A model generated the notes under the pieces. That model did no database searches and was not told where the DNA came from. It saw only the letters and a program-made list of their open reading frames with translations. Below are positions 1-64,000 of a stretch of 64,000 nt of DNA, piece by piece (within the stretch, counting starts at the first letter, position 1; every line of letters begins with the position of its first letter). The translations under genes and the position numbers were made by a program. Source of the DNA: an uncultured Gemmatimonadaceae bacterium (lineage in GTDB: Bacteria > Gemmatimonadota > Gemmatimonadetes > Gemmatimonadales > Gemmatimonadaceae); NCBI GenBank assembly GCA_963716745.1, contig OY970320.1, forward strand, positions 2,304,001 to 2,368,000, in the 5' to 3' direction.

Positions 1-366
1 GGCTTTGCGGCCTTGGCGTTGGTACTGACCGGTATCGGGATCTACGGCGTGATCTCGTACGGCGTGTCGCAGCGCACGTATGAGATCGGATTGCGCATGG
101 CGATGGGCGCGGGGGCCGGGTCGGTGCTGAGGCTGGTGATCTCCGAGGGCGTGAGGCTGGCGCTGATCGGACTTGGCATCGGCCTCGCCGGCGGCGTCGC
201 GATCTCCATCGTGGCGCGCAGTTTGCTCGTGGGCGTGACCGCGTTCGATGCGCCAACGATCCTCTTGGTGTCGGCGGTGCTGCTGGCGGTCGCGGCGCTG
301 GCGTCCTTCGTGCCGGCGAGGAGGGCGGTCGCGGTGAGCCCGACGGAGGCACTGCGGGGAGGTTGA
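1..366 (+). CDS. ABC transporter permease (FtsX/ADOP type), C-terminal part, truncated by the window edge
   Basis: GIYGVISYGVSQRTYEIGLRMAMGA and ASFVPARRA...PTEALR motifs, also seen at the C-termini of the permeases at 13592 and 16437. Confidence 0.9.
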   Translation, partial: GFAALALVLTGIGIYGVISYGVSQRTYEIGLRMAMGAGAGSVLRLVISEGVRLALIGLGIGLAGGVAISIVARSLLVGVTAFDAPTILLVSAVLLAVAALASFVPARRAVAVSPTEALRGG

Positions 367-446
367 GGGCGGAGTGGGGAGTTCCTGCTGGACCAGCCTC
401 GTCGTAAGTTGGTCGCATCGGCAGCCAATATCCCGACACGCAGTCC

Positions 447-1205
447 GTGAGGCACCCAGTGAGCGGCAAGGTTGTGATCATCACCGGCGCGAGCAGCGGC
501 ATCGGCGCCACGCTCGGCGAACTCCTCGCAAAGCGGGGCGACTCGCTGGTCCTCGTCGCCCGTCGCGCCGACGCGCTCAAGGCCGTCGTCGATCGCTGCG
601 GCCCCAACGCCCTCGCCATCGTCGCCGATGTCACTCGTCGCGAGGACGTGAAGCGCATGATCGCCGAATCCATCGCGCGGTTCGGCCATGTCGACGTCCT
701 CGTGAACAATGTGGGGCAGGGGATCACCCGCCCGCCGTCGGAACTCACGGACGACGACATCGACGACATGATGCGAGCCAATGTGAAGTCCGCCATCTAT
801 GGTATGCAGGAGATTCTGCCGCATTTCAAATCGCGCGGCACGGGCCACGTGATCAACATCTCCTCAATGCTCGGCCGCATGCCGCTCGCGATGTTCCGGT
901 CGGCGTACATTGGCGCGAAGCATTTTCTGAATGCGATCACCGCCACGTTCCGCGAAGAAGTGCAGGCGACGCATCCGAACATCCAGTTCTCACTCGTGTC
1001 GCCGCCGGTGGTATACACGGAATTCGGCGTGCACGCGAAGCACGGCGGCCCCGATTCGCGGCAACTCGCCGGCGGGCAGGATGTGGGCGATGCCGCCGCC
1101 GTGATCGCCGATGTGATCGTATCGCGGCGGCCGGATGTGTATACGCGCGCTGGGTCCAAGGCCGCGGTGAGCGCCTATTTCGAGAGAGTTGGCGAGGACC
1201 CGTGA
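447..1205 (+). CDS. SDR family oxidoreductase
   Basis: TGASSGIG Rossmann motif, NNVG, YxxxK (YIGAK). Confidence 0.9.
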   Translation: MRHPVSGKVVIITGASSGIGATLGELLAKRGDSLVLVARRADALKAVVDRCGPNALAIVADVTRREDVKRMIAESIARFGHVDVLVNNVGQGITRPPSELTDDDIDDMMRANVKSAIYGMQEILPHFKSRGTGHVINISSMLGRMPLAMFRSAYIGAKHFLNAITATFREEVQATHPNIQFSLVSPPVVYTEFGVHAKHGGPDSRQLAGGQDVGDAAAVIADVIVSRRPDVYTRAGSKAAVSAYFERVGEDP

Positions 1206-1253
1206 TGCGCGGGCGAACCGAACGCACGTAACCCAAGCCGGAGAGTTGAGTCA

Positions 1254-1790
1254 ATGCCACAACGCGTGCCAAGACCGCTGCAATGGTTCCTCACGCTCGC
1301 CGTGCTCGGTACGAGCCTTCGACTGTGGGCGGGGATCAGGGCGCCCGTGCTCAATGTGAGCGACAAAGGTCAGCTTTGGGCCGCGTTGGGCATGGGAGTG
1401 GTCGTGGCATTCGCCGCCCGATATTTCACTCGAGGGCGAGATCTGGGAATGGGCAATGCGCCCCCCTTCGTCGCCTCCATGATCGTGGCACTGATGGGAT
1501 TCTCGCTCGGCGCGCTGCTCGGCTCGGGACTCTATCTCACGGGCAACGCGGTGTTCGACGGTACGCCGGTGAAGTGGACAGTATTCACCGTTGAGGGCCA
1601 TCCGCGCGCGCGAAATGGGAGTCAGCTCGAGTTGCGCGAATATTCCGCCGAAGGATCGGTGCACGAGGTTTGGATCGCGGATACGAGGGCAACGGCGAAT
1701 CTATCGATCGGGGATAAGGTGGAAGTGCCTGTGAAGCCCGGGGCGTTCGGGACGGCTTGGATCGACGGGGAAGCGCGAACGGCGAAATAG
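1254..1790 (+). CDS. hypothetical membrane protein
   Basis: 178-aa ORF with about three hydrophobic segments followed by a soluble tail. Confidence 0.65.
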   Translation: MPQRVPRPLQWFLTLAVLGTSLRLWAGIRAPVLNVSDKGQLWAALGMGVVVAFAARYFTRGRDLGMGNAPPFVASMIVALMGFSLGALLGSGLYLTGNAVFDGTPVKWTVFTVEGHPRARNGSQLELREYSAEGSVHEVWIADTRATANLSIGDKVEVPVKPGAFGTAWIDGEARTAK

Positions 1791-1807
1791 GCCGCCAGGG
1801 CGCTTAA

Positions 1808-1991
1808 GGTTGCAGAGAACAGTAAACAGTCACGAGTACCTGCCAGTCGACAGTCAACAGCTCATAGGTCACAGAGAACGGATCAGCTTTGGGAGAGATC
1901 TCTCTCCCATTCGTGATCCGCTTTCTGTGACCTGTTGACTGTTGACTGTCGACTGGCAGTCACTCGTGACTGTTTTCTGTTGACTGCAACC
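1808..1991. repeat. long inverted-repeat element, copy 1 (empty)
   Basis: arm GGTTGCAG..AACAGTAAACAGTCACGAGT..CCAGTCGACAGTCAACAG..CACAGA and its reverse complement ending CTGCAACC, around a short hairpin spacer. Confidence 0.95.
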
Positions 1992-2080
1992 CTCATTTCC
2001 TGGTGGCAAAGCAGTCCCCGCCTTGCCATCTCCCACGCACAGGGCCAACATAAATAAGCCCCGCCCCATGGGAGATCTCC

Positions 2081-3898
2081 GTGGCTCCGACGAATGTTTC
2101 CGATCCACAGTACTACCATAAAGTCGTCGACTGCCAATGGGCATGTCCTGCCCACACGAACGTCCCAGAATACCTCCGCCTCATCGCGCAGGGGCAGTAC
2201 ACCGATTCCTATATGCTCAACCGGGAATCGAACGTTTTCCCCGGAATTCTTGGCAGCACCTGCGACCGCCCCTGTGAACCCGCGTGCCGCCGAGGACGCG
2301 TCGACGGGAAACCGGTCGCGATCTGCCGCCTGAAACGCGTCGCCGCCGATCTGCGCGATGACATCACCGACCGCCTCCCCACCGCCCCACTCGTCAAGAA
2401 CGGAAAACGCATCGCCCTCGTCGGCTGCGGGCCTGCCTCGCTCACGGTCGCGAACGATCTCATGCCACTCGGCTACGAGTGCGTGATCTTCGAGAAGATG
2501 GACCGCTCGGGCGGACTCATGCGCATCAACATTCCCGCCTTCCGTCTTCCGGCCCACGTCCTGGATGAGGAGATCGAGTACATCACCAACATGGGCGTCG
2601 ACGTGCGCTACAACGCCCCCGTGAACAGCATGAAAGCGCTACTCGACGAGGGCTACGACGCGGTGTTCGTCGGCAGCGGCGCGCCCAAGGGGAAAGAGCT
2701 CGACATTCCGGGCCGCAACGACCCCGCGATCGCCGCGAACATCCAGATCGGCATCGAGTGGCTCGCCTCGGTCCACTTCGGCCACATCGAGAAGATCGGC
2801 AAGCGCGTGCTCATCATCGGCGTCGGCAATACGGCCATGGACTGCTGCCGCACGTCGAAGCGCCTCGGCGCGACGGATGTGAAGGTCATCGCGCGCCGCG
2901 GCCGGAAGTACTTCAAGGCGAGCCCGTGGGAGCTCGAAGATGCTGAAGAGGAATTGGTCGAGATCGTCGAGAACCACGCGCCCAAGAATTTCGTGATCAA
3001 GAATGGAAAGCTGGTCGGCATGGAGTTCGAAGTGCTGCGCTGGACCGTAAGCGCCGACGGCAAGCAGAGCAGTGAAGTGCTCGACACCGTCACCCTCCCG
3101 TGCGACGACGTGATCCTCGCGATCGGCCAGGACAATTCATTCCCCTGGATCGAGCGCGATATCGGGATCGAGTTCGACAAGTGGGAGATGCCGGTGGTGG
3201 ACAAGACCACGTACCAGTGCACGCGCCCCGGCGTCTTCTTCGGCGGCGACGCGGCGTGGGGGCCGCTGAATATCATTTGGGCCGTGGAGCACGGACACCA
3301 AGCGGCGATCTCCATCCACAACCAGTGCCAGAACCTCCCGATCACGGACCGCCCCGCCTTCGGCATGAATCTCGTGAGCGCCAAGGTCGGCATGCACGCC
3401 TGGAGCTACAGCAACGACTACAATCCGAGCCCTCGCGCCAAGATGAATCACGAGGAGCTCGTGAAGCGCTTCACCGATGTGCACATCGAAGTCGAACTCG
3501 GCTTCACTCCCGAGCAGACCGCGCGCGAAGTGGAGCGCTGCCTCAATTGCGATATCGAGACCCATTTCGCCGCGAACCTCTGCATCGAATGCGACGCCTG
3601 CGTCGACGTGTGCCCCGTGAACTGTCTCACTATCGCCCCCGGCGGCGACGAGAAGGACCTCCGCACGCGCCTCATGGCCCCCGCGACGAATCTGACGCAG
3701 GACCTGTACGTGAGCGCCGAGCTCCCCCAAACGAAGCGTGTGATGCTGAAGGATGAGGACGTATGCCTCCACTGCGGCCTCTGCGCCGAGCGCTGCCCCA
3801 CAGCAGCGTGGGACATGCGGAAGTTCGAACTGGAGGTCCCCTACGCGTTCGCAGTTGCAGGCGACAGCCGACAGCCGACAGCCGGGGTTGGTCGTTAG
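2081..3898 (+). CDS. GltD-like FAD/NAD(P)H-dependent oxidoreductase with a C-terminal 4Fe-4S dicluster domain
   Basis: CQWACP and CDRPCEPAC Fe-S motifs, GCGPAS and GVGNTAMD dinucleotide motifs, two CxxCxxCxxxCP motifs. Confidence 0.9.
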   Translation: MAPTNVSDPQYYHKVVDCQWACPAHTNVPEYLRLIAQGQYTDSYMLNRESNVFPGILGSTCDRPCEPACRRGRVDGKPVAICRLKRVAADLRDDITDRLPTAPLVKNGKRIALVGCGPASLTVANDLMPLGYECVIFEKMDRSGGLMRINIPAFRLPAHVLDEEIEYITNMGVDVRYNAPVNSMKALLDEGYDAVFVGSGAPKGKELDIPGRNDPAIAANIQIGIEWLASVHFGHIEKIGKRVLIIGVGNTAMDCCRTSKRLGATDVKVIARRGRKYFKASPWELEDAEEELVEIVENHAPKNFVIKNGKLVGMEFEVLRWTVSADGKQSSEVLDTVTLPCDDVILAIGQDNSFPWIERDIGIEFDKWEMPVVDKTTYQCTRPGVFFGGDAAWGPLNIIWAVEHGHQAAISIHNQCQNLPITDRPAFGMNLVSAKVGMHAWSYSNDYNPSPRAKMNHEELVKRFTDVHIEVELGFTPEQTAREVERCLNCDIETHFAANLCIECDACVDVCPVNCLTIAPGGDEKDLRTRLMAPATNLTQDLYVSAELPQTKRVMLKDEDVCLHCGLCAERCPTAAWDMRKFELEVPYAFAVAGDSRQPTAGVGR

Positions 3899-5737
3899 AT
3901 GTCCGCCGTCAATGATTTCTCGCTGAAGATCGCCACCGTCAACGGAACCGGTTCGGCCTCTGCGAACTCGCTCCTCATGCAGACCATCTTCCGCATGGGC
4001 ATCCCTGTCAGCGGAAAGAACATCTTCCCGTCCAACATCCAGGGCCTCCCCACCTGGTACGAGATCCGCGTCTCGGCGCACGGCTACACGGCGCGTCCGC
4101 CCGAGATCGATCTCGTGGTCGCGCTCAACAACGCCACGTACGCGAAGGATGTCGCCACGGTGCGCCCCGGCGGCTATCTGCTCTACGATTCCAGCTGGCC
4201 GCTCGACGCCGCGCTCAAGCGCGAGGACATCACGATCCTCGGTGTCCCCTTCGGGAAAATGTGCGTGGATGCCTTCGAGCGGGACCGCGATCGCACGCTG
4301 CTTCGCAACATCGCATACGCCGGCGCACTCGCGGCGCTGTTGTCGATCGACATGGATGTCATCACCGAAGCGCTCACCGAGAAATTCAGCAAGAAGAAGG
4401 CGTTGCTCGACGCGAATTTCACCGCGATCAGACTCGGTCACGATTTCGCGAAGGCGAACTTCACGTGTCCGCTGCCGTTCCATCTCAAGAAGATGGACGC
4501 CACGAAAGGGCACATCCTGATCGACGGCAATACGTCCGCCGCGCTCGGCGCTGTATACGCGGGCGCTACCGTGGGCGCGTGGTATCCGATCACGCCGGCC
4601 ACGTCGCTCATGGAGGCGTTCAAGGAATTCTGCGAGCGCTATCGCGTGGACCCGAAAACGAAGGAGAAGCGCTACTGCATCATCCAGGCGGAAGATGAAT
4701 TGGCGGCGGCCGGCATCGTGATCGGCGCGTGCTGGGCTGGGGCGCGGTCGTTCACGTCCACCGCGGGTCCCGGCATCGATCTCATGAGCGAGTTCATCGG
4801 GCTCGCGTACTATACCGAGACGCCGGCCGTCTTCTACGACATCCAGCGCACCGGCCCGAGCACCGGCATGCCGACGCGCACGCAGCAGGGCGATTTTCTG
4901 TCCATCGCGTATGCCTCGCACGGCGACACGAAGCACATCATGATCTTCCCGCGCGATCCGGAAGAGTGTTTCTCGATGAGCGTGGAGAGTTTCGATCTCG
5001 CCGAGCGTTTCCAGACGCCGGTGTTCGTCGTGAGCGATCTCGATATCGGGATGAACGACTGGATGTGCCCGCGGCTCAAGTGGAGCGACAAGTTCCGCCC
5101 CGACCGCGGCAAGGTGCTCGGCCCGGCGGAGTTGGAGAAGATCAAGAAGTTCAATCGCTATCTCGATCTCGACGGCGACGGCATCGCAGCGCGCACGCTT
5201 CCCGGGCAGGATGCGAAAGGCGCCTTCTTCTCTCGCGGCTCGGGCCATGACAAGTACGGCGCCTACACCGAGGAGAGCGACGCGTACAAGGAGGTCGTGG
5301 ACCGGATCGCGCGAAAGATCAATGGTTCCGCCGAGTCGCTGCCGGCCCCGGAGATCGTGAAGCAGAAGGACGCGAAGATCGGTCTCGTGAGCATCGGCGG
5401 CTGCGACGCCGCCGTGCGCGAAGCGTGCGATTCGTTGGCCGCGCAGAGCACAAAGGTGGACTACATGCGCATCCGCGCCTTCCCATTCGCGAAGGCGGTC
5501 TTGGAATTCCTCGAGTCCCACGACCGCATCTTCGTGATCGAGCAGAACCGCGACGCACAATTGCGGTCGCTGCTCACCATCGAGACCGGCTTCCCCCGCG
5601 ACCAAATGACGCCCGTCTTGGACTACGCCGGCTTGCCCCTCACCGCAAAGGTAGTCGTAGACGCCGTGTCGCCTGCGACAGCCAACAGCCGACAGCCCGC
5701 TTCAGTAGTTAAGAAGCGCAAGCCCGCCCGCACATGA
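3899..5737 (+). CDS. korA: 2-oxoacid:ferredoxin oxidoreductase alpha subunit
   Basis: YPITPAT, QAEDELAA, QRTGPSTGMPT motifs; substrate specificity not determinable. Confidence 0.85.
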   Translation: MSAVNDFSLKIATVNGTGSASANSLLMQTIFRMGIPVSGKNIFPSNIQGLPTWYEIRVSAHGYTARPPEIDLVVALNNATYAKDVATVRPGGYLLYDSSWPLDAALKREDITILGVPFGKMCVDAFERDRDRTLLRNIAYAGALAALLSIDMDVITEALTEKFSKKKALLDANFTAIRLGHDFAKANFTCPLPFHLKKMDATKGHILIDGNTSAALGAVYAGATVGAWYPITPATSLMEAFKEFCERYRVDPKTKEKRYCIIQAEDELAAAGIVIGACWAGARSFTSTAGPGIDLMSEFIGLAYYTETPAVFYDIQRTGPSTGMPTRTQQGDFLSIAYASHGDTKHIMIFPRDPEECFSMSVESFDLAERFQTPVFVVSDLDIGMNDWMCPRLKWSDKFRPDRGKVLGPAELEKIKKFNRYLDLDGDGIAARTLPGQDAKGAFFSRGSGHDKYGAYTEESDAYKEVVDRIARKINGSAESLPAPEIVKQKDAKIGLVSIGGCDAAVREACDSLAAQSTKVDYMRIRAFPFAKAVLEFLESHDRIFVIEQNRDAQLRSLLTIETGFPRDQMTPVLDYAGLPLTAKVVVDAVSPATANSRQPASVVKKRKPART

Positions 5738-6789
5738 CCTCCATCACAAAACCCCCCGTCACCCACCCCGGCCTCCGGAAGAACCAGTTAGGCCTGACGA
5801 CAAGGGATTATGAAGGTTCCATGTCCACCCTCTGCGCCGGTTGCGGCCACGATTCCGTCACCGCCGCGCTGATCACCGCTTTCTGGGAATGCGACGTGCC
5901 GCCCCACATGGCCGCGAAGCTCAGCGGCATCGGCTGCTCGTCCAAGACCACCGCGTATTTCATGAAGCAATCGCACGGATTCAATTCCGTGCACGGCCGC
6001 ATGCCCGCGCTCGCGAGCGGCGCGAACGCGGCGAACCGCGATCTCATGTGCATCGGCATCTCCGGCGACGGCGATTCACTCTCGATCGGACTCGGCCAGC
6101 TCAGTCACGCCATCCGCCGGAACATTAGTCTGCTCTACGTGATCGAGAACAACGGCGTGTACGGACTCACCAAGGGACAATTCTCCGCGTCGTCTGACGT
6201 CGGATCGAAATCGAAGAAAGGCGAAGCCAACGTTTCGCCCCCGATCGATCCCTGCCTGCTCGCGCTCACGCTCGGCGCCACCTTCGTCGCGCGATGTTTT
6301 TCTGGCGACAAGAAACAACTCGTGCCCATTCTCAGCGCCGGCCTGCGCCACAAGGGACTGGCATTGATCGACGTGATCAGCCCCTGCGTCACCTTCAACG
6401 ATCACGAAGGCTCGACCAAGAGCTATCGCTACACCCGCGAGCACACGAGCGAGGTGGAGTGGGGCGATATGGTGCCATTACGCCGCGAGATCACCGCGCC
6501 CGACGCCGACACCAATGTCGTGACCGTCATGATGCATGACGGTGTGCCAATGCGATTCCGGAAGACCAGCGGCGGCTACGATCCCACCGATCGCGAAGCG
6601 GCATATAGTCACGTGCGCGCCTGCCAGAAGCGCGGCGAAGTGGCGACAGGACTGCTATTCATCGATGAGTCGGGGAACGACATGCACGCCGTGAACCACA
6701 CCGTCGCGCGCCCGCTCGTGAACGTACCCTACGAGGACCTGTGCCCCGGCAGCGCGGCGCTCGAGGAGTTGATGGGGGAGTTCCGCTGA
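5734..6789 (+). CDS. korB: 2-oxoacid:ferredoxin oxidoreductase beta subunit
   Basis: CAGCG, SGIGCSS, TPP-binding GDGD...NNGVYGLTKGQ motif; ATGA overlap with the alpha subunit gene. Confidence 0.9.
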   Translation: MTSITKPPVTHPGLRKNQLGLTTRDYEGSMSTLCAGCGHDSVTAALITAFWECDVPPHMAAKLSGIGCSSKTTAYFMKQSHGFNSVHGRMPALASGANAANRDLMCIGISGDGDSLSIGLGQLSHAIRRNISLLYVIENNGVYGLTKGQFSASSDVGSKSKKGEANVSPPIDPCLLALTLGATFVARCFSGDKKQLVPILSAGLRHKGLALIDVISPCVTFNDHEGSTKSYRYTREHTSEVEWGDMVPLRREITAPDADTNVVTVMMHDGVPMRFRKTSGGYDPTDREAAYSHVRACQKRGEVATGLLFIDESGNDMHAVNHTVARPLVNVPYEDLCPGSAALEELMGEFR

Positions 6790-7148
6790 GCGAGCCGTCT
6801 GCGCTCGGGAGCGCCCGCACACCGTGGCCGGCGATTCTCGCCGGCGCAATTATCGTCGCCAGCGGATTCATCCTGGGCGCCCCCAGCGTCCTCATCATCA
6901 TGATCACGACCGTGATCGGGATGACTGTCTGGTCATATGGATGTTTTCGATGGGCTCAGGGCGCTGCGCCCGTACCGTTGGTGCTTTGGGGCCTCGTGCT
7001 CGCCGGCGCAGCTCCCACATCCATCCCGTTCATCCGGACGCCCGATGATTGGGAGATGTGGCTCGGCATGACTGGTGCCATCGCGTCCGCCGTAGGATTG
7101 GCGTTCCTCGTTACAGGGGTGGTCCGACTGTCGAGAGCTCTCCAATGA
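6741..7148 (+). CDS. small hypothetical membrane protein (start uncertain)
   Basis: about four hydrophobic segments; stop overlaps the next ATG. Confidence 0.55.
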   Translation: MPRQRGARGVDGGVPLSEPSALGSARTPWPAILAGAIIVASGFILGAPSVLIIMITTVIGMTVWSYGCFRWAQGAAPVPLVLWGLVLAGAAPTSIPFIRTPDDWEMWLGMTGAIASAVGLAFLVTGVVRLSRALQ

Positions 7149-7774
7149 ATCTTCTGATCCTCGGCGCCTCTGGCGGCACCGGCCGGCAGCTAGTTTCCCA
7201 AGCGCTCGCGGCGGGGCATCGCGTCACCGCAGTGTCGCGCCATCCCGATGGTTCAGGCGTTCCGCACCGGAATCTGTCGCTGGCGACGGCCGACGTCGCC
7301 GAGGATCCTAGTGCGATCGACCGCGTACTTCCGGGGCATGACGCGGTGCTCAGCGCGCTTGGGAGAGGGCTCTCGTTCGCGCCGAAACATCTCAGCGCGC
7401 ATACGGCCGCGAGATTGATTCCCGCGATGGAGCGTCTCGGCCCGAAGCGTCTCGTGTGGCTGTCGGCATGCGGTGTCGCGCCCGATTACGACGGCGCGAC
7501 CGGGCTCTCGAGATTGTTCTTCCGCACGCTGCTGAAAGGGATATATGCTGACAAATCGATCGGCGATGCGGCGGTGCGCGAGAGTCGGTTGGAGTGGACG
7601 ATCATTTGTCCGGTGATGCTTACGAATGATCGGGCGATCGGGAAATATCGGGTCGGGGAGCGGCTGGACGGCGTGAGTGGTGCGAAGATCTCACGGGCAA
7701 CGGTCGCGTCGTTCATGTTGCGATGTGCGACGGAAAGAGAGGCGGCGGTGAAGCGGTTGATCATCTCGTCTTAG
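7145..7774 (+). CDS. NAD(P)H-binding flavin reductase-like (atypical SDR) protein
   Basis: MNLLILGASGGTG N-terminus, LEWTIICP, ISRATVA motifs. Confidence 0.85.
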   Translation: MNLLILGASGGTGRQLVSQALAAGHRVTAVSRHPDGSGVPHRNLSLATADVAEDPSAIDRVLPGHDAVLSALGRGLSFAPKHLSAHTAARLIPAMERLGPKRLVWLSACGVAPDYDGATGLSRLFFRTLLKGIYADKSIGDAAVRESRLEWTIICPVMLTNDRAIGKYRVGERLDGVSGAKISRATVASFMLRCATEREAAVKRLIISS

Positions 7775-7811
7775 GGCGGGGGACTTCGGCGGCATCACCA
7801 GGGGGCTTAGG

Positions 7812-7996
7812 GTTGCAGTCAACAGCAAACAGTCACGAGTACCGGCCAGTCGACAGTCAACAGCTCACAGGTCACAGAAAACGGATCACGATATGGGCGA
7901 GCGATCTCTCCCTTATTCGTGATCCGTTTTCTGTGACCTGTTGACTGTTGACTGTCGACTGGCAGTCACTCGTGACTGTTTACTGTTTTCTGCAAC
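7812..7996. repeat. long inverted-repeat element, copy 2 (empty)
   Basis: same arms as copy 1, inner stem GAAAACGGATCACGA/TCGTGATCCGTTTTC; lies between convergent genes. Confidence 0.95.
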
Positions 7997-9091
7997 TCAA
8001 TGCACACTGGTGGCTCGCGCCGTTGCAGTTTCAATCGACCACAACAGGATCTCCCTCGCTCTCATGACCCACGCGCGGTAAGCGGCATTATTCGTGCGCG
8101 CAGGCAATCGCGAAATCCCATCAAGATCGAACGCCGCCCCCCACGCTCCCAATCCCGCCTTCACCCCATCAAGCGCATTCAGCATTTGCTCAACATGCCC
8201 CTCAACCGGCACCATGAACACCGCTTTCCCCAACACCCCCGCCTCCGCCACCGACTCGAATCCCGCAGTCGACACCACGCACTTACACCCCGCCATCATC
8301 TGCAGAAATAACTCTCCGTCCAGTCGATGGAACGTCAAAGTATCGTCATGCCGAAATTCCTTCGGCGCACCAGGCTTATCATAGAAACAATGGATCTCCG
8401 TCTCCGGATGCCGTCCATGCCACTCGAGCACATGCTCGGCGTAACCATGATTCACCATATAGACCAAGACGAAATGCCCGGCGGGATCGGTCTCCAACTC
8501 GAATAGATGCTTCCTCAGCAACGGCGGTGCGACGGACATTCGTTCGTGCGGCAGATCCGGCGCCTCATAGTGTGACAGCGCCAGCCACGAAGACCGCGCG
8601 CCCACAAGCCGAGTGTACCACATGAGCCCCGCCTGCTGCGCGCGCATCTCGCGCATGTTCGGGAACGCGGGATGTTCCTGCAGGAACTGATGCCCGAGCG
8701 CGATGATCGGCGGCCGCGCGCGATACGCAAGCGCGTACACGCCCGTGAGCACTTCGTAGAAATTCAGGATCACATCAGGACTCCGCTCGCGCACGAGCGT
8801 CGCGAGCGCGCGCACGCTGCGCGCATACTCAGGCAGTCGCCGCAGCGCCCTCGCGATCGTGGCCGGCATATTCACCGACCGATTCCCCGTGAACGCGAAC
8901 TCCAGCGTCGGGATCACCGTCAACGCCACCGGCATCGCCGAAGCGAAGTAGTCCGGCAATTTCCTCTCGCGCCCCATCCCGACCACCACGCCCACGATCT
9001 CGTGCCCCGCGCTCTCGACGATCTCCTTGGCCGCCATCGCCTGGGTCAAGTGACCCCGTCCCTCGCCCTGTACGCAGAAGAGGATTCGCAT
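7997..9091 (-). CDS. glycosyltransferase, GT-B fold (MJ1255/VC2487-like)
   Basis: MRILFCVQGEGRGH N-terminus; STAGFES..EA..LGK...VPVEGHVEQ..NA C-terminal motif. Confidence 0.85.
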   Translation of the reverse strand: MRILFCVQGEGRGHLTQAMAAKEIVESAGHEIVGVVVGMGRERKLPDYFASAMPVALTVIPTLEFAFTGNRSVNMPATIARALRRLPEYARSVRALATLVRERSPDVILNFYEVLTGVYALAYRARPPIIALGHQFLQEHPAFPNMREMRAQQAGLMWYTRLVGARSSWLALSHYEAPDLPHERMSVAPPLLRKHLFELETDPAGHFVLVYMVNHGYAEHVLEWHGRHPETEIHCFYDKPGAPKEFRHDDTLTFHRLDGELFLQMMAGCKCVVSTAGFESVAEAGVLGKAVFMVPVEGHVEQMLNALDGVKAGLGAWGAAFDLDGISRLPARTNNAAYRAWVMRAREILLWSIETATARATSVH

Positions 9092-9812
9092 GGAGCTCGA
9101 GTAAAGTGATGACGCCGTCGAAATCCTCGACCAGCGCAGTGCAACTCTCCACCCAATCGCCGCAATTGAGATAGCGCACGCCGCCAATATCCTTCATCTC
9201 CGCGCGGTGGATATGACCGCAGATCACGCCGTCGGCGCCCTCACGGCGAGCCATCTGTGCGATCGTGCGCTCGTAGTCCGACATGTAGGCGACTGCGGCC
9301 TTGGCCTTCCCCTTGAGGTAGGCGGCGACGGACCAGTAGCCGAAGCCGAGCGTCCGGCGCAGGCGGTTGAAATGGAGATTGAAATCGAGGATCCAGTCGT
9401 AGAGATGGGATCCCACGCGCTCGAGCAGGGGGCCGATGCTCGTGAGACCGTCGGCCTGGTGTCCGTGGAGGACGAGATAGCGCTTGCCGTCGGCGCCGAC
9501 GTGGATCACTTGGCGCGCGATGGTCACGCTGCCGAATTGCAGCCCCGCGAAATCCTCGAGGAATTCGTCATGATTGCCCGTGATATAGATCACGCGCGTC
9601 TGCTTACGGCTCTTTCGCAGCAGTTTTTGGATCAGAACATTGTAATCATCGTGCCAATGCCACTTCGACTTCAATTGCCAGCCATCGACGATATCGCCGA
9701 CAAGGTAGAGATAGTCGGAATCGTTGTGTTTCAGGAATTCGAGGAGAAGATCGGGGCGGGAATGTTTTGTGCCGAGGTGGAGGTCGGAGAGCCAGATTGT
9801 GCGATAGTGCAT
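8829..9812 (-). CDS. LpxH-like metallophosphoesterase (UDP-2,3-diacylglucosamine diphosphatase family)
   Basis: SDLHLG, GDIVDGW, GNHD, HGH, CGHIH, NCGDWVES motifs; the 3' end overlaps the glycosyltransferase gene by ~260 nt. Confidence 0.85.
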   Translation of the reverse strand: MHYRTIWLSDLHLGTKHSRPDLLLEFLKHNDSDYLYLVGDIVDGWQLKSKWHWHDDYNVLIQKLLRKSRKQTRVIYITGNHDEFLEDFAGLQFGSVTIARQVIHVGADGKRYLVLHGHQADGLTSIGPLLERVGSHLYDWILDFNLHFNRLRRTLGFGYWSVAAYLKGKAKAAVAYMSDYERTIAQMARREGADGVICGHIHRAEMKDIGGVRYLNCGDWVESCTALVEDFDGVITLLELHANPLLRTGRGTGSLDPGDGGQGDRRERGARDRGRGGRDGAREEIAGLLRFGDAGGVDGDPDAGVRVHGESVGEYAGHDREGAAATA

Positions 9813-9902
9813 GTCATTCAATTCACTGCATCACGGTCATCGTTAGGGGGTGAATGGGTAACGTTTGGGTCACAACGGCGCTTTCATCACCAGGGTGCTT
9901 AC

Positions 9903-10088
9903 GGTTGCAGAAAACAGTAAACAGTCACGAGTAACTGCCAGTCGACAGTCTACAGTCAACAGGTCACAGAAAACGGATCACGATTCGGCGCGATGCATCG
10001 CACGCTATCGTGATCTGTGTTCTGTGACCTGTGAGCTGTTGACTGTCGACTGGCAGTCACTCGTGACTGTTTACTGTTGACTGCAGCC
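9903..10088. repeat. long inverted-repeat element, copy 3 (empty)
   Basis: same arms; lies between divergent genes. Confidence 0.95.
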
Positions 10089-10192
10089 TTCCGAAGCATG
10101 TGGCTCAGCGTCCTTCCGCCGTTCCCCCATGGAACCTCCGCAACGATTGGGGTAGCAAAGCACTTACCACCCGCACCAGGAGGTCGAACCTC

Positions 10193-10618
10193 ATGCGCCT
10201 CTACGTCCGTTCGCTCCTCGTCCTATCCGCCGTCGCGGTCGCCGCCTGCAGTACCGATTCTAATCTTTCCCAAAGCCAGATCACGGCCGAGCACCTGAAC
10301 GGCACGTGGTCAGAACCGTTCACGATCCCCGGCGAATCGTTCGTGCTGCATCTCACTACGCACGATACGACTGTCACGGGCGACGGCTTCTTCAGTTTCG
10401 AGGCCGGACCGGCGGGAATGCTGACTGTCACCGGCACGGTATCGGGCAAGCAGGTCGATCTCGATATCGTCTATAGCTTTGGCCTCCATCAGCATATCCG
10501 CGCGGATCTCGAGTTCGGCACGCTGAGCGGCTACGTGTATACGACACCGGTGGGCGATCCTGCGCCGATCACGCTCAAGCGAACTTTGTTGCCGCCGGGC
10601 GCGGAGCCTCCAGTATGA
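10193..10618 (+). CDS. putative lipoprotein
   Basis: AGGAGG upstream; signal peptide with lipobox VAAC; paralogous to the next ORF. Confidence 0.75.
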   Translation: MRLYVRSLLVLSAVAVAACSTDSNLSQSQITAEHLNGTWSEPFTIPGESFVLHLTTHDTTVTGDGFFSFEAGPAGMLTVTGTVSGKQVDLDIVYSFGLHQHIRADLEFGTLSGYVYTTPVGDPAPITLKRTLLPPGAEPPV

Positions 10619-11016
10619 TGCGCGCACTCACGGTCGCTGCGATCGCCGCCGCCGCCCTCGGCTGCTCGGATATGCCATCGCAGCCGCCTTCCGACGCAGA
10701 TATCACGGGGACATGGCAGTGGGTATCTCCTGGGAATCCGAACAACCCGGCGGGCCCGAGAACGGTCACGTTGCATTTGACTTCGATCGGGGGCGCGATC
10801 ACCGGGAGTGGCAGCAACTCTTGGATCGGTGGGCCGGTGCCGCTGACCATTACCGGTACGATGGCCGGCAATGACGTCGATCTGGAGATGGCATCCAGCT
10901 CAGAGCCTACGATGACGTTCCACGGGCATCTGATCCTGCGCCGCATTCTGAGCGGGGTCGAGCAAATCGACCCAGCAGGCTCTTACGGGTCGATCGCCTA
11001 TCAAAGACTGGACTGA
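10615..11016 (+). CDS. putative lipoprotein
   Basis: lipobox ALGC; shares GTW, LHLT, LTxTGT and VDL segments with 10193-10618. Confidence 0.75.
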   Translation: MMRALTVAAIAAAALGCSDMPSQPPSDADITGTWQWVSPGNPNNPAGPRTVTLHLTSIGGAITGSGSNSWIGGPVPLTITGTMAGNDVDLEMASSSEPTMTFHGHLILRRILSGVEQIDPAGSYGSIAYQRLD

Positions 11017-11158
11017 ACCGCCGGCAGTCGTCATGCATGTTGGGCTCGCGGCGGTGTCTTATGAGTTCACCGCGGTTGCGAGTTAGGGGTCGTGATGGCG
11101 GCTGCCGGCTGTCCCTATTCACTACTGACTGCGAACGACTGTCACCAGCGCGGGGAGA

Positions 11159-11342
11159 GTTGCAGTAAACAGAAAACAGTCACGAGTGACTGCCAGTCGA
11201 CAGTCAACAGTTCACAGCTCACAGAAAACGGATCACGATAGGGCGAGAGACCTCGCCCCTCCTCGTGATCCGTTTTCTGTGACCTGTGAGCTGTTGACTC
11301 TCGACTGGCCGGTACTCGTGACTGTTTACTGTTCACTGCAAC
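11159..11342. repeat. long inverted-repeat element, copy 4 (empty)
   Basis: GTTGCAG...CTGCAAC arms, inner GGATCACGA/TCGTGATCC stem. Confidence 0.95.
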
Positions 11343-11360
11343 GCCGGATGTCTCTGATGG

Positions 11361-13363
11361 TCAATTCGGCTTAATCCCCACCGCCTTATCCAGCTCCGCC
11401 GGCGAATAGAGCACGCCGTTCTTCATCACCACCGACACCTTCCGGATGTCCGAAATATTCTCCGCAGGATGTCCATCCACAACGATCATATCCGCGAACT
11501 TTCCCACCGTCACAGAGCCGAGCGATTTATCCATCTTCATCACTCTCGCCGCGCCAAGAGTCGCGATCTGCAGCACTTCCGGAGGCGTGATCCCAGCCTG
11601 CCCATAGAGTTCCAACTCCCGATCATACGCGAAGCCAGGAAATCCATCCGTCCCCGCGACGATCACGAGCCCATTGTCATGCATCATCTTCACCATCTTG
11701 AGCATCGCCGCAAAACTGTCCTTATACCGCTGATCCATCCCCTCCGGCACGGGCAATCCACCGGTCAATAATCCACGCCGCACACCGGCCGGAAGACGAT
11801 CCGCGATCATCGCGTAGCCAGGATCGAGCGTCCCCTTCCGCGCGACGAACATATTCTCGAACACATTCACTGTGGGATCGAGCACGGTGTGATGCGCTTT
11901 CAAGAGCGCGACGAAATCCTGCACGCTGGGCGACCCCAGATCCAACTGCGCCGCCTTCTGCGCCACGGCCGTGAAGCGCGCCGGCGTGCGCGTGTCGGGC
12001 ACGGAATCGATCCAGAAATTCAGGAAGAGGAAATTCGCGTGCTGGATCTCATCATATCCCGCATTCACCGCCTGCGCGGCCGTCATGAACGCCGGGACAT
12101 GTCCGCTCACGCGCAGCCCCAGCTTGTGCGCCTCGGCGGCGATCACCGGGCACCAGCTCGGGCTTCACGGAGCTGTAGATCTTGATCTGCACGTAGCCCA
12201 ATTTCGCGACGCGGTCCACGATCGCGCGCGCGGTGTCGGGATTGTCGGCCAGCAGCTTGGTGGGACCGGCGAACGGGCCGGGTCCGTCGATCAAAGCCGC
12301 GAGGATGAGCCGAGGACCGAGCAGGGAACCGTTGCCGAATCGCTTCTGCCGGACGAGCGATTCGTCGACGTCGTTCCCGAGATCGCGCACCGTGGTGATG
12401 CCCGCCTGCAGGAACATGAGACCGTCATCGTCGCCGGTGTGGACATGCATATCCCACATGCCCGGCATCACCGTCTTGCCCGTCGCCTCGATCACCTGCG
12501 TGCCGGCTGGGATTTTCACTTTCCCATTGGGTCCAACGGCAGTGATCTTGTCGCCGTGCACGACGATGGTCGTGTGCGGCACGATCTTGCCCGTCACCGC
12601 GTCGAACAGATCGGCATCGTGGAACGCCACCGCGCCTTTCGGCTTGTGCGCGAGCGTCGCGGCCATGTGCGCCGTGCGCACGGAATCGCCAACGGACTGG
12701 ATCGCGATCAGCTCCGCCGCGGTCGATTCCCAGCCCTTTCGGATGATGCTCATCCAACTGTTCGGTGCCGCGAACAGCGTGGTGTCGGTATCGTACCAGA
12801 GCGAGACGGGGGTGAAGCCGAAGCCGGTGAACGAATAATGGATCACAGTGCGGGTCTCGCCGTTCGCATGCAGCGTCGCCGAGCCCACACTGTCGATATG
12901 CGCCTCGCCCGCGGGCAGCATCTTCATCGAATGCCCCGGCGCGCGCAGCAACAACTTTGCGAGCAGAGTATTCTCGATCGTCGCGCCATCCATGCTGTTA
13001 TAGAACACGGGCACGGTGATCGGCGCGCTCCCCGCCTCCGCCGAATTCTTCCAGATCGCCGTTCCATTCATCACGGAATAGCTCTCGGCGACCGGAGTTT
13101 TCAGATAATCGTGACCGGTGGTGCTGACGGTGAGTTGCGTGCCATTCGGCGCGAGGGTGATGGTCTCATCATATGACGGTCCTCGGCCGCGGTCGTTGAA
13201 TTCATAATGCGCGTTCCAGCTACCATTTGCGGAGCGCCATTCTTTTTCGTAGCCGGCGGGGTGGCCGGCCATGAGGATGGTGTAGCGACGTGGTATCGGT
13301 CGTTTGCGCCATTGAAACGGCGGAAAGGCCGAAGATCATTGCGGCGGCGAAGGTAGTGCGCAT
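11361..13363 (-). CDS. secreted amidohydrolase family protein (apparent frameshifts near 12150 and 13285)
   Basis: MPGMWDMHVH, AGITTVRD, SGHVP, AGTD, GKFAD motifs split over ORFs 12052-13272 and 11361-12146; signal peptide MRTTFAAAMIFGLSAVSMAQ in another frame. Confidence 0.85.
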
Positions 13364-13402
13364 GGCGTGTGTCCGGAGTGGGGAGTACGAGGGTGCTTAG
13401 AA

Positions 13403-13581
13403 TTGCAGTCAACAGCAAACAGTCACGAGTGACTGCCAGTCTACAGTCAACAGTCTACAGCTCACAGAAAACTGACTGCGAAAGGCCGCAAACAGCAATG
13501 GCCCCATTGCGCCGCTTTCTGTGACCTGTTGACTGTTGACTGTCGACTGGCAGTCACTCGTGACTGTTTTCTGTTTACTGC
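13403..13581. repeat. long inverted-repeat element, copy 5 (empty)
   Basis: same arms, different spacer; flanked by GCTTAG (13395) and CTAAGC (13586). Confidence 0.95.
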
Positions 13582-13591
13582 CGCCCTAAGC

Positions 13592-16093
13592 TCACTCAGA
13601 GCGAAGTGCAGTCAACGGATCGACCTTCCCAGCCCGTCGTGCCGGTACCAAGCTTGCCACCGCAGCGACACCCAGCAGTACCACCCCCACTCCCACGAAC
13701 ACCACCGGATCATACGGCGAAACCTGGAACAACATCGGCCTCACCCACTTTCCTGCCACCGCCGCGATCCCGCCGCCGATGATCACTCCCACCGAAGCCA
13801 AGATCATCCCTTCGCCGAGCACTAATCTCACGACATCCGAAACCTGAGCCCCGAGCGCGACGCGCACGCCCAATTCATGCGTCCGCTGAGCAACATTGTA
13901 CGCGATCACGGAATACAACCCGATCGCTGCCAAGATCAATGCCAACACTCCGAACACAGTGAACATCGCCGCGCCCAGCCGCCATGATTGCGTCTCGCGT
14001 CCAACGATGTCCGAGAAGGGAGTCACGGTCACGTAACTCGCCCCCGGCATCACGGCCTGCAAGCGCTTGCGCAGTGTCTCCCGATCCGCCGGCCGCGCGC
14101 CATTCGTGCGCACGAGGATCGCGGAATGATTCGCCTGATTCTCCTGCGCGGCGCTCAGGTAGTAGAAATAACCCGGATCGTCCGAGAAATTGCGCGACTT
14201 CGTATTCTCCGCGATCCCCACCACATACGTGCACGGCATAGTGTCGGATCCGACTTTCATGCATTGCCCAAGTGCGTCGGTCTTGGGCCACAGCACCTTC
14301 GCCATCGCCTCGCTCACCACCGCCGACCTCGGCGCACCCGCGACGTCGGTCGCCGTGATCCCTCGGCCTCGCACGATGCGCGTGCCCACCGTATTGAAGA
14401 AATCGGGCGTCACCGCGTTCATATCGAACTCGCCGAGCTTGTCCACCGAATCGATCCCGGCCACGTGGAGGTCCTCGCTCCACATGCTCCAGAAGGGGAG
14501 CGTCGCGCTCAGCGCCACGTGCTCGACGCCCGGCGTGGCCTTCGCCGTCTCGAGCAGGCTGAGCAGCAATTGCTCGGTATGCGCGCTGTCCAACTTCACG
14601 CCGCGCATGATCGGATCGATCACGGTGACCCGCGTGGCGTCGTAGCCGAGGCTCATGGCATTGACGTTGTGCAACGAGCGCACGAACAGGCCCGCGCCCA
14701 CGAGCAGCACGACGCTCAGCGCGCCCTGGAATACGAGGAGTCCAATGCGCAGGCGCGAACAATGCACCGCGCCCTCGCGCGCTCCGGCCTTGAGATCGAG
14801 CGTGAGATCGGCGCTCCGCGTCTGGACGATCGGCGCGAGCCCGGTGAGCAGACCAGCCACGAGCGCCGCGAGGCCGGCGAAGACGAGAACTCGCGGATCG
14901 CCGATCACCGCGGCGCCTTCGGTCTTGGGCAGCATGGTCGTGCGCAGAATGCCGCCGCCCAATTGTGCGATCACGATCCCCACCACGCCGCCGAGCGCGG
15001 CGAGCAGAACGCTCTCGGTGAGCAATTGCGCCGCGAGCCGGCCGCGGCTCACGCCGAGCGCGAGGCGCACGGCCACTTCACGTTTCCGGCGCAGTGCGCG
15101 CGCGAGCAACAAGTTCGCGACATTCGCGCAGGCGATGAGCCATACCACGACCGCGACGCCAGCGATCCAGCCTGCGACCTTCGCCTCGCTCGATTGCTGC
15201 GGCCCACGCTCGGCTAATATCAATGCGACGATCGCGTGTGGCTTCGCCAGTTCGGGCGGTGTCTCGTTCTTGTCGGCCGCGGCCTGCGCGGCGTATTCGC
15301 GCTGAAACGCGCCGCTGATGTCCGCCGTAGCCTGCTCAAGCGAGACGTCCGGCTTCCGCTCGGCGATCATGCGTGCCCACTGCCAATGATACGTCACGTC
15401 CCACGACTCGCCGAGCAGGCGGAGGCCTTCGCCCAGCTCGTGACCGTACGCCGAGATCGGGATGAAGGCGGCGGGGGGCTGCGACGGCGAGAGTCCGACG
15501 AAGCCTGCCGGCGTGACGCCGATGATCGTGTAGCGCGTGGCGCCTATTTGTATCGGCTGCCCGATCGCATCGGCGCGTCCGCCGTACTGCGTTTGCCAGA
15601 GTCCGTAGCTGAGTACTGCGACGGCCGTACCGACCGGCGCGACATCTTCGCTCGCGGTGAAGTAGCGGCCGGCGGCAGGCGGCGCAGTGAAGAAGCCGAA
15701 GAAGGAGGCGCTCACGGCGGATACCTGCATCTCGCGCGAATCGAGACCGTCGCCGATCGCGAGCTTGCGGTCGAACATCGCCGCCGTTCGCGTGAAGGAA
15801 TTGGTCTCTTTCGTGAGATTCTGGATCCGCGCGTAGGGCAGGGAACCGCCCGCGAATTCTTTGCCGCGATAGCTGGTGGCGAGATAGATCCTGTGCGTGC
15901 GCGCGGGGTTGGCGAGCATGGGCGGAGCGCGGAAGAGCAGTTGATCTACTATGGAGAAGATCGCGGCGTTGGCTCCGATGCCGAGTGCGAGCGTGAGGAT
16001 CACGGCGACGGTGAAGCCCGGTTTGTTCTTGAGACCGCGGAGGGCGTAGGTGAGGTCTTGTTTTGTCGCTTGCCAGCGGCTTTCGGTGGACAT
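13592..16093 (-). CDS. ADOP-family duplicated ABC transporter permease
   Basis: LTLALGIGANAAIFS, LIACANVANLLLAR, QRTHELGVRVALGA, PARRA..VDPLTALRSE. Confidence 0.9.
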   Translation of the reverse strand: MSTESRWQATKQDLTYALRGLKNKPGFTVAVILTLALGIGANAAIFSIVDQLLFRAPPMLANPARTHRIYLATSYRGKEFAGGSLPYARIQNLTKETNSFTRTAAMFDRKLAIGDGLDSREMQVSAVSASFFGFFTAPPAAGRYFTASEDVAPVGTAVAVLSYGLWQTQYGGRADAIGQPIQIGATRYTIIGVTPAGFVGLSPSQPPAAFIPISAYGHELGEGLRLLGESWDVTYHWQWARMIAERKPDVSLEQATADISGAFQREYAAQAAADKNETPPELAKPHAIVALILAERGPQQSSEAKVAGWIAGVAVVVWLIACANVANLLLARALRRKREVAVRLALGVSRGRLAAQLLTESVLLAALGGVVGIVIAQLGGGILRTTMLPKTEGAAVIGDPRVLVFAGLAALVAGLLTGLAPIVQTRSADLTLDLKAGAREGAVHCSRLRIGLLVFQGALSVVLLVGAGLFVRSLHNVNAMSLGYDATRVTVIDPIMRGVKLDSAHTEQLLLSLLETAKATPGVEHVALSATLPFWSMWSEDLHVAGIDSVDKLGEFDMNAVTPDFFNTVGTRIVRGRGITATDVAGAPRSAVVSEAMAKVLWPKTDALGQCMKVGSDTMPCTYVVGIAENTKSRNFSDDPGYFYYLSAAQENQANHSAILVRTNGARPADRETLRKRLQAVMPGASYVTVTPFSDIVGRETQSWRLGAAMFTVFGVLALILAAIGLYSVIAYNVAQRTHELGVRVALGAQVSDVVRLVLGEGMILASVGVIIGGGIAAVAGKWVRPMLFQVSPYDPVVFVGVGVVLLGVAAVASLVPARRAGKVDPLTALRSE

Positions 16094-16190
16094 TTTCGGA
16101 GCTCCGCGAGGTGGTCGGGATTTGACACCAAACTATTCCCGACGGTTGGCTGGGTTGCGGACGAAACTACTGTCGCCAGGACGCTTAGAA

Positions 16191-16365
16191 TTGCAGTGAA
16201 CAGTAAACAGTCGCGAGTACCGGCCAGTCAACAGTCTACAGTCAACAGGTCACAGAAATCGGGTCAGCGCGACGGATGATCCAACGCGCATGGAGCAGTT
16301 TTCTGTGACCTGTTGACTGTAGACTGTAGACTGGCAGTCACTCGTGACTGTTTACTGTTAGCTGC
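16191..16365. repeat. long inverted-repeat element, copy 6 (empty)
   Basis: same arms; spacer related to that of copy 7 in the opposite orientation. Confidence 0.95.
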
Positions 16366-16436
16366 CGCCTTCCCCCGGGCCGGACTTTCCGGTAGTGTCG
16401 TACCAACCCTCCCCCCACCGGGTGTGTCGAACGATC

Positions 16437-18911
16437 ATGCCCTCCCTCCGCTCCCTCACCCGCACCCCAGCCTTCACCACCGCCGCCGTCCTGACTCTCG
16501 GACTCGGCATGGGCGCTACGACCTCGATCTACACTCTACTCAAACGAGTCGTCCTCGACCCCCTGCCATATCCCCACCCAGAACAATTGGTCCGCCTCAC
16601 GAACCCTATGCCTTCCGTGGGGCATGACGTCGAGTGGAGTCTCAGTACCGCGCAATATTTCTATTTCTCGCAACATGCCAAGACCCTGTCCGCCATCGGA
16701 CTCTTTCGCGAAGGCGGGCTGAATTTCGCCTCGAACGTGCCAGGCGCCGAACCCCAGCACGTTCACGCCGCCGAGGTCACGGCGTCGATGATGGATCTCC
16801 TTGGCGCTAACGCGATCCTTGGCCGCCTGATCAATAGGAATGATGACGTTCCGGGGGCCCCACGGGTCGCAATGCTTTCGCGCGGTTTCTGGCGCCGGCA
16901 ATTCGGTGCGGACCCATCGATCATCGGCACGACGATCAGGCTCGATGACGCGCCGGTGCAAGTCATCGGCATCATGGCGCCCGGCGTCGAAGTCCCGCTC
17001 GAACGCGGGCAGGCGGTGGGTGTCGCGACCAATGTGTGGACCGCGCGCCGGCTCGATCCGGCCGGTCCGTTCTACAATAACCATGTGAATCCTGGCATCG
17101 CGCGCCTCGCCCCCGGCGCGACGGTCGCTTCGGTGAGCGCGGAATTGGATCAGCTCACGAAGCAATTCCCCGCGGCGTTCCCGGTCGCGTATTCCGAGAA
17201 TTTCATCAAGAACTTCCATACGCGCCCGTATCCGCTCAAGGAGTATGTCGTGGGCGGCGCGGCGCGGAATCTCTGGATCCTGTTCGGCGCCGTCGCGCTC
17301 GTGCTGCTGATCGCGTGCGCGAACGTCATCAATCTATTCCTCGTGCGCTTCGAGGCCCGGCGCAGAGAATTCGCCATTCGCGCAGCGTTGGGCGCCGGCT
17401 GGCGCGATATCGCAATCGATTCCTTCCGCGAATCGGCGATCCTCACGCTGGCCGGCGCTGCGGTCGCGCTCGTGCTGGGCTACTCCGCCACGCGCTGGCT
17501 CGTCGCGCTCGCACCATCGAGCCTGCCACGACTGGCCGACCTGCAGCTCGATCCGGGCGTCTTCGCATTCACCATCATTCTAGCCCTTCTGATCGCTGGG
17601 ATCCTCGCACTCGTACCCGTTCTACGCACGAACCGCCCGGACGCCATAGGTGCACTCGGCGATGGCGGCCGGTCCGGCACCGCCAACGTCCAACGTCAGC
17701 GCTTCCGCAGCATTTTGGTCGTCTCGCAGGTCGCATTGGCGCTCGTGCTCGTCGTCGGTGCCGGATTATTGCTCGAATCCTTCCATCGCCTGAGCAAGGT
17801 GAGTCCCGGGATCGATAGCCGAGGAACGATGACTGTGGAACTGTACCCTTCGTCGCAGCGATATGAGACGATGGAGAAGTTGTGGCAATTCTATGCGCAG
17901 GTCATCGCGAAAGTGGACGCAATTCCCGGCGTCGCATCGGCCGGATTGACCGAGGAATTGCCCTTCAGCGGCGATTTCGGATGCACCGTGCAAGGATTCG
18001 AGGATGCCGGTGTCTATGAACAACTGAAACGCTCGCACCAGACCGAGTGCGCCGGGCAGGAGACCACATCACCCGGCTATTTCGCCGCAATGGGCATCCC
18101 GGTCCTGAAGGGCAGGGAATTCGTGGCGGGCGATAACGATTCTCCATTGGGCGGCGCTGTTGTCGTGAGCAAGACATTCGCCGACCGCTTCTGGCCCGGC
18201 GAGGATCCGATCGGCAAAGGCACCGCGCCCAATGGCAACGGCAAAGGCCCGTTCTATCATGTGGTCGGAGTCGTCGGCAATGTCCATATCTCCAGCCTCG
18301 ACGGCGAAATGGCCAACGCGATCTATTATCCCATCGTCGCGATCCCGCATACCGGGCAATGGTTCGATGGTGAAATGGCCCTCGTCATCAGAACAACGCG
18401 CGGCAGCCCCGATTCCTACCTGAATGCGGTCCGGCGTGCCGTCGCCGAAGTCGATCCGGCAGTCCCGATCGCGAACGCGCAGGAAATGGAAACGGTCGTC
18501 GCACGTTCAATGAGCCGCCTCACCTTCACGATGACGCTGCTCGGCGTCGCCGGCGTCACGGCGCTCCTTCTTGCCGCGATCGGATTATACGGACTCATTG
18601 CCTACATAGTAGAACGTCGCACGAACGAGATCGGCGTTCGTTTGGCACTCGGCGCGCAACCGATACAGGTGGAAGGAATGGTCGTGCGCGGCGCGATGAA
18701 GCTCACGATTGCAGGATTGGCCGTCGGAGCCGTTGTCGCGCTCCTGTTCTCGCGATTGCTCGGCTCACTCTTGTACGGAATCGCACCGTGGGATTTTGGA
18801 GCATATCTCGGCGCGATCGGAGTGCTCGGAGTTGTGGCGTTATTGGCGGGGTGGGTGCCGGCGCGGAGAGCTGGTCGGATCGATCCGGCGGTGGCGCTGC
18901 GCTCGGAGTGA
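16437..18911 (+). CDS. ADOP-family duplicated ABC transporter permease
   Basis: LTLGLGMGATT, LLIACANVINL, RRTNEIGVRLALGA, PARRAGRIDPAVALRSE. Confidence 0.9.
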   Translation: MPSLRSLTRTPAFTTAAVLTLGLGMGATTSIYTLLKRVVLDPLPYPHPEQLVRLTNPMPSVGHDVEWSLSTAQYFYFSQHAKTLSAIGLFREGGLNFASNVPGAEPQHVHAAEVTASMMDLLGANAILGRLINRNDDVPGAPRVAMLSRGFWRRQFGADPSIIGTTIRLDDAPVQVIGIMAPGVEVPLERGQAVGVATNVWTARRLDPAGPFYNNHVNPGIARLAPGATVASVSAELDQLTKQFPAAFPVAYSENFIKNFHTRPYPLKEYVVGGAARNLWILFGAVALVLLIACANVINLFLVRFEARRREFAIRAALGAGWRDIAIDSFRESAILTLAGAAVALVLGYSATRWLVALAPSSLPRLADLQLDPGVFAFTIILALLIAGILALVPVLRTNRPDAIGALGDGGRSGTANVQRQRFRSILVVSQVALALVLVVGAGLLLESFHRLSKVSPGIDSRGTMTVELYPSSQRYETMEKLWQFYAQVIAKVDAIPGVASAGLTEELPFSGDFGCTVQGFEDAGVYEQLKRSHQTECAGQETTSPGYFAAMGIPVLKGREFVAGDNDSPLGGAVVVSKTFADRFWPGEDPIGKGTAPNGNGKGPFYHVVGVVGNVHISSLDGEMANAIYYPIVAIPHTGQWFDGEMALVIRTTRGSPDSYLNAVRRAVAEVDPAVPIANAQEMETVVARSMSRLTFTMTLLGVAGVTALLLAAIGLYGLIAYIVERRTNEIGVRLALGAQPIQVEGMVVRGAMKLTIAGLAVGAVVALLFSRLLGSLLYGIAPWDFGAYLGAIGVLGVVALLAGWVPARRAGRIDPAVALRSE

Positions 18912-18946
18912 CGGGCAACTGCGTTCCACCCACCAGCGCCGGTAGC

Positions 18947-19124
18947 GTTGCAGTCAACAGTAAACTGTCACGAGTACCTGCCAGTCAACAGTCTACAGTC
19001 AACAGGTCACAGAAAACCGTTCCACGTGCGCCAGGAGCTGCCGTCGCGCTGAGCCGATTTCTGTGAGCTGTTGACTGTTGACTGTTGACTGGCAGGTACT
19101 CGTGACTGTTTACTGTTAGCTGCC
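18947..19124. repeat. long inverted-repeat element, copy 7 (empty)
   Basis: same arms. Confidence 0.95.
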
Positions 19125-19204
19125 GCCTTCCCAGCCTGGTGGCCGAAGTCTTTTTTCAGTATCGCGGGTAATACTGCACTATCCCTCACCATAGTAGGCG
19201 CCCC

Positions 19205-19654
19205 ATGCATCTCCCAAAGTCCTCCCTCCTACTCACCGCCCTCGTAGTCGCCGCCTGCAATAATTCAACAACCCCAACCTCACCCGCCGCGAGCAGCGCG
19301 GCACCGGGCGACACAACCCACGTCGCGCCGAATACAATAATCCTTTCCGGCCACGTCTTCGCCATGCAAGCGACTCCCGCCGCGATGGGATCGGATACGC
19401 TGCACTATATCCCCATCGCGAACGTCAGTCTGCGCTTGATGCATAATATTCTCGTGAACGGCAATTCCGCGCAGGAGCTTGCGGGCAATGCTATCTCCGC
19501 GGCGGACGGCAGTTATCGATTCCCGAATCTCCCGAGCGGCTACTATGTCCTCTACGCCACGCCGTCGAGCGCGTCGGGATATTCTGGATCGTATTCGTTG
19601 GTGCCGGGCCAGAGTGCTAGTACGGTTGTGGATGTATTCGTCTGGAAGAATTGA
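19205..19654 (+). CDS. putative lipoprotein with a carboxypeptidase-regulatory-like beta domain
   Basis: lipobox VAAC; DGSYRFPNLPSGYYVLYA motif. Confidence 0.7.
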   Translation: MHLPKSSLLLTALVVAACNNSTTPTSPAASSAAPGDTTHVAPNTIILSGHVFAMQATPAAMGSDTLHYIPIANVSLRLMHNILVNGNSAQELAGNAISAADGSYRFPNLPSGYYVLYATPSSASGYSGSYSLVPGQSASTVVDVFVWKN

Positions 19655-19694
19655 CGAGAAGCCAACTGCGGCCTGACCACTTGCCGTCACTAGC

Positions 19695-19852
19695 TTGCAG
19701 AAAACAGTAAACAGTCACGAGAACTGCACCGCAGTCTACAGTCAACAGTCAACAGCTCTCAGAAAACGGCGCTACGTTGAACCACTTTCTGTGACCTGTT
19801 GACTGTAGACTGTAGACTGGCAGTCACTCGTGACTGTTTACTGTTCCCTGCC
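19695..19852. repeat. long inverted-repeat element, copy 8 (empty, short spacer)
   Basis: same arms, with a degenerate left internal palindrome. Confidence 0.9.
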
Positions 19853-19961
19853 GCTTTCCACCGGGTTCGGAGCCGAACGCAGTTGCCCTCCCGCCTTGCG
19901 CCGAGAAGGGATATATCGCCTCTTTCCTGAGCCCTTCTCCCTCAGGATCGCGACAAGAACC

Positions 19962-20447
19962 TTGCCCGATAAACCACCTCCCCGCCGCTCAACCACTCGC
20001 CGCTCCACCACCAGCCGCGCGAGCACGGCCGCGCGCCTCAGCTCCCAACGTCTCCCGGCGATCGAACCGGAGGCGGTGGAAGCGAAAGTGACTTGGCGTC
20101 AAATGCTGCGCCCGGTGGCGATCGTGGTCGTTGGCGTCCTGCTCTGGTGGCTCGGACTCGGCGGCGTGTACGGCAGCACGATGTTCATCGTGCGCTGGAT
20201 CGGGATCTTGCTGGCGATCGCGGGCATCGTGATGTGGGCGCGCATCGCGCCGCCGAGTCATCTGATGACGTGGGGCGCGCTGTTTCAGCTGCCGTTCGTG
20301 GTGAACGCCGGTCCGTTGCTCAATACCAGTACGACGCTCTTGGGATTCACCATCCCGATCGTCCCCATGATCGGCATCGCGCTGCTCATCGCCGGCTTTA
20401 CGCGCTGGGCACGCGGCGAGGATAGTTGGTTAACGCGGAGATATTAG
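19962..20447 (+). CDS. hypothetical membrane protein (start uncertain)
   Basis: four hydrophobic segments in ORF 19830-20447. Confidence 0.6.
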   Translation: MPDKPPPRRSTTRRSTTSRASTAARLSSQRLPAIEPEAVEAKVTWRQMLRPVAIVVVGVLLWWLGLGGVYGSTMFIVRWIGILLAIAGIVMWARIAPPSHLMTWGALFQLPFVVNAGPLLNTSTTLLGFTIPIVPMIGIALLIAGFTRWARGEDSWLTRRY

Positions 20448-20822
20448 TCCGAGCAGCGTGTGTATGTAGGAATGATTAGAACGGCCCCGGCAATCGCATG
20501 CGCGGGGCCGTTGTCGCTTCCGGACGTCTGGCGGCGAGCAGTGGCTCGGTCGGAACGACTGAATATCTCGTCAAACACGCGTCAGACTATCGGAGCCTGC
20601 CTCCGTTGCAGCGCTCTAATCCGGCCGGTGACGAGTCGGTGACGCCTATGTCGTATCGATTTTCCACATTAAGGACCGAATAATTGCGAGAGCGCGGTCA
20701 TAGGTGAACCTACTCTAATAGTAGGACCTTTCGCGCCGTTGCTCCGGTAGCTATTGTGCGCCCCCACGGAGAGAGGTTAGTCCCGAAGCGAATGTGCAAG
20801 TTGCGAGTCGCTGTGCATCACA

Positions 20823-21881
20823 ATGGGAGGAAAGATGCTGAAGCCTCAGGGACATTTCGACGAAGGGCCTGAGCCGAGCATGAGAAGATCCCACGACGAC
20901 CCGCGCCCGTGCACTCGTGCGCGCGAGACATTCGACTGCGATGATCCCGTTTGCCTCAGTGAGGCATTTCGCGGCGTACTCGACGAACTGCGCCGTTACG
21001 CGCGGATCCCTAGCGTCGCGATCCTCCTGCAAGGAGAATCCGGCACGGGCAAGACGATGCTCGCCGAATATGTCCATAAACACTCGCCGCGCGCCGCGAA
21101 GCCATTCGTCGTGGTCGATCTTGCCGCGATCCCCAATGCGCTGATCTCCTCAGAACTGCTCGGCCACGTGCGCGGCGCCTTCACGGGCGCCAGCGGGAAT
21201 CGCACGGGGCGATTCGCCGAAGCGAGCGGCGGCACACTCTTCTTCGACGAAGTGGGCAAAGCGAGCCTGGACGCGCAGAAGTATCTCCTGCGCGGCGTGG
21301 ACGAGCAGCGGATAACGCCGGTCGGATCGAATCGCGAACTCAAAGTGGATGTGCGCTTCGTATCCGCGACTATAAACGCGTTGCCGGATCTCGTGAAACG
21401 CGGAGCGTTCCTGGCCGATCTCGTGCCGCGCCTCGCGCGTCACACGGTGGTGATTCCACCGCTTCGTCAGCACCGCCGCGACATTCCGCTGCTGGTCGAA
21501 CGGTTCATCGCCCGCCTCGCCGACGAGATCGAATACAAGGCGCTCCCATCGGTGGCACCCGATCTCATGGCGGCACTGGTGCGCGCACCGTGGCCCGACA
21601 ATGTCCGCGAGCTCGCGACAGCAGTGCAGGGCCTCATGATCGAGGGCTATCCTTCGCCCGTGTTGGAGTTGAAGCATCTCCCTCGCGAGTTCAAGCATTT
21701 GTGCGCGAGAGTGAACGGGCGGTGCCCGACGCTGGAAGAGCTCCAGTCTGCCACGAGCGAGACTAAGACCAAGGCCGAAGCCGCCGCACTTCTCGGAAAG
21801 AGCCGTGCAACGCTCTATCGCTGGAAGAAGAAGCTCGAACAAGACCAAGTGCAGGATCGGACCGAGCCTCGCGCCGGCTGA
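20823..21881 (+). CDS. sigma-54-dependent enhancer-binding protein (AAA+ and HTH, no receiver domain)
   Basis: GESGTGKT, SELLGHVRGAFTGA, GGTLFFDEV, WPDNVREL, HTH AAALLGKSRATLYR. Confidence 0.9.
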   Translation: MGGKMLKPQGHFDEGPEPSMRRSHDDPRPCTRARETFDCDDPVCLSEAFRGVLDELRRYARIPSVAILLQGESGTGKTMLAEYVHKHSPRAAKPFVVVDLAAIPNALISSELLGHVRGAFTGASGNRTGRFAEASGGTLFFDEVGKASLDAQKYLLRGVDEQRITPVGSNRELKVDVRFVSATINALPDLVKRGAFLADLVPRLARHTVVIPPLRQHRRDIPLLVERFIARLADEIEYKALPSVAPDLMAALVRAPWPDNVRELATAVQGLMIEGYPSPVLELKHLPREFKHLCARVNGRCPTLEELQSATSETKTKAEAAALLGKSRATLYRWKKKLEQDQVQDRTEPRAG

Positions 21882-21889
21882 AGAAGTCT

Positions 21890-21932
21890 TCGCGCGCGCC
21901 GAGACAGTGTGAGACGTCTCGGCGAGGCGCGA
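21890..21932. promoter_or_regulatory. palindrome, candidate upstream activator sequence for the gsp operon
   Basis: CGCCGAGAC-N10-GTCTCGGCG inverted repeat about 80 bp upstream of a -24/-12 motif; could alternatively be a terminator. Confidence 0.45.
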
Positions 21933-22005
21933 TCTCCGCACACCGGCGCCGGTAGGAATGCCTAAAGCGTAGTCGTCGAGCGCGTTACGCGACGCGCGCT
22001 ACTCC

Positions 22006-22021
22006 TGGCCCGAGTCATGCA
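22006..22021 (+). promoter_or_regulatory. sigma-54 (-24/-12) promoter upstream of gspE
   Basis: TGGCCCGAGTCATGCA = TGGC...TGC with GG-N10-GC spacing. Confidence 0.7.
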
Positions 22022-22033
22022 ATAGCTCCGTGC

Positions 22034-23509
22034 ATGACCGCGCCGCACGCTCCCGCGTTCGCACTCGCCGAAGGCATCTCGCGCGAGTATCTCCTCCACC
22101 ATCGCGTGTGTCCTCGCGCCATCGGCGAGAGCGGCGCGGTGATCGTGAGCGTCGCGCCCGGCGCACGCCTTGATGCGCTCGACGACATCGCGCTCGCCTA
22201 CCGCCGCACGGTGACGACAGAGGATGCGACGGCCGACGAGATCGACCGCCTCATCGAGCGCCTCACCAATCGCGCCGAGCGCGAGATCGAGCTCGCGCGC
22301 GCCGACGCCGGCGGCGACGAGGATCTCTCGACCGATGTGCGCGATCTCGCGAATCAGCCGCCGGTGGTGCGCTATGTGAATCTGCTCGTGCGCGATGCGT
22401 ACGACGCGGGCGCGAGCGATATCCATCTCGAGGCGACGCGCTCCGGCCTCGCGGCGCGGTTCCGGCTGGACGGCGTTCTTTCCGCCGCGCCCGAACCGCC
22501 GCGCGAGATGCATCATGCCGTTGTCTCGCGCATCAAGCTCCTCGCTGAGATCGACATCGCGGAGCGGCGCCGTCCGCAGGACGGCCGCATTCGCGTGCGC
22601 ATGGAGGAGCGCGAGCTGGACCTTCGCGTCTCCACCGTGCCCACGATGTACGGCGAGAGCGTCGTGCTCCGTTTGCTCGACCGCGGCGGGCGCCCGGTGG
22701 GGCTCGCGGAACTCGGGATGGATCCCGCGACGCTCGAGAGCATGACCACGCTCGCGAACAAGCCGCACGGCATGCTGCTCGTGACCGGCCCGACGGGTTC
22801 CGGTAAGACCACGACGCTCTACGCCGCGCTCATGCGCCGGCTCACGCACGCCGAGAAGATCATAACTGTCGAGGACCCGATCGAGTATCAACTCGACGGT
22901 GTGACGCAGGTGCCCGTGCACCGCCAAGCCGGCGTCACCTTCGGCTCCGCACTGCGCTCGATCCTGCGCCAGGATCCCGACGTCATCATGGTAGGCGAGA
23001 TGCGCGATCCTGAGACGGCGGAGATCGCGATCCAGGCGGCGATGACGGGGCATCTCGTCTTCTCCACGCTGCATACGAACAATGCGATCGCCACGATCCC
23101 GCGATTGCTCGACCTTGGCGTGCCCGACTATCTCGTTGGCGCGACACTCGAGGCCGTGCTCGCTCAGCGGCTCGTGCGGCGCATCTGCGAGGCGTGCCGC
23201 GTGGACTATCGGCCCAGCCCCGAGAGCGTGTCGCAGATCTCCGGGCGTCCGGTGGGAAAGGTGAAATTGACGAAAGGCGCTGGCTGCGCGCGCTGCGGCA
23301 ACACCGGCTTCCGAGGGCGCGTCGGCCTGTTCGAACTGCTGGTGCTCGACGATCAGCTCAAGGACGCGATCGTGCGCGGCGTCACGCGCATCGAATTGCG
23401 CACAATGGCTGAAGAGCACGGCATGCGGCCGCTTCGCGTGGATGGCTGGAGCAAGGTCGAAGCGGGGCTCACTACGGTAGAGGAGGTGCTGCGTGTCGTT
23501 CAACAATGA
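22034..23509 (+). CDS. gspE: type II secretion ATPase
   Basis: ASDIHLE, RRPQDGRI, GPTGSGKTTT, TVEDPIEY, RQDPDVIMVGEMRD, TGHLVFSTLHTN, zinc-binding Cys pairs. Confidence 0.92.
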   Translation: MTAPHAPAFALAEGISREYLLHHRVCPRAIGESGAVIVSVAPGARLDALDDIALAYRRTVTTEDATADEIDRLIERLTNRAEREIELARADAGGDEDLSTDVRDLANQPPVVRYVNLLVRDAYDAGASDIHLEATRSGLAARFRLDGVLSAAPEPPREMHHAVVSRIKLLAEIDIAERRRPQDGRIRVRMEERELDLRVSTVPTMYGESVVLRLLDRGGRPVGLAELGMDPATLESMTTLANKPHGMLLVTGPTGSGKTTTLYAALMRRLTHAEKIITVEDPIEYQLDGVTQVPVHRQAGVTFGSALRSILRQDPDVIMVGEMRDPETAEIAIQAAMTGHLVFSTLHTNNAIATIPRLLDLGVPDYLVGATLEAVLAQRLVRRICEACRVDYRPSPESVSQISGRPVGKVKLTKGAGCARCGNTGFRGRVGLFELLVLDDQLKDAIVRGVTRIELRTMAEEHGMRPLRVDGWSKVEAGLTTVEEVLRVVQQ

Positions 23510-23960
23510 CGGCGGGCGGCGCCCGCGCCGCGGGGGCTTCACGCTCATCGAGCTGCTCGTGGTGATCGCGATCATCGCGACGCTCGCGGCCGTGGTCGCG
23601 CCGCAGATCTTCCGGAACGTGGGCGACGCTAAGGCGAGTGCGGCCAAGAGTCAGATCGAGATCTTCGCGCTCGCGCTCGATTCATACCGGCTCGACAACG
23701 ACAATTATCCCACGTCGGACCAGGGGTTGGGCGCATTGCGCACGGCGCCGACAACAGGCGAACTGCCGCGGAATTGGCGCGGACCGTACCTGCGGAAAAC
23801 AGTGCCGCTGGACCCATGGGGGCGGCCGTACGTGTTCGTGTCGCCCGGGCATGAGAACCCCGGATCGTACGATCTCTACTCGCTGGGCCGCGACGGCAAG
23901 GCGGGCGGCGAGGGCGAAGACGCCGACATCACTTCGTGGGGCGGCGCGGTGAAGCCATGA
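23493..23960 (+). CDS. gspG: major pseudopilin
   Basis: G|FTLIE prepilin site, YPT..QGL.AL, WRGPYL, DPWGRPY, SLGRDG..GGEGEDADI. Confidence 0.95.
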   Translation: MSFNNDGGRRPRRGGFTLIELLVVIAIIATLAAVVAPQIFRNVGDAKASAAKSQIEIFALALDSYRLDNDNYPTSDQGLGALRTAPTTGELPRNWRGPYLRKTVPLDPWGRPYVFVSPGHENPGSYDLYSLGRDGKAGGEGEDADITSWGGAVKP

Positions 23961-25159
23961 GCCCCGCGATCGCCGGCACCGCGTACAACTACCGCGCGGC
24001 GCGTCTCGACGGCGCGCTCGAGAGCGGCGTGCTCGACGCCGAGTCGCGCGCTGCGGCGTCGGCGGCGCTCACCGAACGCGGGCTCTTCCCGATCGAGATC
24101 TCCATCGCCCGCGAGCACGCGAGCGAACGCGTCGCGCTCCCGGTGGCGGATCTCGCCGTGGGACTGCGCGTGCTCGCGACGCTCATTGAGAGCGGTCTCT
24201 CCATGTCGCGCGTGCTCGCGACATTCGCCGAGCTGGCGCCGGCGTCGTGGGAGAAGCTCACGCCGTCGCTCGCCGAGGCGGTGCGGTCGGGCAGCAGTCT
24301 GGGCGCGGCGCTCGCCGCGGCGCCGGTGGAGATCCCGCCCGTGGTGGTGGGTATCATCCAAGCTGGCGAAGGTGGAAGCGGGATCGCCACGGCGGTTCGT
24401 CGCGCCGCCGAACTCACCGAGAGCACCGCCGCGCGGCGAGCGGCCATTCGCGCCGCGCTCGCGTATCCCGTGATCCTCGCGGTGGCCGGCACCGCATCGG
24501 TTGCGCTGCTCGTGGGCGTCGTGCTCCCGCGCTTCTCCGCGATCCTCGCCGATCTCGGACAAGCGCTCCCTCCAGCAACGCGGCTCGTGCTCTCGCTGTC
24601 TGAGTTCGTTCGCGCCGCGGCGTTCCCGGGACTCATTGCGCTCATCGCTGTCGCGCTCGCATGGCGTGCATGGGTGCGCACGGACGCCGGCGCGCGGCGA
24701 TGGAACGAGCTGCTTCTCGGAATTCCCCTGGTGGGCGCGATCCGGCTCTCCGCCGCGAGCGCCCGCGTTTGCGCCGCGCTCGCGTCGCTGCTCGAGAGTG
24801 GCGTGTCGGTGTCCGGTGCCATGCTGCATGCCGCGCGCGCTGCCGGCGATGCGGAGATCGCGGTGCGCGTTCGCGCGTCGCGCGAGTCCGTGGTCGCGGG
24901 GCAGGGCATGGCGCGCGCACTTGGCGCCACGACCGCCGTCACCGGCACCGCGGTGCGCCTCATCCGCGCGGGCGAAGAGACCGGCCAATTGCCCGCGATG
25001 CTCTGGCACGCCGCCAAACTCGAAGGCGAGTTGGCAGAGCGCCGGCTGCGCGACATCGTGCGCCTGCTCGAACCCGCGCTGATCGTGATCTTCGGCGGCA
25101 TGGTCGCACTTGTCGCGGCGGCCCTCCTGCAGGCGATCTACTCGGTGCGCGCCACATGA
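23957..25159 (+). CDS. gspF: type II secretion inner-membrane platform protein
   Basis: AALAYP, GEETGQL, LLEPALIVIFGGMV; two GspF repeats. Confidence 0.9.
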   Translation: MSPAIAGTAYNYRAARLDGALESGVLDAESRAAASAALTERGLFPIEISIAREHASERVALPVADLAVGLRVLATLIESGLSMSRVLATFAELAPASWEKLTPSLAEAVRSGSSLGAALAAAPVEIPPVVVGIIQAGEGGSGIATAVRRAAELTESTAARRAAIRAALAYPVILAVAGTASVALLVGVVLPRFSAILADLGQALPPATRLVLSLSEFVRAAAFPGLIALIAVALAWRAWVRTDAGARRWNELLLGIPLVGAIRLSAASARVCAALASLLESGVSVSGAMLHAARAAGDAEIAVRVRASRESVVAGQGMARALGATTAVTGTAVRLIRAGEETGQLPAMLWHAAKLEGELAERRLRDIVRLLEPALIVIFGGMVALVAAALLQAIYSVRAT

Positions 25160-25464
25160 TACCGCGCGCCGGAGTGACGCTCGTGGAACTCATCGTCGTG
25201 ATCGCGATGCTCGGCGTGATCGCCGGCGTCACCGGCGTCGCGTTCACGCGCGCGCGCCCGGTGAGGAGCATCGATGCGAACGCCGCGATAGTCGCGGCGG
25301 CGCGGGATTCAGCGCTCAGAACTGGGCGTGCGGTGACACTGCAGGTCTCGGCGCTCGGCGCCCGGCGTTCGGCGGAATTCACGGCGTATCCGGACGGTCG
25401 TGTGATCGCCGACTCATCGCTCGGCATCGACGAGCTTACCGGGAGGCCCGCCCATGCTCCATAA
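25156..25464 (+). CDS. minor pseudopilin (GspH-like)
   Basis: G|VTLVELIVVI prepilin motif. Confidence 0.8.
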   Translation: MIPRAGVTLVELIVVIAMLGVIAGVTGVAFTRARPVRSIDANAAIVAAARDSALRTGRAVTLQVSALGARRSAEFTAYPDGRVIADSSLGIDELTGRPAHAP

Positions 25465-25846
25465 CCGCCGACAGCCGACAGCCGACAGCCCGGTTCACCG
25501 CCGTTCGGGTGCGGTCTTACTGGAAGCCATGATCGCCCTCGTGATCCTCGCGAGCGCCGGCATCGTCGTGGTGTCCCTCGTCGCGGAATCGGCGCGCGCC
25601 GTGGAGCGCGTGCACGAATCCGAGAGCGAGATGCGCGCCGCGAACGCGTTCTTCAATGCCGTGGCGCTCTGGTCGCGCGACGGATCTCGACCGCCACCTG
25701 GGTGACCGGCACAGGGACACTGGATCATGCGCGTGGACCGCCCCGGCGCGACGCTGTATGTGGTGACGCTCAGCGACTCCATCACGCGCGCGACCGTGCT
25801 CAGCACATCGCTCTACCGGCCGGAGCTGCAGCATGCCGCGCCGTAG
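25454..25846 (+). CDS. minor pseudopilin (GspI-like), apparent frameshift near 25680
   Basis: G|AVLLEAMIAL prepilin motif; a continuation in another frame ends at TAG 25846, overlapping the next start. Confidence 0.7.
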
Positions 25847-26364
25847 CGGGTTCACGATCATCGAGGTCATGGTGGCGCTCGTGGTGAGCGGCATCGTGCT
25901 CGTGGGCGCGCGGTCGATCCTGGAGACCGTGGCCGATCGTGCGGGCAGCATCACGCGCGCGGCGAGCGTGGCGGACCGCGATGCGAACGGCGAGAGAATG
26001 CTCCGCGCCCTCGTGGACCGGCTGGAAGTGGGCACCGGCCCGGGCACCGAGTTCGGCGGGGATCCGACATCCACGGCGTTCGCATCGTGGTGCGAGGTAG
26101 CCGGCGGATGGCAGGAGCGGTGCACCGTGAACATCGAGCTGGTGCGCGACAGCTCGGCTGTCGATCTCGTGTCTGCGCACATCGCTCGGCGATCGCATCG
26201 TGCTGCGCCACGGGCTCAAGAACGGTGCGATCCGCTACCTGAGCACGCCGGACGGCGGAGGAACGTGGATCAGGGTATGGGGCGCCGGGATCACCGCGCC
26301 TGTGGCGATCGGCGTCTTCCTCGAACGCGACACGCTCTATCTGCGCGTGGGAGAGCGCGGATGA
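25833..26364 (+). CDS. minor pseudopilin (GspJ-like), apparent frameshift near 26180
   Basis: G|FTIIEVMVAL motif; the alternative frame ends LRVGERG at an ATGA overlap. Confidence 0.7.
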
Positions 26365-27267
26365 GCGCGCGCCCGCGTCGCGGCTTCGCACTGCTGGCGG
26401 TGCTCTGGGTGATCGCCGGCCTCGCCGCGCTCGCGCTTGGCGTGTCGCTCGCCGCGCGAGAGGCGGTGGCGTCCGCGCACAACCGGAACGATCTCGTGCG
26501 CGCGCAGTGGCGCGCGGAGGAATGTGTCGAGCAGGCGCGTGCGATCATCGCGGCCGCGATGGCCGGCGGTGAATGGCGGCGGCTGGACAAAGTCGTTGCC
26601 GCGGCCACGCATGCGCATTCGGATTGCGAAGTGATCATGCGCGCGGCCGGCACGCGCCTCGATGTGAACACGATCGATGCCGATGCGCTGGGCGTGTTGC
26701 TTGGCCGCCTGGGAGTTCCGGTTCACGAGCGCGATTCGCTCACCGATGCACTGCTCGATTGGCGCGATCGCGACGACGATCCGCGGCCCAACGGCGCCGA
26801 GAGAGGCTGGTACCTGTCGCGCGGCCTGCCGGTGCCCCGCAACGGTCCGCTCGCCGACGTGCGCGAGCTGAGGCGGGTCCGCGGATTCGACCGCGTGCAC
26901 GGCCTCGACAGCTTGCTCGGCACCGAGAACGAACGGATCGCGCTCGAGCATGCGCCGCTCGCGGTGTTGGCGGCGCTGCCGGGATTCTCGCCCGAAGCCG
27001 TGAGCCGTGTGGCTGAGCTTCGCGCGCGCGGCGAGAGCATCGGCGATCTCATCGTGTTCGCGGGTGGACTCTCACCGAATGCGAAGGATGCGTTGCTGGC
27101 GCGCTACTCCGACCTCGCCGCGCGTACCACTGTGGACCCCGATGCGTTCACCGCTGATCTCGATCGCCACCGTCGGCTCGCCGGCGGTGCGCGCGGCGAT
27201 CGAGATTCGCCTCGTTCGGTCCGGCGCGCGCGCCGCGATCGTTCGGCGGCGCACGTGGGTGCTATGA
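26361..27267 (+). CDS. gspK: minor pseudopilin GspK, apparent frameshift near 27150
   Basis: G|FALLAVLW (no Glu5), LLDWRDRDD..RPNGAE, NGPL..V.EL..VRG motifs. Confidence 0.8.
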
Positions 27268-28448
27268 GCGCGTCGATAGGTCTCGCAGTGGCGAGCGATG
27301 AGTTGCGCGCGGTGCTGGTGCGCGACGGCACTGTGCTGTGGGCCGGGCGCAGTGGCCGCACGGCCGACGCGCCGTTGCCGGATCAAGTCCGCGATCTGCT
27401 CGCGCAGGCGCCTGCCCGCCGCTGGATGCGTCCCCGCGTGACCGGCGCCGTGGGCGCGAGCGCATCGCAGGTGAAACGTATCGAAGGGCTACCGCCAGTG
27501 AGCGATGCGGCCGCGCTCGCGCTCATCGTGCGCGAGGGTGCGGGCCGGTTCTTCATGCGGAACGGCATCCCGCTCGAGACGAGCGGCGTTCGCCCGGTCG
27601 AAGCCGGCGCCGCGTGGGCAGCGGCGTTCGAGCGGCCGATCATCGCGCAGATCGAGGCCGGAAGCCGCGCGGCCGGTCTGCGCGTCCGCGCGATCGTGCC
27701 GGCCGTGGTCGCGCTCGCACGCGCCAACGCGGACGCGCACGCGCAATGGGACGACGGCGATTGCCGCATCGAATTCACCGTGAGTGCTGGCGAACTTCGA
27801 TCGGTTCGCCGGATCGTGGCCGGCAACGTGCCGGAGCTGCCGTCCGTTCCCGCCGCTCTCGCATCACTCGGCGACGATGGTTGGCGATTCGCCGATGCGT
27901 ACGGCGCATCGCTCGTGCCGGACTCCGAGCCGCTCGCTATCCGCCCGCGTGGCGCGATCCACGCCGAGATCTCGCGCAGGCGGCTCACTATCGCCGCGGC
28001 CGCATGTGTGCTCGCGGCGTTCCTCGCGGCGGCGGCGCCCGGCATCGGCGCGGCGATCGATCGTGCGCGCGCCGAACGCGAGTTCGCGCAGTTGAGCCCG
28101 CACGTTCGAGCCGCGGCCGTCAGCGCGGAAGAGCTTCACCGTATGACCCGCGCGCTCGCGGAGTCCAATGCGCTCGCGGCTTCGCGCCGCTCGCCTACCG
28201 CCTTGATCGCCGCACTCGCGCTCGCACTTGGCTCCGGGTCCGCGCTCGTGACCTTGCGCGCGGACAGCGCGGGCGGGATGCTCGTGCTGCTTGCACCGCA
28301 CGCGGCCCGCGCCATCGCCGCACTCGACAGCGTGCCCGGCCTGATCGCACCCGAGATCGTGGGCCCGGTCACGCGCGAGGTGATGGGCAAGAGCGAAGTG
28401 GAACGCGTCACCGTGCGGTTCCGGCTCGTGCCCGTGGCCGCCAAGTGA
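27264..28448 (+). CDS. GspL/PilM-PilN-like assembly protein
   Basis: position in the operon; cytoplasmic domain, one TM segment, periplasmic domain; ATGA/GTGA coupling with neighbours. Confidence 0.6.
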   Translation: MSASIGLAVASDELRAVLVRDGTVLWAGRSGRTADAPLPDQVRDLLAQAPARRWMRPRVTGAVGASASQVKRIEGLPPVSDAAALALIVREGAGRFFMRNGIPLETSGVRPVEAGAAWAAAFERPIIAQIEAGSRAAGLRVRAIVPAVVALARANADAHAQWDDGDCRIEFTVSAGELRSVRRIVAGNVPELPSVPAALASLGDDGWRFADAYGASLVPDSEPLAIRPRGAIHAEISRRRLTIAAAACVLAAFLAAAAPGIGAAIDRARAEREFAQLSPHVRAAAVSAEELHRMTRALAESNALAASRRSPTALIAALALALGSGSALVTLRADSAGGMLVLLAPHAARAIAALDSVPGLIAPEIVGPVTREVMGKSEVERVTVRFRLVPVAAK

Positions 28449-29038
28449 CGCGCCTCAAACTCGGCAAACGCGACGGCCGCGCCTTGCTGCGCGGCGCGGC
28501 GGCGATCGCGCTGGTGCTCGCGGCCACGCGCGGCATCCCCGCCTGGCTCGACTGGCAGCGCGAATCGCGCGGCGCCGACGAAGAGACGCGCAATGCGCTC
28601 GCGCGCGATCGTGCGCTCGTGATGAACGAAGCCGCCGTGCGCGAGAGCACCATCGCGCGCGGCCGACGGCTCATCGCGCTAGCGCCGTCCATCCTCAGCG
28701 GCGACTCGCCGGGGAACGCCGGCGCGACACTGGCGGGCGTGCTCTCCGGAGCGGCCGCGCTCTCCGGCGTCCGCCTGGGATCCGTGCAGCTCCGCGGCGA
28801 CTCATTGTCGCGCACGGCGTTCACTCGCATCGGCGCGCGCATGGACGCCACTGGCGACATCCGCGGCGTGATCGCGATGCTCTCGGCGATCGAGAGCGGC
28901 CCAACGCTGCTCTCCGTGCGGTCGCTGTCGATCTCGCAGCCCGATCTCACCGCCGGCGACGATCGGGTAGAGGCACTGCACGTGGAGCTCGAAGTGGAGG
29001 GCTTGATGCTCAACCCCGCGAAACGGAGCGCCCCATGA
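28445..29038 (+). CDS. GspM-like assembly protein
   Basis: N-terminal TM segment, coiled coil, GDIRG...L.AIE..P.LL.V..L.I pattern. Confidence 0.65.
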   Translation: MTRLKLGKRDGRALLRGAAAIALVLAATRGIPAWLDWQRESRGADEETRNALARDRALVMNEAAVRESTIARGRRLIALAPSILSGDSPGNAGATLAGVLSGAAALSGVRLGSVQLRGDSLSRTAFTRIGARMDATGDIRGVIAMLSAIESGPTLLSVRSLSISQPDLTAGDDRVEALHVELEVEGLMLNPAKRSAP

Positions 29039-29525
29039 ATGCGCGCCGGCTTGAGATCGCACTATGGTCGGCCACAGGGCTCCTGGTGATCGTCGCTGCG
29101 CTCCGCGCCGTCCCGCGACTCGCCGCCGCCGATCCGCGCGCCGACGATATGATCCTGCCCGCCCGGGCCAGTTGCTCAGCGCCCAGCGCCCAGCGCCGAG
29201 CGCCTTCAGTCCGCAGTCAACCACGATCCCTTCCGTCTCGAGCGACATCCATCGCCCATCGCGTACAAGCCTGAACTCGAGGGTGTCGCGGCGCCGCCAC
29301 CGCCGCCCGAAGCCACCGCGGCCGCAGCTCGTGCTCGCTGGAATACTCGGCGGCCCGCCGTGGGAGGCGCTGCTCGAGGGATTGCCCGACAAGACCGGCT
29401 CCGTGGTGGTCCACGCCGGCGATGTGTTCGGCGACTTGAAAGTGCGATCCGTGACTCGTGACAGCGTGATCATTCGCGGGGCCGATACCACGTGGCGCCT
29501 CGGCATCAAGGGGAGTTGGCAATGA
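29035..29525 (+). CDS. GspC/PilP-like accessory protein, apparent frameshift near 29170
   Basis: N-terminal TM segment, Pro-rich linker, LAGILGG...V.SVTRDSVII beta domain; directly upstream of the secretin. Confidence 0.5.
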
Positions 29526-30998
29526 GGAACTGTCGCAGAATGATGTTCGCCGTCGCCATGTCGTATCTCGTCGTGATCCCGGCGCGATCGGCCGCTCAAG
29601 CGGCGACGACAAATATCGACACTCACGGCGACAGTGTGAGCATTCGGTTCGTGGATACCGATCTGCGCGCGGCGGTGCAGTCGCTGTCGCGATATCTGGA
29701 TCGCCCCGTGGTTTTTGGCGCCGTGACCAACGCGCGCGTGACCATCGAGACCCCGGGCCCCGTGCCGAGGTGGCAGGTGCTGCAGGTGCTCAAGGGCGTG
29801 CTGTTGAGTCAGAACTTCGAGTTGGTTTCCGACTCAGGATTGTATCGCGTGCAACCACGCGCGCCTCCCGTGGCGGCGGACCCCACGCCGCACCCGGTTC
29901 ACGAGGGCGGCCCCATCGAGCTATTCACCATCCACCTGCGCCACGCGCGCGCGGCGGATGTGGCCGTCACCGTGAACGCGCTGTACGGGCGCGTCGCCGC
30001 GATCGGCGAGATCGGCGCGCCGCCGCAGATGCTGAATCAGCAACTCCGCGATGACCGCATTCCGCCGGGGCAGATCACGTCACCTGGAGCACCGCAGCCG
30101 ATCGTCGGGCGCGTAGCGGTACTCAGCGGCGAGATCACCATCGTGCCTGACGGGCGCAGCAACAGCCTGCTCATCCGCGCGACTCCCGAAGATTTCGAAC
30201 TGATTCAGGCGGCGGTGAAGGAGTTGGACATCCGCCCGCTGCAGGTGCTCATCGAGGTGCTGATCGCCGAAGTGCGCACCAACGGCAGCTTCTTCCTGGG
30301 CGTGGACGCGCAGGCCGGGCCGTTCACCACGAAGAACGGTGCGACCGTCACGACCACGCAGAACAGTAACTCGAGCGTGAACGACTTCGTGATGCAGGTG
30401 ATGCACCTGGGCGGGATCAATCTCAACGCGACCATCACCGCGGCGGCCGAGAAGGGTGACGTGCACATCCTGAGCCGCCCGGTGATCGTTGCCGCGAACA
30501 ACCAGCAGGCGCAGATCCTGGTGGGCAGTCAGCGGCCGTTCATCCAGGTGTCGCGGTCGCTGCCGACCGACGCGGCCACGCGAGATCAAGTGGTGCAGTA
30601 CAAGGACGTGGGCACGAGCCTGATCGTGCGTCCCACTATTAGTCCTGATGGGTATGTGGTGCTCGAAGTGACGCAGGAAGTGAACCTCGCGACGAGCGAG
30701 GTGGAGTTCAACGCGCCGGTGATCAGCACGCGGCAAGTGCAGACGCAGCTGCTTGATCAAGGATGGCCAGACCGTGGCGCTCGGCGGCCTGAGCGACCGG
30801 GAGAAGGACGCGACTCAGGGGGGCGTGCCGGTGCTGTCGAGCATCCCGTTCATCGGCGGACTGTTCGGGCACGTGAGCCGCACGAGCGAGCAGACCGAGC
30901 TGTTCCTGTTCCTGACGCCGCACGTGATCCGCACCGATCAGGAGGCGGACAGCATCAGCGCGCCGCTGCTGAAGAAGGCCGTGGAGGGCACGCCATGA
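29522..30998 (+). CDS. gspD: outer-membrane secretin, apparent frameshift near 30755
   Basis: signal peptide, LDIRPLQVLIEVLIAEV, QYKDVG, then IKDGQTVALGGL..GVPVLSSIPFIGGLF..TELFLFLTPHVI in ORF 30753-30998. Confidence 0.9.
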
Positions 30999-31973
30999 GC
31001 AATCCGGCGACGGCACTGTTGCTTGGCGATTCGCCCGCGATGAAGAATGCGCGCACCCTCATCGAGCGGTTCGGGCCCACGCGGCTGAACGTGCTGCTCG
31101 AGGGCCCGACGGGCTCGGGTAAAGAGCTGGCAGCGCAGGCATTGCACGTGGCGAGTGGGCGGGCGGGGAAGCTCGTGGCGTTCAATGTGTGCGCGATCCC
31201 GGACCGAGATGTTCGAGGACGCACTATTCGGCCACGTGCGGGGCGCGTTCAGTGGCGCGACCGCGGATCATCACGGTTATCTGAGCGAGGCCGATTGCGG
31301 CACGGTATTTCTGGATGAGGTGAGTACGCTGGCACCTCAGTCGCAGGTGAAGCTGTTGCGAGCGATCGAGACGAGAGAATTCCGTCCAGTGGGCGCGCGC
31401 GCGGACAAGAGCAGCGATTTCCGGTTGGTGAGCGCGACGAACATAGATCTCCGTACCGTCATTTCGAACGGCACGTTCCGGGAGGATCTGGCGCACAGGC
31501 TGGCTACCGCCGTGATTCGACTCCCTGCGCTTCGCGAGCGCATGCAGGACATGCCGGCGCTCGTCGCGGGAATACTCGGGCAGCTCGATCCATCGGGGGC
31601 GCTCACGTTCACCACCGCGGCGCTGCGGCCGCTGCTCTTGCACAGGTGGCCCGGTAACGTGCGCGAATTGCGCAGCGTGCTCGAACGTGCAGCGGCGCTC
31701 ACCGTGAGCCGGGTGATCGACCGCGAAGACACCGAGCGTGCGTTGCACAATGGCAGCGCGCACGGCGAGCCGGCGGCAATGCGCAGTGAGTTCACCCAAC
31801 GCCGGATCCTCGAAGTGCTCGACGAGACGGGCTGGAACATCGTCGCGGCCGCGCGCGTGCTCGGTGTGCACCGCGCGACCCTTTATCGCCGCATGCGACG
31901 GTTGGGGATGGTGGACACCGTCAAGGTCCTCAACTCGCCCGAGGCACCGCGGAGCGCGGAGTCGACCGCGTAG
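30995..31973 (+). CDS. second sigma-54-dependent enhancer-binding protein (no receiver domain), apparent frameshift near 31203
   Basis: GPTGSGKE, LFGHVRGAFSGA, GTVFLDEV, WPGNVREL, HTH AARVLGVHRATLYR. Confidence 0.88.
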
Positions 31974-31977
31974 TGAG

Positions 31978-32030
31978 TGTCGCAAAGTGTCGCGCGACAA
32001 ACCCCCGTTGTCGCGCGACACTTTGCGACA
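31978..32030. promoter_or_regulatory. perfect 23-bp inverted repeat, candidate activator binding site upstream of rhs1
   Basis: TGTCGCAAAGTGTCGCGCGACAA-N7-TTGTCGCGCGACACTTTGCGACA; arms identical to 37131-37183. Confidence 0.75.
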
Positions 32031-32090
32031 GTGCCCTCCATCGGAAAACAAAACTCGTTGTGGCCGAGTGGCTTGGCGATGTGGAAGAGT

Positions 32091-32106
32091 TGGCACCGGA
32101 CGTGCT
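32091..32106 (+). promoter_or_regulatory. sigma-54 promoter of rhs1
   Basis: TGGCACCGGACGTGCT (GG-N10-GC). Confidence 0.75.
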
Positions 32107-32151
32107 TAGTAGCGTGGCGAATGACTCCACCCTTCGCCATCGGAGCTGACA

Positions 32152-35100
32152 ATGTCGTCCTCCCCCAGGTCTGTTGCCTCCCGCCGGTTCCTGTCGCTCT
32201 CAACGATGGCGGCCGCATTGATCATGCTCGCCGTACCCGCCCAACGGCTTGTCGCGCAGTGCTCCGGCCAACTGCAAACCATAAGCCCTTGCACAATATC
32301 GTTTCGATACCCTACCAGCACGGTAGCGCAAGCCGTCAACTACTTGATCACCAATTCCAATCGCATCAATGCCGCGAGTTATAGTCTGACATGTACGCCT
32401 TCTCCTTCGTCGTTGGCGAGTTGCTCCGTGCCGGGAGTCGTGGTCGTGCCAGCGGGCGGGAGCAAGGGATTTGCAATGCATTTTACCACGGGCAGCGCAG
32501 GAGGCTCGGGAACCATTACCGTGTCCGCCTCGGGCGGCAATGACGACCTCAGTGCGACTGTGAATCTTACGGTGGACCCCATGTCGATCACGCCGAAGGG
32601 GGCCGTAGCCGTCGACACACCCAGCACCGCCTACAAACAGATCTTTGTGGTCAGGAACACATCGTTCACGCCCGACACGTTGAACATTACCGTCAGCTGC
32701 GACGCGGCCATTGCATCGACGTGCACGCGGAGCCCGACTTCGCTCATCCTCGGTGCGGGGACAAGCGCCAATGACACCGTGAGCTATACCACTCAGGGCG
32801 AGAACAAGACCGGCTTGGTTCGCCTCATCGGCGTGATGAGCACCCACAGTACTGTGGCGGATACCGGCTGGGTCTCGGTCTCCGTCCCTGCGCCGCAACC
32901 GCCCGTTGTCTCGGCGCTGCCCACGAACGGGGATAACCACGCCGCAGCGCTGTGTTTATTGCAATGCTTCGACATGGTGACGAGCTACAGCACGCCGTCG
33001 TATACAAGCCGCGACGAACCACGATCCGCGACGCTCGTATATAACTCGGCGCAGGCAGCGCCAATGGGTGAGGTCGCGTTTGATGTGACCGATCCGACGC
33101 TGCGAGCTCCGGTCATCTCATTGTCTTTGCAACGCCCGAATGGGAGCAACGTCACGTTTACGAACGGCAATACAGAGCTGTATTGGAATGACTCGATCCC
33201 CGGTGCGACGGCGCGCGTGAGCGCGCAATTCTATGACAGTACACTGACGACGGGAGTATACGATTACACGGCCATTGTGAAGCTGCGTTGGACCAAGCAC
33301 CTGGATAGCGGGACAGTCACGCAAACGAACGTCCCGGTGCAGGTCCTCATCGTGAATGAACGGGCCAGTGTGTACGGAGCCGGATGGTCCCTCGCAGGCG
33401 CGCAGCGCCTCTATTTCCCGGCACTACCCGACACCAACATGATCCTGGTGAGCGACGGAGAGGGAGGGCTGGCACGTTTCGCCCGCTGGGGGCCGCTCAC
33501 GGCCAATCCGGCTGCCGCGGACTTCAGCACGATCACGACCGTGAAGAGCGGCGGCACGATCACCGGGTATGTTCGCGGATATGCCGACAGCACGAACCTT
33601 CGGTTCTCGGCGACCGGCTACTTGCTGAGTGTGAAGAATCGCTTTGGCGACAGCACCCGCTATCACTATGATGCCTCGAATCGCGTTGACAGCATCATCG
33701 ATCCGGCAGGGAAGGCGTTGGTGCTCGCGTACAGCAGCAACAAGATCAGCACGATCACCGATCCCGGTGGACGCGTGAGCCAGTTCACGGTGAACGCGAA
33801 CGGCGACCTTGCCACGATCAAGGACCCGACCGGCGCCACCACGTTCACGGGCACGTACGACACCACATCCGCGCCGACTACCGCCAAGCGCCATCATCTG
33901 CTCCAGCGCACTGATCGGCGCGGGAGTTCCTGGATCGCGACATACGACTTTGCGGGCAAGATCGCAACCGACAGCACGCCGCCCGTCTATGCCGATAGCG
34001 CTACAAAGCGGATAGGGAAGAGGTATCAATCGCTAGAAGTCGCCCAGTTGATCGACCCTGGATCGGGGTTAGGAACCTCAACCACCAACTACGCTCCGGA
34101 GCTTATTTCGTCTAACGTTCGACTTCTCGTGACCGCGTCCAATGGCGACTTCATGAGGTACGCTGTGGATCGGTTCGGGGCATCGACTCTCGTCGAGCAT
34201 CCGTGGGGCCTATCCACCGAGACTATCACGCGGGACGCGAACTCGCTTCCTACGCGCGCTCTGTCGGTACTCAATGGAAAGACGCTCGTGAATCAGGTCG
34301 TGGTTTACTCCCTGAACGGATCGCCGATCACTCAGGTCGACAGTCTCACGAAGGGCACCACGACGATCAGCTACGATACCAAATACAATCTCGTGACCTC
34401 AGTGAGCGGAGCTGTTGCAACGGTCTTTGCCAACTTCCTGAATGCGACGAAGAGCTGGGTCGACAGCACGCGCTTCGGCGTGTGCTGCTCGGACAGCACA
34501 GTGATCTATGTGCATGACACCCATGGGCGCACGACTCTTGTCCGAGACCAACAGCGGGATAGCACCGTATATTCCTTCGCCGCCGACGCATCGTTCGGCA
34601 ATCTTCTGTCGATTCAATTCGGCAACCGCCTGACTCAGATTCGGTACGACGGATATGGCCGTGCCGTCCGAGTACTCAATCCGAAGCGCGACAGCCTTAC
34701 TGTTTCGCTTGACTCGCTGAACCGCGCGCGGTCGGTGACCGATCCGGAGGGCGCGGCGGTAACGTATGGCTACGATTCGCTCTATCTCAAGTCCGTAACG
34801 GATAGGAAGGGGCAAAGCTATTCATTCGCGCGAGATGCGCTCGGTTGGGTGGATACGCTCACGAATTCCAACTCTGGCGATTCATTGACGCATCGCCTCG
34901 ACATATTTTGGTACTCCGCGCGAGGCTCGACCATCGCGCACTTCGACCGGCAGACGCCGCGAGTCCGCACGAGCTTCACCTACGACTCTCTCGGAAGGTT
35001 GCACTCGCGAACTCTTGGAAACGGCCAAACGACTACTTATGCGTACGATCCGAGCGGGCTCTCGCGCGCAGCCTCCAACGGAGAGTCGATCGATACATTA

Positions 35101-36987
35101 TCCGCAGACAGCGCCGCGATGCATCGAATCCAAGTCACACACCGTGGGACCCACCGATACACGGTTGCTCTCACGGCTGATTCCGTCGGCTACTTACGAA
35201 CGGTCGCCACTACGGCCGATGGCTCTACGTTGAAATCGGTCGCTCTCGACTACGATCTCGTAGGCCGATTGGCCTCGCTCACCGTGGGCGGCAATCAGAC
35301 ATCTCTCTCCTACAATAGAGATGGTATCCTCACGCAGGTCGCTCTTCCTACCCTCCCTGTGTTCTACGTCTATGACTCGGTGACCGCGGGCCACATGCCG
35401 TTCAAGGCGGATTACTCGATTACCGCCCTCGATCAGGCGTTCGGTGCGATCTACACGAGAGACACTTTGGATCGTATCGTGCAGCGCACGAAAGTGGCCC
35501 TCGATACGAGTTGGACGTACGCCTACGGCAATCTTGGGCGACTGACGGCGTATCAGGCCCTGAGTGACACTTCTGCGGAGACGTGCACACCTGATCAATT
35601 TCACCAGGATGGCCAGATCTGCACGAGCGCGCACGGACAGAAGGTGATCACACAGTCGAATTTCACGTATGACTCCGTGGGGAACCGAACCGACAATAGT
35701 GCAGTGCTCATCGCCGGCAATCGACTCACGAGCTTCAATGGCTTCACGCTTTCGTACGACTACAATGGCAACCTGACACACAAGTCCACCACGGGCTTCG
35801 ATCAGTACTATTACTGGAACAGCATTGGTGAGCTCGACAGCGTCAAGACCTTGAGAAGTGGAGTCGTCGATAGCGTCAGCTTCGGCTACGATGGATTCGG
35901 GCGCCGGGTGCGGAAGAGTCATATCGGCCATACGCTGCGCTACGTCTACAACGGCGACGACGTGATGGCCGAGATCGACTCGGCGACGGGCGCGGCGGTG
36001 CGCGTCTATACGTACTATGGACCGGATGTCCCACACTCTGTGACAAAGCAGGGAAAGACCGAGTACTATTTGCAGGACTTCGCGGCTGGACACGTCGTTG
36101 CGCTGATCGACAGCAACCGGGTAGTACGCGAGCGTTATCGCTATGGCCCGTGGGGGCAAGCGGAGGATTCGATGATAGCGGACACGGTCGCTCAGCCATA
36201 CCGCTACGCTGGAGGCACCTACGACCCCGAAACGCAACTCTACTATTTCCGCGCGAGGTACTACGATCCAGCGTTAGCTCGCTTCATCTCCGAAGATCCT
36301 ATCGGTCTCGGTGGCGGCATCAATCAGTACGCATACGTGCAGGATCAACCCATCGACGCGAGTGATCTGAGTGGAATGGTAGTAATAAAGGCGTGCCCCT
36401 ACGCCTTGCCTGACGGATACTACGTGTGTCGCCTTCCGGGAGGGCAGCTACTCATCAACAACGCCTCGTCGGCTATCTCTGGTCTGATTGGGATGCCTGC
36501 CTGCCTCCCTGAGGATTTGGGATGCTGGTACCCAACCGGCGATGATTCGCCGAAGACGGGAACTGGGGATTCATTGATGGATGCGTCGCTGAAGTTTGAG
36601 AAGTGCTTGCGGGACGGCACGGATCCCACAGGCTGTATTCCACAACCGCCTTCGGTGTCTGTAGCGTGCGGTGGCGACACCGGGCAGTACTTGTTCCAGT
36701 GCGACTGGTGGGTGGTAACGATCGTGGAGGCTCCGATGTTTTTCGTTCCGACCGATCCCAAGGGTGCGAGCAAGCCTACATTGCCTTACGATCCGATTCT
36801 CAAGTGCGCGATGGACACCGCCTGTCCCGTAATAGGGGCGGCCTCTTCACCGAAGCGCTACGAGTCTAGCTTCCCTGCGATAACATCCTCCGCGACGGGC
36901 TACTGCTCTAACATTGAGGCACTCGCGGCGGGAGCGGCACTCATTTGGGAGAGGTTCAGTGCAATCCTCATGGCGTGTTCACAATAG
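32152..36987 (+). CDS. RHS/YD-repeat protein with signal peptide, Ig-like N-terminal region and Cys-rich C-terminal domain
   Basis: many YD repeats; RHS core YYFRARYYDPALARFISEDPIGLGGGINQYAYV..P....DLSG; hydrophobic N-terminal signal. Confidence 0.92.
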   Translation: MSSSPRSVASRRFLSLSTMAAALIMLAVPAQRLVAQCSGQLQTISPCTISFRYPTSTVAQAVNYLITNSNRINAASYSLTCTPSPSSLASCSVPGVVVVPAGGSKGFAMHFTTGSAGGSGTITVSASGGNDDLSATVNLTVDPMSITPKGAVAVDTPSTAYKQIFVVRNTSFTPDTLNITVSCDAAIASTCTRSPTSLILGAGTSANDTVSYTTQGENKTGLVRLIGVMSTHSTVADTGWVSVSVPAPQPPVVSALPTNGDNHAAALCLLQCFDMVTSYSTPSYTSRDEPRSATLVYNSAQAAPMGEVAFDVTDPTLRAPVISLSLQRPNGSNVTFTNGNTELYWNDSIPGATARVSAQFYDSTLTTGVYDYTAIVKLRWTKHLDSGTVTQTNVPVQVLIVNERASVYGAGWSLAGAQRLYFPALPDTNMILVSDGEGGLARFARWGPLTANPAAADFSTITTVKSGGTITGYVRGYADSTNLRFSATGYLLSVKNRFGDSTRYHYDASNRVDSIIDPAGKALVLAYSSNKISTITDPGGRVSQFTVNANGDLATIKDPTGATTFTGTYDTTSAPTTAKRHHLLQRTDRRGSSWIATYDFAGKIATDSTPPVYADSATKRIGKRYQSLEVAQLIDPGSGLGTSTTNYAPELISSNVRLLVTASNGDFMRYAVDRFGASTLVEHPWGLSTETITRDANSLPTRALSVLNGKTLVNQVVVYSLNGSPITQVDSLTKGTTTISYDTKYNLVTSVSGAVATVFANFLNATKSWVDSTRFGVCCSDSTVIYVHDTHGRTTLVRDQQRDSTVYSFAADASFGNLLSIQFGNRLTQIRYDGYGRAVRVLNPKRDSLTVSLDSLNRARSVTDPEGAAVTYGYDSLYLKSVTDRKGQSYSFARDALGWVDTLTNSNSGDSLTHRLDIFWYSARGSTIAHFDRQTPRVRTSFTYDSLGRLHSRTLGNGQTTTYAYDPSGLSRAASNGESIDTLSADSAAMHRIQVTHRGTHRYTVALTADSVGYLRTVATTADGSTLKSVALDYDLVGRLASLTVGGNQTSLSYNRDGILTQVALPTLPVFYVYDSVTAGHMPFKADYSITALDQAFGAIYTRDTLDRIVQRTKVALDTSWTYAYGNLGRLTAYQALSDTSAETCTPDQFHQDGQICTSAHGQKVITQSNFTYDSVGNRTDNSAVLIAGNRLTSFNGFTLSYDYNGNLTHKSTTGFDQYYYWNSIGELDSVKTLRSGVVDSVSFGYDGFGRRVRKSHIGHTLRYVYNGDDVMAEIDSATGAAVRVYTYYGPDVPHSVTKQGKTEYYLQDFAAGHVVALIDSNRVVRERYRYGPWGQAEDSMIADTVAQPYRYAGGTYDPETQLYYFRARYYDPALARFISEDPIGLGGGINQYAYVQDQPIDASDLSGMVVIKACPYALPDGYYVCRLPGGQLLINNASSAISGLIGMPACLPEDLGCWYPTGDDSPKTGTGDSLMDASLKFEKCLRDGTDPTGCIPQPPSVSVACGGDTGQYLFQCDWWVVTIVEAPMFFVPTDPKGASKPTLPYDPILKCAMDTACPVIGAASSPKRYESSFPAITSSATGYCSNIEALAAGAALIWERFSAILMACSQ

Positions 36988-37046
36988 GAATCAGTGCAGT
37001 TCCGACCGTAGGCGCATTGCGTAGGTAGGACCGTTAACAGACGCAA

Positions 37047-37084
37047 GAGCGACGTCGCGCGCGCAGTTCGCCGCGACGTCGCTC
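37047..37084 (+). terminator. GC-rich hairpin after rhs1
   Basis: GAGCGACGTCGCG-N12-CGCGACGTCGCTC; no strong U tract. Confidence 0.4.
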
Positions 37085-37130
37085 GTGCCTTGTATCCGTG
37101 GCTGGAACGGTGGCCCGACCGCGCTGCGAT

Positions 37131-37183
37131 TGTCGCAAAGTGTCGCGCGACAACCGGGCTTTGTCGCGCGACACTTTGCGACA
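37131..37183. promoter_or_regulatory. second copy of the 23-bp inverted repeat, upstream of rhs2
   Basis: arms identical to 31978-32030, different 7-nt spacer. Confidence 0.75.
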
Positions 37184-37244
37184 ATGGGACCGCGGCAAAA
37201 AATGAACTCCTTGCAGCCTAGTCACTTAGCGCAGTAACAGGTGG

Positions 37245-37260
37245 TGGCACTAAACCTGCC
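37245..37260 (+). promoter_or_regulatory. sigma-54 promoter of rhs2
   Basis: TGGCACTAAACCTGCC (GG-N10-GC), ~61 bp after the palindrome, as at rhs1. Confidence 0.75.
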
Positions 37261-37301
37261 TTAGTGCAGAGCGACGACCCACACTCCATCAGGAGCCGGC
37301 C

Positions 37302-40300
37302 ATGTCGCTCAGCCATGTTCTTGCGCCTTTGTTCGCCGTCATTGCTGTGGTTCCGCCGACACCCCCGGCACCCGCGACCGCGCCGAGCAGTGCGCCGACG
37401 CCGACGCGCCTCTTCTTGTGCCCCGGGACGGTCGAGCAGCTGAGCCCCTGTACGGCTTCAGGGAGCACGACCACGAACAATCAGTTCCAAGAGGTATACG
37501 GGCTCTCGAACAACTCGATCGAGGATGATGACGTATCGATCGAGCTCTCCGGCCTGTCGAGCTCGATAGCGACGTGCACCTCGAACGTCCCCGACGTGAC
37601 CGTTCGATCGCATGGCGCCGCCAATTTCATCGTGACCTGCACAGGTGGCGCTGGCGGAGGCTCGGGAAATCTGACTGTCACTACCCTCGGCATCGCGGAA
37701 CTCACTTCCACCTTGACCGTGACGGTCACCGCCCCGAGCACCATTTCCGTGACTCCACAGACCACGTTGAACACCACGGCCCTTCCGAATACGGCTTACA
37801 AGCAGATCTACACCATCACCAATCTCTCCAGTACGGCAGTGAGCGATAGCACGTTCGTCACGTGCGACGCGGGCGAGACCTCGTGTTCGGTGAAGCCGAG
37901 AGTCCTATCGCTCGGCGGGAACGCCTCGGGAACGGATACCCTTTTCTATTCATCGGTTGGTTCAGGTACCAGCGGAACCGCGACCCACACGGCTAAAGTG
38001 ACCGGTCAACCGAACTCCGTTGCGACGAGCACGATCTCTGTGGCCGTGCCCGCTGCAATGGCGCCGAGCGTGGGTTCCTACCCGCAGAACGGCGACATTC
38101 GCTCGCCCGGGATGTGCGCTGTGTCCTGCCTCGATAAAGTCGCAGCGTTCAGCACGCCAGCATACACCAGCTATGACACCCCACGTTCCGTGACGCTCTT
38201 CTACTCGAGCGCACAGGCCGCGCCAATGGGAGAGGTCCAGCTGCAGGTTGCTAATGCGAGTGCGCGCCCTCCGAATCGAGATGTCGCTCCAGCTGCAGCG
38301 CCCCAATGCTAGCTTCGTGACGTTCACGAACGGCGCGAACGAGCTCTTTTGGAGCCAGCCCTCGACCGCTTTTTATAGGATTGGAGGGCAGTTCGACGCG
38401 AGTATGCTCACGACCGGGGTGTATAACTACACCGCCATCGTGAAGTCCCGCTGGACGCTGCACGGACCCGATAGCGGTACCGTTACGCAAACGACCGTGG
38501 CCGTGAAGGTATTGATCGTAAACGGGCGAAATGGATCTTACGGCACCGGCTGGTCGGTGGCGGGCCTGCACCGCCTTCGCTTCCCGGTTGCGCCGGACAC
38601 CCTCACGATCCTGGACACCAATGGGTCCGGCGGGATTGTGCGATTCACGCAGGCGTCGAAGAATGCGGTGGCTGTCCCAGCGGCGGCAGACTATACCACG
38701 ATCACCACCACACTGAGCGGATCGACCGTCACCGGCTATAAGCGGATCTTCCCGAGTGGCGACACGCTCTTCTACTCATCCACCGGCTACCTGATCCTCT
38801 CGAAGAACCGGCTTGGCGACAGCACGCGCTTCCACTACAACGCGAGCTCGTTGTTGGACAGCATCATCGATCCAGCGGGGAAGGCGGTGAAGCTGCTCTA
38901 TACGGGGAACGGGTTGTTCAGCATCACGGACCCTGGTGGCCGCGTGACCATGTTCAACATCGCCGCGGTCGGCGGCGATATGCAGAACATCACCGACGCA
39001 ACGGGCACGATCGCGTTCGCCGGGACCTACGATGCCTCACATCGCCTGACGCAGGCGATCGACCGGAGCGGCACGAACACGTGGCTGAGCCGCTACGACT
39101 TCGCCGGCAAGCTTGCATCGGACAGCACACCGGCCGTATGGGCGGATAGCACCACAGCCAGAATCGGCGGACGTTATCATTCGCTCCAATCGGCCTTCCT
39201 CATCGACCCCGCCTCTGGGAAGGGCACGGCAGCGAACGCCGCAACTCCCGTGCTGGAGGATAGCATTCGCGTGGCGGTCGTTTCGCCAAGCGGCGATTCT
39301 GTGCGATACGCCCTGGATCGGTACGGGGCACCGACGATCACCGACATGCCGAATCAGAAGACCACGATCGTGACCGCGCGGAACCCCGACGGCACGGTGT
39401 ATCACTCGATCACGACGGCGCGGGGAAGGGTGGTCTCCACGATCTGGACGTGGTGGGTCAACGGCCAGGTGATCACGACCACGGACAGCATCACAAACGC
39501 GACGATCGTCTATACATACGACAGTAAGTACGGTTTACTGACGGACGTCGGTGGGAATACGACTCCGGTAAAGAACTTCCTGAATCTGGCAAAGAGCTGG
39601 GTAGACAGCACCCGCACCGGAACGTGTGGCGCATGCACCGACAGTGTGACGCGGTACTCGCACGAATCGCACGGCCGGCTTAACAAACTCATCGATCCGC
39701 AGCTCGACACCACGGTGTACACTTTCGACACGGCGAGCGCAGGATTCAAGAATCTGCTCTCGACTCGGCAGGGCCCTCATACCACCACTCTCCGGTACGA
39801 CGGGTATGGTCGAGCAGTCCGTGTGATCAATGCGCGCGGAGACAGCGCGATCGTATCGCTCGACTCGCTCAATCGGACCAGGAATGTGAAGGGCCCGCAG
39901 GGCAGCATTGTGTCATACACTTACGACCCGCTCTTCCTGCGCACCGTCACGGACGCGAAGAGTCAGGTTTATTCGTACTATCGGAATGCGCTCGGCTGGA
40001 TGGACTCCGTGGTGAATGCGAACACCGGTGACCCGGCCGCTAATCGTGTGGATAAGTACGAGTACAGCAAGCTGGGGCTGACCAAGGCGCACATTAACCG
40101 TCGAGGTCAGCGCACGAGCATGACCTATGACCAACAGGGCCGCCTGCTCACGCTCAACCTTGCGGGTGGACGCGTCTCGAACTTCGCGTACGACACAGCG
40201 GGTCTCTGGGCGAAGGCCTGGAACGGAGAGTCGTTCGACAGTATACGCACGGACAGTACGGGCCTCTGGACGGTCCAGTACACGAAACGTGGGACGCACT

Positions 40301-42230
40301 GGTTCACGGACAGCTCCACGGTGGATATCACCGGTTTGCCGCAATCGTTCACCGTCAAGGGGGAGACCAGCACGTTGTCCGCCATCACGTATGGCTACGA
40401 CTCGAATCGACGTCTTAATTCGATGACGGTCGACGGTAAGCTCACGAGCTTTGTCCACAACCGCGATGGCATGCTGACTTCCCTGAGTCTCCCAACCTCA
40501 CCGCAGCAGACCATCGGTTTTTCAGTCACGCGCGGCCACGAGGACTATTCAGTAACGTACTCGAAGCCGCCGAACACTCTCTACGATCAGCTCGCTGCAT
40601 ATCTCAACTTTGACTCGCTCGGCCGGATCCGTCAGCGGATCAAGCTGCGCCAGGATACGACAAGGTCGTACGCGTACGATTCGGTCGCGCGACTGACCAA
40701 TTATCAGGTCTTGCAGGACACCTCGGCATTGAGCTGCCTCGTCGATGCCGCGGGCTTCGCGGGAGAGCGTTGCACGAGCGCGCACGGCGAGAAAGTCCTT
40801 TCTCAAACGACGTTCACATACGACAGCGTCGGAAACCCGACCGATGGCGGGGCGACAGTCATAGCCGGCAATAGATTGACGGCGTACAATGGCTACACTC
40901 TCACGTACGACTACGACGGCAACCTGACACATAAGCACAGTTCGACGTTCGACCAGCTTCTCTACTGGAACAGCATCGGGCAGCTCGACAGCGTGAAGAC
41001 GGGTACATCGCTAGTCAGCTATGGCTACAATGCAATGGGCCGTCGCGTACGCAAGACCACGGCGACCCAGTCTCTACGCTACATCTACGCCGGCAGTCAG
41101 ATGATCGCCGAGATAGATTCGGCCACCAATAGCGCGGTTCGGGTGTACTCCTATTACGGCACGGAGCCCCCCACAGCGTGAAAACAGCCACGGGTACCTA
41201 CTATTACATATCGGAAATGGGAACAGGTCACGTCGTCGCGCTGATCGACAGCCTCAATGTGGTGAAGAATCGGTACCGCTATAGCCCGTTCGGCCAGCTC
41301 GAGGATTCGAGCGAGACGATTCTTCAATCCGATCCGCTTCGCGGGCCGCGAATACGATGCGGAGACCCAACTCTACTTCAATCGCGCGCGATACTACGAC
41401 GCGAAGTCTCCGTCGGTTCGTGTCGGAGGACCCCATCGGCCTCGGCGGCGGGATAAACCAGTATGCGTACGCGAGCAATGACCCGATCAATCATCGGATC
41501 CGTGCGGTCTATTCTGACTGTTGGACCTCGACAGGAGTGCCCCGCCAACTAGGCGTCGAAACAGACGGCAGCTGCAGTGCATGGCGGCAGCGCGGGCGGC
41601 GGGGGCGGTGGTGGTGGCGGCGCCGGCGGGGATGGTGGACACTACGATTACGAATCAACCTACCACGAAGGCGGAGCTGTTGTGGTAGGCAATACTGGTG
41701 GTATTGGGGCCTGTAACCCAAATGTAATGGTGGGCGCAGATTACAAATGGTGCAATTCTAGCGGCGGACTGGTCGCGGGGGTCAACGGATACTGGACCTC
41801 TACTCTGGCCTGGGTTGCCAATGGTGGAACAATGTCAATGCCGCAGCCAATGAGTGGCGGCGGGGGCGGCGGTGGTGGTGGAGCCGACGGAAGTTCCCCG
41901 GCGTCTAGAGAGACGTTTGGGCAATGCCTGCTCAATAAGAACAAAGGCCTCGCGACAGACTTGTTGGTGGCGACAGGCATCGTTACGCCGATTGCGTACG
42001 GCATGTCGGTGGAATCAGGCGGGGCCGCCGCAGGCGCTATCGGAACTGGCGTCGCTAGGGGGCTCGGAACATTCGGTATCAGGACTCTCGTCGCGGAGGG
42101 CGCGACGGCGGCGACGGAGGGCGCTGCGGTCGCTGCTGGCGGGGCCGCACTTGCTGGCGCTGGATTCATTGCGTCGATTGTGCTAGTTACAGAGGCTGTC
42201 TTGGCGGTGGAGTGTGCGAACCACTGGTGA
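37302..42230 (+). CDS. second RHS/YD-repeat protein, paralogue of rhs1, split by several frameshifts (near 38270, 41170, 41330-41580)
   Basis: AGGAG RBS; ORFs 37302-38312, 38248-41181, 41178-41456, 41357-41716 and 41577-42230 are collinear with rhs1 (SAQAAPMGEV, IIDPAGKA, EDPIGLGGGINQYAY). Confidence 0.85.
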
Positions 42231-42274
42231 AGGCTGGTTCGCACCAGCCACTAGCACCTTCGAGGACGGAGGAG

Positions 42275-42577
42275 ATGAGTCCAACAAGCATGAACGATCC
42301 TGACCAGAAGGGTATTAGTGCCGCGAGCCGATTGGGTACCAATGCTCGGCCGATTGCGATTGGTGCGTTCGCGGGGTTCATCGCAGGAGTACTGCAGGTC
42401 GCGAGAGAGATCTATCATCACGACTTCGTCTCGTCGAGTTTGGAGCCGGGCGCACTGCCCCCGGTATTGCGGTCCGTTGGACTCATTCTATTCGCGATTG
42501 CCGTCGGGGCAGTCGTTTATCCACTCTTGATGGCGGGGTTGCAAGCCGTCGCGCGGAGGTCCGCGCGACCTCGATGA
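42275..42577 (+). CDS. small two-TM protein, candidate immunity protein for the rhs2 C-terminal domain
   Basis: GGAGGAG RBS, two hydrophobic helices, directly downstream of rhs2. Confidence 0.55.
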   Translation: MSPTSMNDPDQKGISAASRLGTNARPIAIGAFAGFIAGVLQVAREIYHHDFVSSSLEPGALPPVLRSVGLILFAIAVGAVVYPLLMAGLQAVARRSARPR

Positions 42578-42762
42578 ATGGGCATCGCAGAGGCTTGGTT
42601 GTCGGGGGCACGCGGCATCGCTGGAGTAGCGATAACGCATTTCGAACGTCGCCTGAGCCGGCGCGCATTCCTAGAATGTGCGAAGGCGTCAACTGTTCTT
42701 GTTAGTACGGCCCTTTACGATCGCTTGCGCGGGGCCGTTCTCGATTCCCGAATCCCGAGCCG

Positions 42763-43878
42763 TTACCCGTTCGCAGCTCGCCGCGCCGCGATCTCGATCG
42801 GGACGATGGTCCCGTCCTTCGGCAGGATCTTCGGCTGCTTGTATGAATAGCGCTTCCCCTCGTAGTTCCTGAACACCACTTCGTCGTCGTTGATGGACTC
42901 GACGTATTCGGGCAGGAGCGGGACCTTCCCGCCGCCGCCGGGGCTGTCGATCACGAAATACGGGATCGCCAGCCCACTGGTCCACCCGCGCAGCGCCTTC
43001 ATGATCTCTAGCCCAGTCTGGACCATGGTGCGGAAATGCTCGCCGCCGGCGACCTGGTCGGCCATGTAGATATAGTAGGGGCGCACGCGCGCCTTCAGCA
43101 GCTCGTGCATCAGTTTCATCATGATCTTGGGGTCGTCGTTCACTCCGCGCAGCAGCACGGTGTGCGCGCCGAGCACGACACCAGCCTTACTCAGCCGGTC
43201 CAGCGACGCAACGGTGTTCGGCGTCAGCTCGCTGGGGTGATTGAAGTGGGTGTTCATATAGATCGGATGATATTTCTGCACCATCTCGCAGAATTCCGGC
43301 GTGATCCGCTCGGGCAAATGCGCGGTGATCCGGCTCCCAATGCGGATGATCTCGACATGCGGGATCTCACGCAGCTTTTGGAATATGTGCTCCAAACGCC
43401 GGTCCGAAAGCATCATCGGATCGCCGCCCGATAGGATCACATCCCGCACTTCGGGATGATTCCGGATATACTCGAACGCCGAATCATACTGATTGAGCGG
43501 GATCTTCTCCGGATCGCCCACTTTGCGGCGCCGCGTGCAGAAGCGGCAGTACGTCGCGCACACGGGGCTCACGAGGAACAACACGCGATCGGGATACCGG
43601 TGCGTGATGTTCGGCACCGGACTGTCGCCGTCCTCGTCCAGGCTGTCGATCACGCCGTCGGTGATCTGCAGCTCCTCGACGCTCGGGATGTATTGCTTCC
43701 AGATCGGGTCGTCCACTTCCTTGATCAGGTCCAGCACTTCGGGCGTGATCCGCATCTGGAAGTTGTCGAACGCCGGCGCCAGCGCTTCCACGTCGATATT
43801 CTCGCGGCCGAACTTCTCCGCGAGCTTCTCGAGGGTCGCGATGCTGTCGTCCTTGAGGATCTTCTGCCAGTCGCTCAT
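42763..43878 (-). CDS. kamA: KamA-family radical SAM enzyme (lysine 2,3-aminomutase-like)
   Basis: HRYPDRVL, CATYCRFCTRRR, LSGGDP, HFNHP, PYY, GGGGK PLP-lysine motif. Confidence 0.88.
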   Translation of the reverse strand: MSDWQKILKDDSIATLEKLAEKFGRENIDVEALAPAFDNFQMRITPEVLDLIKEVDDPIWKQYIPSVEELQITDGVIDSLDEDGDSPVPNITHRYPDRVLFLVSPVCATYCRFCTRRRKVGDPEKIPLNQYDSAFEYIRNHPEVRDVILSGGDPMMLSDRRLEHIFQKLREIPHVEIIRIGSRITAHLPERITPEFCEMVQKYHPIYMNTHFNHPSELTPNTVASLDRLSKAGVVLGAHTVLLRGVNDDPKIMMKLMHELLKARVRPYYIYMADQVAGGEHFRTMVQTGLEIMKALRGWTSGLAIPYFVIDSPGGGGKVPLLPEYVESINDDEVVFRNYEGKRYSYKQPKILPKDGTIVPIEIAARRAANG

Positions 43879-44399
43879 TTCCGCCCGCCGGTAAGAGTCT
43901 TCGTCAGCATCACGCGGTCGTCGTCCACCGCATAGAAATCGCGGATCCGCGCCTGTTCGGTATACCCACGCGCCGTGTAGAACTTGCGCGTCCCTTCGTA
44001 GTCGCCGCGGCTGGAGGTCTCGATCAGGATCATTCTGCCGCGCGCCCTACTCACTCGCTCTTCCACTTCCGCCACTAGCGCACGCCCGGCCCCTCTTCCT
44101 TGCGCCTCTCTAGCCGTCGCGATCCAGTACAAATCCCACGTTCCTTCAGTGACCGGCGTTGGACCAAATGCGGCGTATCCGATCAACGCACCACTCCCAT
44201 CGAACGCCCCTACGAACTGATAGTCGGTATCGGGCTCTTCACCCCGCAATCCAAAGCAGGAATCGAACACCTCGAGCGCGACCTCTACCTCATTCTCCCG
44301 GAACGAACCCGTCCCCCGCACGATCGCCTCGAGGCGATCGCGGTGGCTCGCGTTCATTTCACCAATGCGCACCTCACCAGGCTGCGCGCCGGCGGTCAT
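43875..44399 (-). CDS. GNAT family N-acetyltransferase
   Basis: WDLYWIA....QGRGAGRAL acetyl-CoA motif, IETS, FY..RGY. Confidence 0.88.
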   Translation of the reverse strand: MTAGAQPGEVRIGEMNASHRDRLEAIVRGTGSFRENEVEVALEVFDSCFGLRGEEPDTDYQFVGAFDGSGALIGYAAFGPTPVTEGTWDLYWIATAREAQGRGAGRALVAEVEERVSRARGRMILIETSSRGDYEGTRKFYTARGYTEQARIRDFYAVDDDRVMLTKTLTGGRK

Positions 44400-45458
44400 C
44401 CCTGGGCGACGAAGAGATCCAGTGCGATCCGGTCGGCAATGGTCGCGGGCACGCCGCTCAGCGTGCGCGCCGCCAGCCAGAGTTCGTCGGCCGAGTCCTT
44501 GCGGCGCTTCAGAGCGCTCGCGCACACGGCATGGATCATGTCGGCATACTCGAGACCGGCCACGCGCGCCATGCGCGCCAGAGCCGGCGTCGGGTGCGAT
44601 ATCGGGATTCGAATTGACCTCGAGGATCCACGGCTTGCCCGCGCGATCAATGCGCATGTCCACCCGGCCGTATCCCTCGCCGCCGGCCAGGCGCCAGGCT
44701 CTGAGCGCGATACGCTTCAGCTCCTCGCTCTGATCCTTCGGCATCTTGGCGGGACACTGCGGCACGCTGCCCAGATCCTCGTCGCAGCCAGTTTCCCACT
44801 TGCTCTTGTAGCTCACGATGCGCCACATCCCGCGCGGCATGCCGTCGAACTTGATCTCGGCAACCGGCAGCGCGCGGTCGCCCAGGATGCCGACGTTCAC
44901 TTCGCGGCCGTCCACGAATTTCTGGACGAGCACCTCGGTCCACCGCTCGTGCATCGCCATCACGCGCTCGGAGAGCTGGCGCGCGTTGCGCACCACGCTC
45001 CGCTGCTCCACGCCAATGGACGCGTCCTCGGCGGCGGGCTTCACGATCGCGGGATAGCCCACGTGCGGCATCGGATCGCCGGGGTGCACCAGCGCGAAAC
45101 GCGGGATGGGCAGGCCGGCGCGGTCGAGCAGGCTGTTCACGACATGCTTGCGGAGACACATCGACGTCGTCCAGCTCGAGCTGCCCGTATACGGAAGCCC
45201 GATCACTTCCACCGCACTAATGACGCTCGGCTCCAGCTCGGCGACTCCGTCCACGCCTTCGCACAGATTGAAGATCAGATCGAACTTCCCGCGGCGCACG
45301 CGCTCCACCCAGCGGCCGTCAGGATTCACCGGAACGCGCACCACCGTATTGCCGTCGGGGGTGAGCGCGTTCTCCACCGCCTCCACAGTATCGAGGATGG
45401 CGAGATCCGCGCCCTTGCCGAGCGCGGCGGGTCCGTCGAAGAGGACACCGATCTTCAT
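44396..45458 (-). CDS. D-Ala-D-Ala ligase-like ATP-grasp enzyme, apparent frameshift near 44590
   Basis: FNLCEG, PYTGS, IVKPAAEDASIG, GREVNV, YGRVDMR, LEVNSNP. Confidence 0.88.
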
Positions 45459-45479
45459 GTTGTTTCTCCTTGCTTGCGC

Positions 45480-46727
45480 CTAACCGATCGCGGCGGTGCG
45501 CCGGTTGCGGCGCACAGCCTTTCCGGTGAGGCGGACGTTCTGCCGCTCCGCCGCATGACGGAGACAGGCTTGGATGAGCTGGTCGTAATTCATGCCCGCC
45601 GCGCGCGCGGCCTTGGGGAAGCAGGAATTATCGCGCGGGTCGGGAAGGATGCCGGGCAGGGGATTCACTTCGACGACGTTGGGCGTCCCGTCGCCATCAA
45701 GGCGAATATCGATGCGCGACCAATCGCGGCAGCCGAGCACGAAGTAGGCGGCGAGCGCCACCTGCTCGATGCGGGACTGCAGCGCGCTGAATCGACCTGC
45801 GCGGGGCATTCGAAGATCTCGAGCGGATTCTCCGGACGGTCCCAGAGCCACTTGGCCTCGAAGCCGTACACCGGCAGCGCGCCCTCGGGGAGGGCGGCGA
45901 AGTTCATCCCTACTATAGGTAGTACGCGCGCGCCCGAGCCGTTGCCCAGCACGGCACACGTGAACTCGGCGCCGGGGAGCCACTCTTCCACGAGCACGGG
46001 CTGTTGATAGTGCTCGAGCAGGAACAGCGTCTGTTCCGCGAGTTCGGCGGGCGTACGGCAGAAATTTCTTTCAGTTATGCCCTTCGATGATCCTTCGTGC
46101 ACCGGTTTGACGAAGAGCGGCAGGCGGAGCCGGCCGTTCACACCGCGCAGGCGGCGGGTGGTCACGCGCTCGAGAAGGGCGGTGACCTCATGCGCGGCCC
46201 TCACCAGCACAAAAGGGGCGGTGGGCACCCGGTTGTAGGCGAGATATTCTTTCGTGCGCGCCTTATCGAGCCCCATCGCGAGCGTGAACGGATCGGAGCC
46301 GGAGTAGGGAATGCCATAGAACTCGCAGATCGCCGGCACATGGGCCTCGCGATTCGCGCCATTCATCCCTTCGGCAATGTTGAAGACGATATCGGGCTTC
46401 GCGACGCGGAGTTTCTCGGGGAAGTCGGCTGTGGCTTCGAGCCGGATCACTTCACCGACCGCGGCCAAGTGCATCCTCGACCGCATCGATCGTCTCGGCG
46501 CAATCCCACTCAGCGTATTTATCGTTGACCGTGCTGAGGTGGTGAGCGATGACTTCGGGGGCGGGGAAGTGCGAATCGGGATTCGATTCGGCGACTCGCG
46601 AGCGGCGCGACCATTTGCGGCGGCGGCTTGAGATCTCTTCGGCGGGACGCGAGGGGTCGGCGTCAGCTGAGAGGCGAAGAGATGCGGAGTCGGGTTTTTG
46701 ATTGTAGGCGAAGCCTATTCGACTCAT
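45480..46727 (-). CDS. second D-Ala-D-Ala ligase-like ATP-grasp enzyme, apparent frameshifts near 45800 and 46470
   Basis: FNIAEG, PYSGSD, VKPVHEGSSKGI, SRIDIR, EVNPLPG across ORFs 46452-46736, 45665-46486 and 45480-45983. Confidence 0.85.
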
Positions 46728-46775
46728 CTGCTCCATGGGGAACGAGCGAACTACTCGCGAGACTTCACGCGGAGA

Positions 46776-46804
46776 AAGATAGGGTGGAAAGAATTTTAGT
46801 GCAA
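46776..46804 (-). promoter_or_regulatory. sigma-70-type promoter for the ligase-ligase-GNAT-kamA operon
   Basis: minus strand TTGCAC-N17-TATCTT within an AT-rich stretch. Confidence 0.55.
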
Positions 46805-46871
46805 TGATTTCTTTGGAGAAATATTTTCACGCACTACGGCACGACTCACGACATCACTTGCACATCCAACC

Positions 46872-47501
46872 TTGCAGTCAACAGTAAACAGTCACGAGTG
46901 ACTGCCAGTCAACAGTTCACAGTCAACAGCTCACAGAAAACAATTCAGCGTGCGCTGCTGTGATGATGACGATTGGAAAGTTTGGAGGTAGCATGCGCGA
47001 TGCAGATCAGAAGTCATCGGGATCTCATCGTGTGGCGGCGCGCGATGGAGTTCGTGGCGGAGGTGCACGGCCTCAAGCGGAAATTCCCCGCGCGTGAGGG
47101 GAAGGAGTTGTGGAATCAGCTCCTTCGCGCGGCGATGTCCGTGCCCTCGAACATCGCGGAGGGTGCTGGTAGAACCTCTCGCGGTGACTACGCTCGGTTT
47201 CTGTCGATCGCCCGCGGCTCCATACAGGAGGCCGATACTCATCTCGCGATGGCCGTCGCCTTCGGCTACTTGCGACCCGAGGACATCCACCGGGCCGAGG
47301 CACTGAGCTACGAGGTACTGCGGATGCTCACGAAACTCGCGAGCGTTCTCGCCAAGCCCGCGCCCGAATCCGCCACGATGTGAAAAGGGAGGTCGGCCGC
47401 GCACATTGCGCTCGGCCGCCTCCCCGATCCGCTTTCTGTGACCTGTTGACTGTTGAGCTGTTGACTGGCAGTCACTCGTGACTGTTTGCTGTTGACTGCA
47501 G
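46872..47501. mobile_element. long inverted-repeat element, copy 9, carrying a four-helix-bundle gene
   Basis: left arm 46872-46940 and right arm 47433-47501 match the arms of the nine empty copies; mobility is inferred, not shown. Confidence 0.75.
47000..47383 (+). CDS. four-helix-bundle protein (23S rRNA IVS protein family, Avd-like)
   Basis: GGAGG RBS; SHRDLIVW..AM, QL.RAAMSVPSNIAEG.GR, FLSIARGS..E..T.L signature. Confidence 0.92.
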   Translation: MQIRSHRDLIVWRRAMEFVAEVHGLKRKFPAREGKELWNQLLRAAMSVPSNIAEGAGRTSRGDYARFLSIARGSIQEADTHLAMAVAFGYLRPEDIHRAEALSYEVLRMLTKLASVLAKPAPESATM

Positions 47502-47536
47502 GGTGAAGCGTGCAGGTGGCGCAGTGCAGCCGTCCG

Positions 47537-48290
47537 TTAAACCTTGTGGTAAAGGATCCTCGCCGCCTCCCGGCGATCTTCCGCCTGATAAACCTCAAAA
47601 TCCCCAAAAAACCCCGGCGCAATCCCCTGCAACACGCGCAACACCGAAATCGCACATCGCCGTATCTCCTGCTCCGCCCCTTCTCCACGACCGCAGTTCC
47701 AGCATCGTCCGCCAAGCTCTCGCATTCCCCGTCACAACGATCTTCGTCTCCGTCGCATTAGGCAAACCGCCCGCGCCGCCTCACGCGCCATCTTCCGGCG
47801 ATGGACCTTGTCCGCGATCCATCCATACCGCTCCATCAACGCCTCCACCATCGCGATATATGCCGCCAACGCCGATTCCATCTGCGCCTTCCACGCAGTC
47901 TCGAGCGCCGCATCCCCGATCACGGCCGGCGGGATCACGAAATTGGCATCGGTCTCGTCAACATACCGCTGCGAGAGCTGCGAATACGCGAACCCCGCCC
48001 GGTGACGCACCAACTCATGCGTCAGCGACCGGCTCACACCCTCCAAGAGCAACGAATAATTCGCATGCTCGAGCACCGATCCATGACCCTGCTTCTTAAT
48101 GTTCTCGAGATAATCCCGCGTCGTCCTGCTCGCCGGATTCTTCTGACTCATATAACACAACCGCCCCGCGAACTCGGCGAGGCGCTCCCCGTCCGTACTC
48201 TCGCCCATCCACTTCACCGGCAAATGACTCGGGCTCTTTGAACGCCGGCTGGGACAGAACGGTTATGACGGGTTCAGCGAAATATTTCAT
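47537..48290 (-). CDS. thyX: FAD-dependent thymidylate synthase, apparent frameshifts near 48230, 47770 and 47690
   Basis: GRLCYMS, GHGSVLEH, SRSLTHELVRHR..F.YSQLSQRY, REAAR, PNATETKIVVTGN. Confidence 0.9.
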
Positions 48291-48338
48291 GACCCTGCAG
48301 TTGTAGTGGTAGGCGACAGCCGACGGCGACAGCCGAAA

Positions 48339-49965
48339 TTACTTAGCGTCGCCCAACGCCGAAAGCCGCGATCTGTTCCACGCTCGCTCGCGCTCGATGG
48401 AATCCAGCGCCGCCCGCGCCGCCGCCGGCAGCGGCGGCAAGGCCGGGTCGTACTTTACGTCGCCCACCGGCTTCTGACCGGCAGCCGGCACCTTCACGCC
48501 CGGGATTCAAGATCCCGGCCGGATCGAACGCGTCCTTCACGATCTTGAACAGCGCGCGCGATTCATGATGCCACGTCCGGTCCATGAGCGGTGTCCGGAT
48601 CCGGCCGTCGCCATGCTCGCCGCTCAGCGTCCCGCCAAGCTTCTGCACGAGCTCGGTCACGTCCTCGAGCACGCCATCGACCGTCTCGCGCCAATCGCTC
48701 GCGCTCACGTCGACGAGCGGATTCACGTGCATGTGCGCATCGCCGGCGTGCCCGAAGATCACGCCCTTCACGCCATGATCTTCCAGGATCTTCCGCACGC
48801 CGCGCACGTAGTCCACGAGTTGGTCGGGCGGCACGGCGCCGTCTTCGATGAATTGCATGCTCTTGAGCCGAGGATCGAGGCGGGCGAGGATCGGACTCGC
48901 GGCGTGGCGAAGTTTCCACAGGGCGCCCTCGCTCCCGGGGTCGAGCGCGACGCGGATATTCATCGCCCCCGCGCCGCCGAAGAGCCCTTCGAGCTGCCGG
49001 GCGGCCGCGATAGCGGACGTCGCGTCTCCGGCCTCGACTTCTACGAGCAGTACAGCATCGGTGCCATCCGTGACGCCAATGTCGTCGCCCTCGCTGGTCG
49101 CGACGGCCAGGAACGTCCGGTCGATCAGCTCGCACGCGCTCGCGCCATTCGCGCGCGCCCGCGCCGCCGCATCCACGGCCTGCATCACGCTCGCGAACTC
49201 GGCGAGCAGCGTGCACGTCGCGGCCGGAACGGGCACGAGCGACACCTCGACGCCCACGAACATCGCGAGCGTCCCCTCGCTGCCGACGAGGAGATCGATC
49301 AGCTCGCCGCTGCGCGCGTAGTCCGCGAGCGCGTAGCCCGAGCTCTCCTTGCGCACGCCGGGATGCTGCCGGTAGCGGCCGGGCGAGGCGAGGATCGCGG
49401 GATGCGCGGTCTTGTGGAACCGTTCGAGCGCGGGAATGTCCGGCGGGAGCGGTGAGCCGCGGCGCACCACGGCGCGCGAGCCGTCGTCGAACACGCAATC
49501 GAGCGCCGTGACCCAGGCGCGCATCGCGCCGTAGCGCACGCTGTGCGCGCCGGCCGCGTTGGTCGCCGCCATGCCGCCCACAGTGCAAAAGGCGCCGCTC
49601 GACGGGTCCACCGGGAATCTCAGTCCATGCGCGCGTGCCTTCTCATTCACCTCCGCGCGCGTCGCGCCCGGCCCCGCCCACACTCGGCGCCATGTCTCGT
49701 CCAACCGGGACACTCCGCCCAGCCGCGAGAGGTCGACGATGACACCGTCGCCCACCGCGCCGCCGGCCATCCCGCTGCCGCTGCCGCGCGGGATGAGCGG
49801 CATCGCGTTCGCGCTCGCCCATTTTGCGAGCGCGCACACATCGTCGGCGTCGGCCGGCACCGCGACCGCCCGCGGGATGACGCGCGCGATCCCCGCGCCC
49901 TCGGAATAGACGGCGCGTGCCAATTCGTCCTCGCGAAAGATCCCGCGGAATCCGGTCGGTTGCAC
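48339..49965 (-). CDS. FAD-binding oxidoreductase (GlcD/D-lactate dehydrogenase-like); start uncertain, frameshift near the C-terminus
   Basis: PRGSGSG, DPSS...CTVGG...NAAG, GSEGTL, GHAGDAHMH, SGEHGDG, FDPAGILNPG. Confidence 0.88.
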
Positions 49966-50029
49966 GAAAGGGAGATTGGCGACCCGCGGCCTCGTTGACA
50001 AGCGTCTCACGCGGCGGCCATCATCCCTC

Positions 50030-50839
50030 ATGGCCATTGACGCACCGCGCGAGCACGGTCAGCTGATCAAGATCGAGACCGACCGCCGGCTCGGACACGA
50101 GTGGGACGAATGGGACGGCACGCCCCTGGATAACGGAGGCGATTTCCGCTCGCCCGCTCGCCTCTATTTCGGCTTCACCGCGGTGGGGTTCGCGATCGCC
50201 GCCGCGGTGCTCGCGGCGGGGGTCTATTTGCTGGCCCCGCGCCTTGGGGCTTTGTTCGGTTCGGGGGTCCCGGCGGCCCTCTACTATAGTATAGGCGGGG
50301 GGCTGGTTCTCGGGCTCGTTTGGCTGGGGCTGATCGCGGCCGCCGTCTATTCGGGGCGGGCCGTGCTCCCGGAGCGGTTGGCCGAACGGGGACTCCTCTT
50401 GAAGACCCTCAATCTCGCCTGGCGCACCGGCGAGCTCTTTGGTGTGAAGCGCGATTGGACGGGACACGCATCCGTGGCCGTGTACGACCGGCTCGCACTC
50501 GCAAGAGAACGATCACTCTCGCCCGATGAATTGCTCATCCTCGTTCCGCGATGCTTGTCGCGGGAATCGTTGGATGGCGTTCTCGCCATCGCGAAGCGGC
50601 ACGGCGTATCGGCGTTCGTCGCGACGCGCGGCCAATTGGCGCGACGCGTGATCAAGGAACGGCGTCCGAAAGCTGTCGTGGCCGTAGCATGCGAACGCGA
50701 CATGGTCAGTGGATTGCACGATGTGGCGGGGCGGGTGCCGGTGCTGGGGCTGACCATGACGCTGCCCAACGGGCCGTGTAAGGATGCTTCGATCGATCTG
50801 GCGCGCATGGAAGAGTTTGTCGCACGTTATCTGAAATAG
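50030..50839 (+). CDS. DUF116-like membrane protein
   Basis: two TM segments, PRCL, AVACERD and GPCKD conserved-Cys motifs. Confidence 0.7.
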   Translation: MAIDAPREHGQLIKIETDRRLGHEWDEWDGTPLDNGGDFRSPARLYFGFTAVGFAIAAAVLAAGVYLLAPRLGALFGSGVPAALYYSIGGGLVLGLVWLGLIAAAVYSGRAVLPERLAERGLLLKTLNLAWRTGELFGVKRDWTGHASVAVYDRLALARERSLSPDELLILVPRCLSRESLDGVLAIAKRHGVSAFVATRGQLARRVIKERRPKAVVAVACERDMVSGLHDVAGRVPVLGLTMTLPNGPCKDASIDLARMEEFVARYLK

Positions 50840-50850
50840 CGCCGGAACTG

Positions 50851-51886
50851 CAGACCTAGACGCTAGATCTAGACGCTAGAAGGCAACTGCAACTAGAATC
50901 GCAACTACGGGCTGTTGGCTGTCGGCTGTCGCCTGCTTGCGACAGTCGACAGCCGACAGCCCGTTCTTGCTGTGGCTGCGGCAGTTTAGCGTCTAGGCCT
51001 GCACTTCAGTATCTCGCTCCCCCCACCGGCACCTCGGCAGCGAGAGACCACCGCATTCCATCGCGCGAGAGGATCAGGAACGCTGCGGCCTCGAGGTGGC
51101 CGGGCTCCACCGAGCGGCGCTCGCGCAACGTAGCGTATAGCATTGCGGTATTCGCATCCGGCGTGATGCCGGGGATGCTGAGCGAGAGGATGCCGGGGAG
51201 GCTGTCCAGCGGAAGGCCCGCAAGGACGTCGGTCACGACGCTCTCCTTCATCGGCTCCTCGGCGCCAGGCGCGAGGATGTGCCGCACGGTGGAGGAATCG
51301 AGGAATGTCTCCTGCGTGCTACCAACCACGTATCCGAGATGTCCGTCGAGCCAATGACTCGTCGCGTTCGCCGCGCGATAACTCGTTAATAAGCTGTCGA
51401 GCATGCCAGGCGGCACGACTCTGCGCAATGCGGTGATGATGCTTGGATCGGATAGATGCACCGCACCCGATTCGCTTTGCATTTGCAATAGAACGACACC
51501 GCGGCGGTACTGGTTGGCGTACTGCAATGGATGGTATACGGTATCGATCACCGCGACGTACAGCTCATCTTCTTGCGGCACGACGCCCTTTTCGCGCGGA
51601 TTTCCCCGTAGCGGCGTGCCCGCGAGGGCGCCGGCGACGAGAATGAGCCAGATGCCGCCGATCATGAGCGCCGGCGCTATCAGTTTATTGCGCGACATGG
51701 CTGGGCGAGCGCACCGCAACGGCAGGCTGTTGACTGTCGGCTGTCGCCTGCTGGAACATGATGATCATGTAAATCATGTAAATCCTGTCCAAGTATTTCG
51801 GTTCGCGACAGCCGACAGCCGACAGCCCGTAGTTGCAGTTGAAGTAGCAGTGGCCGTCTAACGTCTCAGTCTAGAGTCTAAGTCTG
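50851..51886. repeat. ~82-bp imperfect terminal inverted repeats (50851-50932 / 51805-51886) enclosing one ORF
   Basis: GCAACTACGGGCTGTTGGCTGTCGGCTGTCGC pairs with GCGACAGCCGACAGCCGACAGCCCGTAGTTGC (one mismatch) and extends outward through CTAGACG-type repeats; each end also forms a local hairpin. Confidence 0.8.
51006..51698 (-). CDS. hypothetical exported or membrane-anchored protein
   Basis: N-terminal hydrophobic segment, ~230-aa ORF. Confidence 0.65.
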   Translation of the reverse strand: MSRNKLIAPALMIGGIWLILVAGALAGTPLRGNPREKGVVPQEDELYVAVIDTVYHPLQYANQYRRGVVLLQMQSESGAVHLSDPSIITALRRVVPPGMLDSLLTSYRAANATSHWLDGHLGYVVGSTQETFLDSSTVRHILAPGAEEPMKESVVTDVLAGLPLDSLPGILSLSIPGITPDANTAMLYATLRERRSVEPGHLEAAAFLILSRDGMRWSLAAEVPVGGARY

Positions 51887-51890
51887 TCGT

Positions 51891-52259
51891 TCAGTTCCAG
51901 CCGCCGCCGAGTAGGACATGGAGGGCGGAGAGCGTGAATTCGATGATGGCGCCGATGCTGATGAATGCGGCGATCCAGCGCAATGATTCATACGCCGTCG
52001 TGACCGCCTTCGGCGGGTTGGGGGTGGCGTGCGCATAAGTGAGCGCGCGGTCCACGAGTCCCCAGAACGCCGTTCCGGTGGCGGCGATTAGGAGCATGCC
52101 GAGCATCCATGCCTTCGGCCATGCGAGGAGGATCACCGTACTGCCGAAGAGTCCGGCGCTGAGCGCCGCAACGAGCGAGCGGATGCGCAGGGCGCGCAGC
52201 CGCGCCGCAACGTTGCCGATGGCCGATGGCCGATGGTCGATGGCCGGATCGTCCGCCAC
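51891..52259 (-). CDS. hypothetical membrane protein
   Basis: three hydrophobic segments; GTG start coupled to the ppk2 stop. Confidence 0.6.
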   Translation of the reverse strand: MADDPAIDHRPSAIGNVAARLRALRIRSLVAALSAGLFGSTVILLAWPKAWMLGMLLIAATGTAFWGLVDRALTYAHATPNPPKAVTTAYESLRWIAAFISIGAIIEFTLSALHVLLGGGWN

Positions 52260-53143
52260 TATTTCTGCTTCTCGATGAGCTTCCGTGCCGCGGCGAGGTC
52301 TTTCTTCTGCTCGGGTCCGACCTCGGGGTATTCGAGCTTCAGCGAATCGAGCGCCTCGATCACTGCGCCCGCGACGACGAGCCGGGTGAACCATTTGTTG
52401 TCGGCCGGCACGACGTACCACGGGGCGTGCTTCGAGGATGTGTTCCGGATCATGTCCTCGTAGACTTCCATGTATTGATCCCAATAGCCGCGTTCGACGG
52501 CGTCGGCGCTGGAGAACTTCCAATTTCGCGCGGGTTCATCGAGGCGCCCCAGGAATCGCCGTTTCTGCTCGTCTCTCGAGACGTGGAGGAAGAATTTCCG
52601 GACGAGCACGCCATTGTGGTACAGGTACTGCTCGAAATTGTTGAGGTCTTCGAAGCGCTCTTTCCAGATGTCCTTCGTGACCCGGCTCTTCGGGAGCTTC
52701 TGTTTGGCGAGGAACTTCTCGTGCACGCGCACGGCGAGCACTTCTTCGTAGTACGACCGGTTGAAGATGCCGATGCGTCCGCGCTCGGGCAGATTCTTGG
52801 ACGTGCGCCAGAGGAAATCGTGGTCGAGCTCTTCGCTCGACGGCGATTTGAAGGAGAACACCTGGCAGCCCTGCGGATTGACGCCCGACATGACGTGCTT
52901 GATCGCGCCGTCCTTGCCCGCGGCGTCCATGGCCTGGAAGATGAGCAGTACCGCCCACCGGTCCTGCGCGTAGAGCTTGTCTTGCAGCGCAGCGAGCGTC
53001 TCGATGCCTTCGGCGAGCGCTTTCTTGTGCCCGGTCTTGTCGTCGAGCCGGCCCGTGCTGCCGGGGTCGATATCGGCGAGATGGAACTTGGCGCCGTCGT
53101 TGATGCGGAAGGGTTTGATGAACCGTTCGATATCGTACGCCAT
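52259..53143 (-). CDS. ppk2: polyphosphate kinase 2 family protein
   Basis: QAMDAAGKDG, SFKSPS.EEL.HDFLWR, FNRSYYEEVL, WKFS..D..ER, APWYVVPADNKW. Confidence 0.92.
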   Translation of the reverse strand: MAYDIERFIKPFRINDGAKFHLADIDPGSTGRLDDKTGHKKALAEGIETLAALQDKLYAQDRWAVLLIFQAMDAAGKDGAIKHVMSGVNPQGCQVFSFKSPSSEELDHDFLWRTSKNLPERGRIGIFNRSYYEEVLAVRVHEKFLAKQKLPKSRVTKDIWKERFEDLNNFEQYLYHNGVLVRKFFLHVSRDEQKRRFLGRLDEPARNWKFSSADAVERGYWDQYMEVYEDMIRNTSSKHAPWYVVPADNKWFTRLVVAGAVIEALDSLKLEYPEVGPEQKKDLAAARKLIEKQK

Positions 53144-53242
53144 CGCGAGCCCCCGTGAAGTTGTCTCATTATATGCCCTGGAGCGCCGGGCGGCGAATGG
53201 ACGGCGTTGCCGACGCTGGCCGCGCTTCATAGATTCCGAATA

Positions 53243-53326
53243 ACCGCCAGGGGTACTCCGGGACGACCGGAGTTGAGAGAGTCCCTTGGAACCTGATCCG
53301 GGTCGAGCCGGCGTAGGGAGCGCGGT
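53243..53326 (+). ncRNA. TPP riboswitch
   Basis: AGGGG...TGAGA..CCCTTGGAACCTGATCCGGGT....CCGGCGTAGGGA with closing P1 ACCGC/GCGGT, upstream of thiC. Confidence 0.92.
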
Positions 53327-53400
53327 GCAGTCGCCACAGTACTTGTGGCATCGCGCGCCCCATTCCGGCCGGAACTACCCGGATCGCTCCTCAGCACTGA

Positions 53401-55026
<1,626 letters not shown>

Positions 55027-55034
55027 ACCGCAAT

Positions 55035-55250
55035 TGCAACGACTTTATGGGGATAACTAACCGGATGCTAGCGGATCAAATGGATTGCTCCGTGTGGCGG
55101 GATGGATCGCACAGCCGCGACTGGCGTTGTGTTTTTGTTGTTAACAACAAGAACGCGGACTCGATCGCGCGCCTAGGAGCTTCCGGCGGGCAGGAGGCAA
55201 TCCATTTGATCCGCCAGCATCCGGTTAGTTATCCCATTAGAGTCGTTGCA
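55035..55250. repeat. long palindromic element between thiC and thiS
   Basis: ~57-bp arms TGCAACGACT..GGGATAACTAACCGGATGCT.GCGGATCAAATGGATTGC and their reverse complement. Confidence 0.9.
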
Positions 55251-55270
55251 CCTGCAGTTGGAGGTTTGCA

Positions 55271-55465
55271 ATGACCGTGAACGGTGAATCGCGCGAATAC
55301 AGAACAGGGTTGACCCTCTTCGCGCTGCTCGAGGATGTGAAGGTGGACGCGCGGGCGGCGGCGGTGATGGTGGGGGAGGAGGTCTATCGTCCTGGAAGGA
55401 TCCCCGACATCGCGCTCAAGGAGAGCGATGTCATTGAGATCGTCAGCATGATGCAGGGAGGTTGA
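55271..55465 (+). CDS. thiS: thiamine biosynthesis sulfur carrier
   Basis: 64 aa, VNGE N-terminus, C-terminal GG, GGAGG RBS. Confidence 0.92.
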
Positions 55466-55466
55466 G

Positions 55467-56265
55467 ATGCACGACCCACTCGTGATCGGCGGCAAGTCGT
55501 TCGGCTCGCGCCTGATGCTCGGCACGGGCAAGTATCGCGATCTTGCCGTGATGAAGGACGCCTTCGAATGCGGCCGCGGTCGAGATCGTTACCGTGAGCA
55601 TCCGCCGCGTGGAACTCGGCGCGCCGGGGCACACGGGATTGATGGATGTGCTCGCGAAGGGGAGCTATCAGCTGCTGCCGAACACCGCCGGCTGCAAGAC
55701 CGCCGAGGAAGCCGTGCGCGTCGCGCGGCTCGCGCGCGCGATGAGCGGCACCGAATGGCTCAAGCTGGAAGTGATCCCCGACGCGAAATATCTGCTGCCG
55801 GATCCGGTGGGTACTTTGCGCGCGGCCGAGATCCTGGTGGGGGAGGGATTCACCGTTCTTCCCTATATGAATGCCGATCCCGTGCTCGCGCGGCAGCTCG
55901 CGGCGGCGGGTTGCGCGACCGTGATGCCTCTGGCGTCACCGATCGGCAGCGGCCGCGGAGTGCTCACGCGGGCGGCGATCGAGATCATCATTGAGGAGAG
56001 TACTGTGCCCGTGGTGGTGGACGCGGGACTCGGCGTGCCCAGCGAGGCCGCGGCGGTGATGGAGCTCGGGGCGAATGCGGTGTTGGTGAATACTGCGATC
56101 GCGGAGGCGGAGTCGCCTGTTCAGATGGCGGCGGCGTTCAGGAAGGCGGTGGAGGCTGGGAGGATGGGGTATTTGGCTGGACGGATGCCGATTCGGGCGC
56201 ATGCTAGCCCGTCGAGTCCTGTGGCGGGGGTTGTTACGTTGCCTCAGCCGGAGGTTCCTGCCTAA
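55467..56265 (+). CDS. thiG: thiazole synthase, apparent frameshift near 55570
   Basis: [49 protein letters not shown]. Confidence 0.93.
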
Positions 56266-56274
56266 CTGCGGTAC

Positions 56275-56479
56275 GGCGGTCAACAGTAAACAGTCACGAG
56301 TGACTGCCAGTCTACAGTCAACAGTCAACAGGTCACAGAAAACGTCTCCACGAACAAACGGGCCTCCCGATCGCTATTCAGGATCGAGAGGCCCGTTCCT
56401 TCGTGATCTGACTTCTGTGAACTGTGAGCTGTTGACTGTCGACTGGCAGTCACTCGTGACTGTTTACTGTTGACTGCAG
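56275..56479. repeat. long inverted-repeat element, copy 10 (empty)
   Basis: same arms, internal hairpin AACGGGCCTC..GAGGCCCGTT; lies between convergent genes. Confidence 0.95.
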
Positions 56480-56487
56480 TGAGTAGT

Positions 56488-57375
56488 TCAGAGCCCGAGC
56501 TCGCTGGGTTTGGCAGGATCAGTTGAATAATCGTAAAACCCTTTCCCCGATTTCCTGCCGAACATCCCCGCCATCACCATCCGCTTGAGCAACGGCGGCG
56601 GAGCATAACGCTTCTCACGATACTCATCGAACATTATCTCCGCGATCTTGTACGTCGTATCGAGTCCTACGAAATCCAAGAGCGTGAATGGCCCCATAGG
56701 ATATCCCGTGCCGAGCATCATGCCTTTATCGATATCCGCAACGGATGCCACTCCGTGCTCGAGCATATTGATCGCGTCGATGAGATAGGGCACGAGCAAC
56801 AGATTCACCACGAAGCCCGAATTATCCTTCGCGGCGATCGGCTCCTTTCCAAGTGACTTCGCGAAGGCGAACGCGCGTTTGAACGTCTCGTCGCTCGTCG
56901 TGACCGTCTTCACGACTTCGACGAGCTTCATCACGGGAACGGGATTGAAGAAATGCAGCCCCACCATCCGGTCGGGGCGCGTGGTGGCTGCGGCCATCGC
57001 GGCGATGGTCAGGCTCGAGGTGTTCGACGCGAAGATCGTGTGCGCCGGACAGAGCGCGTCGAGCTCCTTCCACATCGCGTTCTTCACATCCACATCCTCG
57101 ACCACGGCCTCGATCACCACATCGCAACCCTTGAGATCCTTCACCGCGGTCGTGAAGGAGAGCCGCGCCATGGCTGCGTCGCGCGCCTCGGCGGTGAGTT
57201 TCCCCTTCTCGATCGCTTTGTTCATCTGCTTCTCGATGCCGGCCTTCGCGCGCGCGCAGAGCGCATCGCTCACTTCGCGCACTTTGGTGTCGAACCCGCT
57301 CTGCGCCGCGACTTGCGCGATGCCACTGCCCATGAGTCCGGCACCGAGGACACCGACGGTCTTGATCTCAGGCAT
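56488..57375 (-). CDS. 3-hydroxyacyl-CoA (3-hydroxybutyryl-CoA) dehydrogenase
   Basis: GAGLMGSGIA, EAVVE, SNTSSL, HFFNP, GFVVN, PMGPF.LLD.VGLD, GRKSGKGFY. Confidence 0.93.
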   Translation of the reverse strand: MPEIKTVGVLGAGLMGSGIAQVAAQSGFDTKVREVSDALCARAKAGIEKQMNKAIEKGKLTAEARDAAMARLSFTTAVKDLKGCDVVIEAVVEDVDVKNAMWKELDALCPAHTIFASNTSSLTIAAMAAATTRPDRMVGLHFFNPVPVMKLVEVVKTVTTSDETFKRAFAFAKSLGKEPIAAKDNSGFVVNLLLVPYLIDAINMLEHGVASVADIDKGMMLGTGYPMGPFTLLDFVGLDTTYKIAEIMFDEYREKRYAPPPLLKRMVMAGMFGRKSGKGFYDYSTDPAKPSELGL

Positions 57376-57431
57376 TCTCTATCTCAGAAAGTAGGTTGAG
57401 TAATCCGAACTGCGTGCCTGGAACCGCAACA

Positions 57432-57531
57432 GGCGGGGCTAGTACCGCAAGCTGCGTGTGTAGCGTTGGCGTTGGGAAGGCGCGCATCCTAACGCTATCG
57501 CTAACGCGCCGTTGGCGGTACCAACCCCGCC
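57432..57531. repeat. imperfect intergenic palindrome
   Basis: GGCGGGG..GTACCGC...TAGCGTTGGCGTTGGGA / TCCTAACGCTATCGCTA...GCGGTAC..CCCCGCC. Confidence 0.6.
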
Positions 57532-57532
57532 G

Positions 57533-58345
57533 TTAGCGGTTCGTCCTTGCCGGTGTCACGATCTGCGCCAACAATGATTTTCTCGGCGTCTCATTCCGCT
57601 CGAGCCTATCCAGCGTCTGCTCAAGAGAGAGTTGCGCGCGAGTGAGGGTCCCGCGATGCACTCGTGCGGCCGCGATGCCCGCAATGCCAAGCACTACCAG
57701 CGGGACCGCCGCGATCACCGGCATTACGCCGAGCACGAACAGCACTGCGGTGCCGAGCGCACCGAGTACGGTGAGCGCCGTGCCTGCGGCGATGTTCCGC
57801 GACCGCGTGCCGCTCAGTGATGCCTCGATTGTGACCACCGTGCGCTGATCGTCCACCACCACGGCGGTCGCCGCGATCTCGTCGGTGCGCGCGAGATGAT
57901 AACCGCGGCCGCCCATATCCAACGCGCGCGTGAGGTTCGCGACGATGCCGGGCGCGCGCTCCCACAGCACGCGATTCCCATAGCGGCGCTTCACGCGCAA
58001 TCCTTCTTCCTGCTGCATCAGCGCGTCGAGCGCCGCCAATTGCGCGTCCGCATTTCCTCGCACGGTGCGCATCGCGTGAGCTGTCGCGGGGCCGAACAGA
58101 TGGTCCACCGCGCCGCGCGCGACGGGCGCCGCGAGTCGCGTGCGCTCCTCGGCGAGCGCCTGCCGCAGATGCACGGGGCCGAGTCCCACTTCTTTCGCGA
58201 TGTCGATCAGCTGCGCATCGGTGAGCTGCTGCTCGTCGCCCTCGCCTTCGGCCGACTGCAGCTCCGCCGCGCGCGCGAGCACGCGCTCGAGCGCGCCGCG
58301 GTCGAGCGGCTGGCGCTCGGGGAGATTCGTCGAGTCGTCGCTCAT
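57533..58345 (-). CDS. hypothetical membrane protein
   Basis: 270-aa ORF, helical N-terminal region, two C-terminal TM segments. Confidence 0.7.
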   Translation of the reverse strand: MSDDSTNLPERQPLDRGALERVLARAAELQSAEGEGDEQQLTDAQLIDIAKEVGLGPVHLRQALAEERTRLAAPVARGAVDHLFGPATAHAMRTVRGNADAQLAALDALMQQEEGLRVKRRYGNRVLWERAPGIVANLTRALDMGGRGYHLARTDEIAATAVVVDDQRTVVTIEASLSGTRSRNIAAGTALTVLGALGTAVLFVLGVMPVIAAVPLVVLGIAGIAAARVHRGTLTRAQLSLEQTLDRLERNETPRKSLLAQIVTPARTNR

Positions 58346-58350
58346 CGCCC

Positions 58351-59475
58351 TCAGATGCCGCCCGTGATGGCGTCCACCGAATGCCGGATCTGCTCGAGGA
58401 TCGGTTCCGGCAGCGGGAATTGCGTGCGGAACGCGAGCGCTTCCTGGCCCGGCGTGAATGTCGCGCCGATCGCCGTGAGATAGTACGCCTCATACGCCGG
58501 AACGCTCTCCGGCGCGAGCTTCTCCATGACGATCTCGCCGCCGCGCACGTTCGCGATGTTGAGATACTGCCCGGCGAGCCCCGACCGCTTCTGGATGGGC
58601 GTGGTGTTGTCGTCCACCGCGGTGGCCGCGATGTTGCTCACCGCCTCATGCGCGATCACGAAGATCGCTTCCATCGCGGTCGCGCGATCGGCCGGATAAT
58701 TCACGGCGATCACGTTCTCGCGCTTGCCGCCGAGGATCGTGCGTCCTTCGGCGCCCAGCGGGAGCGAGAGGTAGATATCGCCGCGCGCCTGGTCCGTTCC
58801 TTCCTGGAAGCTTCGCATGCGCCGCAGATAGACCTTCACCCACTGCGAGTCGACCGCCGCGAGCACCGGGCGCCGCTGGAGTTCGATGGCCTTCCAATAC
58901 TTCTCGTAGAACTTGTTGCTCTCGTCGGCGAGCGACTTCATGTAGACGGCGAGGAACCGGCGGTCGCCGGGTCCCGGGAACGACTGCGCCCATGCGAAGA
59001 TGCGCTCCGCTGTGGCGCGATCCTTCGCTTTGCGAGGGTCGCCCGCCGCCGTGAGGAAGAGCTGCACCTCATCGTTCAGCTGATTCCAGTCGTGCATCTG
59101 GAGCACGAGGAATTGCGCGCCCGTCACCTGCGGATGCGCCTTCACGAACTTGGAGAGCGTATCGAGGTTCGTGTCGAGCAGCGTGGTGATCTGAAGCTTG
59201 TTCTTCTCCACGATCATCTCGTCGCGATAACCGCGGCGGAAGAGCGGCACGCGCGAGCTGTCATCGGTGATCAACGCGAAGCCGTGCAGCCAGAGATCGA
59301 TCACGTAGCGCGTGTGTACCGGCCACGGGTCATTCGACTGCGAATGCACCTCGGCGCCCGGCTCGCGTGGGGCGACGGGAGGAGGCGGCGGTGCGGCAGC
59401 GGGCTGGCTGCCTGCGCACGCACCGAGCAATGTCATCGCCGCGAGCGCGGCGATGACGGTGGAACGAGAGTTCAC
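58351..59475 (-). CDS. hypothetical lipoprotein
   Basis: GTG start overlapping the thiolase stop, lipobox LGAC, Pro-rich linker. Confidence 0.7.
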   Translation of the reverse strand: MNSRSTVIAALAAMTLLGACAGSQPAAAPPPPPVAPREPGAEVHSQSNDPWPVHTRYVIDLWLHGFALITDDSSRVPLFRRGYRDEMIVEKNKLQITTLLDTNLDTLSKFVKAHPQVTGAQFLVLQMHDWNQLNDEVQLFLTAAGDPRKAKDRATAERIFAWAQSFPGPGDRRFLAVYMKSLADESNKFYEKYWKAIELQRRPVLAAVDSQWVKVYLRRMRSFQEGTDQARGDIYLSLPLGAEGRTILGGKRENVIAVNYPADRATAMEAIFVIAHEAVSNIAATAVDDNTTPIQKRSGLAGQYLNIANVRGGEIVMEKLAPESVPAYEAYYLTAIGATFTPGQEALAFRTQFPLPEPILEQIRHSVDAITGGI

Positions 59476-60665
59476 GCGAGCGCCTCGATGATGACCGCGA
59501 TCCCCTGGCCGCCGCCGATGCAGGCGGAGCCGAGTCCGTAGCGCTTGCCGCTCTTGCGCAGGGCGTGGATCAGGTGCGCCGTGATGCGCGCGCCGCTCGC
59601 GGCGAGCGGATGGCTGAGCGCGATCGCGCCGCCGTGGATGTTGAACTTCTCGCGCGGGATCTTGAGTTCCATCTCGACCGCGCACACTTGTCCGGCGAAC
59701 GCTTCGTTCACCTCGATGAGGTCCATCTGATCGAGCGTCATCCCGGCCCGCTCGAGCGCGATCTTGGATGCGGGCACCGGGCCGATGCCCATGATCGTGG
59801 GATCCACGCCGGCGACGCCCCAGGACACGAGGCGCGCGAGTGGCTTGAGCCCCTTCTTCTTCGCCCACTGGTCGCCGGCGATCACGAGTGCGCCGGCGCC
59901 GTCGCCAATGCCGCTCGCGTTGCCGGCGGTGACCACGCCGTCCGCTTTGAACACCGGCTTGAGCTTCGCCAACCCCTCGGCGGTGGTGTCCGGCCGCATG
60001 TGCTCATCGCGGCGGAACTCTTCCACCAATTTCGTCTTGGGATTCTTGACCGGGATGCCGATGATCTCGTCGTCGAACATGCCGGCCGCCCATGCTTCCT
60101 TGGCCTTCACTTGGGAACGCAGTGCGTACTCGTCCACGGCGGCGCGGCTGATCGAATATTGCGCCGCGAGCTTCTCCGCGGTCTCGGCCATCGCGAGTCC
60201 GGCCACGGGATCACGGAGCCCTTCCCATAGGGAATCCTCGAGCACGGGGCTCTTGCCGAGCTGCACGCCCCAGCGCAGGCCGCGCGCGATGTGCGGCGCC
60301 AGCGACATGCTCTCGCCGCCGCCCACGAGGCAGACGTCGGCTTGGCCGAGCAGGATCTCCATGGCGCCGCTGACGACGGCTTGGAAGCCCGAGCCGCAGA
60401 GCCGGTTCACCGTGAGCCCCGGCACTTCCTTCGGCACGCCGGCCTTGAGCGACACATGGCGCGCGAAGTAGATCGTGTCCGAGGTGGTCTGCATGACGTT
60501 GCCGAAGACGGCGTGGCCGATCTCCGCCGGCTCGACTTTGGCGCGCACGATCGCCTCGCGCGCGGCGAAGACGGTGAGGTCGATGGCACTGATGTCCTTC
60601 AGCGTGCCGCCGAAGGTGCCGAACGGCGTGCGCAGCGCGCTCAGGAAGACGATTTCCTTGTTCAT
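59472..60665 (-). CDS. acetyl-CoA C-acyltransferase (thiolase)
   Basis: NRLCGSG, TAGNASG, NEAFA, GGAIALSHP, CIGGGQG. Confidence 0.95.
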   Translation of the reverse strand: MNKEIVFLSALRTPFGTFGGTLKDISAIDLTVFAAREAIVRAKVEPAEIGHAVFGNVMQTTSDTIYFARHVSLKAGVPKEVPGLTVNRLCGSGFQAVVSGAMEILLGQADVCLVGGGESMSLAPHIARGLRWGVQLGKSPVLEDSLWEGLRDPVAGLAMAETAEKLAAQYSISRAAVDEYALRSQVKAKEAWAAGMFDDEIIGIPVKNPKTKLVEEFRRDEHMRPDTTAEGLAKLKPVFKADGVVTAGNASGIGDGAGALVIAGDQWAKKKGLKPLARLVSWGVAGVDPTIMGIGPVPASKIALERAGMTLDQMDLIEVNEAFAGQVCAVEMELKIPREKFNIHGGAIALSHPLAASGARITAHLIHALRKSGKRYGLGSACIGGGQGIAVIIEALA

Positions 60666-60758
60666 CACGCCCGGGGAGTTTGGGGGACCCTAAAGATGCC
60701 CGGGTGGAGCGTGGATGGTAGTCGTGGGGGTCCCGTGCAGCCTCGGGTTCCGCGCGCG

Positions 60759-60997
60759 GGAACACAAGTATCACGGTTCATGTTTAACGGGATGAGCCGG
60801 ATGTGGACGGATGCGCAGGATCGCTCCATGCGCCGACACGCGCTCTCAGACGCGCATCCGTCTTGTCGTTGTAGTTAACCACAAATACAGCGGCGTGATT
60901 CGGCGCACGGAGCGCATCCTCGCGCATGGAGCAATCCGCCGCATCCGTGCCATCTCCGCTGCATCCCGTCAAATATGAACCGTGATACTTGTGTTCC
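60759..60997. repeat. long palindromic intergenic element
   Basis: GGAACACAAGTATCACGGTTCAT.TTT.ACGGGATG arm and its reverse complement, continuing inward through CGGAT repeats. Confidence 0.9.
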
Positions 60998-61021
60998 AGG
61001 GCAGCGTGAACCACGAGGCGC

Positions 61022-62023
61022 CTAGGGCTTTCCCCCTGGCAACCACGTTGGCAGCGGGCCGTTCGCGAGCATCCAGACGGCCTGGGCGGCGGCGCGGATC
61101 ACGGCGGTCATGTGCGGGATGTCCACGCGCGAGATATCGTCGCTCGGCTCGTGATAGTCGGCGTGCAGGCCGAAGGAGGAGAGCGTCTGCGCCGGAATGC
61201 CGCGGTGCGCGAAGGCGATGTTGTCGCTGCGCTGGAAGAATTGCTCGGTGGGATGCGGGTCGGCGACGATGGGGAGCCCCGCGGCCTTGAACATGGGGCC
61301 CATGGTGGTGCGCTCCCAGCCGGTGAGCCACGCGTGGCCTTCGCCGATGAGCGTGTCGGGGCGCCCGATCATCTCGATCTCGAGATTCGCCTTCACGCTG
61401 TCGAGCGGCACGGGAAAATGGTCGATCAGCCACCGAGTGCCGAAGAGTCCTTCCTCCTCGCCGGTGGTGGTGACGAAGAGAATGCTGCGCTTGGGCGCCG
61501 GGCCGGCCGCGAGCACACGCGCCACCGACAGTACCGTGACGACGCCCGACGCGTCGTCATCCGCGCCGTTGTAGATCGAATCGCCATTCACGGCCGTGCC
61601 GATGCCGAGATGATCGAAATGCGCGTCGACGAGGATGTACTCGTTGCGCAGCGCCGGATCGCTGCCGCGGATCATGCCGACGACATTCACGTCCATCGTC
61701 TTGCGCGAGCCTGGGGCGCCAGCGGCCGCGGCCGAGTACGGTGCCAGTCCGTTCGCGGTGATGACAAGCGGCACGCGCTGGAAATATCCGCTGTCGCCCA
61801 GCTGCATGAGGTGTGCGGCGTACATCTGCGCCGCGATGTACTGCGTCGCGCGCGCCGCGCCGCGACTCGCGGTCATGCGACCTTCCATCGAGTCATCCGA
61901 CAGGATGGACAGCATCGCGCGCACGGAGGAATCCGTGATGGACGAGACGTTGGGCGTCTGCGCGGCAGCTGTCGCGACTGCACTCAGTACCGCGAGGACC
62001 AGGATCTTCGCGCGCGAGATCAT
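61022..62023 (-). CDS. M28 family metallopeptidase, secreted
   Basis: signal peptide, AHFDHLG, GADDDASG, GEEEGL, EMIGR, RSD, DYH..SD. Confidence 0.9.
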   Translation of the reverse strand: MISRAKILVLAVLSAVATAAAQTPNVSSITDSSVRAMLSILSDDSMEGRMTASRGAARATQYIAAQMYAAHLMQLGDSGYFQRVPLVITANGLAPYSAAAAGAPGSRKTMDVNVVGMIRGSDPALRNEYILVDAHFDHLGIGTAVNGDSIYNGADDDASGVVTVLSVARVLAAGPAPKRSILFVTTTGEEEGLFGTRWLIDHFPVPLDSVKANLEIEMIGRPDTLIGEGHAWLTGWERTTMGPMFKAAGLPIVADPHPTEQFFQRSDNIAFAHRGIPAQTLSSFGLHADYHEPSDDISRVDIPHMTAVIRAAAQAVWMLANGPLPTWLPGGKP

Positions 62024-62053
62024 GAAACGTCTCCCAAGAAGAAGATCATGCTG

Positions 62054-62099
62054 AATCATGTAAATCCTGTCAAATGCTTTTGACAGGATTAACATGATT
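62054..62099. repeat. short palindrome AATCATGTAAATCCTGTCAAA / TTTGACAGGATTAACATGATT
   Basis: 21-bp arms with one mismatch; the 18-mer AATCATGTAAATCCTGTC also occurs at 51772-51789. Confidence 0.8.
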
Positions 62100-62113
62100 T
62101 CCATGATGAACAG

Positions 62114-63166
62114 CTAGATCTTGCTGGCGATCCAGTCTCCGACTGCCTTGGTGCCCATCGTGCCGCCGACATCGGACGTGCCGATGCCTTCCTGAATGGC
62201 GCGTGCGACTGTCGTCTCCACCGCGCGCGCGGCGTCAGTGGCGCCGAGGGTCTCGAGGAGCATCGCGAGTGTCAGGATCGCGGCCATCGGGTTCGCGACG
62301 TCCTTGCCGGCCATGGGCGGCGCGCTGCCGTGCACGGGCTCGAACATCACCATGCGGCCGGGGTTCCGGTTCGCGCTGGGCGCCATCCCGAGTCCGCCAG
62401 CGATCATCGAAGCGATATCCGAGAGGATGTCGCCGAAGAGATTGCCCGTCACGATCACCTGGAACTGCTCAGGGGCGCGCACAAGGTCCATCGCCATCGC
62501 GTCCACGTAACGCGTCTCGCGGGTGATGCCGGAGTATTCCTTCCCGACCTCCTCGAACACGCGGCGCCAGAGCGAATGTGCTTCGATCGCGTTCGCCTTG
62601 TCGGCCATGGCGACTCTCGTTTTCCCGTGCTCCTTGGCCCACGCGAACGCGTAGCGGATGATGCGCTCCACGCCCTTGCGCGTGTTCAACTCCTCGGCGA
62701 TCGCGATCTCGTCGGGCGTGCCCTTCTTGAAGATGCCGCCCACCGACACGTACAGCCCCTCGGTGTTCTCGCGGAAGATCACGAGGTCGATGTCTCTCGG
62801 CGTCTTCCCCTTGAGCGGCGTGAGGCGCTCGTGCAGCAATCGCGCGGGGCGCTCGTTCACGTAGAGATCGAGCTGGAAGCGCATGCCGAGCAGGATGTCG
62901 CGCGCGTGCTCATTGCCGGGAACGCGCGGATCGCCGAGCGCGCCGACGATGATGGCATCGAAATCGCGCCCGAGCCGCTGCATCTCGGCGGGAGCGATCG
63001 TGACGCCAGTGGAGAGATAGTGATCGGCGCCGTACGGCAACTGCTCGATCGTGAGGCCGGGTCTGAACTTCTTCTCGACCGCGGCCAGCACTCTGAGCGC
63101 TTCGCGCGTGACTTCGGGTCCGATGCCGTCGCCGGCGATCACGGCGACGCGGCGCTGTGCGGTCAC
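62114..63166 (-). CDS. isocitrate/isopropylmalate-family decarboxylating dehydrogenase (LeuB-like)
   Basis: [40 protein letters not shown]. Confidence 0.9.
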
Positions 63167-63888
63167 GGGGCGGCGCCGGCGCTGCGCCCGCAGGTGACGC
63201 AGAATTTCCAATTCACTTCCAGCTCCGAGCCGCACGCGGGGCAGCGCTGGATCGCGAGGTTCTGCCCGCAGTTCGGGCAGAAGACGACGCGGCGGCCGGC
63301 GGGCAGCGCGCCGCCGCAGAAGCGGCAGTCGCCGGCGGGCGGACTCGCCGTGGGCGTGCTGGAGCGTGGGACGGGTGGTGATGGCATGGGGGCTCGCATG
63401 GGGCCCGACGAGCGTGCGCCGGGCGGAGGAGGAGGGACGTTGGGAGAACTTGCGCGCGGAGGTTGCGGCGGAGCGGGTGGCGCCGCCCTTGGTGTCGAAG
63501 CCACGCTGCTCGCGCGCGGCTGCGGATTCATGTCCATCGGGCCACCCTGCGCATCGGCCCGGCGGATGGCGTCGGCCACGAGCACCACGCGCGACGCGGC
63601 GAACTCACGGTAGATAGCGGTGTTCGGATTGTTGGACGCGAGCTCCGCGCGGATCGTCTCGCGCATCACGTCGTCGCCCATCATGAGCTGGCGCTCGCCG
63701 GCGAGCATCTGGCAGAGCGCGATCTCGTAGTCCTCATTCGTGTCGATCTCGAGCTCCTTCCGGTTGTGCCGGTACGGCACGAGACTCTGGAAGAGCTCGC
63801 TGACCTCGAACGGCTGGGAGAGATACCCCGGATAGCCGTTACGAATGTTCTGCACGAGCCGTCGAAACATGCGGTCCAGATCGTCCAT
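63163..63888 (-). CDS. double zinc-ribbon domain protein
   Basis: Pro-rich linker followed by four CxxC pairs (CRFC, CPNC, CPAC, CVTC). Confidence 0.8.
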   Translation of the reverse strand: MDDLDRMFRRLVQNIRNGYPGYLSQPFEVSELFQSLVPYRHNRKELEIDTNEDYEIALCQMLAGERQLMMGDDVMRETIRAELASNNPNTAIYREFAASRVVLVADAIRRADAQGGPMDMNPQPRASSVASTPRAAPPAPPQPPRASSPNVPPPPPGARSSGPMRAPMPSPPVPRSSTPTASPPAGDCRFCGGALPAGRRVVFCPNCGQNLAIQRCPACGSELEVNWKFCVTCGRSAGAAP

Positions 63889-64000
63889 GTGCCGCTCGCG
63901 CGAGAGGGGTCCGGTGCCGGCCGACGCGCCGACAAGTGCTGACGGTGCCCTCGCGAACGCTCTCGCGCAAGACCCGCGACCTCTCCAACCGGACTCTCCT

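Follow-up and report, generated by a model that had tools for sequence, protein, structure and literature searches.

A type II secretion locus under putative sigma-54 control encoded with two RHS proteins in a soil Gemmatimonadaceae genome

A soil member of the Gemmatimonadaceae (phylum Gemmatimonadota; genome in a single contig of 3.29 Mb, completeness 89.8%) encodes a complete type II secretion system (T2SS), two sigma-54 enhancer-binding proteins (EBPs) and two large RHS proteins at one locus. With moderate confidence, we read this locus as encoding a T2SS under sigma-54 control that mainly secretes RHS toxins exported by Sec. In a poorly studied soil phylum, the complete operon for the T2SS makes up one conserved module with its regulatory and toxin genes. 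All positions refer to the window, i.e. the whole 64,000-nt stretch of DNA that was analysed.

The secretion gene set and its frame breaks

The T2SS set lies on the plus strand in the order gspE-G-F-(H/I/J-like)-K-L-M-C-like-D (22034-30998). The gene order of the initial annotation stands; its placement of gspE at the start of the cluster does not, as the first gene (20823-21881) encodes EBP1. The highest-scoring NCBIfam models for the secretion ATPase (22034..23509; Pfam T2SSE 1.1e-128) and for the inner-membrane platform protein (23936..25159; T2SSF 4.7e-34) were GspE (548 bits vs 502 bits for PilB) and GspF, respectively, but both fell under the equivalog cut-offs, whereas the major pseudopilin GspG (23493..23960; T2SSG 5.7e-39) scored above its own (TIGR01710, 168.8 bits, cut-off 88.85). 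Three small genes for prepilin-type minor pseudopilins (gspH/I/J-like, ~25156..26355) were recognized by tblastn with the intact genes of a related locus, L006, and by their N_methyl motifs. The minor pseudopilin gene gspK (~26340..27255, start approximate) was retrieved with T2SSK_1st (3.4e-16) and, on the L006 orthologue, with NF037980. The gspL-like gene (27264..28448) has no Pfam match and was assigned from its position and its conservation among relatives, with an orthologue in L006. Its stop is overlapped by the GTG start of gspM (28445..29038), identified with T2SSM_b and, on the L006 orthologue, with NF040576 GspM_XpsM (62.6 bits, cut-off 60). The gspC-like ORF (29064..29525; 153 aa) gave no match in a Pfam search. 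It occupies a conserved place before gspD, with 71% identity to L006, and its C-terminal beta-domain presumably resembles the GspC HR/PilP region.

The secretin gene gspD (29492..30998) encodes N0, Secretin_N and Secretin domains. GspD was its top NCBIfam model, at 263.6 bits and under the equivalog cut-off of 351; the L006 orthologue is intact and has a full Secretin domain. The RHS genes do not follow gspD directly, as had been stated, since EBP2 (30995-31973) intervenes. No prepilin peptidase was seen among the scanned ORFs of the window, and a PF01478 match lies outside the cluster at C1:1251662-1252006, in agreement with the earlier expectation that this enzyme is supplied from elsewhere. 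The notion of a T2SS set beside a separate housekeeping T2SS had to be abandoned: this cluster is the only T2SS of the genome. A separate PilB/PilT/PilC cluster is found elsewhere.

Five genes are frame-shifted in the assembly: gspJ (near 26200), gspK (near 27150), gspD (a one-base break at ~30753), EBP2 (~31195) and RHS2 (~38250, 41175, 41330-41400 and possibly ~41600). RHS1 is intact. At least eight breaks across 22 kb (20823-42577), at least four of them in RHS2 and none in RHS1, could mark a decaying island in which all five genes are true pseudogenes and the module is dead in this strain. Genuine breaks would make pseudogenes of gspD and RHS2. We consider such decay very improbable. The essential rpoC is in at least seven pieces, in several frames, in the same assembly, and because of this the breaks in the five genes are most likely sequencing or assembly errors. 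In addition, rpoN, thiG and an amidohydrolase gene are likewise split, and the GC3 coding signal runs on across all breaks. At the gspD break (30753), the contig of a relative lacks one base. Among the sequencing runs listed, a single DNA run and no RNA run contained part of the stretch, the DNA run only a fraction of 0.05. Its exact pieces of 151-189 nt are few; they are found in RHS1 and RHS2 and at none of the breaks.

Two RHS proteins and their predicted promoters

The initial annotation placed two RHS paralogues of about 1600 aa at the 3' side of the cluster, which proved correct. RHS1 (32152..36987, plus strand; 1611 aa) was retrieved with PF05593 (3.5e-24), TIGR01643 and TIGR03696. RHS2 (37302..42230, plus strand) would reach ~1640 aa if read through; one piece matched PF05593 (1.5e-28) and its core matches are split over frames. 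The two are 48-50% identical in the core and 37% identical in the N-terminal part, their C-termini are unrelated, and they are the only RHS genes of the genome. RHS1 begins with a putative signal peptide (aa 1-35), followed by two Ig-like domains (~36-245), an RHS shell, an Rhs core (aa 1331-1409; TIGR03696 83.5 bits, cut-off 32.5) and a C-terminal domain of 204 aa with 12 Cys and of no known family. The motif DPIGL, which we take to be the Rhs core motif, was read directly in the RHS translations. The C-terminus of RHS2 is Gly-rich and hydrophobic.

Pfam returned no match for either RHS C-terminus, nor for the 121-aa and 90-aa ORFs downstream, and no usable match came from searching the Atlas with the C-terminal domain of RHS1. 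Among relatives, 3 out of 32 C-termini contained a Pfam domain besides RHS_repeat (Tox-REase-7, eCIS_core and DUF6973). The 121-aa ORF (42212..42577, plus strand) is separate from RHS2 and encodes two hydrophobic helices. From its position, this membrane protein is a candidate immunity protein for RHS2; no immunity gene was found after RHS1.

Both N-termini had been described as signal-like. By eye, this holds for RHS1, with a classical n/h/c signal peptide (RR...FLSLSTMAAALIMLAV...LVA/Q), and in part for RHS2, whose hydrophobic N-terminus contains no basic residue and makes an atypical signal peptide. A simple heuristic detected Sec-type N-termini in 34 of 42 RHS ORFs, and five more were recognized by eye. 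A lipoprotein signal in RHS1 (LVAQC) was considered and rejected, as the lipobox pattern does not accommodate Gln at -1 and the relatives have no Cys at +1. The predicted fold of the RHS1 N-terminal region consists of two Ig-like sandwiches, which bears out the Ig-like assignment made earlier. Three Cys columns are invariant in an alignment of this region and one is nearly so; the alignment was built from the loci, a word-based search with RHS1 aa 36-330 having given only four relatives.

More generally, domains of adhesin-like type (Ig, RCC1 and CARDB) are present at the RHS N-termini. Together with the membership of T2SSs in the type IV filament superfamily and the nearly equal scores of GspE on the GspE and PilB models, these domains would fit a contact-dependent fibre in place of a classical T2SS. 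Here, a pseudopilus or short pilus would bear the RHS protein on its end or dock it at the secretin, and the toxin would be delivered upon cell contact. We find this improbable, given that GspG and GspM score over T2SS equivalog cut-offs, that GspK and an N0-bearing secretin are present, that the RHS N-termini look like Sec signal peptides and not prepilin leaders, and that the PilB/PilT/PilC cluster is separate in the genome.

RHS toxins of diderms are usually treated as cargo of type VI secretion systems (T6SSs). Neither RHS1 nor RHS2 contains a PAAR domain, and no match to TssC (PF05943), PAAR (PF05488) or VgrG (TIGR03361) was retrieved from the whole single-contig genome, which extends to the genome what had been reported for the window. 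These profile searches exclude a T6SS for this genome. TssC was detected in 9 of 40 sampled Gemmatimonadota genomes, most having no T6SS. Because the pairing of T2SS and RHS genes recurs across the phylum, the RHS toxins are probably released through something other than a T6SS, their usual apparatus.

The regulatory genes flank the gsp genes on the plus strand. EBP1 (20823..21881; Pfam Sigma54_activat 2.6e-50) is an AAA+ protein with GAFTGA at aa 118 and an HTH; ~45 aa precede the AAA+ domain, with no receiver or sensor domain. EBP2 (30995..31973) has GAFSGA and HTH_8, without an N-terminal regulatory domain, and its start and the gspD stop overlap in ATGA. Of 61 related loci, 51 have an EBP gene after gspD. 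A -24/-12 sigma-54-like site, TGGCCCGAGTCATGC (22006..22020, plus strand), lies 28 nt ahead of the gspE ATG, and such a site was found 5' of gspE in 19 of 47 relatives' loci (300-nt window), many at 29-65 nt. Predicted sigma-54 promoters precede RHS1 (TGGCACCGGACGTGC, 32091..32105, plus strand, 47 nt ahead of the ATG) and RHS2 (TGGCACTAAACCTGC, 37245..37259, plus strand, 43 nt ahead), and both ATGs are preceded by GGAG-type Shine-Dalgarno sequences. Before RHS genes, sigma-54-like sites were present in 19 out of 34 relatives, as against 311 of 4823 background windows (6.4%). Across the window, such sites were not above chance (50 found vs 62 expected); the three -24/-12 sites gain meaning only from their position and conservation.

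Two palindromes resembling upstream activating sites (UASs) add to this picture. The first (31978..32030) has 23-nt arms and a 7-nt spacer, and ~60 nt separate its end from the RHS1 promoter downstream; the second (37131..37183) has identical arms and lies ~60 nt upstream of the RHS2 promoter. The arm occurs in only four copies in the 3.29-Mb genome, i.e. these two palindromes, and the same palindrome recurs in the related loci L057 and L046. The long 9-mer-based palindromes that are common in the flanks are absent from 20823-42577, as had been observed for long inverted repeats. The elements of a sigma-54 regulon are found together: EBPs with a GAFTGA or GAFSGA loop, rpoN (PF04552), GG-N10-GC sites and an upstream palindrome. 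With two EBPs in the cluster, a -24/-12 site before gspE and each RHS gene, and a palindrome unique in the genome, the earlier proposal that the T2SS and RHS genes form one co-regulated unit is well supported at the sequence level.

Linkage of gsp and RHS genes and the proposed export route

The linkage was surveyed in related loci of Gemmatimonadota whose sequence extends 3 kb or more past gspD, 62 in all; RHS genes were detected there with an HMM built in this analysis and checked against Pfam. An RHS gene came next on the same strand after gspD in 41 loci, in 40 of which it opened within 3 kb, just past the EBP. RHS genes were found anywhere in the flanks in 54 of the 62, so that the linkage seen in the single cluster is strongly conserved. 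In the other loci, RHS was downstream on the opposite strand (6), upstream only (7) or not present in the flanks (8). Besides RHS, no gene class recurs after gspD and the EBP. Several MAGs carry two or three such modules on separate contigs.

The reverse association, from RHS to T2SS, appears weaker. Among 29 full-length RHS genes from 16 sampled family genomes, seven were downstream of gspD, one was divergent beside gspE, two adjoined an EBP only, 12 had no T2SS gene in an upstream stretch of 5 kb or more and seven were uninformative. Hence, 8 of the 22 informative genes adjoin a T2SS. RHS core domains were detected in 13 of 30 sampled genomes without a strong match to this secretin (G029 being one), compared with 8 of 10 genomes with it. 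Of five such RHS-positive genomes tested (94-100% complete), four had neither this secretin nor a full-length GspG, and in one of those genomes, G018, no TssC was found either. Therefore, family members can have signal-peptide RHS proteins without this machine. A search beside the T2SS-unlinked RHS genes found no other conserved export partner, their neighbours being unrelated.

These genomes, the 12 of 22 informative RHS genes far from any T2SS and the status of the cluster as the genome's only T2SS, for which other substrates may well exist, would suit an explanation in which the RHS proteins are co-regulated with the T2SS and are not its cargo. The RHS proteins would be exported by Sec and either remain in one of two places, the periplasm and the outer membrane, or be freed by vesicles or lysis; the T2SS would export other proteins or toxin helpers, and adjacency would reflect shared sigma-54/EBP control only. 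We regard this as rather unlikely. It leaves aside the position of RHS after gspD and the EBP in 40 of the 62 loci, where no other gene class recurs, and the unlinked RHS genes show no recurring alternative partner for export across the outer membrane. The precedent for T2SS dependence in Xanthomonas also argues against it.

If the RHS proteins are T2SS cargo, as we favour, EBP1 and EBP2 would activate sigma-54 promoters before the gspE-to-EBP2 operon, of which EBP2 would be the last gene, translationally coupled to gspD, and before each RHS gene. The RHS promoters would share the palindrome as a private UAS, bound by one EBP or the other. The RHS proteins would be exported by Sec and fold in the periplasm, with disulfide-containing Ig-like domains and an RHS shell enclosing the polymorphic C-terminal toxin. 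The pseudopilus may then push them through the GspD secretin to the surface or into the medium. Outside, target binding may fall to the Ig-like domains, and the C-terminal domain would be delivered, presumably in an antibacterial role. Complex prediction for GspD N0-N1 (aa 30-262) and the paired Ig-like domains of RHS1 scored zero, which is evidence neither way.

A wider reading, which we put forward tentatively, is that Gemmatimonadota have turned the T2SS into a launcher dedicated to toxins. Each gsp paralogue would then form, together with an EBP and a private UAS of its own, a self-contained cassette specialized for the adjacent RHS shell toxin. As part of this, the variable Ig-like/RCC1/CARDB N-termini might serve in export recognition, target binding or both. 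If so, the module would be the equivalent of T6SS-Rhs warfare, with toxins that diffuse or are displayed on the surface, in a phylum whose sampled genomes mostly have no T6SS. Confirmation of the T2SS route would extend the range of T2SS substrates to shell toxins of ~170 kDa and explain interbacterial competition by T6SS-less Gemmatimonadota. The promoter, UAS, EBP and secretin provide experimental handles, and the many C-terminal domains that match no family offer a reservoir of toxins yet to be described.

Comparison with known systems

EBPs without a regulatory domain are known from PspF and from HrpR/HrpS, a paralogue pair controlling a secretion system. EBP1 and EBP2 resemble them in consisting of AAA+ and HTH only; in contrast to those proteins, no partner or anti-activator was identified for either. 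Dedicated T2SSs encoded beside their substrate are also known, namely Hxc with LapA and Txc with CbpE in P. aeruginosa, and Pul with PulA. As in the present cluster, the genes for T2SS, regulator and substrate are adjacent. However, the substrates known there are enzymes or binding proteins instead of RHS toxins, and regulation by a pair of sigma-54 EBPs is not known for them.

PAAR-Rhs effectors delivered by T6SSs, such as Photorhabdus Rhs1 (PMC8636562), share the shell, the Rhs core and the polymorphic C-terminal toxin with RHS1 and RHS2 but have an N-terminal PAAR or VgrG-binding region, carry no signal peptide and leave directly from the cytoplasm. A 'T2SS/Sec-dependent' class of polymorphic toxins has been described, in which RHS proteins with an N-terminal signal peptide use the general secretory pathway (Zhang et al. 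2012, PMC3482391). Only the signal peptide defines membership of that class; Table 1 of the study names no signature neighbourhood genes for it and terms it the default pathway.

A link between RHS toxins and the T2SS is not wholly new, given a published Xanthomonas case that the initial annotation did not list (PMC7259588) and a 2025 preprint (bioRxiv 10.1101/2025.05.08.652813); our literature search found no such link in Gemmatimonadota. Bcn-A of Xanthomonas perforans is a 1398-aa RHS/WapA-like bacteriocin that is active in cell-free supernatant, loses its activity in a mutant of the T2SS secretin (xpsD) and has a membrane immunity protein encoded nearby (Marutani-Hert et al. 2020, PMC7259588). 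Like RHS1 and RHS2, it is a large RHS protein of a diderm. Its host is a proteobacterium and not a member of the Gemmatimonadota, the housekeeping Xps is encoded elsewhere, and the accessible portion of the paper describes no complete gsp operon, sigma-54 EBP or private UAS joined to the toxin gene (PMC7259588).

Two further families, XRhs F VIII of Xanthomonas and RRhs F II of Ralstonia, are linked to gspG and were read as exported by the T2SS, which their authors state is not functionally confirmed (bioRxiv 10.1101/2025.05.08.652813). Prior evidence for the T2SS route, in the parts of these sources that were available, amounted to one Xanthomonas mutant phenotype and the gspG neighbourhood of the preprint, and the conserved module provides much stronger genomic evidence. 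Whereas gspG alone is linked in the available text on XRhs F VIII and RRhs F II, the whole E-G-F-H-I-J-K-L-M-C-D set accompanies the RHS genes here together with its regulators, in another phylum and often in several copies per genome.

Gene content and integrity of the T2SS-RHS block

The genome holding the window (C1:2304001-2368000) is a single contig of 3.29 Mb with a marker completeness of 89.8%. The block was mapped with Pfam and NCBIfam scans, GC3 frame plots and tblastn using the intact orthologues of a related locus (L006), and all its genes lie on the + strand. The gene order of the initial annotation was correct, except that 20823, taken there as the start of gspE, instead opens EBP1, a sigma-54 enhancer-binding protein (EBP; 20823-21881). 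It is followed by gspE (22034-23509), gspG (23493-23960), gspF (23936-25159), three small prepilin-type H/I/J-like genes (~25156-26355), gspK (~26340-27255), a gspL-like gene (27264-28448), gspM (28445-29038), a gspC-like gene of 153 aa (29064-29525) and gspD (29492-30998). The RHS genes had been placed directly after gspD; a second activator, EBP2 (30995-31973), had been overlooked between gspD and RHS1, and its ATG overlaps the gspD stop codon as ATGA. RHS1 (32152-36987), RHS2 (37302-42230) and a 121-aa membrane ORF (42212-42577) complete the block.

Two proteins passed their NCBI equivalog cut-offs: GspM and GspG, the latter with 168.8 bits where 88.85 are required. For GspE, GspF, GspD and GspK, a T2SS model was the best NCBIfam match, yet scores remained below the cut-offs. 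The secretin carries N0, Secretin_N and Secretin domains. No second secretin of the GspD kind was found when the window proteins were compared with the whole genome by tblastn, and the only other E/F pair belongs to a PilB/PilT/PilC cluster at ~1.505-1.509 Mb. The block is therefore the only T2SS of this genome, and not an extra system beside a housekeeping one, as had been supposed. The prepilin peptidase gene does lie elsewhere, at 1251662-1252006, outside the window.

The flanks contain long intergenic palindromes of CAGTCAACAG-like 9-mers, about one per 2-3 kb (1808-1991, 7796-8012, 9903-10088, 11159-11342, 13389-13597, 16193-16365, 18950-19123, 19697-19851, 51713-51839, 55026-55259 and 56273-56480), and none of them falls in the 22-kb T2SS-RHS block, as first reported. 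Just upstream of the module, two MacB_PCD/FtsX permeases of ~835 aa each form a divergent pair (13592-16093 on the - strand and 16395-18911 on the + strand).

Several genes of the block are interrupted: gspJ, gspK, gspD and EBP2 by one frame change each, and RHS2 by at least four. Elsewhere in this assembly, rpoC, an essential gene, is broken into at least seven pieces in three frames, with rpoB whole, and rpoN, thiG and an amidohydrolase gene are also split. The GC3 coding signal continues over every frame break of the block, and at the gspD break (30753) the contig of a relative lacks exactly one base. For these reasons, we do not read the breaks as decay, and we regard a genuinely decaying island in this strain as highly improbable. 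RHS2 itself may be decayed. One-base frame errors are numerous in this assembly, as at C1:2764247-2768286 outside the window and at 55400-55700 and 11950-12400 within it, and pseudogene calls in this genome require read-level support, whichever the gene.

RHS proteins and their association with the T2SS

RHS1 and RHS2, the only RHS genes of the genome, both contain RHS repeats, and the Rhs core of RHS1 spans aa 1331-1409. By inspection, the N-terminus of RHS1 is a classical signal peptide and that of RHS2 a hydrophobic stretch devoid of basic residues. RHS1 aa 36-340, modelled with AlphaFold from an alignment of 31 rows, show two beta-sandwich domains (pLDDT >90 over aa 36-245), the nearest solved folds being Ig-like domains of the ASH/HYDIN/CEP192 type. 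Three Cys columns of this N-terminal Ig-like region are invariant and a fourth is nearly so. The C-terminal domain of RHS1 (204 aa) contains 12 Cys and matched no family, and no ORF able to encode immunity was found after RHS1. RHS2 ends in a Gly-rich, hydrophobic region, followed by the two-helix membrane ORF. Neither protein has a PAAR domain, as already noted, and TssC, PAAR and VgrG had no match in the whole genome.

A secretin-based scan retrieved 79 related loci, all from Gemmatimonadota metagenome genomes save two records, which are probably mis-binned. RHS genes were sought with a profile built from 29 ORFs of these loci, which also recovered the ORFs flagged independently by Pfam. The proposed gsp-rhs linkage is conserved: among the 62 loci that extend 3 kb or more beyond the secretin match, an RHS ORF comes next on the same strand in 41, opening within 3 kb in 40 of them. 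RHS was found solely on the opposite strand downstream in six loci, solely upstream in seven, and not in the flanks in eight. The gene after gspD encodes an EBP in 51 of 61 loci, and several MAGs have more than one locus, with two or three spread over separate contigs.

The RHS N-termini of relatives carry Ig-like arrays, CARDB or an RCC1 propeller. A heuristic assigned signal-peptide-like starts to 34 of 42 RHS ORFs, and five more were recognized by eye. Only 3 of 32 complete C-termini matched a Pfam family besides RHS_repeat (Tox-REase-7, eCIS_core and DUF6973). Unusual N-terminal modules of T2SS-linked RHS proteins include the RCC1 beta-propeller at L006:12495-19340 and a phycobilisome-linker/DUF4214 domain at L080:12612-17642 (- strand). 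Downstream of another T2SS-EBP locus (L044:12615-17657), five short same-strand ORFs (~195-225 aa) each match the RHS profile, which may point to orphan C-terminal cassettes of RHS genes arranged in an array.

Among 40 sampled family genomes, the Rhs core was present in 21 (including the unpublished G029), strong matches to the window secretin in 10 and TssC in 9. Eight of the 10 secretin-positive genomes have RHS, as do 13 of the remaining 30. The surroundings of 29 full-length RHS genes in 16 of these genomes were compared: seven genes lie downstream of gspD, one beside gspE in divergent orientation and two after an EBP only; for 12, at least 5 kb of upstream sequence is free of gsp genes, and seven are on contigs too short to judge. 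In four of five RHS-positive, secretin-negative genomes (those four 94-100% complete), GspG gave solely pilin-type N-terminal matches. The pattern is therefore asymmetric, this T2SS type being nearly always accompanied by RHS and RHS not always by the T2SS. These sequence counts argue against a strict dependence of RHS on the T2SS. Co-regulation of both, with the RHS proteins not passing through the T2SS, is an alternative to be weighed here, which we consider rather unlikely; no other export partner recurred among the neighbours of RHS genes unlinked to the T2SS.

At two loci in different genomes (L085:12331-13104 and L096:11146-12168), unlinked RHS genes have a Peptidase_S24 (LexA-like) gene one or two genes upstream, which may indicate a different, SOS-type control of these toxins. 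Genome G011, which has a T6SS and a T2SS-RHS module, also encodes a 2592-aa RHS ORF without a signal peptide (L082:9724-17499, contig C25), whose N-terminus, by eye, resembles the SpvB/TcaC-type start of Tc-toxin B/C proteins.

Predicted sigma-54 control

At 47 nt before the start codon of RHS1 and 43 nt before that of RHS2 is a sigma-54-type site that differs from TGGCAC-N5-TTGC at a single position. About 60 nt upstream of each is an identical palindrome with 23-nt arms and a 7-nt spacer, and the four genomic copies of the arm all fall within these two palindromes. Such an arrangement is typical of an EBP binding site paired with a sigma-54 promoter. Another, weaker site is located 28 nt upstream of gspE. 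Both EBPs lack a sensory domain and carry a GAFTGA (EBP1) or GAFSGA (EBP2) loop, and rpoN is present in the genome. Among relatives, 19 of 34 loci have such a site in the 250 nt that precede the RHS gene (8 of the 42 RHS ORFs were excluded as the start-finding heuristic failed) versus 311 of 4823 background windows, and 19 of 47 have one before gspE, mostly 29-65 nt upstream. The same palindrome type was found at two related loci (L057 and L046). Over the whole window, sigma-54-like sites are not above chance (50 observed versus 62 expected), and it is position and conservation that carry the argument for these candidate promoters.

Proposed export route and known systems

We favour, with some reserve, a reading in which the T2SS and RHS genes form one module under sigma-54 control and the neighbouring T2SS mainly serves to export the RHS toxins. 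The toxins would cross the inner membrane by Sec and fold in the periplasm, and this T2SS would then export them in folded form. Complex prediction for the GspD N0-N1 region and the RHS1 Ig pair gave no answer either way. A fibre-like, contact-dependent use of the machine seems improbable.

Our literature searches retrieved no report of a gsp-rhs module in Gemmatimonadota, and we found no description of a complete T2SS operon, EBP, private upstream activating site and RHS toxin joined into one conserved module, often in several copies, in a phylum other than that of Xanthomonas and Ralstonia. That RHS proteins may leave the cell through a T2SS is not a new idea. Zhang et al. 2012 (PMC3482391) labelled RHS toxins with a signal peptide 'T2SS/Sec-dependent', a class given in their Table 1 as the default pathway, without signature neighbourhood genes. 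A recent preprint (bioRxiv 10.1101/2025.05.08.652813) links Rhs families of Xanthomonas and Ralstonia to gspG and predicts T2SS export, described by its authors as unconfirmed. For Bcn-A, an RHS-like bacteriocin of X. perforans, activity was detected in the supernatant and was lost in an xpsD mutant (Marutani-Hert et al. 2020, PMC7259588).

Follow-up and report, generated by a model that had tools for sequence, protein, structure and literature searches.

The stretch of DNA analysed here, called the window below, is 64,000 nucleotides long and lies in the genome of a soil bacterium (G000) that is a single contig of 3.29 Mb with 67% G+C. A 22-nt core of a repeated arm sequence was found 18 times in the window allowing up to 3 mismatches, against no match in 100 shuffles, and repeat pairing yielded ten hairpin loci, one loaded with a gene and nine gene-less. 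The ten arm-bounded loci that a sequence-only reading of this DNA had named were thus recovered by repeat pairing at their positions, and nine of them do enclose only a short spacer, with 18-68 nt between the arms as against 491 nt in the loaded copy. Of a family of DNA palindromes of about 180-240 bp, here called family A, the window locus is the one copy loaded with a gene. The features of the loaded locus are the following.

46845..46871, no strand: outer module of the left arm (..CATCACTTGCACATCCAACC), within the palindrome (repeat pairing from 46855; outer consensus)
46872..46940, no strand: left arm, family A, made of TTGCAG, 7-nt-phased CAGTNNA units and CACAGAAAA (blastn; best period 7)
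46916..46944, plus strand: promoter-like site TTCACA-17-AACAAT, directed into the gene from the inner end of the left arm (consensus match only)
46984..46988, plus strand: GGAGG ribosome-binding site, 11 nt 5' of the ATG (sequence)
47000..47383, plus strand: four-helix-bundle gene of 127 aa, PF05635 / TIGR02436 (ORF and profile matches)
47387..47424, plus strand: G+C-rich stem-loop directly 3' of the stop codon (sequence; paired in the computed fold)
47433..47501, no strand: right arm, family A (repeat pairing and blastn)
47502..47530, no strand: segment outside the right arm (repeat pairing; sister-site comparison; outer consensus)

The open reading frame (ATG at 47000, stop at 47381-47383) is the only one inside the loaded element, and its product matched PF05635 with an E value of 1.7e-31 (109 bits, cut-off 33.8) and TIGR02436 with 7.2e-30 (103.4 bits, cut-off 24). 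The complete 127-aa gene with its GGAGG site and the hairpin at 47387-47424, followed on its 3' side by GATCCGCTTTCTGTG, is therefore as it had been described from the letters. An alignment of 16 members showed the family motifs Q..R...S...NIAEG and GS..E to be present, the invariant residues being Q40, S47, N51, E54, G55, S74 and E77. The nearest solved relative of the protein is 2gsc_A (E 5.4e-24), an entry of five chains, and the entry of a second PDB relative, 2rld_A, likewise has five chains, the link to a five-part ring being by sequence relation.

Placement of the 69-nt family-A arm by blastn gave 46872-46940 and 47433-47501, so that arms do stand at the limits first proposed for the element (46872 and 47501); the palindrome, however, reaches about 25-30 nt further out, repeat pairing having called the arms at 46855-46919 and 47454-47518 with 86% complementarity and a spacing of 534 nt. 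Family-A copies have the outer consensus CaCCaGggcgcTtAg in common, and most of them hold an outer module ..CAtCACCAGgGCGCTTAGrr, often with AACTGC before it. When the single strand from 46840 to 47535 was folded, one long stem was obtained with the gene in its loop (dG -384 kcal/mol, z -13.2). The scan that gave the promoter-like site found 1 such site where 0.3 were expected, a weak consensus match; as it lies inside the left arm, its use would give the gene an mRNA of its own without that arm.

The cassette lies between an ATP-grasp gene (D-Ala-D-Ala-ligase-like) and a thyX-like gene, which are both encoded on the minus strand; its own gene is therefore antisense to them. Among the 41 ORFs of the window scanned with Pfam (E <= 1e-5) there was no transposase, integrase or reverse-transcriptase family, in agreement with what had been claimed for the window. 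No rRNA was matched in the window, where the sole Rfam match was a TPP riboswitch, and no Rfam family covers the hairpins. Four sets of soil and rhizosphere DNA contigs gave short pieces only and no joint across the cassette.

Gene-less copies in the window

The nine gene-less family-A hairpins of the window, all delimited by repeat pairing and with no strand assigned, are listed below.

1808..1991: hairpin 1, between co-directional genes
7796..8012: hairpin 2, also present in the related genome G005
9903..10088: hairpin 3, between divergent genes
11159..11342: hairpin 4, with arm polarity inverted relative to hairpins 1-3
13389..13597: hairpin 5, between two minus-strand genes; its outer repeat stops at the stop codon of the upstream gene
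16193..16365: hairpin 6, between divergent FtsX/MacB-type genes
18950..19123: hairpin 7
19695..19851: hairpin 8, a short form with 18 nt between the arms
56273..56480: hairpin 9, after thiG

The inner lengths of family-A copies fall into discrete classes of about 19, 40-45, 69-74 and 92 nt. Many gene-less copies carry GTACCNG on one arm and GTGACTG on the other, and many have in common an inner module, CGGATCACGA..TCGTGATCCG; the loaded copy has GTGACTG on both arms and is without this module. The internal asymmetry and the module common to the gene-less copies point to descent from a gene-less founder that was copied as a whole unit. Eight family-A copies are clustered in 18 kb of the window. 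Where the inner parts of copies are nearly identical, the distance between these copies is 2-5 kb, and the closest sister of a gene-less copy tends to sit a few kb off.

Genome-wide distribution of genes and hairpin families

A profile search of the genome detected seven PF05635 loci, of which four are full-length, two represent a divergent subtype and one is frameshifted. An inverted-repeat search around these loci placed all seven between long inverted repeats with seven different arm sequences, the arms being 39-76 nt long with 427-548 nt between them. Each arm sequence has its own population of gene-less hairpins, numbering 41 in family L001, 36 in L002, 17 in L003, 27 in L004 (family A, that of the window locus), 10 in L005, 21 in L006 and 16 in L007, in every case with one filled copy. 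Empty and filled copies therefore number 168 and 7, and the cargo is always a PF05635 gene, no filled copy with other cargo having been found among the seven families. In this respect the proposal of one gene-bearing form with non-autonomous empty relatives is partly supported, there being one gene per family; the further idea that the protein moves the hairpins goes as far as an association.

Two classes of arm spacing exist, one of up to 139 nt and one of 450-576 nt, and none of the 175 paired copies falls between them. An additional pair of L003 arms, 937 nt apart, belongs to two neighbouring copies. When the genome was scanned for inverted repeats with loops of 150-3000 nt, just neighbouring empty copies and other palindrome families came up. 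A strict scan for close inverted repeats found zero loci matched by two families; of its 126 hairpin loci, 72 fall in the seven PF05635 families and 54 (~43%) outside them, the latter including two heptamer families, one with 13 and one with 8 copies, as well as palindromes of several other types. Hairpin families thus exist that have no resident PF05635 gene, which indicates that a resident gene is unneeded for a family to persist. For the 8-copy family, whose unit is CGGGACT, loaded cassettes are present in relatives (L154, in G002:C20, and L010, in G001), and for the 13-copy family no loaded copy was found.

Whether the filled copy is the master of its family was judged by how close its arms are to the consensus, with a mixed result: they are closer than the majority of empty arms in L002, L004 and L006 and not in L001 and L005, the alignments of L003 and L007 being poor. 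Frameshifts in the cassette gene were seen in L007 of G000, in the copy of the window locus in G005 and in L154; some of them may be assembly errors.

The position of the hairpins relative to genes was assessed with a crude codon-usage gene caller (2631 genes, 80% coding), on which the following counts rest. Out of 168 gene-less copies, 80 lie between co-directional genes, 47 between convergent genes, 17 between divergent genes and 24 inside a gene call, the median distance being 12 nt to an adjacent stop codon as against 76 nt to an adjacent start. Convergent gaps are enriched, with 47 of the 144 classified hairpins compared to 226 of 1248 intergenic gaps of at least 100 nt. Moreover, the motif AACTRC occurs in one orientation at 99 of 352 outer ends and in the opposite orientation at 6 of 352, as compared to 94 of 5000 random 60-mers; the oriented motif is found at the outer ends of several hairpin families.

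Comparison with related genomes

The two genes that flank the cassette are adjacent in ten other genera of the family with a gap of 251-601 nt, compared to 1020 nt in G000, the gap being taken between the aligned parts of the two genes and one of the compared rows being G012 (unpublished), on which no conclusion depends. A simple motif screen of seven of these other-genus loci revealed no four-helix-bundle ORF between the flanking genes. Within the genus a cassette occupies exactly the window site in five genomes, G000, G002, G005, G003 and G001. G002 has family-A arms there and a protein 99% identical to that of G000; G005 has diverged family-A arms and a frameshifted gene whose product is 71% identical over 70 aa; G003 has arms of a 10-mer unit with a protein 51% identical; and G001 has heptamer arms of GTCCGTA type with a protein 50% identical, in the order left arm, gene and then a complete gene-less hairpin. 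The DNA flanks of the G003 and G001 cassettes are 77-79% identical to those of G000.

The pattern of the G003 unit was matched 99 times in G003 and 0 times in G000, G001, G002 and G005, and that of the G001 unit 99 times in G001 and 0 times in the four other genomes of the genus, reversed-pattern controls for both units giving 0 matches. Since these units match in their own genome only, in three lineages the dispersed hairpins match the arms of the resident cassette. As regards other genera, G016 has 57 arm matches (about 27 gene-less pairs) and G006 has 23, and in G007, with 8 weak arm matches only, the relation barely holds.

Turnover was followed at several sites. The contigs of G002 are 97%, 92% and 83% identical to the matching regions of G000, and as G002 apparently contains more than one strain its contigs were treated as separate relatives. 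In G002:C19 a cassette of GGCCATC units with a broken gene stands 4 nt after a TAG stop codon, and the matching site of G000 (1575277-1575349) has neither cassette nor hairpin, the flanks aligning over 686 nt at 91% and over 556 nt at 89%. At the L002 locus a region of 1.67 kb is 83% identical between G000 and a relative, and all units on both arms are CGGGAAG in G000 and CGGGACT in the relative, which by comparison of the sequences looks like a concerted change of the arms. Comparing G002:C3 with G000 at the L005 locus, the flanks are 93% and 88% identical in the same orientation, and the interior is inverted and 75% identical. At the L007 locus identity to a relative is 94% in the left flank and 80% over the cassette together with the right side, and the region of the left arm is unaligned.

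Seven of the eight window hairpins between 1808 and 19851 are kept in place in G005, and at the site of hairpin 1 the two genomes hold hairpins of different families. In G003 no hairpin was found at three gene ends that have one in G000, a comparison in which the orthology of the second neighbour could not be shown. In the comparison of orthologous loci that had been proposed, presence and absence as well as replacement at the same site were seen; a target-site duplication was readable at none of the compared filled and empty sites, the boundaries being blurred by changed gene ends. Positions are fixed in part, namely the window cassette in five genomes and 7/8 hairpins in G005, and vary elsewhere, and this degree of fixation suggests that movement is slow or is partly homologous exchange.

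The association of these genes with inverted repeats was evaluated in further genomes by a flank score, which compares 300 nt of left flank with 300 nt of right flank after reverse complementation of the latter. Throughout the order, 34 of 36 PF05635 loci scored above the 99th percentile of 400 positions drawn at random from the genome (the exceptions being L031 and L032) and 31 of 36 exceeded the control maximum. For further loci of the genus the score was high in 19 of 20, and the remaining locus lies at a contig end. A set of 80 loci from about 20 phyla, obtained with a search from a four-member alignment and including 3 loci with too-short flanks, gave scores above 15 in 62 of 77 loci versus 2 of 148 shifted controls, and above 18 in 50 of 77 versus 0 of 148. 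The flanking of four-helix-bundle paralogues by inverted repeats, predicted from the window, is thus seen in all seven loci of the genome (7/7) and in large majorities across the order and across phyla.

The best period was 7 in 69 of the 82 arms scoring at least 18, other units being sometimes of 8-10 nt, and in loaded cassettes the upstream arm is G-rich on the sense strand of the gene (G 40%, C 18%). Proteins whose arms have the same unit (21 pairs) were on average 60.5% identical, compared to 49-54% for pairs with different units, and one same-unit pair from two phyla (Acidimicrobiia/Terriglobia) reached 70%; this trend is suggestive only, because the sequences are related and hence non-independent. 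The bAvd profile (PF22296) matched two G000 paralogues weakly, with E values of 0.0016-0.0076 that are below the cut-off.

Tests at the RNA and DNA level

Stems that are kept for the sake of one transcript strand should favour G:U mismatches on that strand. In the 80 co-directional gene-less copies the G:U-compatible mismatches numbered 171 for the sense and 161 for the antisense strand, with 387 transversions (p 0.62), and in 82 loaded cassettes they numbered 78 and 89, with 167 transversions (p 0.44). There was accordingly no G:U bias toward any transcribed strand in either the gene-less or the loaded stems. This result, together with the antisense position of the gene with respect to both neighbours, lends no support to the earlier suggestion that the element is an intervening sequence moved into mRNA space.

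Two known routes of mobility were considered. Retro-mobility by way of a reverse transcriptase was rejected, since RVT_1 had no match in the genome. REP-type mobility by way of a Y1 transposase was rejected because Y1_Tnp (PF01797) had no match in the genome either, the same search being positive in 6 of 14 control genomes.

Relation to known systems

The closest parallel to the cassette is the intervening sequence (IVS) of 23S rRNA. According to PMC4990558, that of Coxiella burnetii combines an S23p ORF with tandem heptamers and a terminal stem; Leptospira IVSs are also cited there, as is the idea of Ralph and McClelland that the ORF serves mobility. The two kinds of element resemble each other in that terminal inverted repeats enclose a PF05635/S23p gene in their loop, in the tandem heptamers that adjoin the ORF and in a length of about 430-630 nt (PMC4990558). 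Differences are that the window cassette lies outside rRNA, between the ATP-grasp gene and thyX, that it is accompanied by 27 gene-less copies, and that the G:U test gives no sign of constraint at the RNA level; the arms measure 70-100 nt, unlike the 28-bp stem given for Coxiella in the same paper.

The arrangement also recalls the REP/REPIN-RAYT systems, in that each family of short palindromic doublets between genes has one gene, which is framed by its own repeats, along with dozens of non-autonomous copies, and that different families occur in one genome. RAYT proteins, however, are Y1 HUH transposases, and here the genome lacks PF01797 and the gene encodes a 127-aa helical bundle without known catalytic activity. 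As in pairs of IS elements and MITEs, terminal inverted repeats are common to one gene-bearing copy and many short ones, and presence or absence differs among relatives; unlike those pairs, the present elements have no transposase and showed no target-site duplication at the blurred boundaries, and their arms consist of tandem 7-nt (sometimes 8-10-nt) units.

Avd is an accessory protein of diversity-generating retroelements and binds nucleic acid. The protein families are related, the matches to bAvd PF22296 being weak and below cut-off, and the genome differs from one that has such a retroelement by lacking both a reverse transcriptase and a pair of template and variable repeats. PF05635 is handled as Avd-like in PMC10053308.

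Among bacterial heptamer repeat arrays are the cyanobacterial STRR. Others described in PMC4692102 are inverted pairs of GGGAATC in Xanthomonas and GGGGA(C/T)T in Nostoc, and the present hairpins resemble these unexplained arrays in being intergenic tandem 7-nt units, often in convergent inverted pairs. Terms for a four-helix-bundle or IVS gene occur 0 times in the texts of PMC4692102 and PMC4679880. No literature linking PF05635 genes to dispersed hairpin families was found in a search that left most subscription journals outside its scope and excluded supplements. IVS ORFs, the relation to Avd and heptamer arrays were already known, and what is new here is the mapping of genes to hairpin families in one genome and the comparisons between sister genomes.

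Proposed explanation and alternatives

We propose that these elements form an IVS-like selfish cassette system acting on DNA, in which the PF05635 protein is a family-specific factor and host enzymes do the chemistry, a reading to which we give a probability of about one half. The protein would bind the repeat units of its own arms, as suggested by solved relatives with five chains per entry and by the nucleic-acid binding of its distant relative Avd, and would thereby let hairpins with those units be copied or kept. Replication or repair enzymes of the host would act at the DNA level, given that the genome has neither a reverse transcriptase nor a Y1 transposase, and the oriented AACTRC at the outer ends may be a common handle for this host step. 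The protein is without a known catalytic motif, which speaks against the proposal, and roles in binding, cutting or copying stay putative for every member. The tie between protein and hairpins is an association, and the protein is a candidate driver of their spread.

A wider version of this reading, which we regard as tentative and rather doubtful, would make the four-helix-bundle protein of IVS/Avd type the sole product of very widespread mobile palindromes that have no enzyme of their own. A ring of the protein would read 7-base units and enlist the replication or repair machinery of the host, by which hairpins with its own units would be copied or retained, so that each paralogue would found and keep a private family, and rRNA IVSs and heptamer arrays would be by-products.

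Other explanations start from the hairpins themselves. They might be RNA or transcription signals useful to the host, such as two-way terminators, protectors of mRNA 3' ends or RNase III sites, with the proteins as family-specific regulators and each gene placed inside a hairpin of its own regulon for autoregulation. Their closeness to stop codons (median 12 nt, against 76 nt to starts) and their enrichment between convergent genes (47/144 hairpins against 226/1248 gaps) are what such signals would show, and the retention of 7/8 hairpins in G005, with another family at the eighth site, looks as if some hairpin were needed there; the Coxiella IVS stem is moreover cut by RNase III, as stated in PMC4990558. 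We nevertheless consider this unlikely, since the transcribed strand has no excess of G:U and transitions and transversions are equally frequent, 17 empty copies are flanked by divergent genes, G003 is without a hairpin at three gene ends occupied in G000, and whole families differ among species of one genus. The direction of causation could also be the reverse, with hairpins spreading by other means and the gene being either a passenger captured in a loop or a resident whose arms were overwritten by conversion from the present hairpin population of the genome. The L002 gene region, 83% identical while all units on both arms differ alike, fits conversion of the arms, the G001 cassette looks like a gene and one arm added beside an existing hairpin, and there are hairpin families that have no resident gene. 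A captured passenger is harder to reconcile with exactly one loaded copy in each of seven families, which is unlike random lodging, with the exclusive presence of PF05635 genes in loaded cassettes, with the recurrence of the layout across many phyla and in rRNA IVSs, where no resident hairpin family is needed, and with the greater likeness of same-unit proteins even across phyla; taken as a whole we find this explanation improbable.

It is very unlikely, finally, that the gene-less hairpins are wrecks of loaded cassettes that lost the gene by deletion between the arms. The frameshifted genes of L007, L154 and the G005 copy of the window locus would accord with such decay, but no intermediate sizes exist among the 175 paired copies, and 10-41 empties for each filled copy would require many independent clean deletions. 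The asymmetry of the empty family-A copies and their inner module, lacking in the filled copy, indicate a common gene-less founder and thus also argue against such losses.

To our knowledge the very large PF05635 family lacks an assigned function outside diversity-generating retroelements, and the origin of rRNA IVSs and the excess of 7-base repeats in bacteria are, as far as we know, standing questions, that of the IVSs since about 1990. The genome presented here holds, in a single contig, seven pairs of protein and arm together with 168 gene-less copies, and in its sister genomes the arms at the same sites have been exchanged for others. The seven pairs lend themselves directly to a 7 x 7 matrix of specificity in binding and mobilisation. 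If the protein drives the spread of the hairpins, these cassettes would be a class of mobile element without transposase, integrase or reverse transcriptase; if it is not the driver, the hairpins would still add to gene ends in this phylum a major structural layer that changes fast.

Hairpin and palindrome families with and without a resident gene

Hairpins and palindromes of the window and of the whole genome that holds it (G000).
Window 50845-50995 and 51713-51892: gene-less hairpins, second family, units CTAGACG and GACAGCC
Window 55026-55259 and 60754-61002, also G000:2203081-2203570: third palindrome type, ~200-250 nt, CGGATG-type units, centre GTTGTTAACAAC
G000:765129-765224 and 823123-823224: examples of heptamer hairpin families without a resident PF05635 gene
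G000:555025-555375, 1674778-1675127, 2671414-2671835 and 3116302-3116606, among the positions of five copies: palindrome with ~70-nt arms (GGCTAGGCCGCTTTCGCTCAAACC..)
Window 56255-56272 and 50846-50852: examples of the AACTRC motif at outer hairpin ends

The two hairpins of the second family, which enclose a 237-aa gene between them, have the arms of a loaded cassette located elsewhere in the genome (L003, G000:2198503-2199069). The CGGATG-type palindrome is present in 8 strict copies genome-wide, one of them between thiC and thiS, and a gene of the four-helix-bundle family PF05635 was absent from this palindrome family across G000. A TPP riboswitch was also detected 5' of thiC (window 53239-53337; Rfam RF00059, 65.3 bits).

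Hairpins built of ACAGGAT and CGGGACT units (13 and 8 strict copies in G000, respectively) likewise have no resident PF05635 gene in this genome; loaded cassettes of the CGGGACT type were found in relatives of the same genus (L154 and L010). The five palindromes with GGCTAGGCCGCTTTCGCTCAAACC arms surround 220-290 nt of variable sequence, apparently non-coding.

At the orthologous site in the relative G001 (L130/L132, contig C66) the cassette displays the order left arm, gene and complete gene-less hairpin (left and right arm), and looks as if a gene and one arm had been added alongside an existing hairpin.

In the window, a 35-nt inverted repeat (37119-37195; 91% complementary, arms 7 nt apart) lies between the RHS-repeat genes at 32152-36984 and 38248-41178, both of them very large.

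Frameshifts

The thyX-like gene (window 47537-48223, minus strand) is split: one ORF spans 47732-48223, the other 47537-47725. Its Thy1 profile match covers only profile positions 6-140 of 191. This split is probably a one-base assembly error, since contigs of three DNA runs all have an extra G after window position 47764. Further frameshifts in G000, such as that of the L007 cassette gene, may be assembly errors as well.

A motif at the outer ends of hairpins

Genome-wide, several unrelated hairpin families of G000 share an oriented AACTRC motif at their outer ends, found at 99 of 352 hairpin ends versus 6 of 352 in the opposite orientation, with stop codons lying within or next to it. AACTRC may be a recognition or insertion signal common to these hairpin families.
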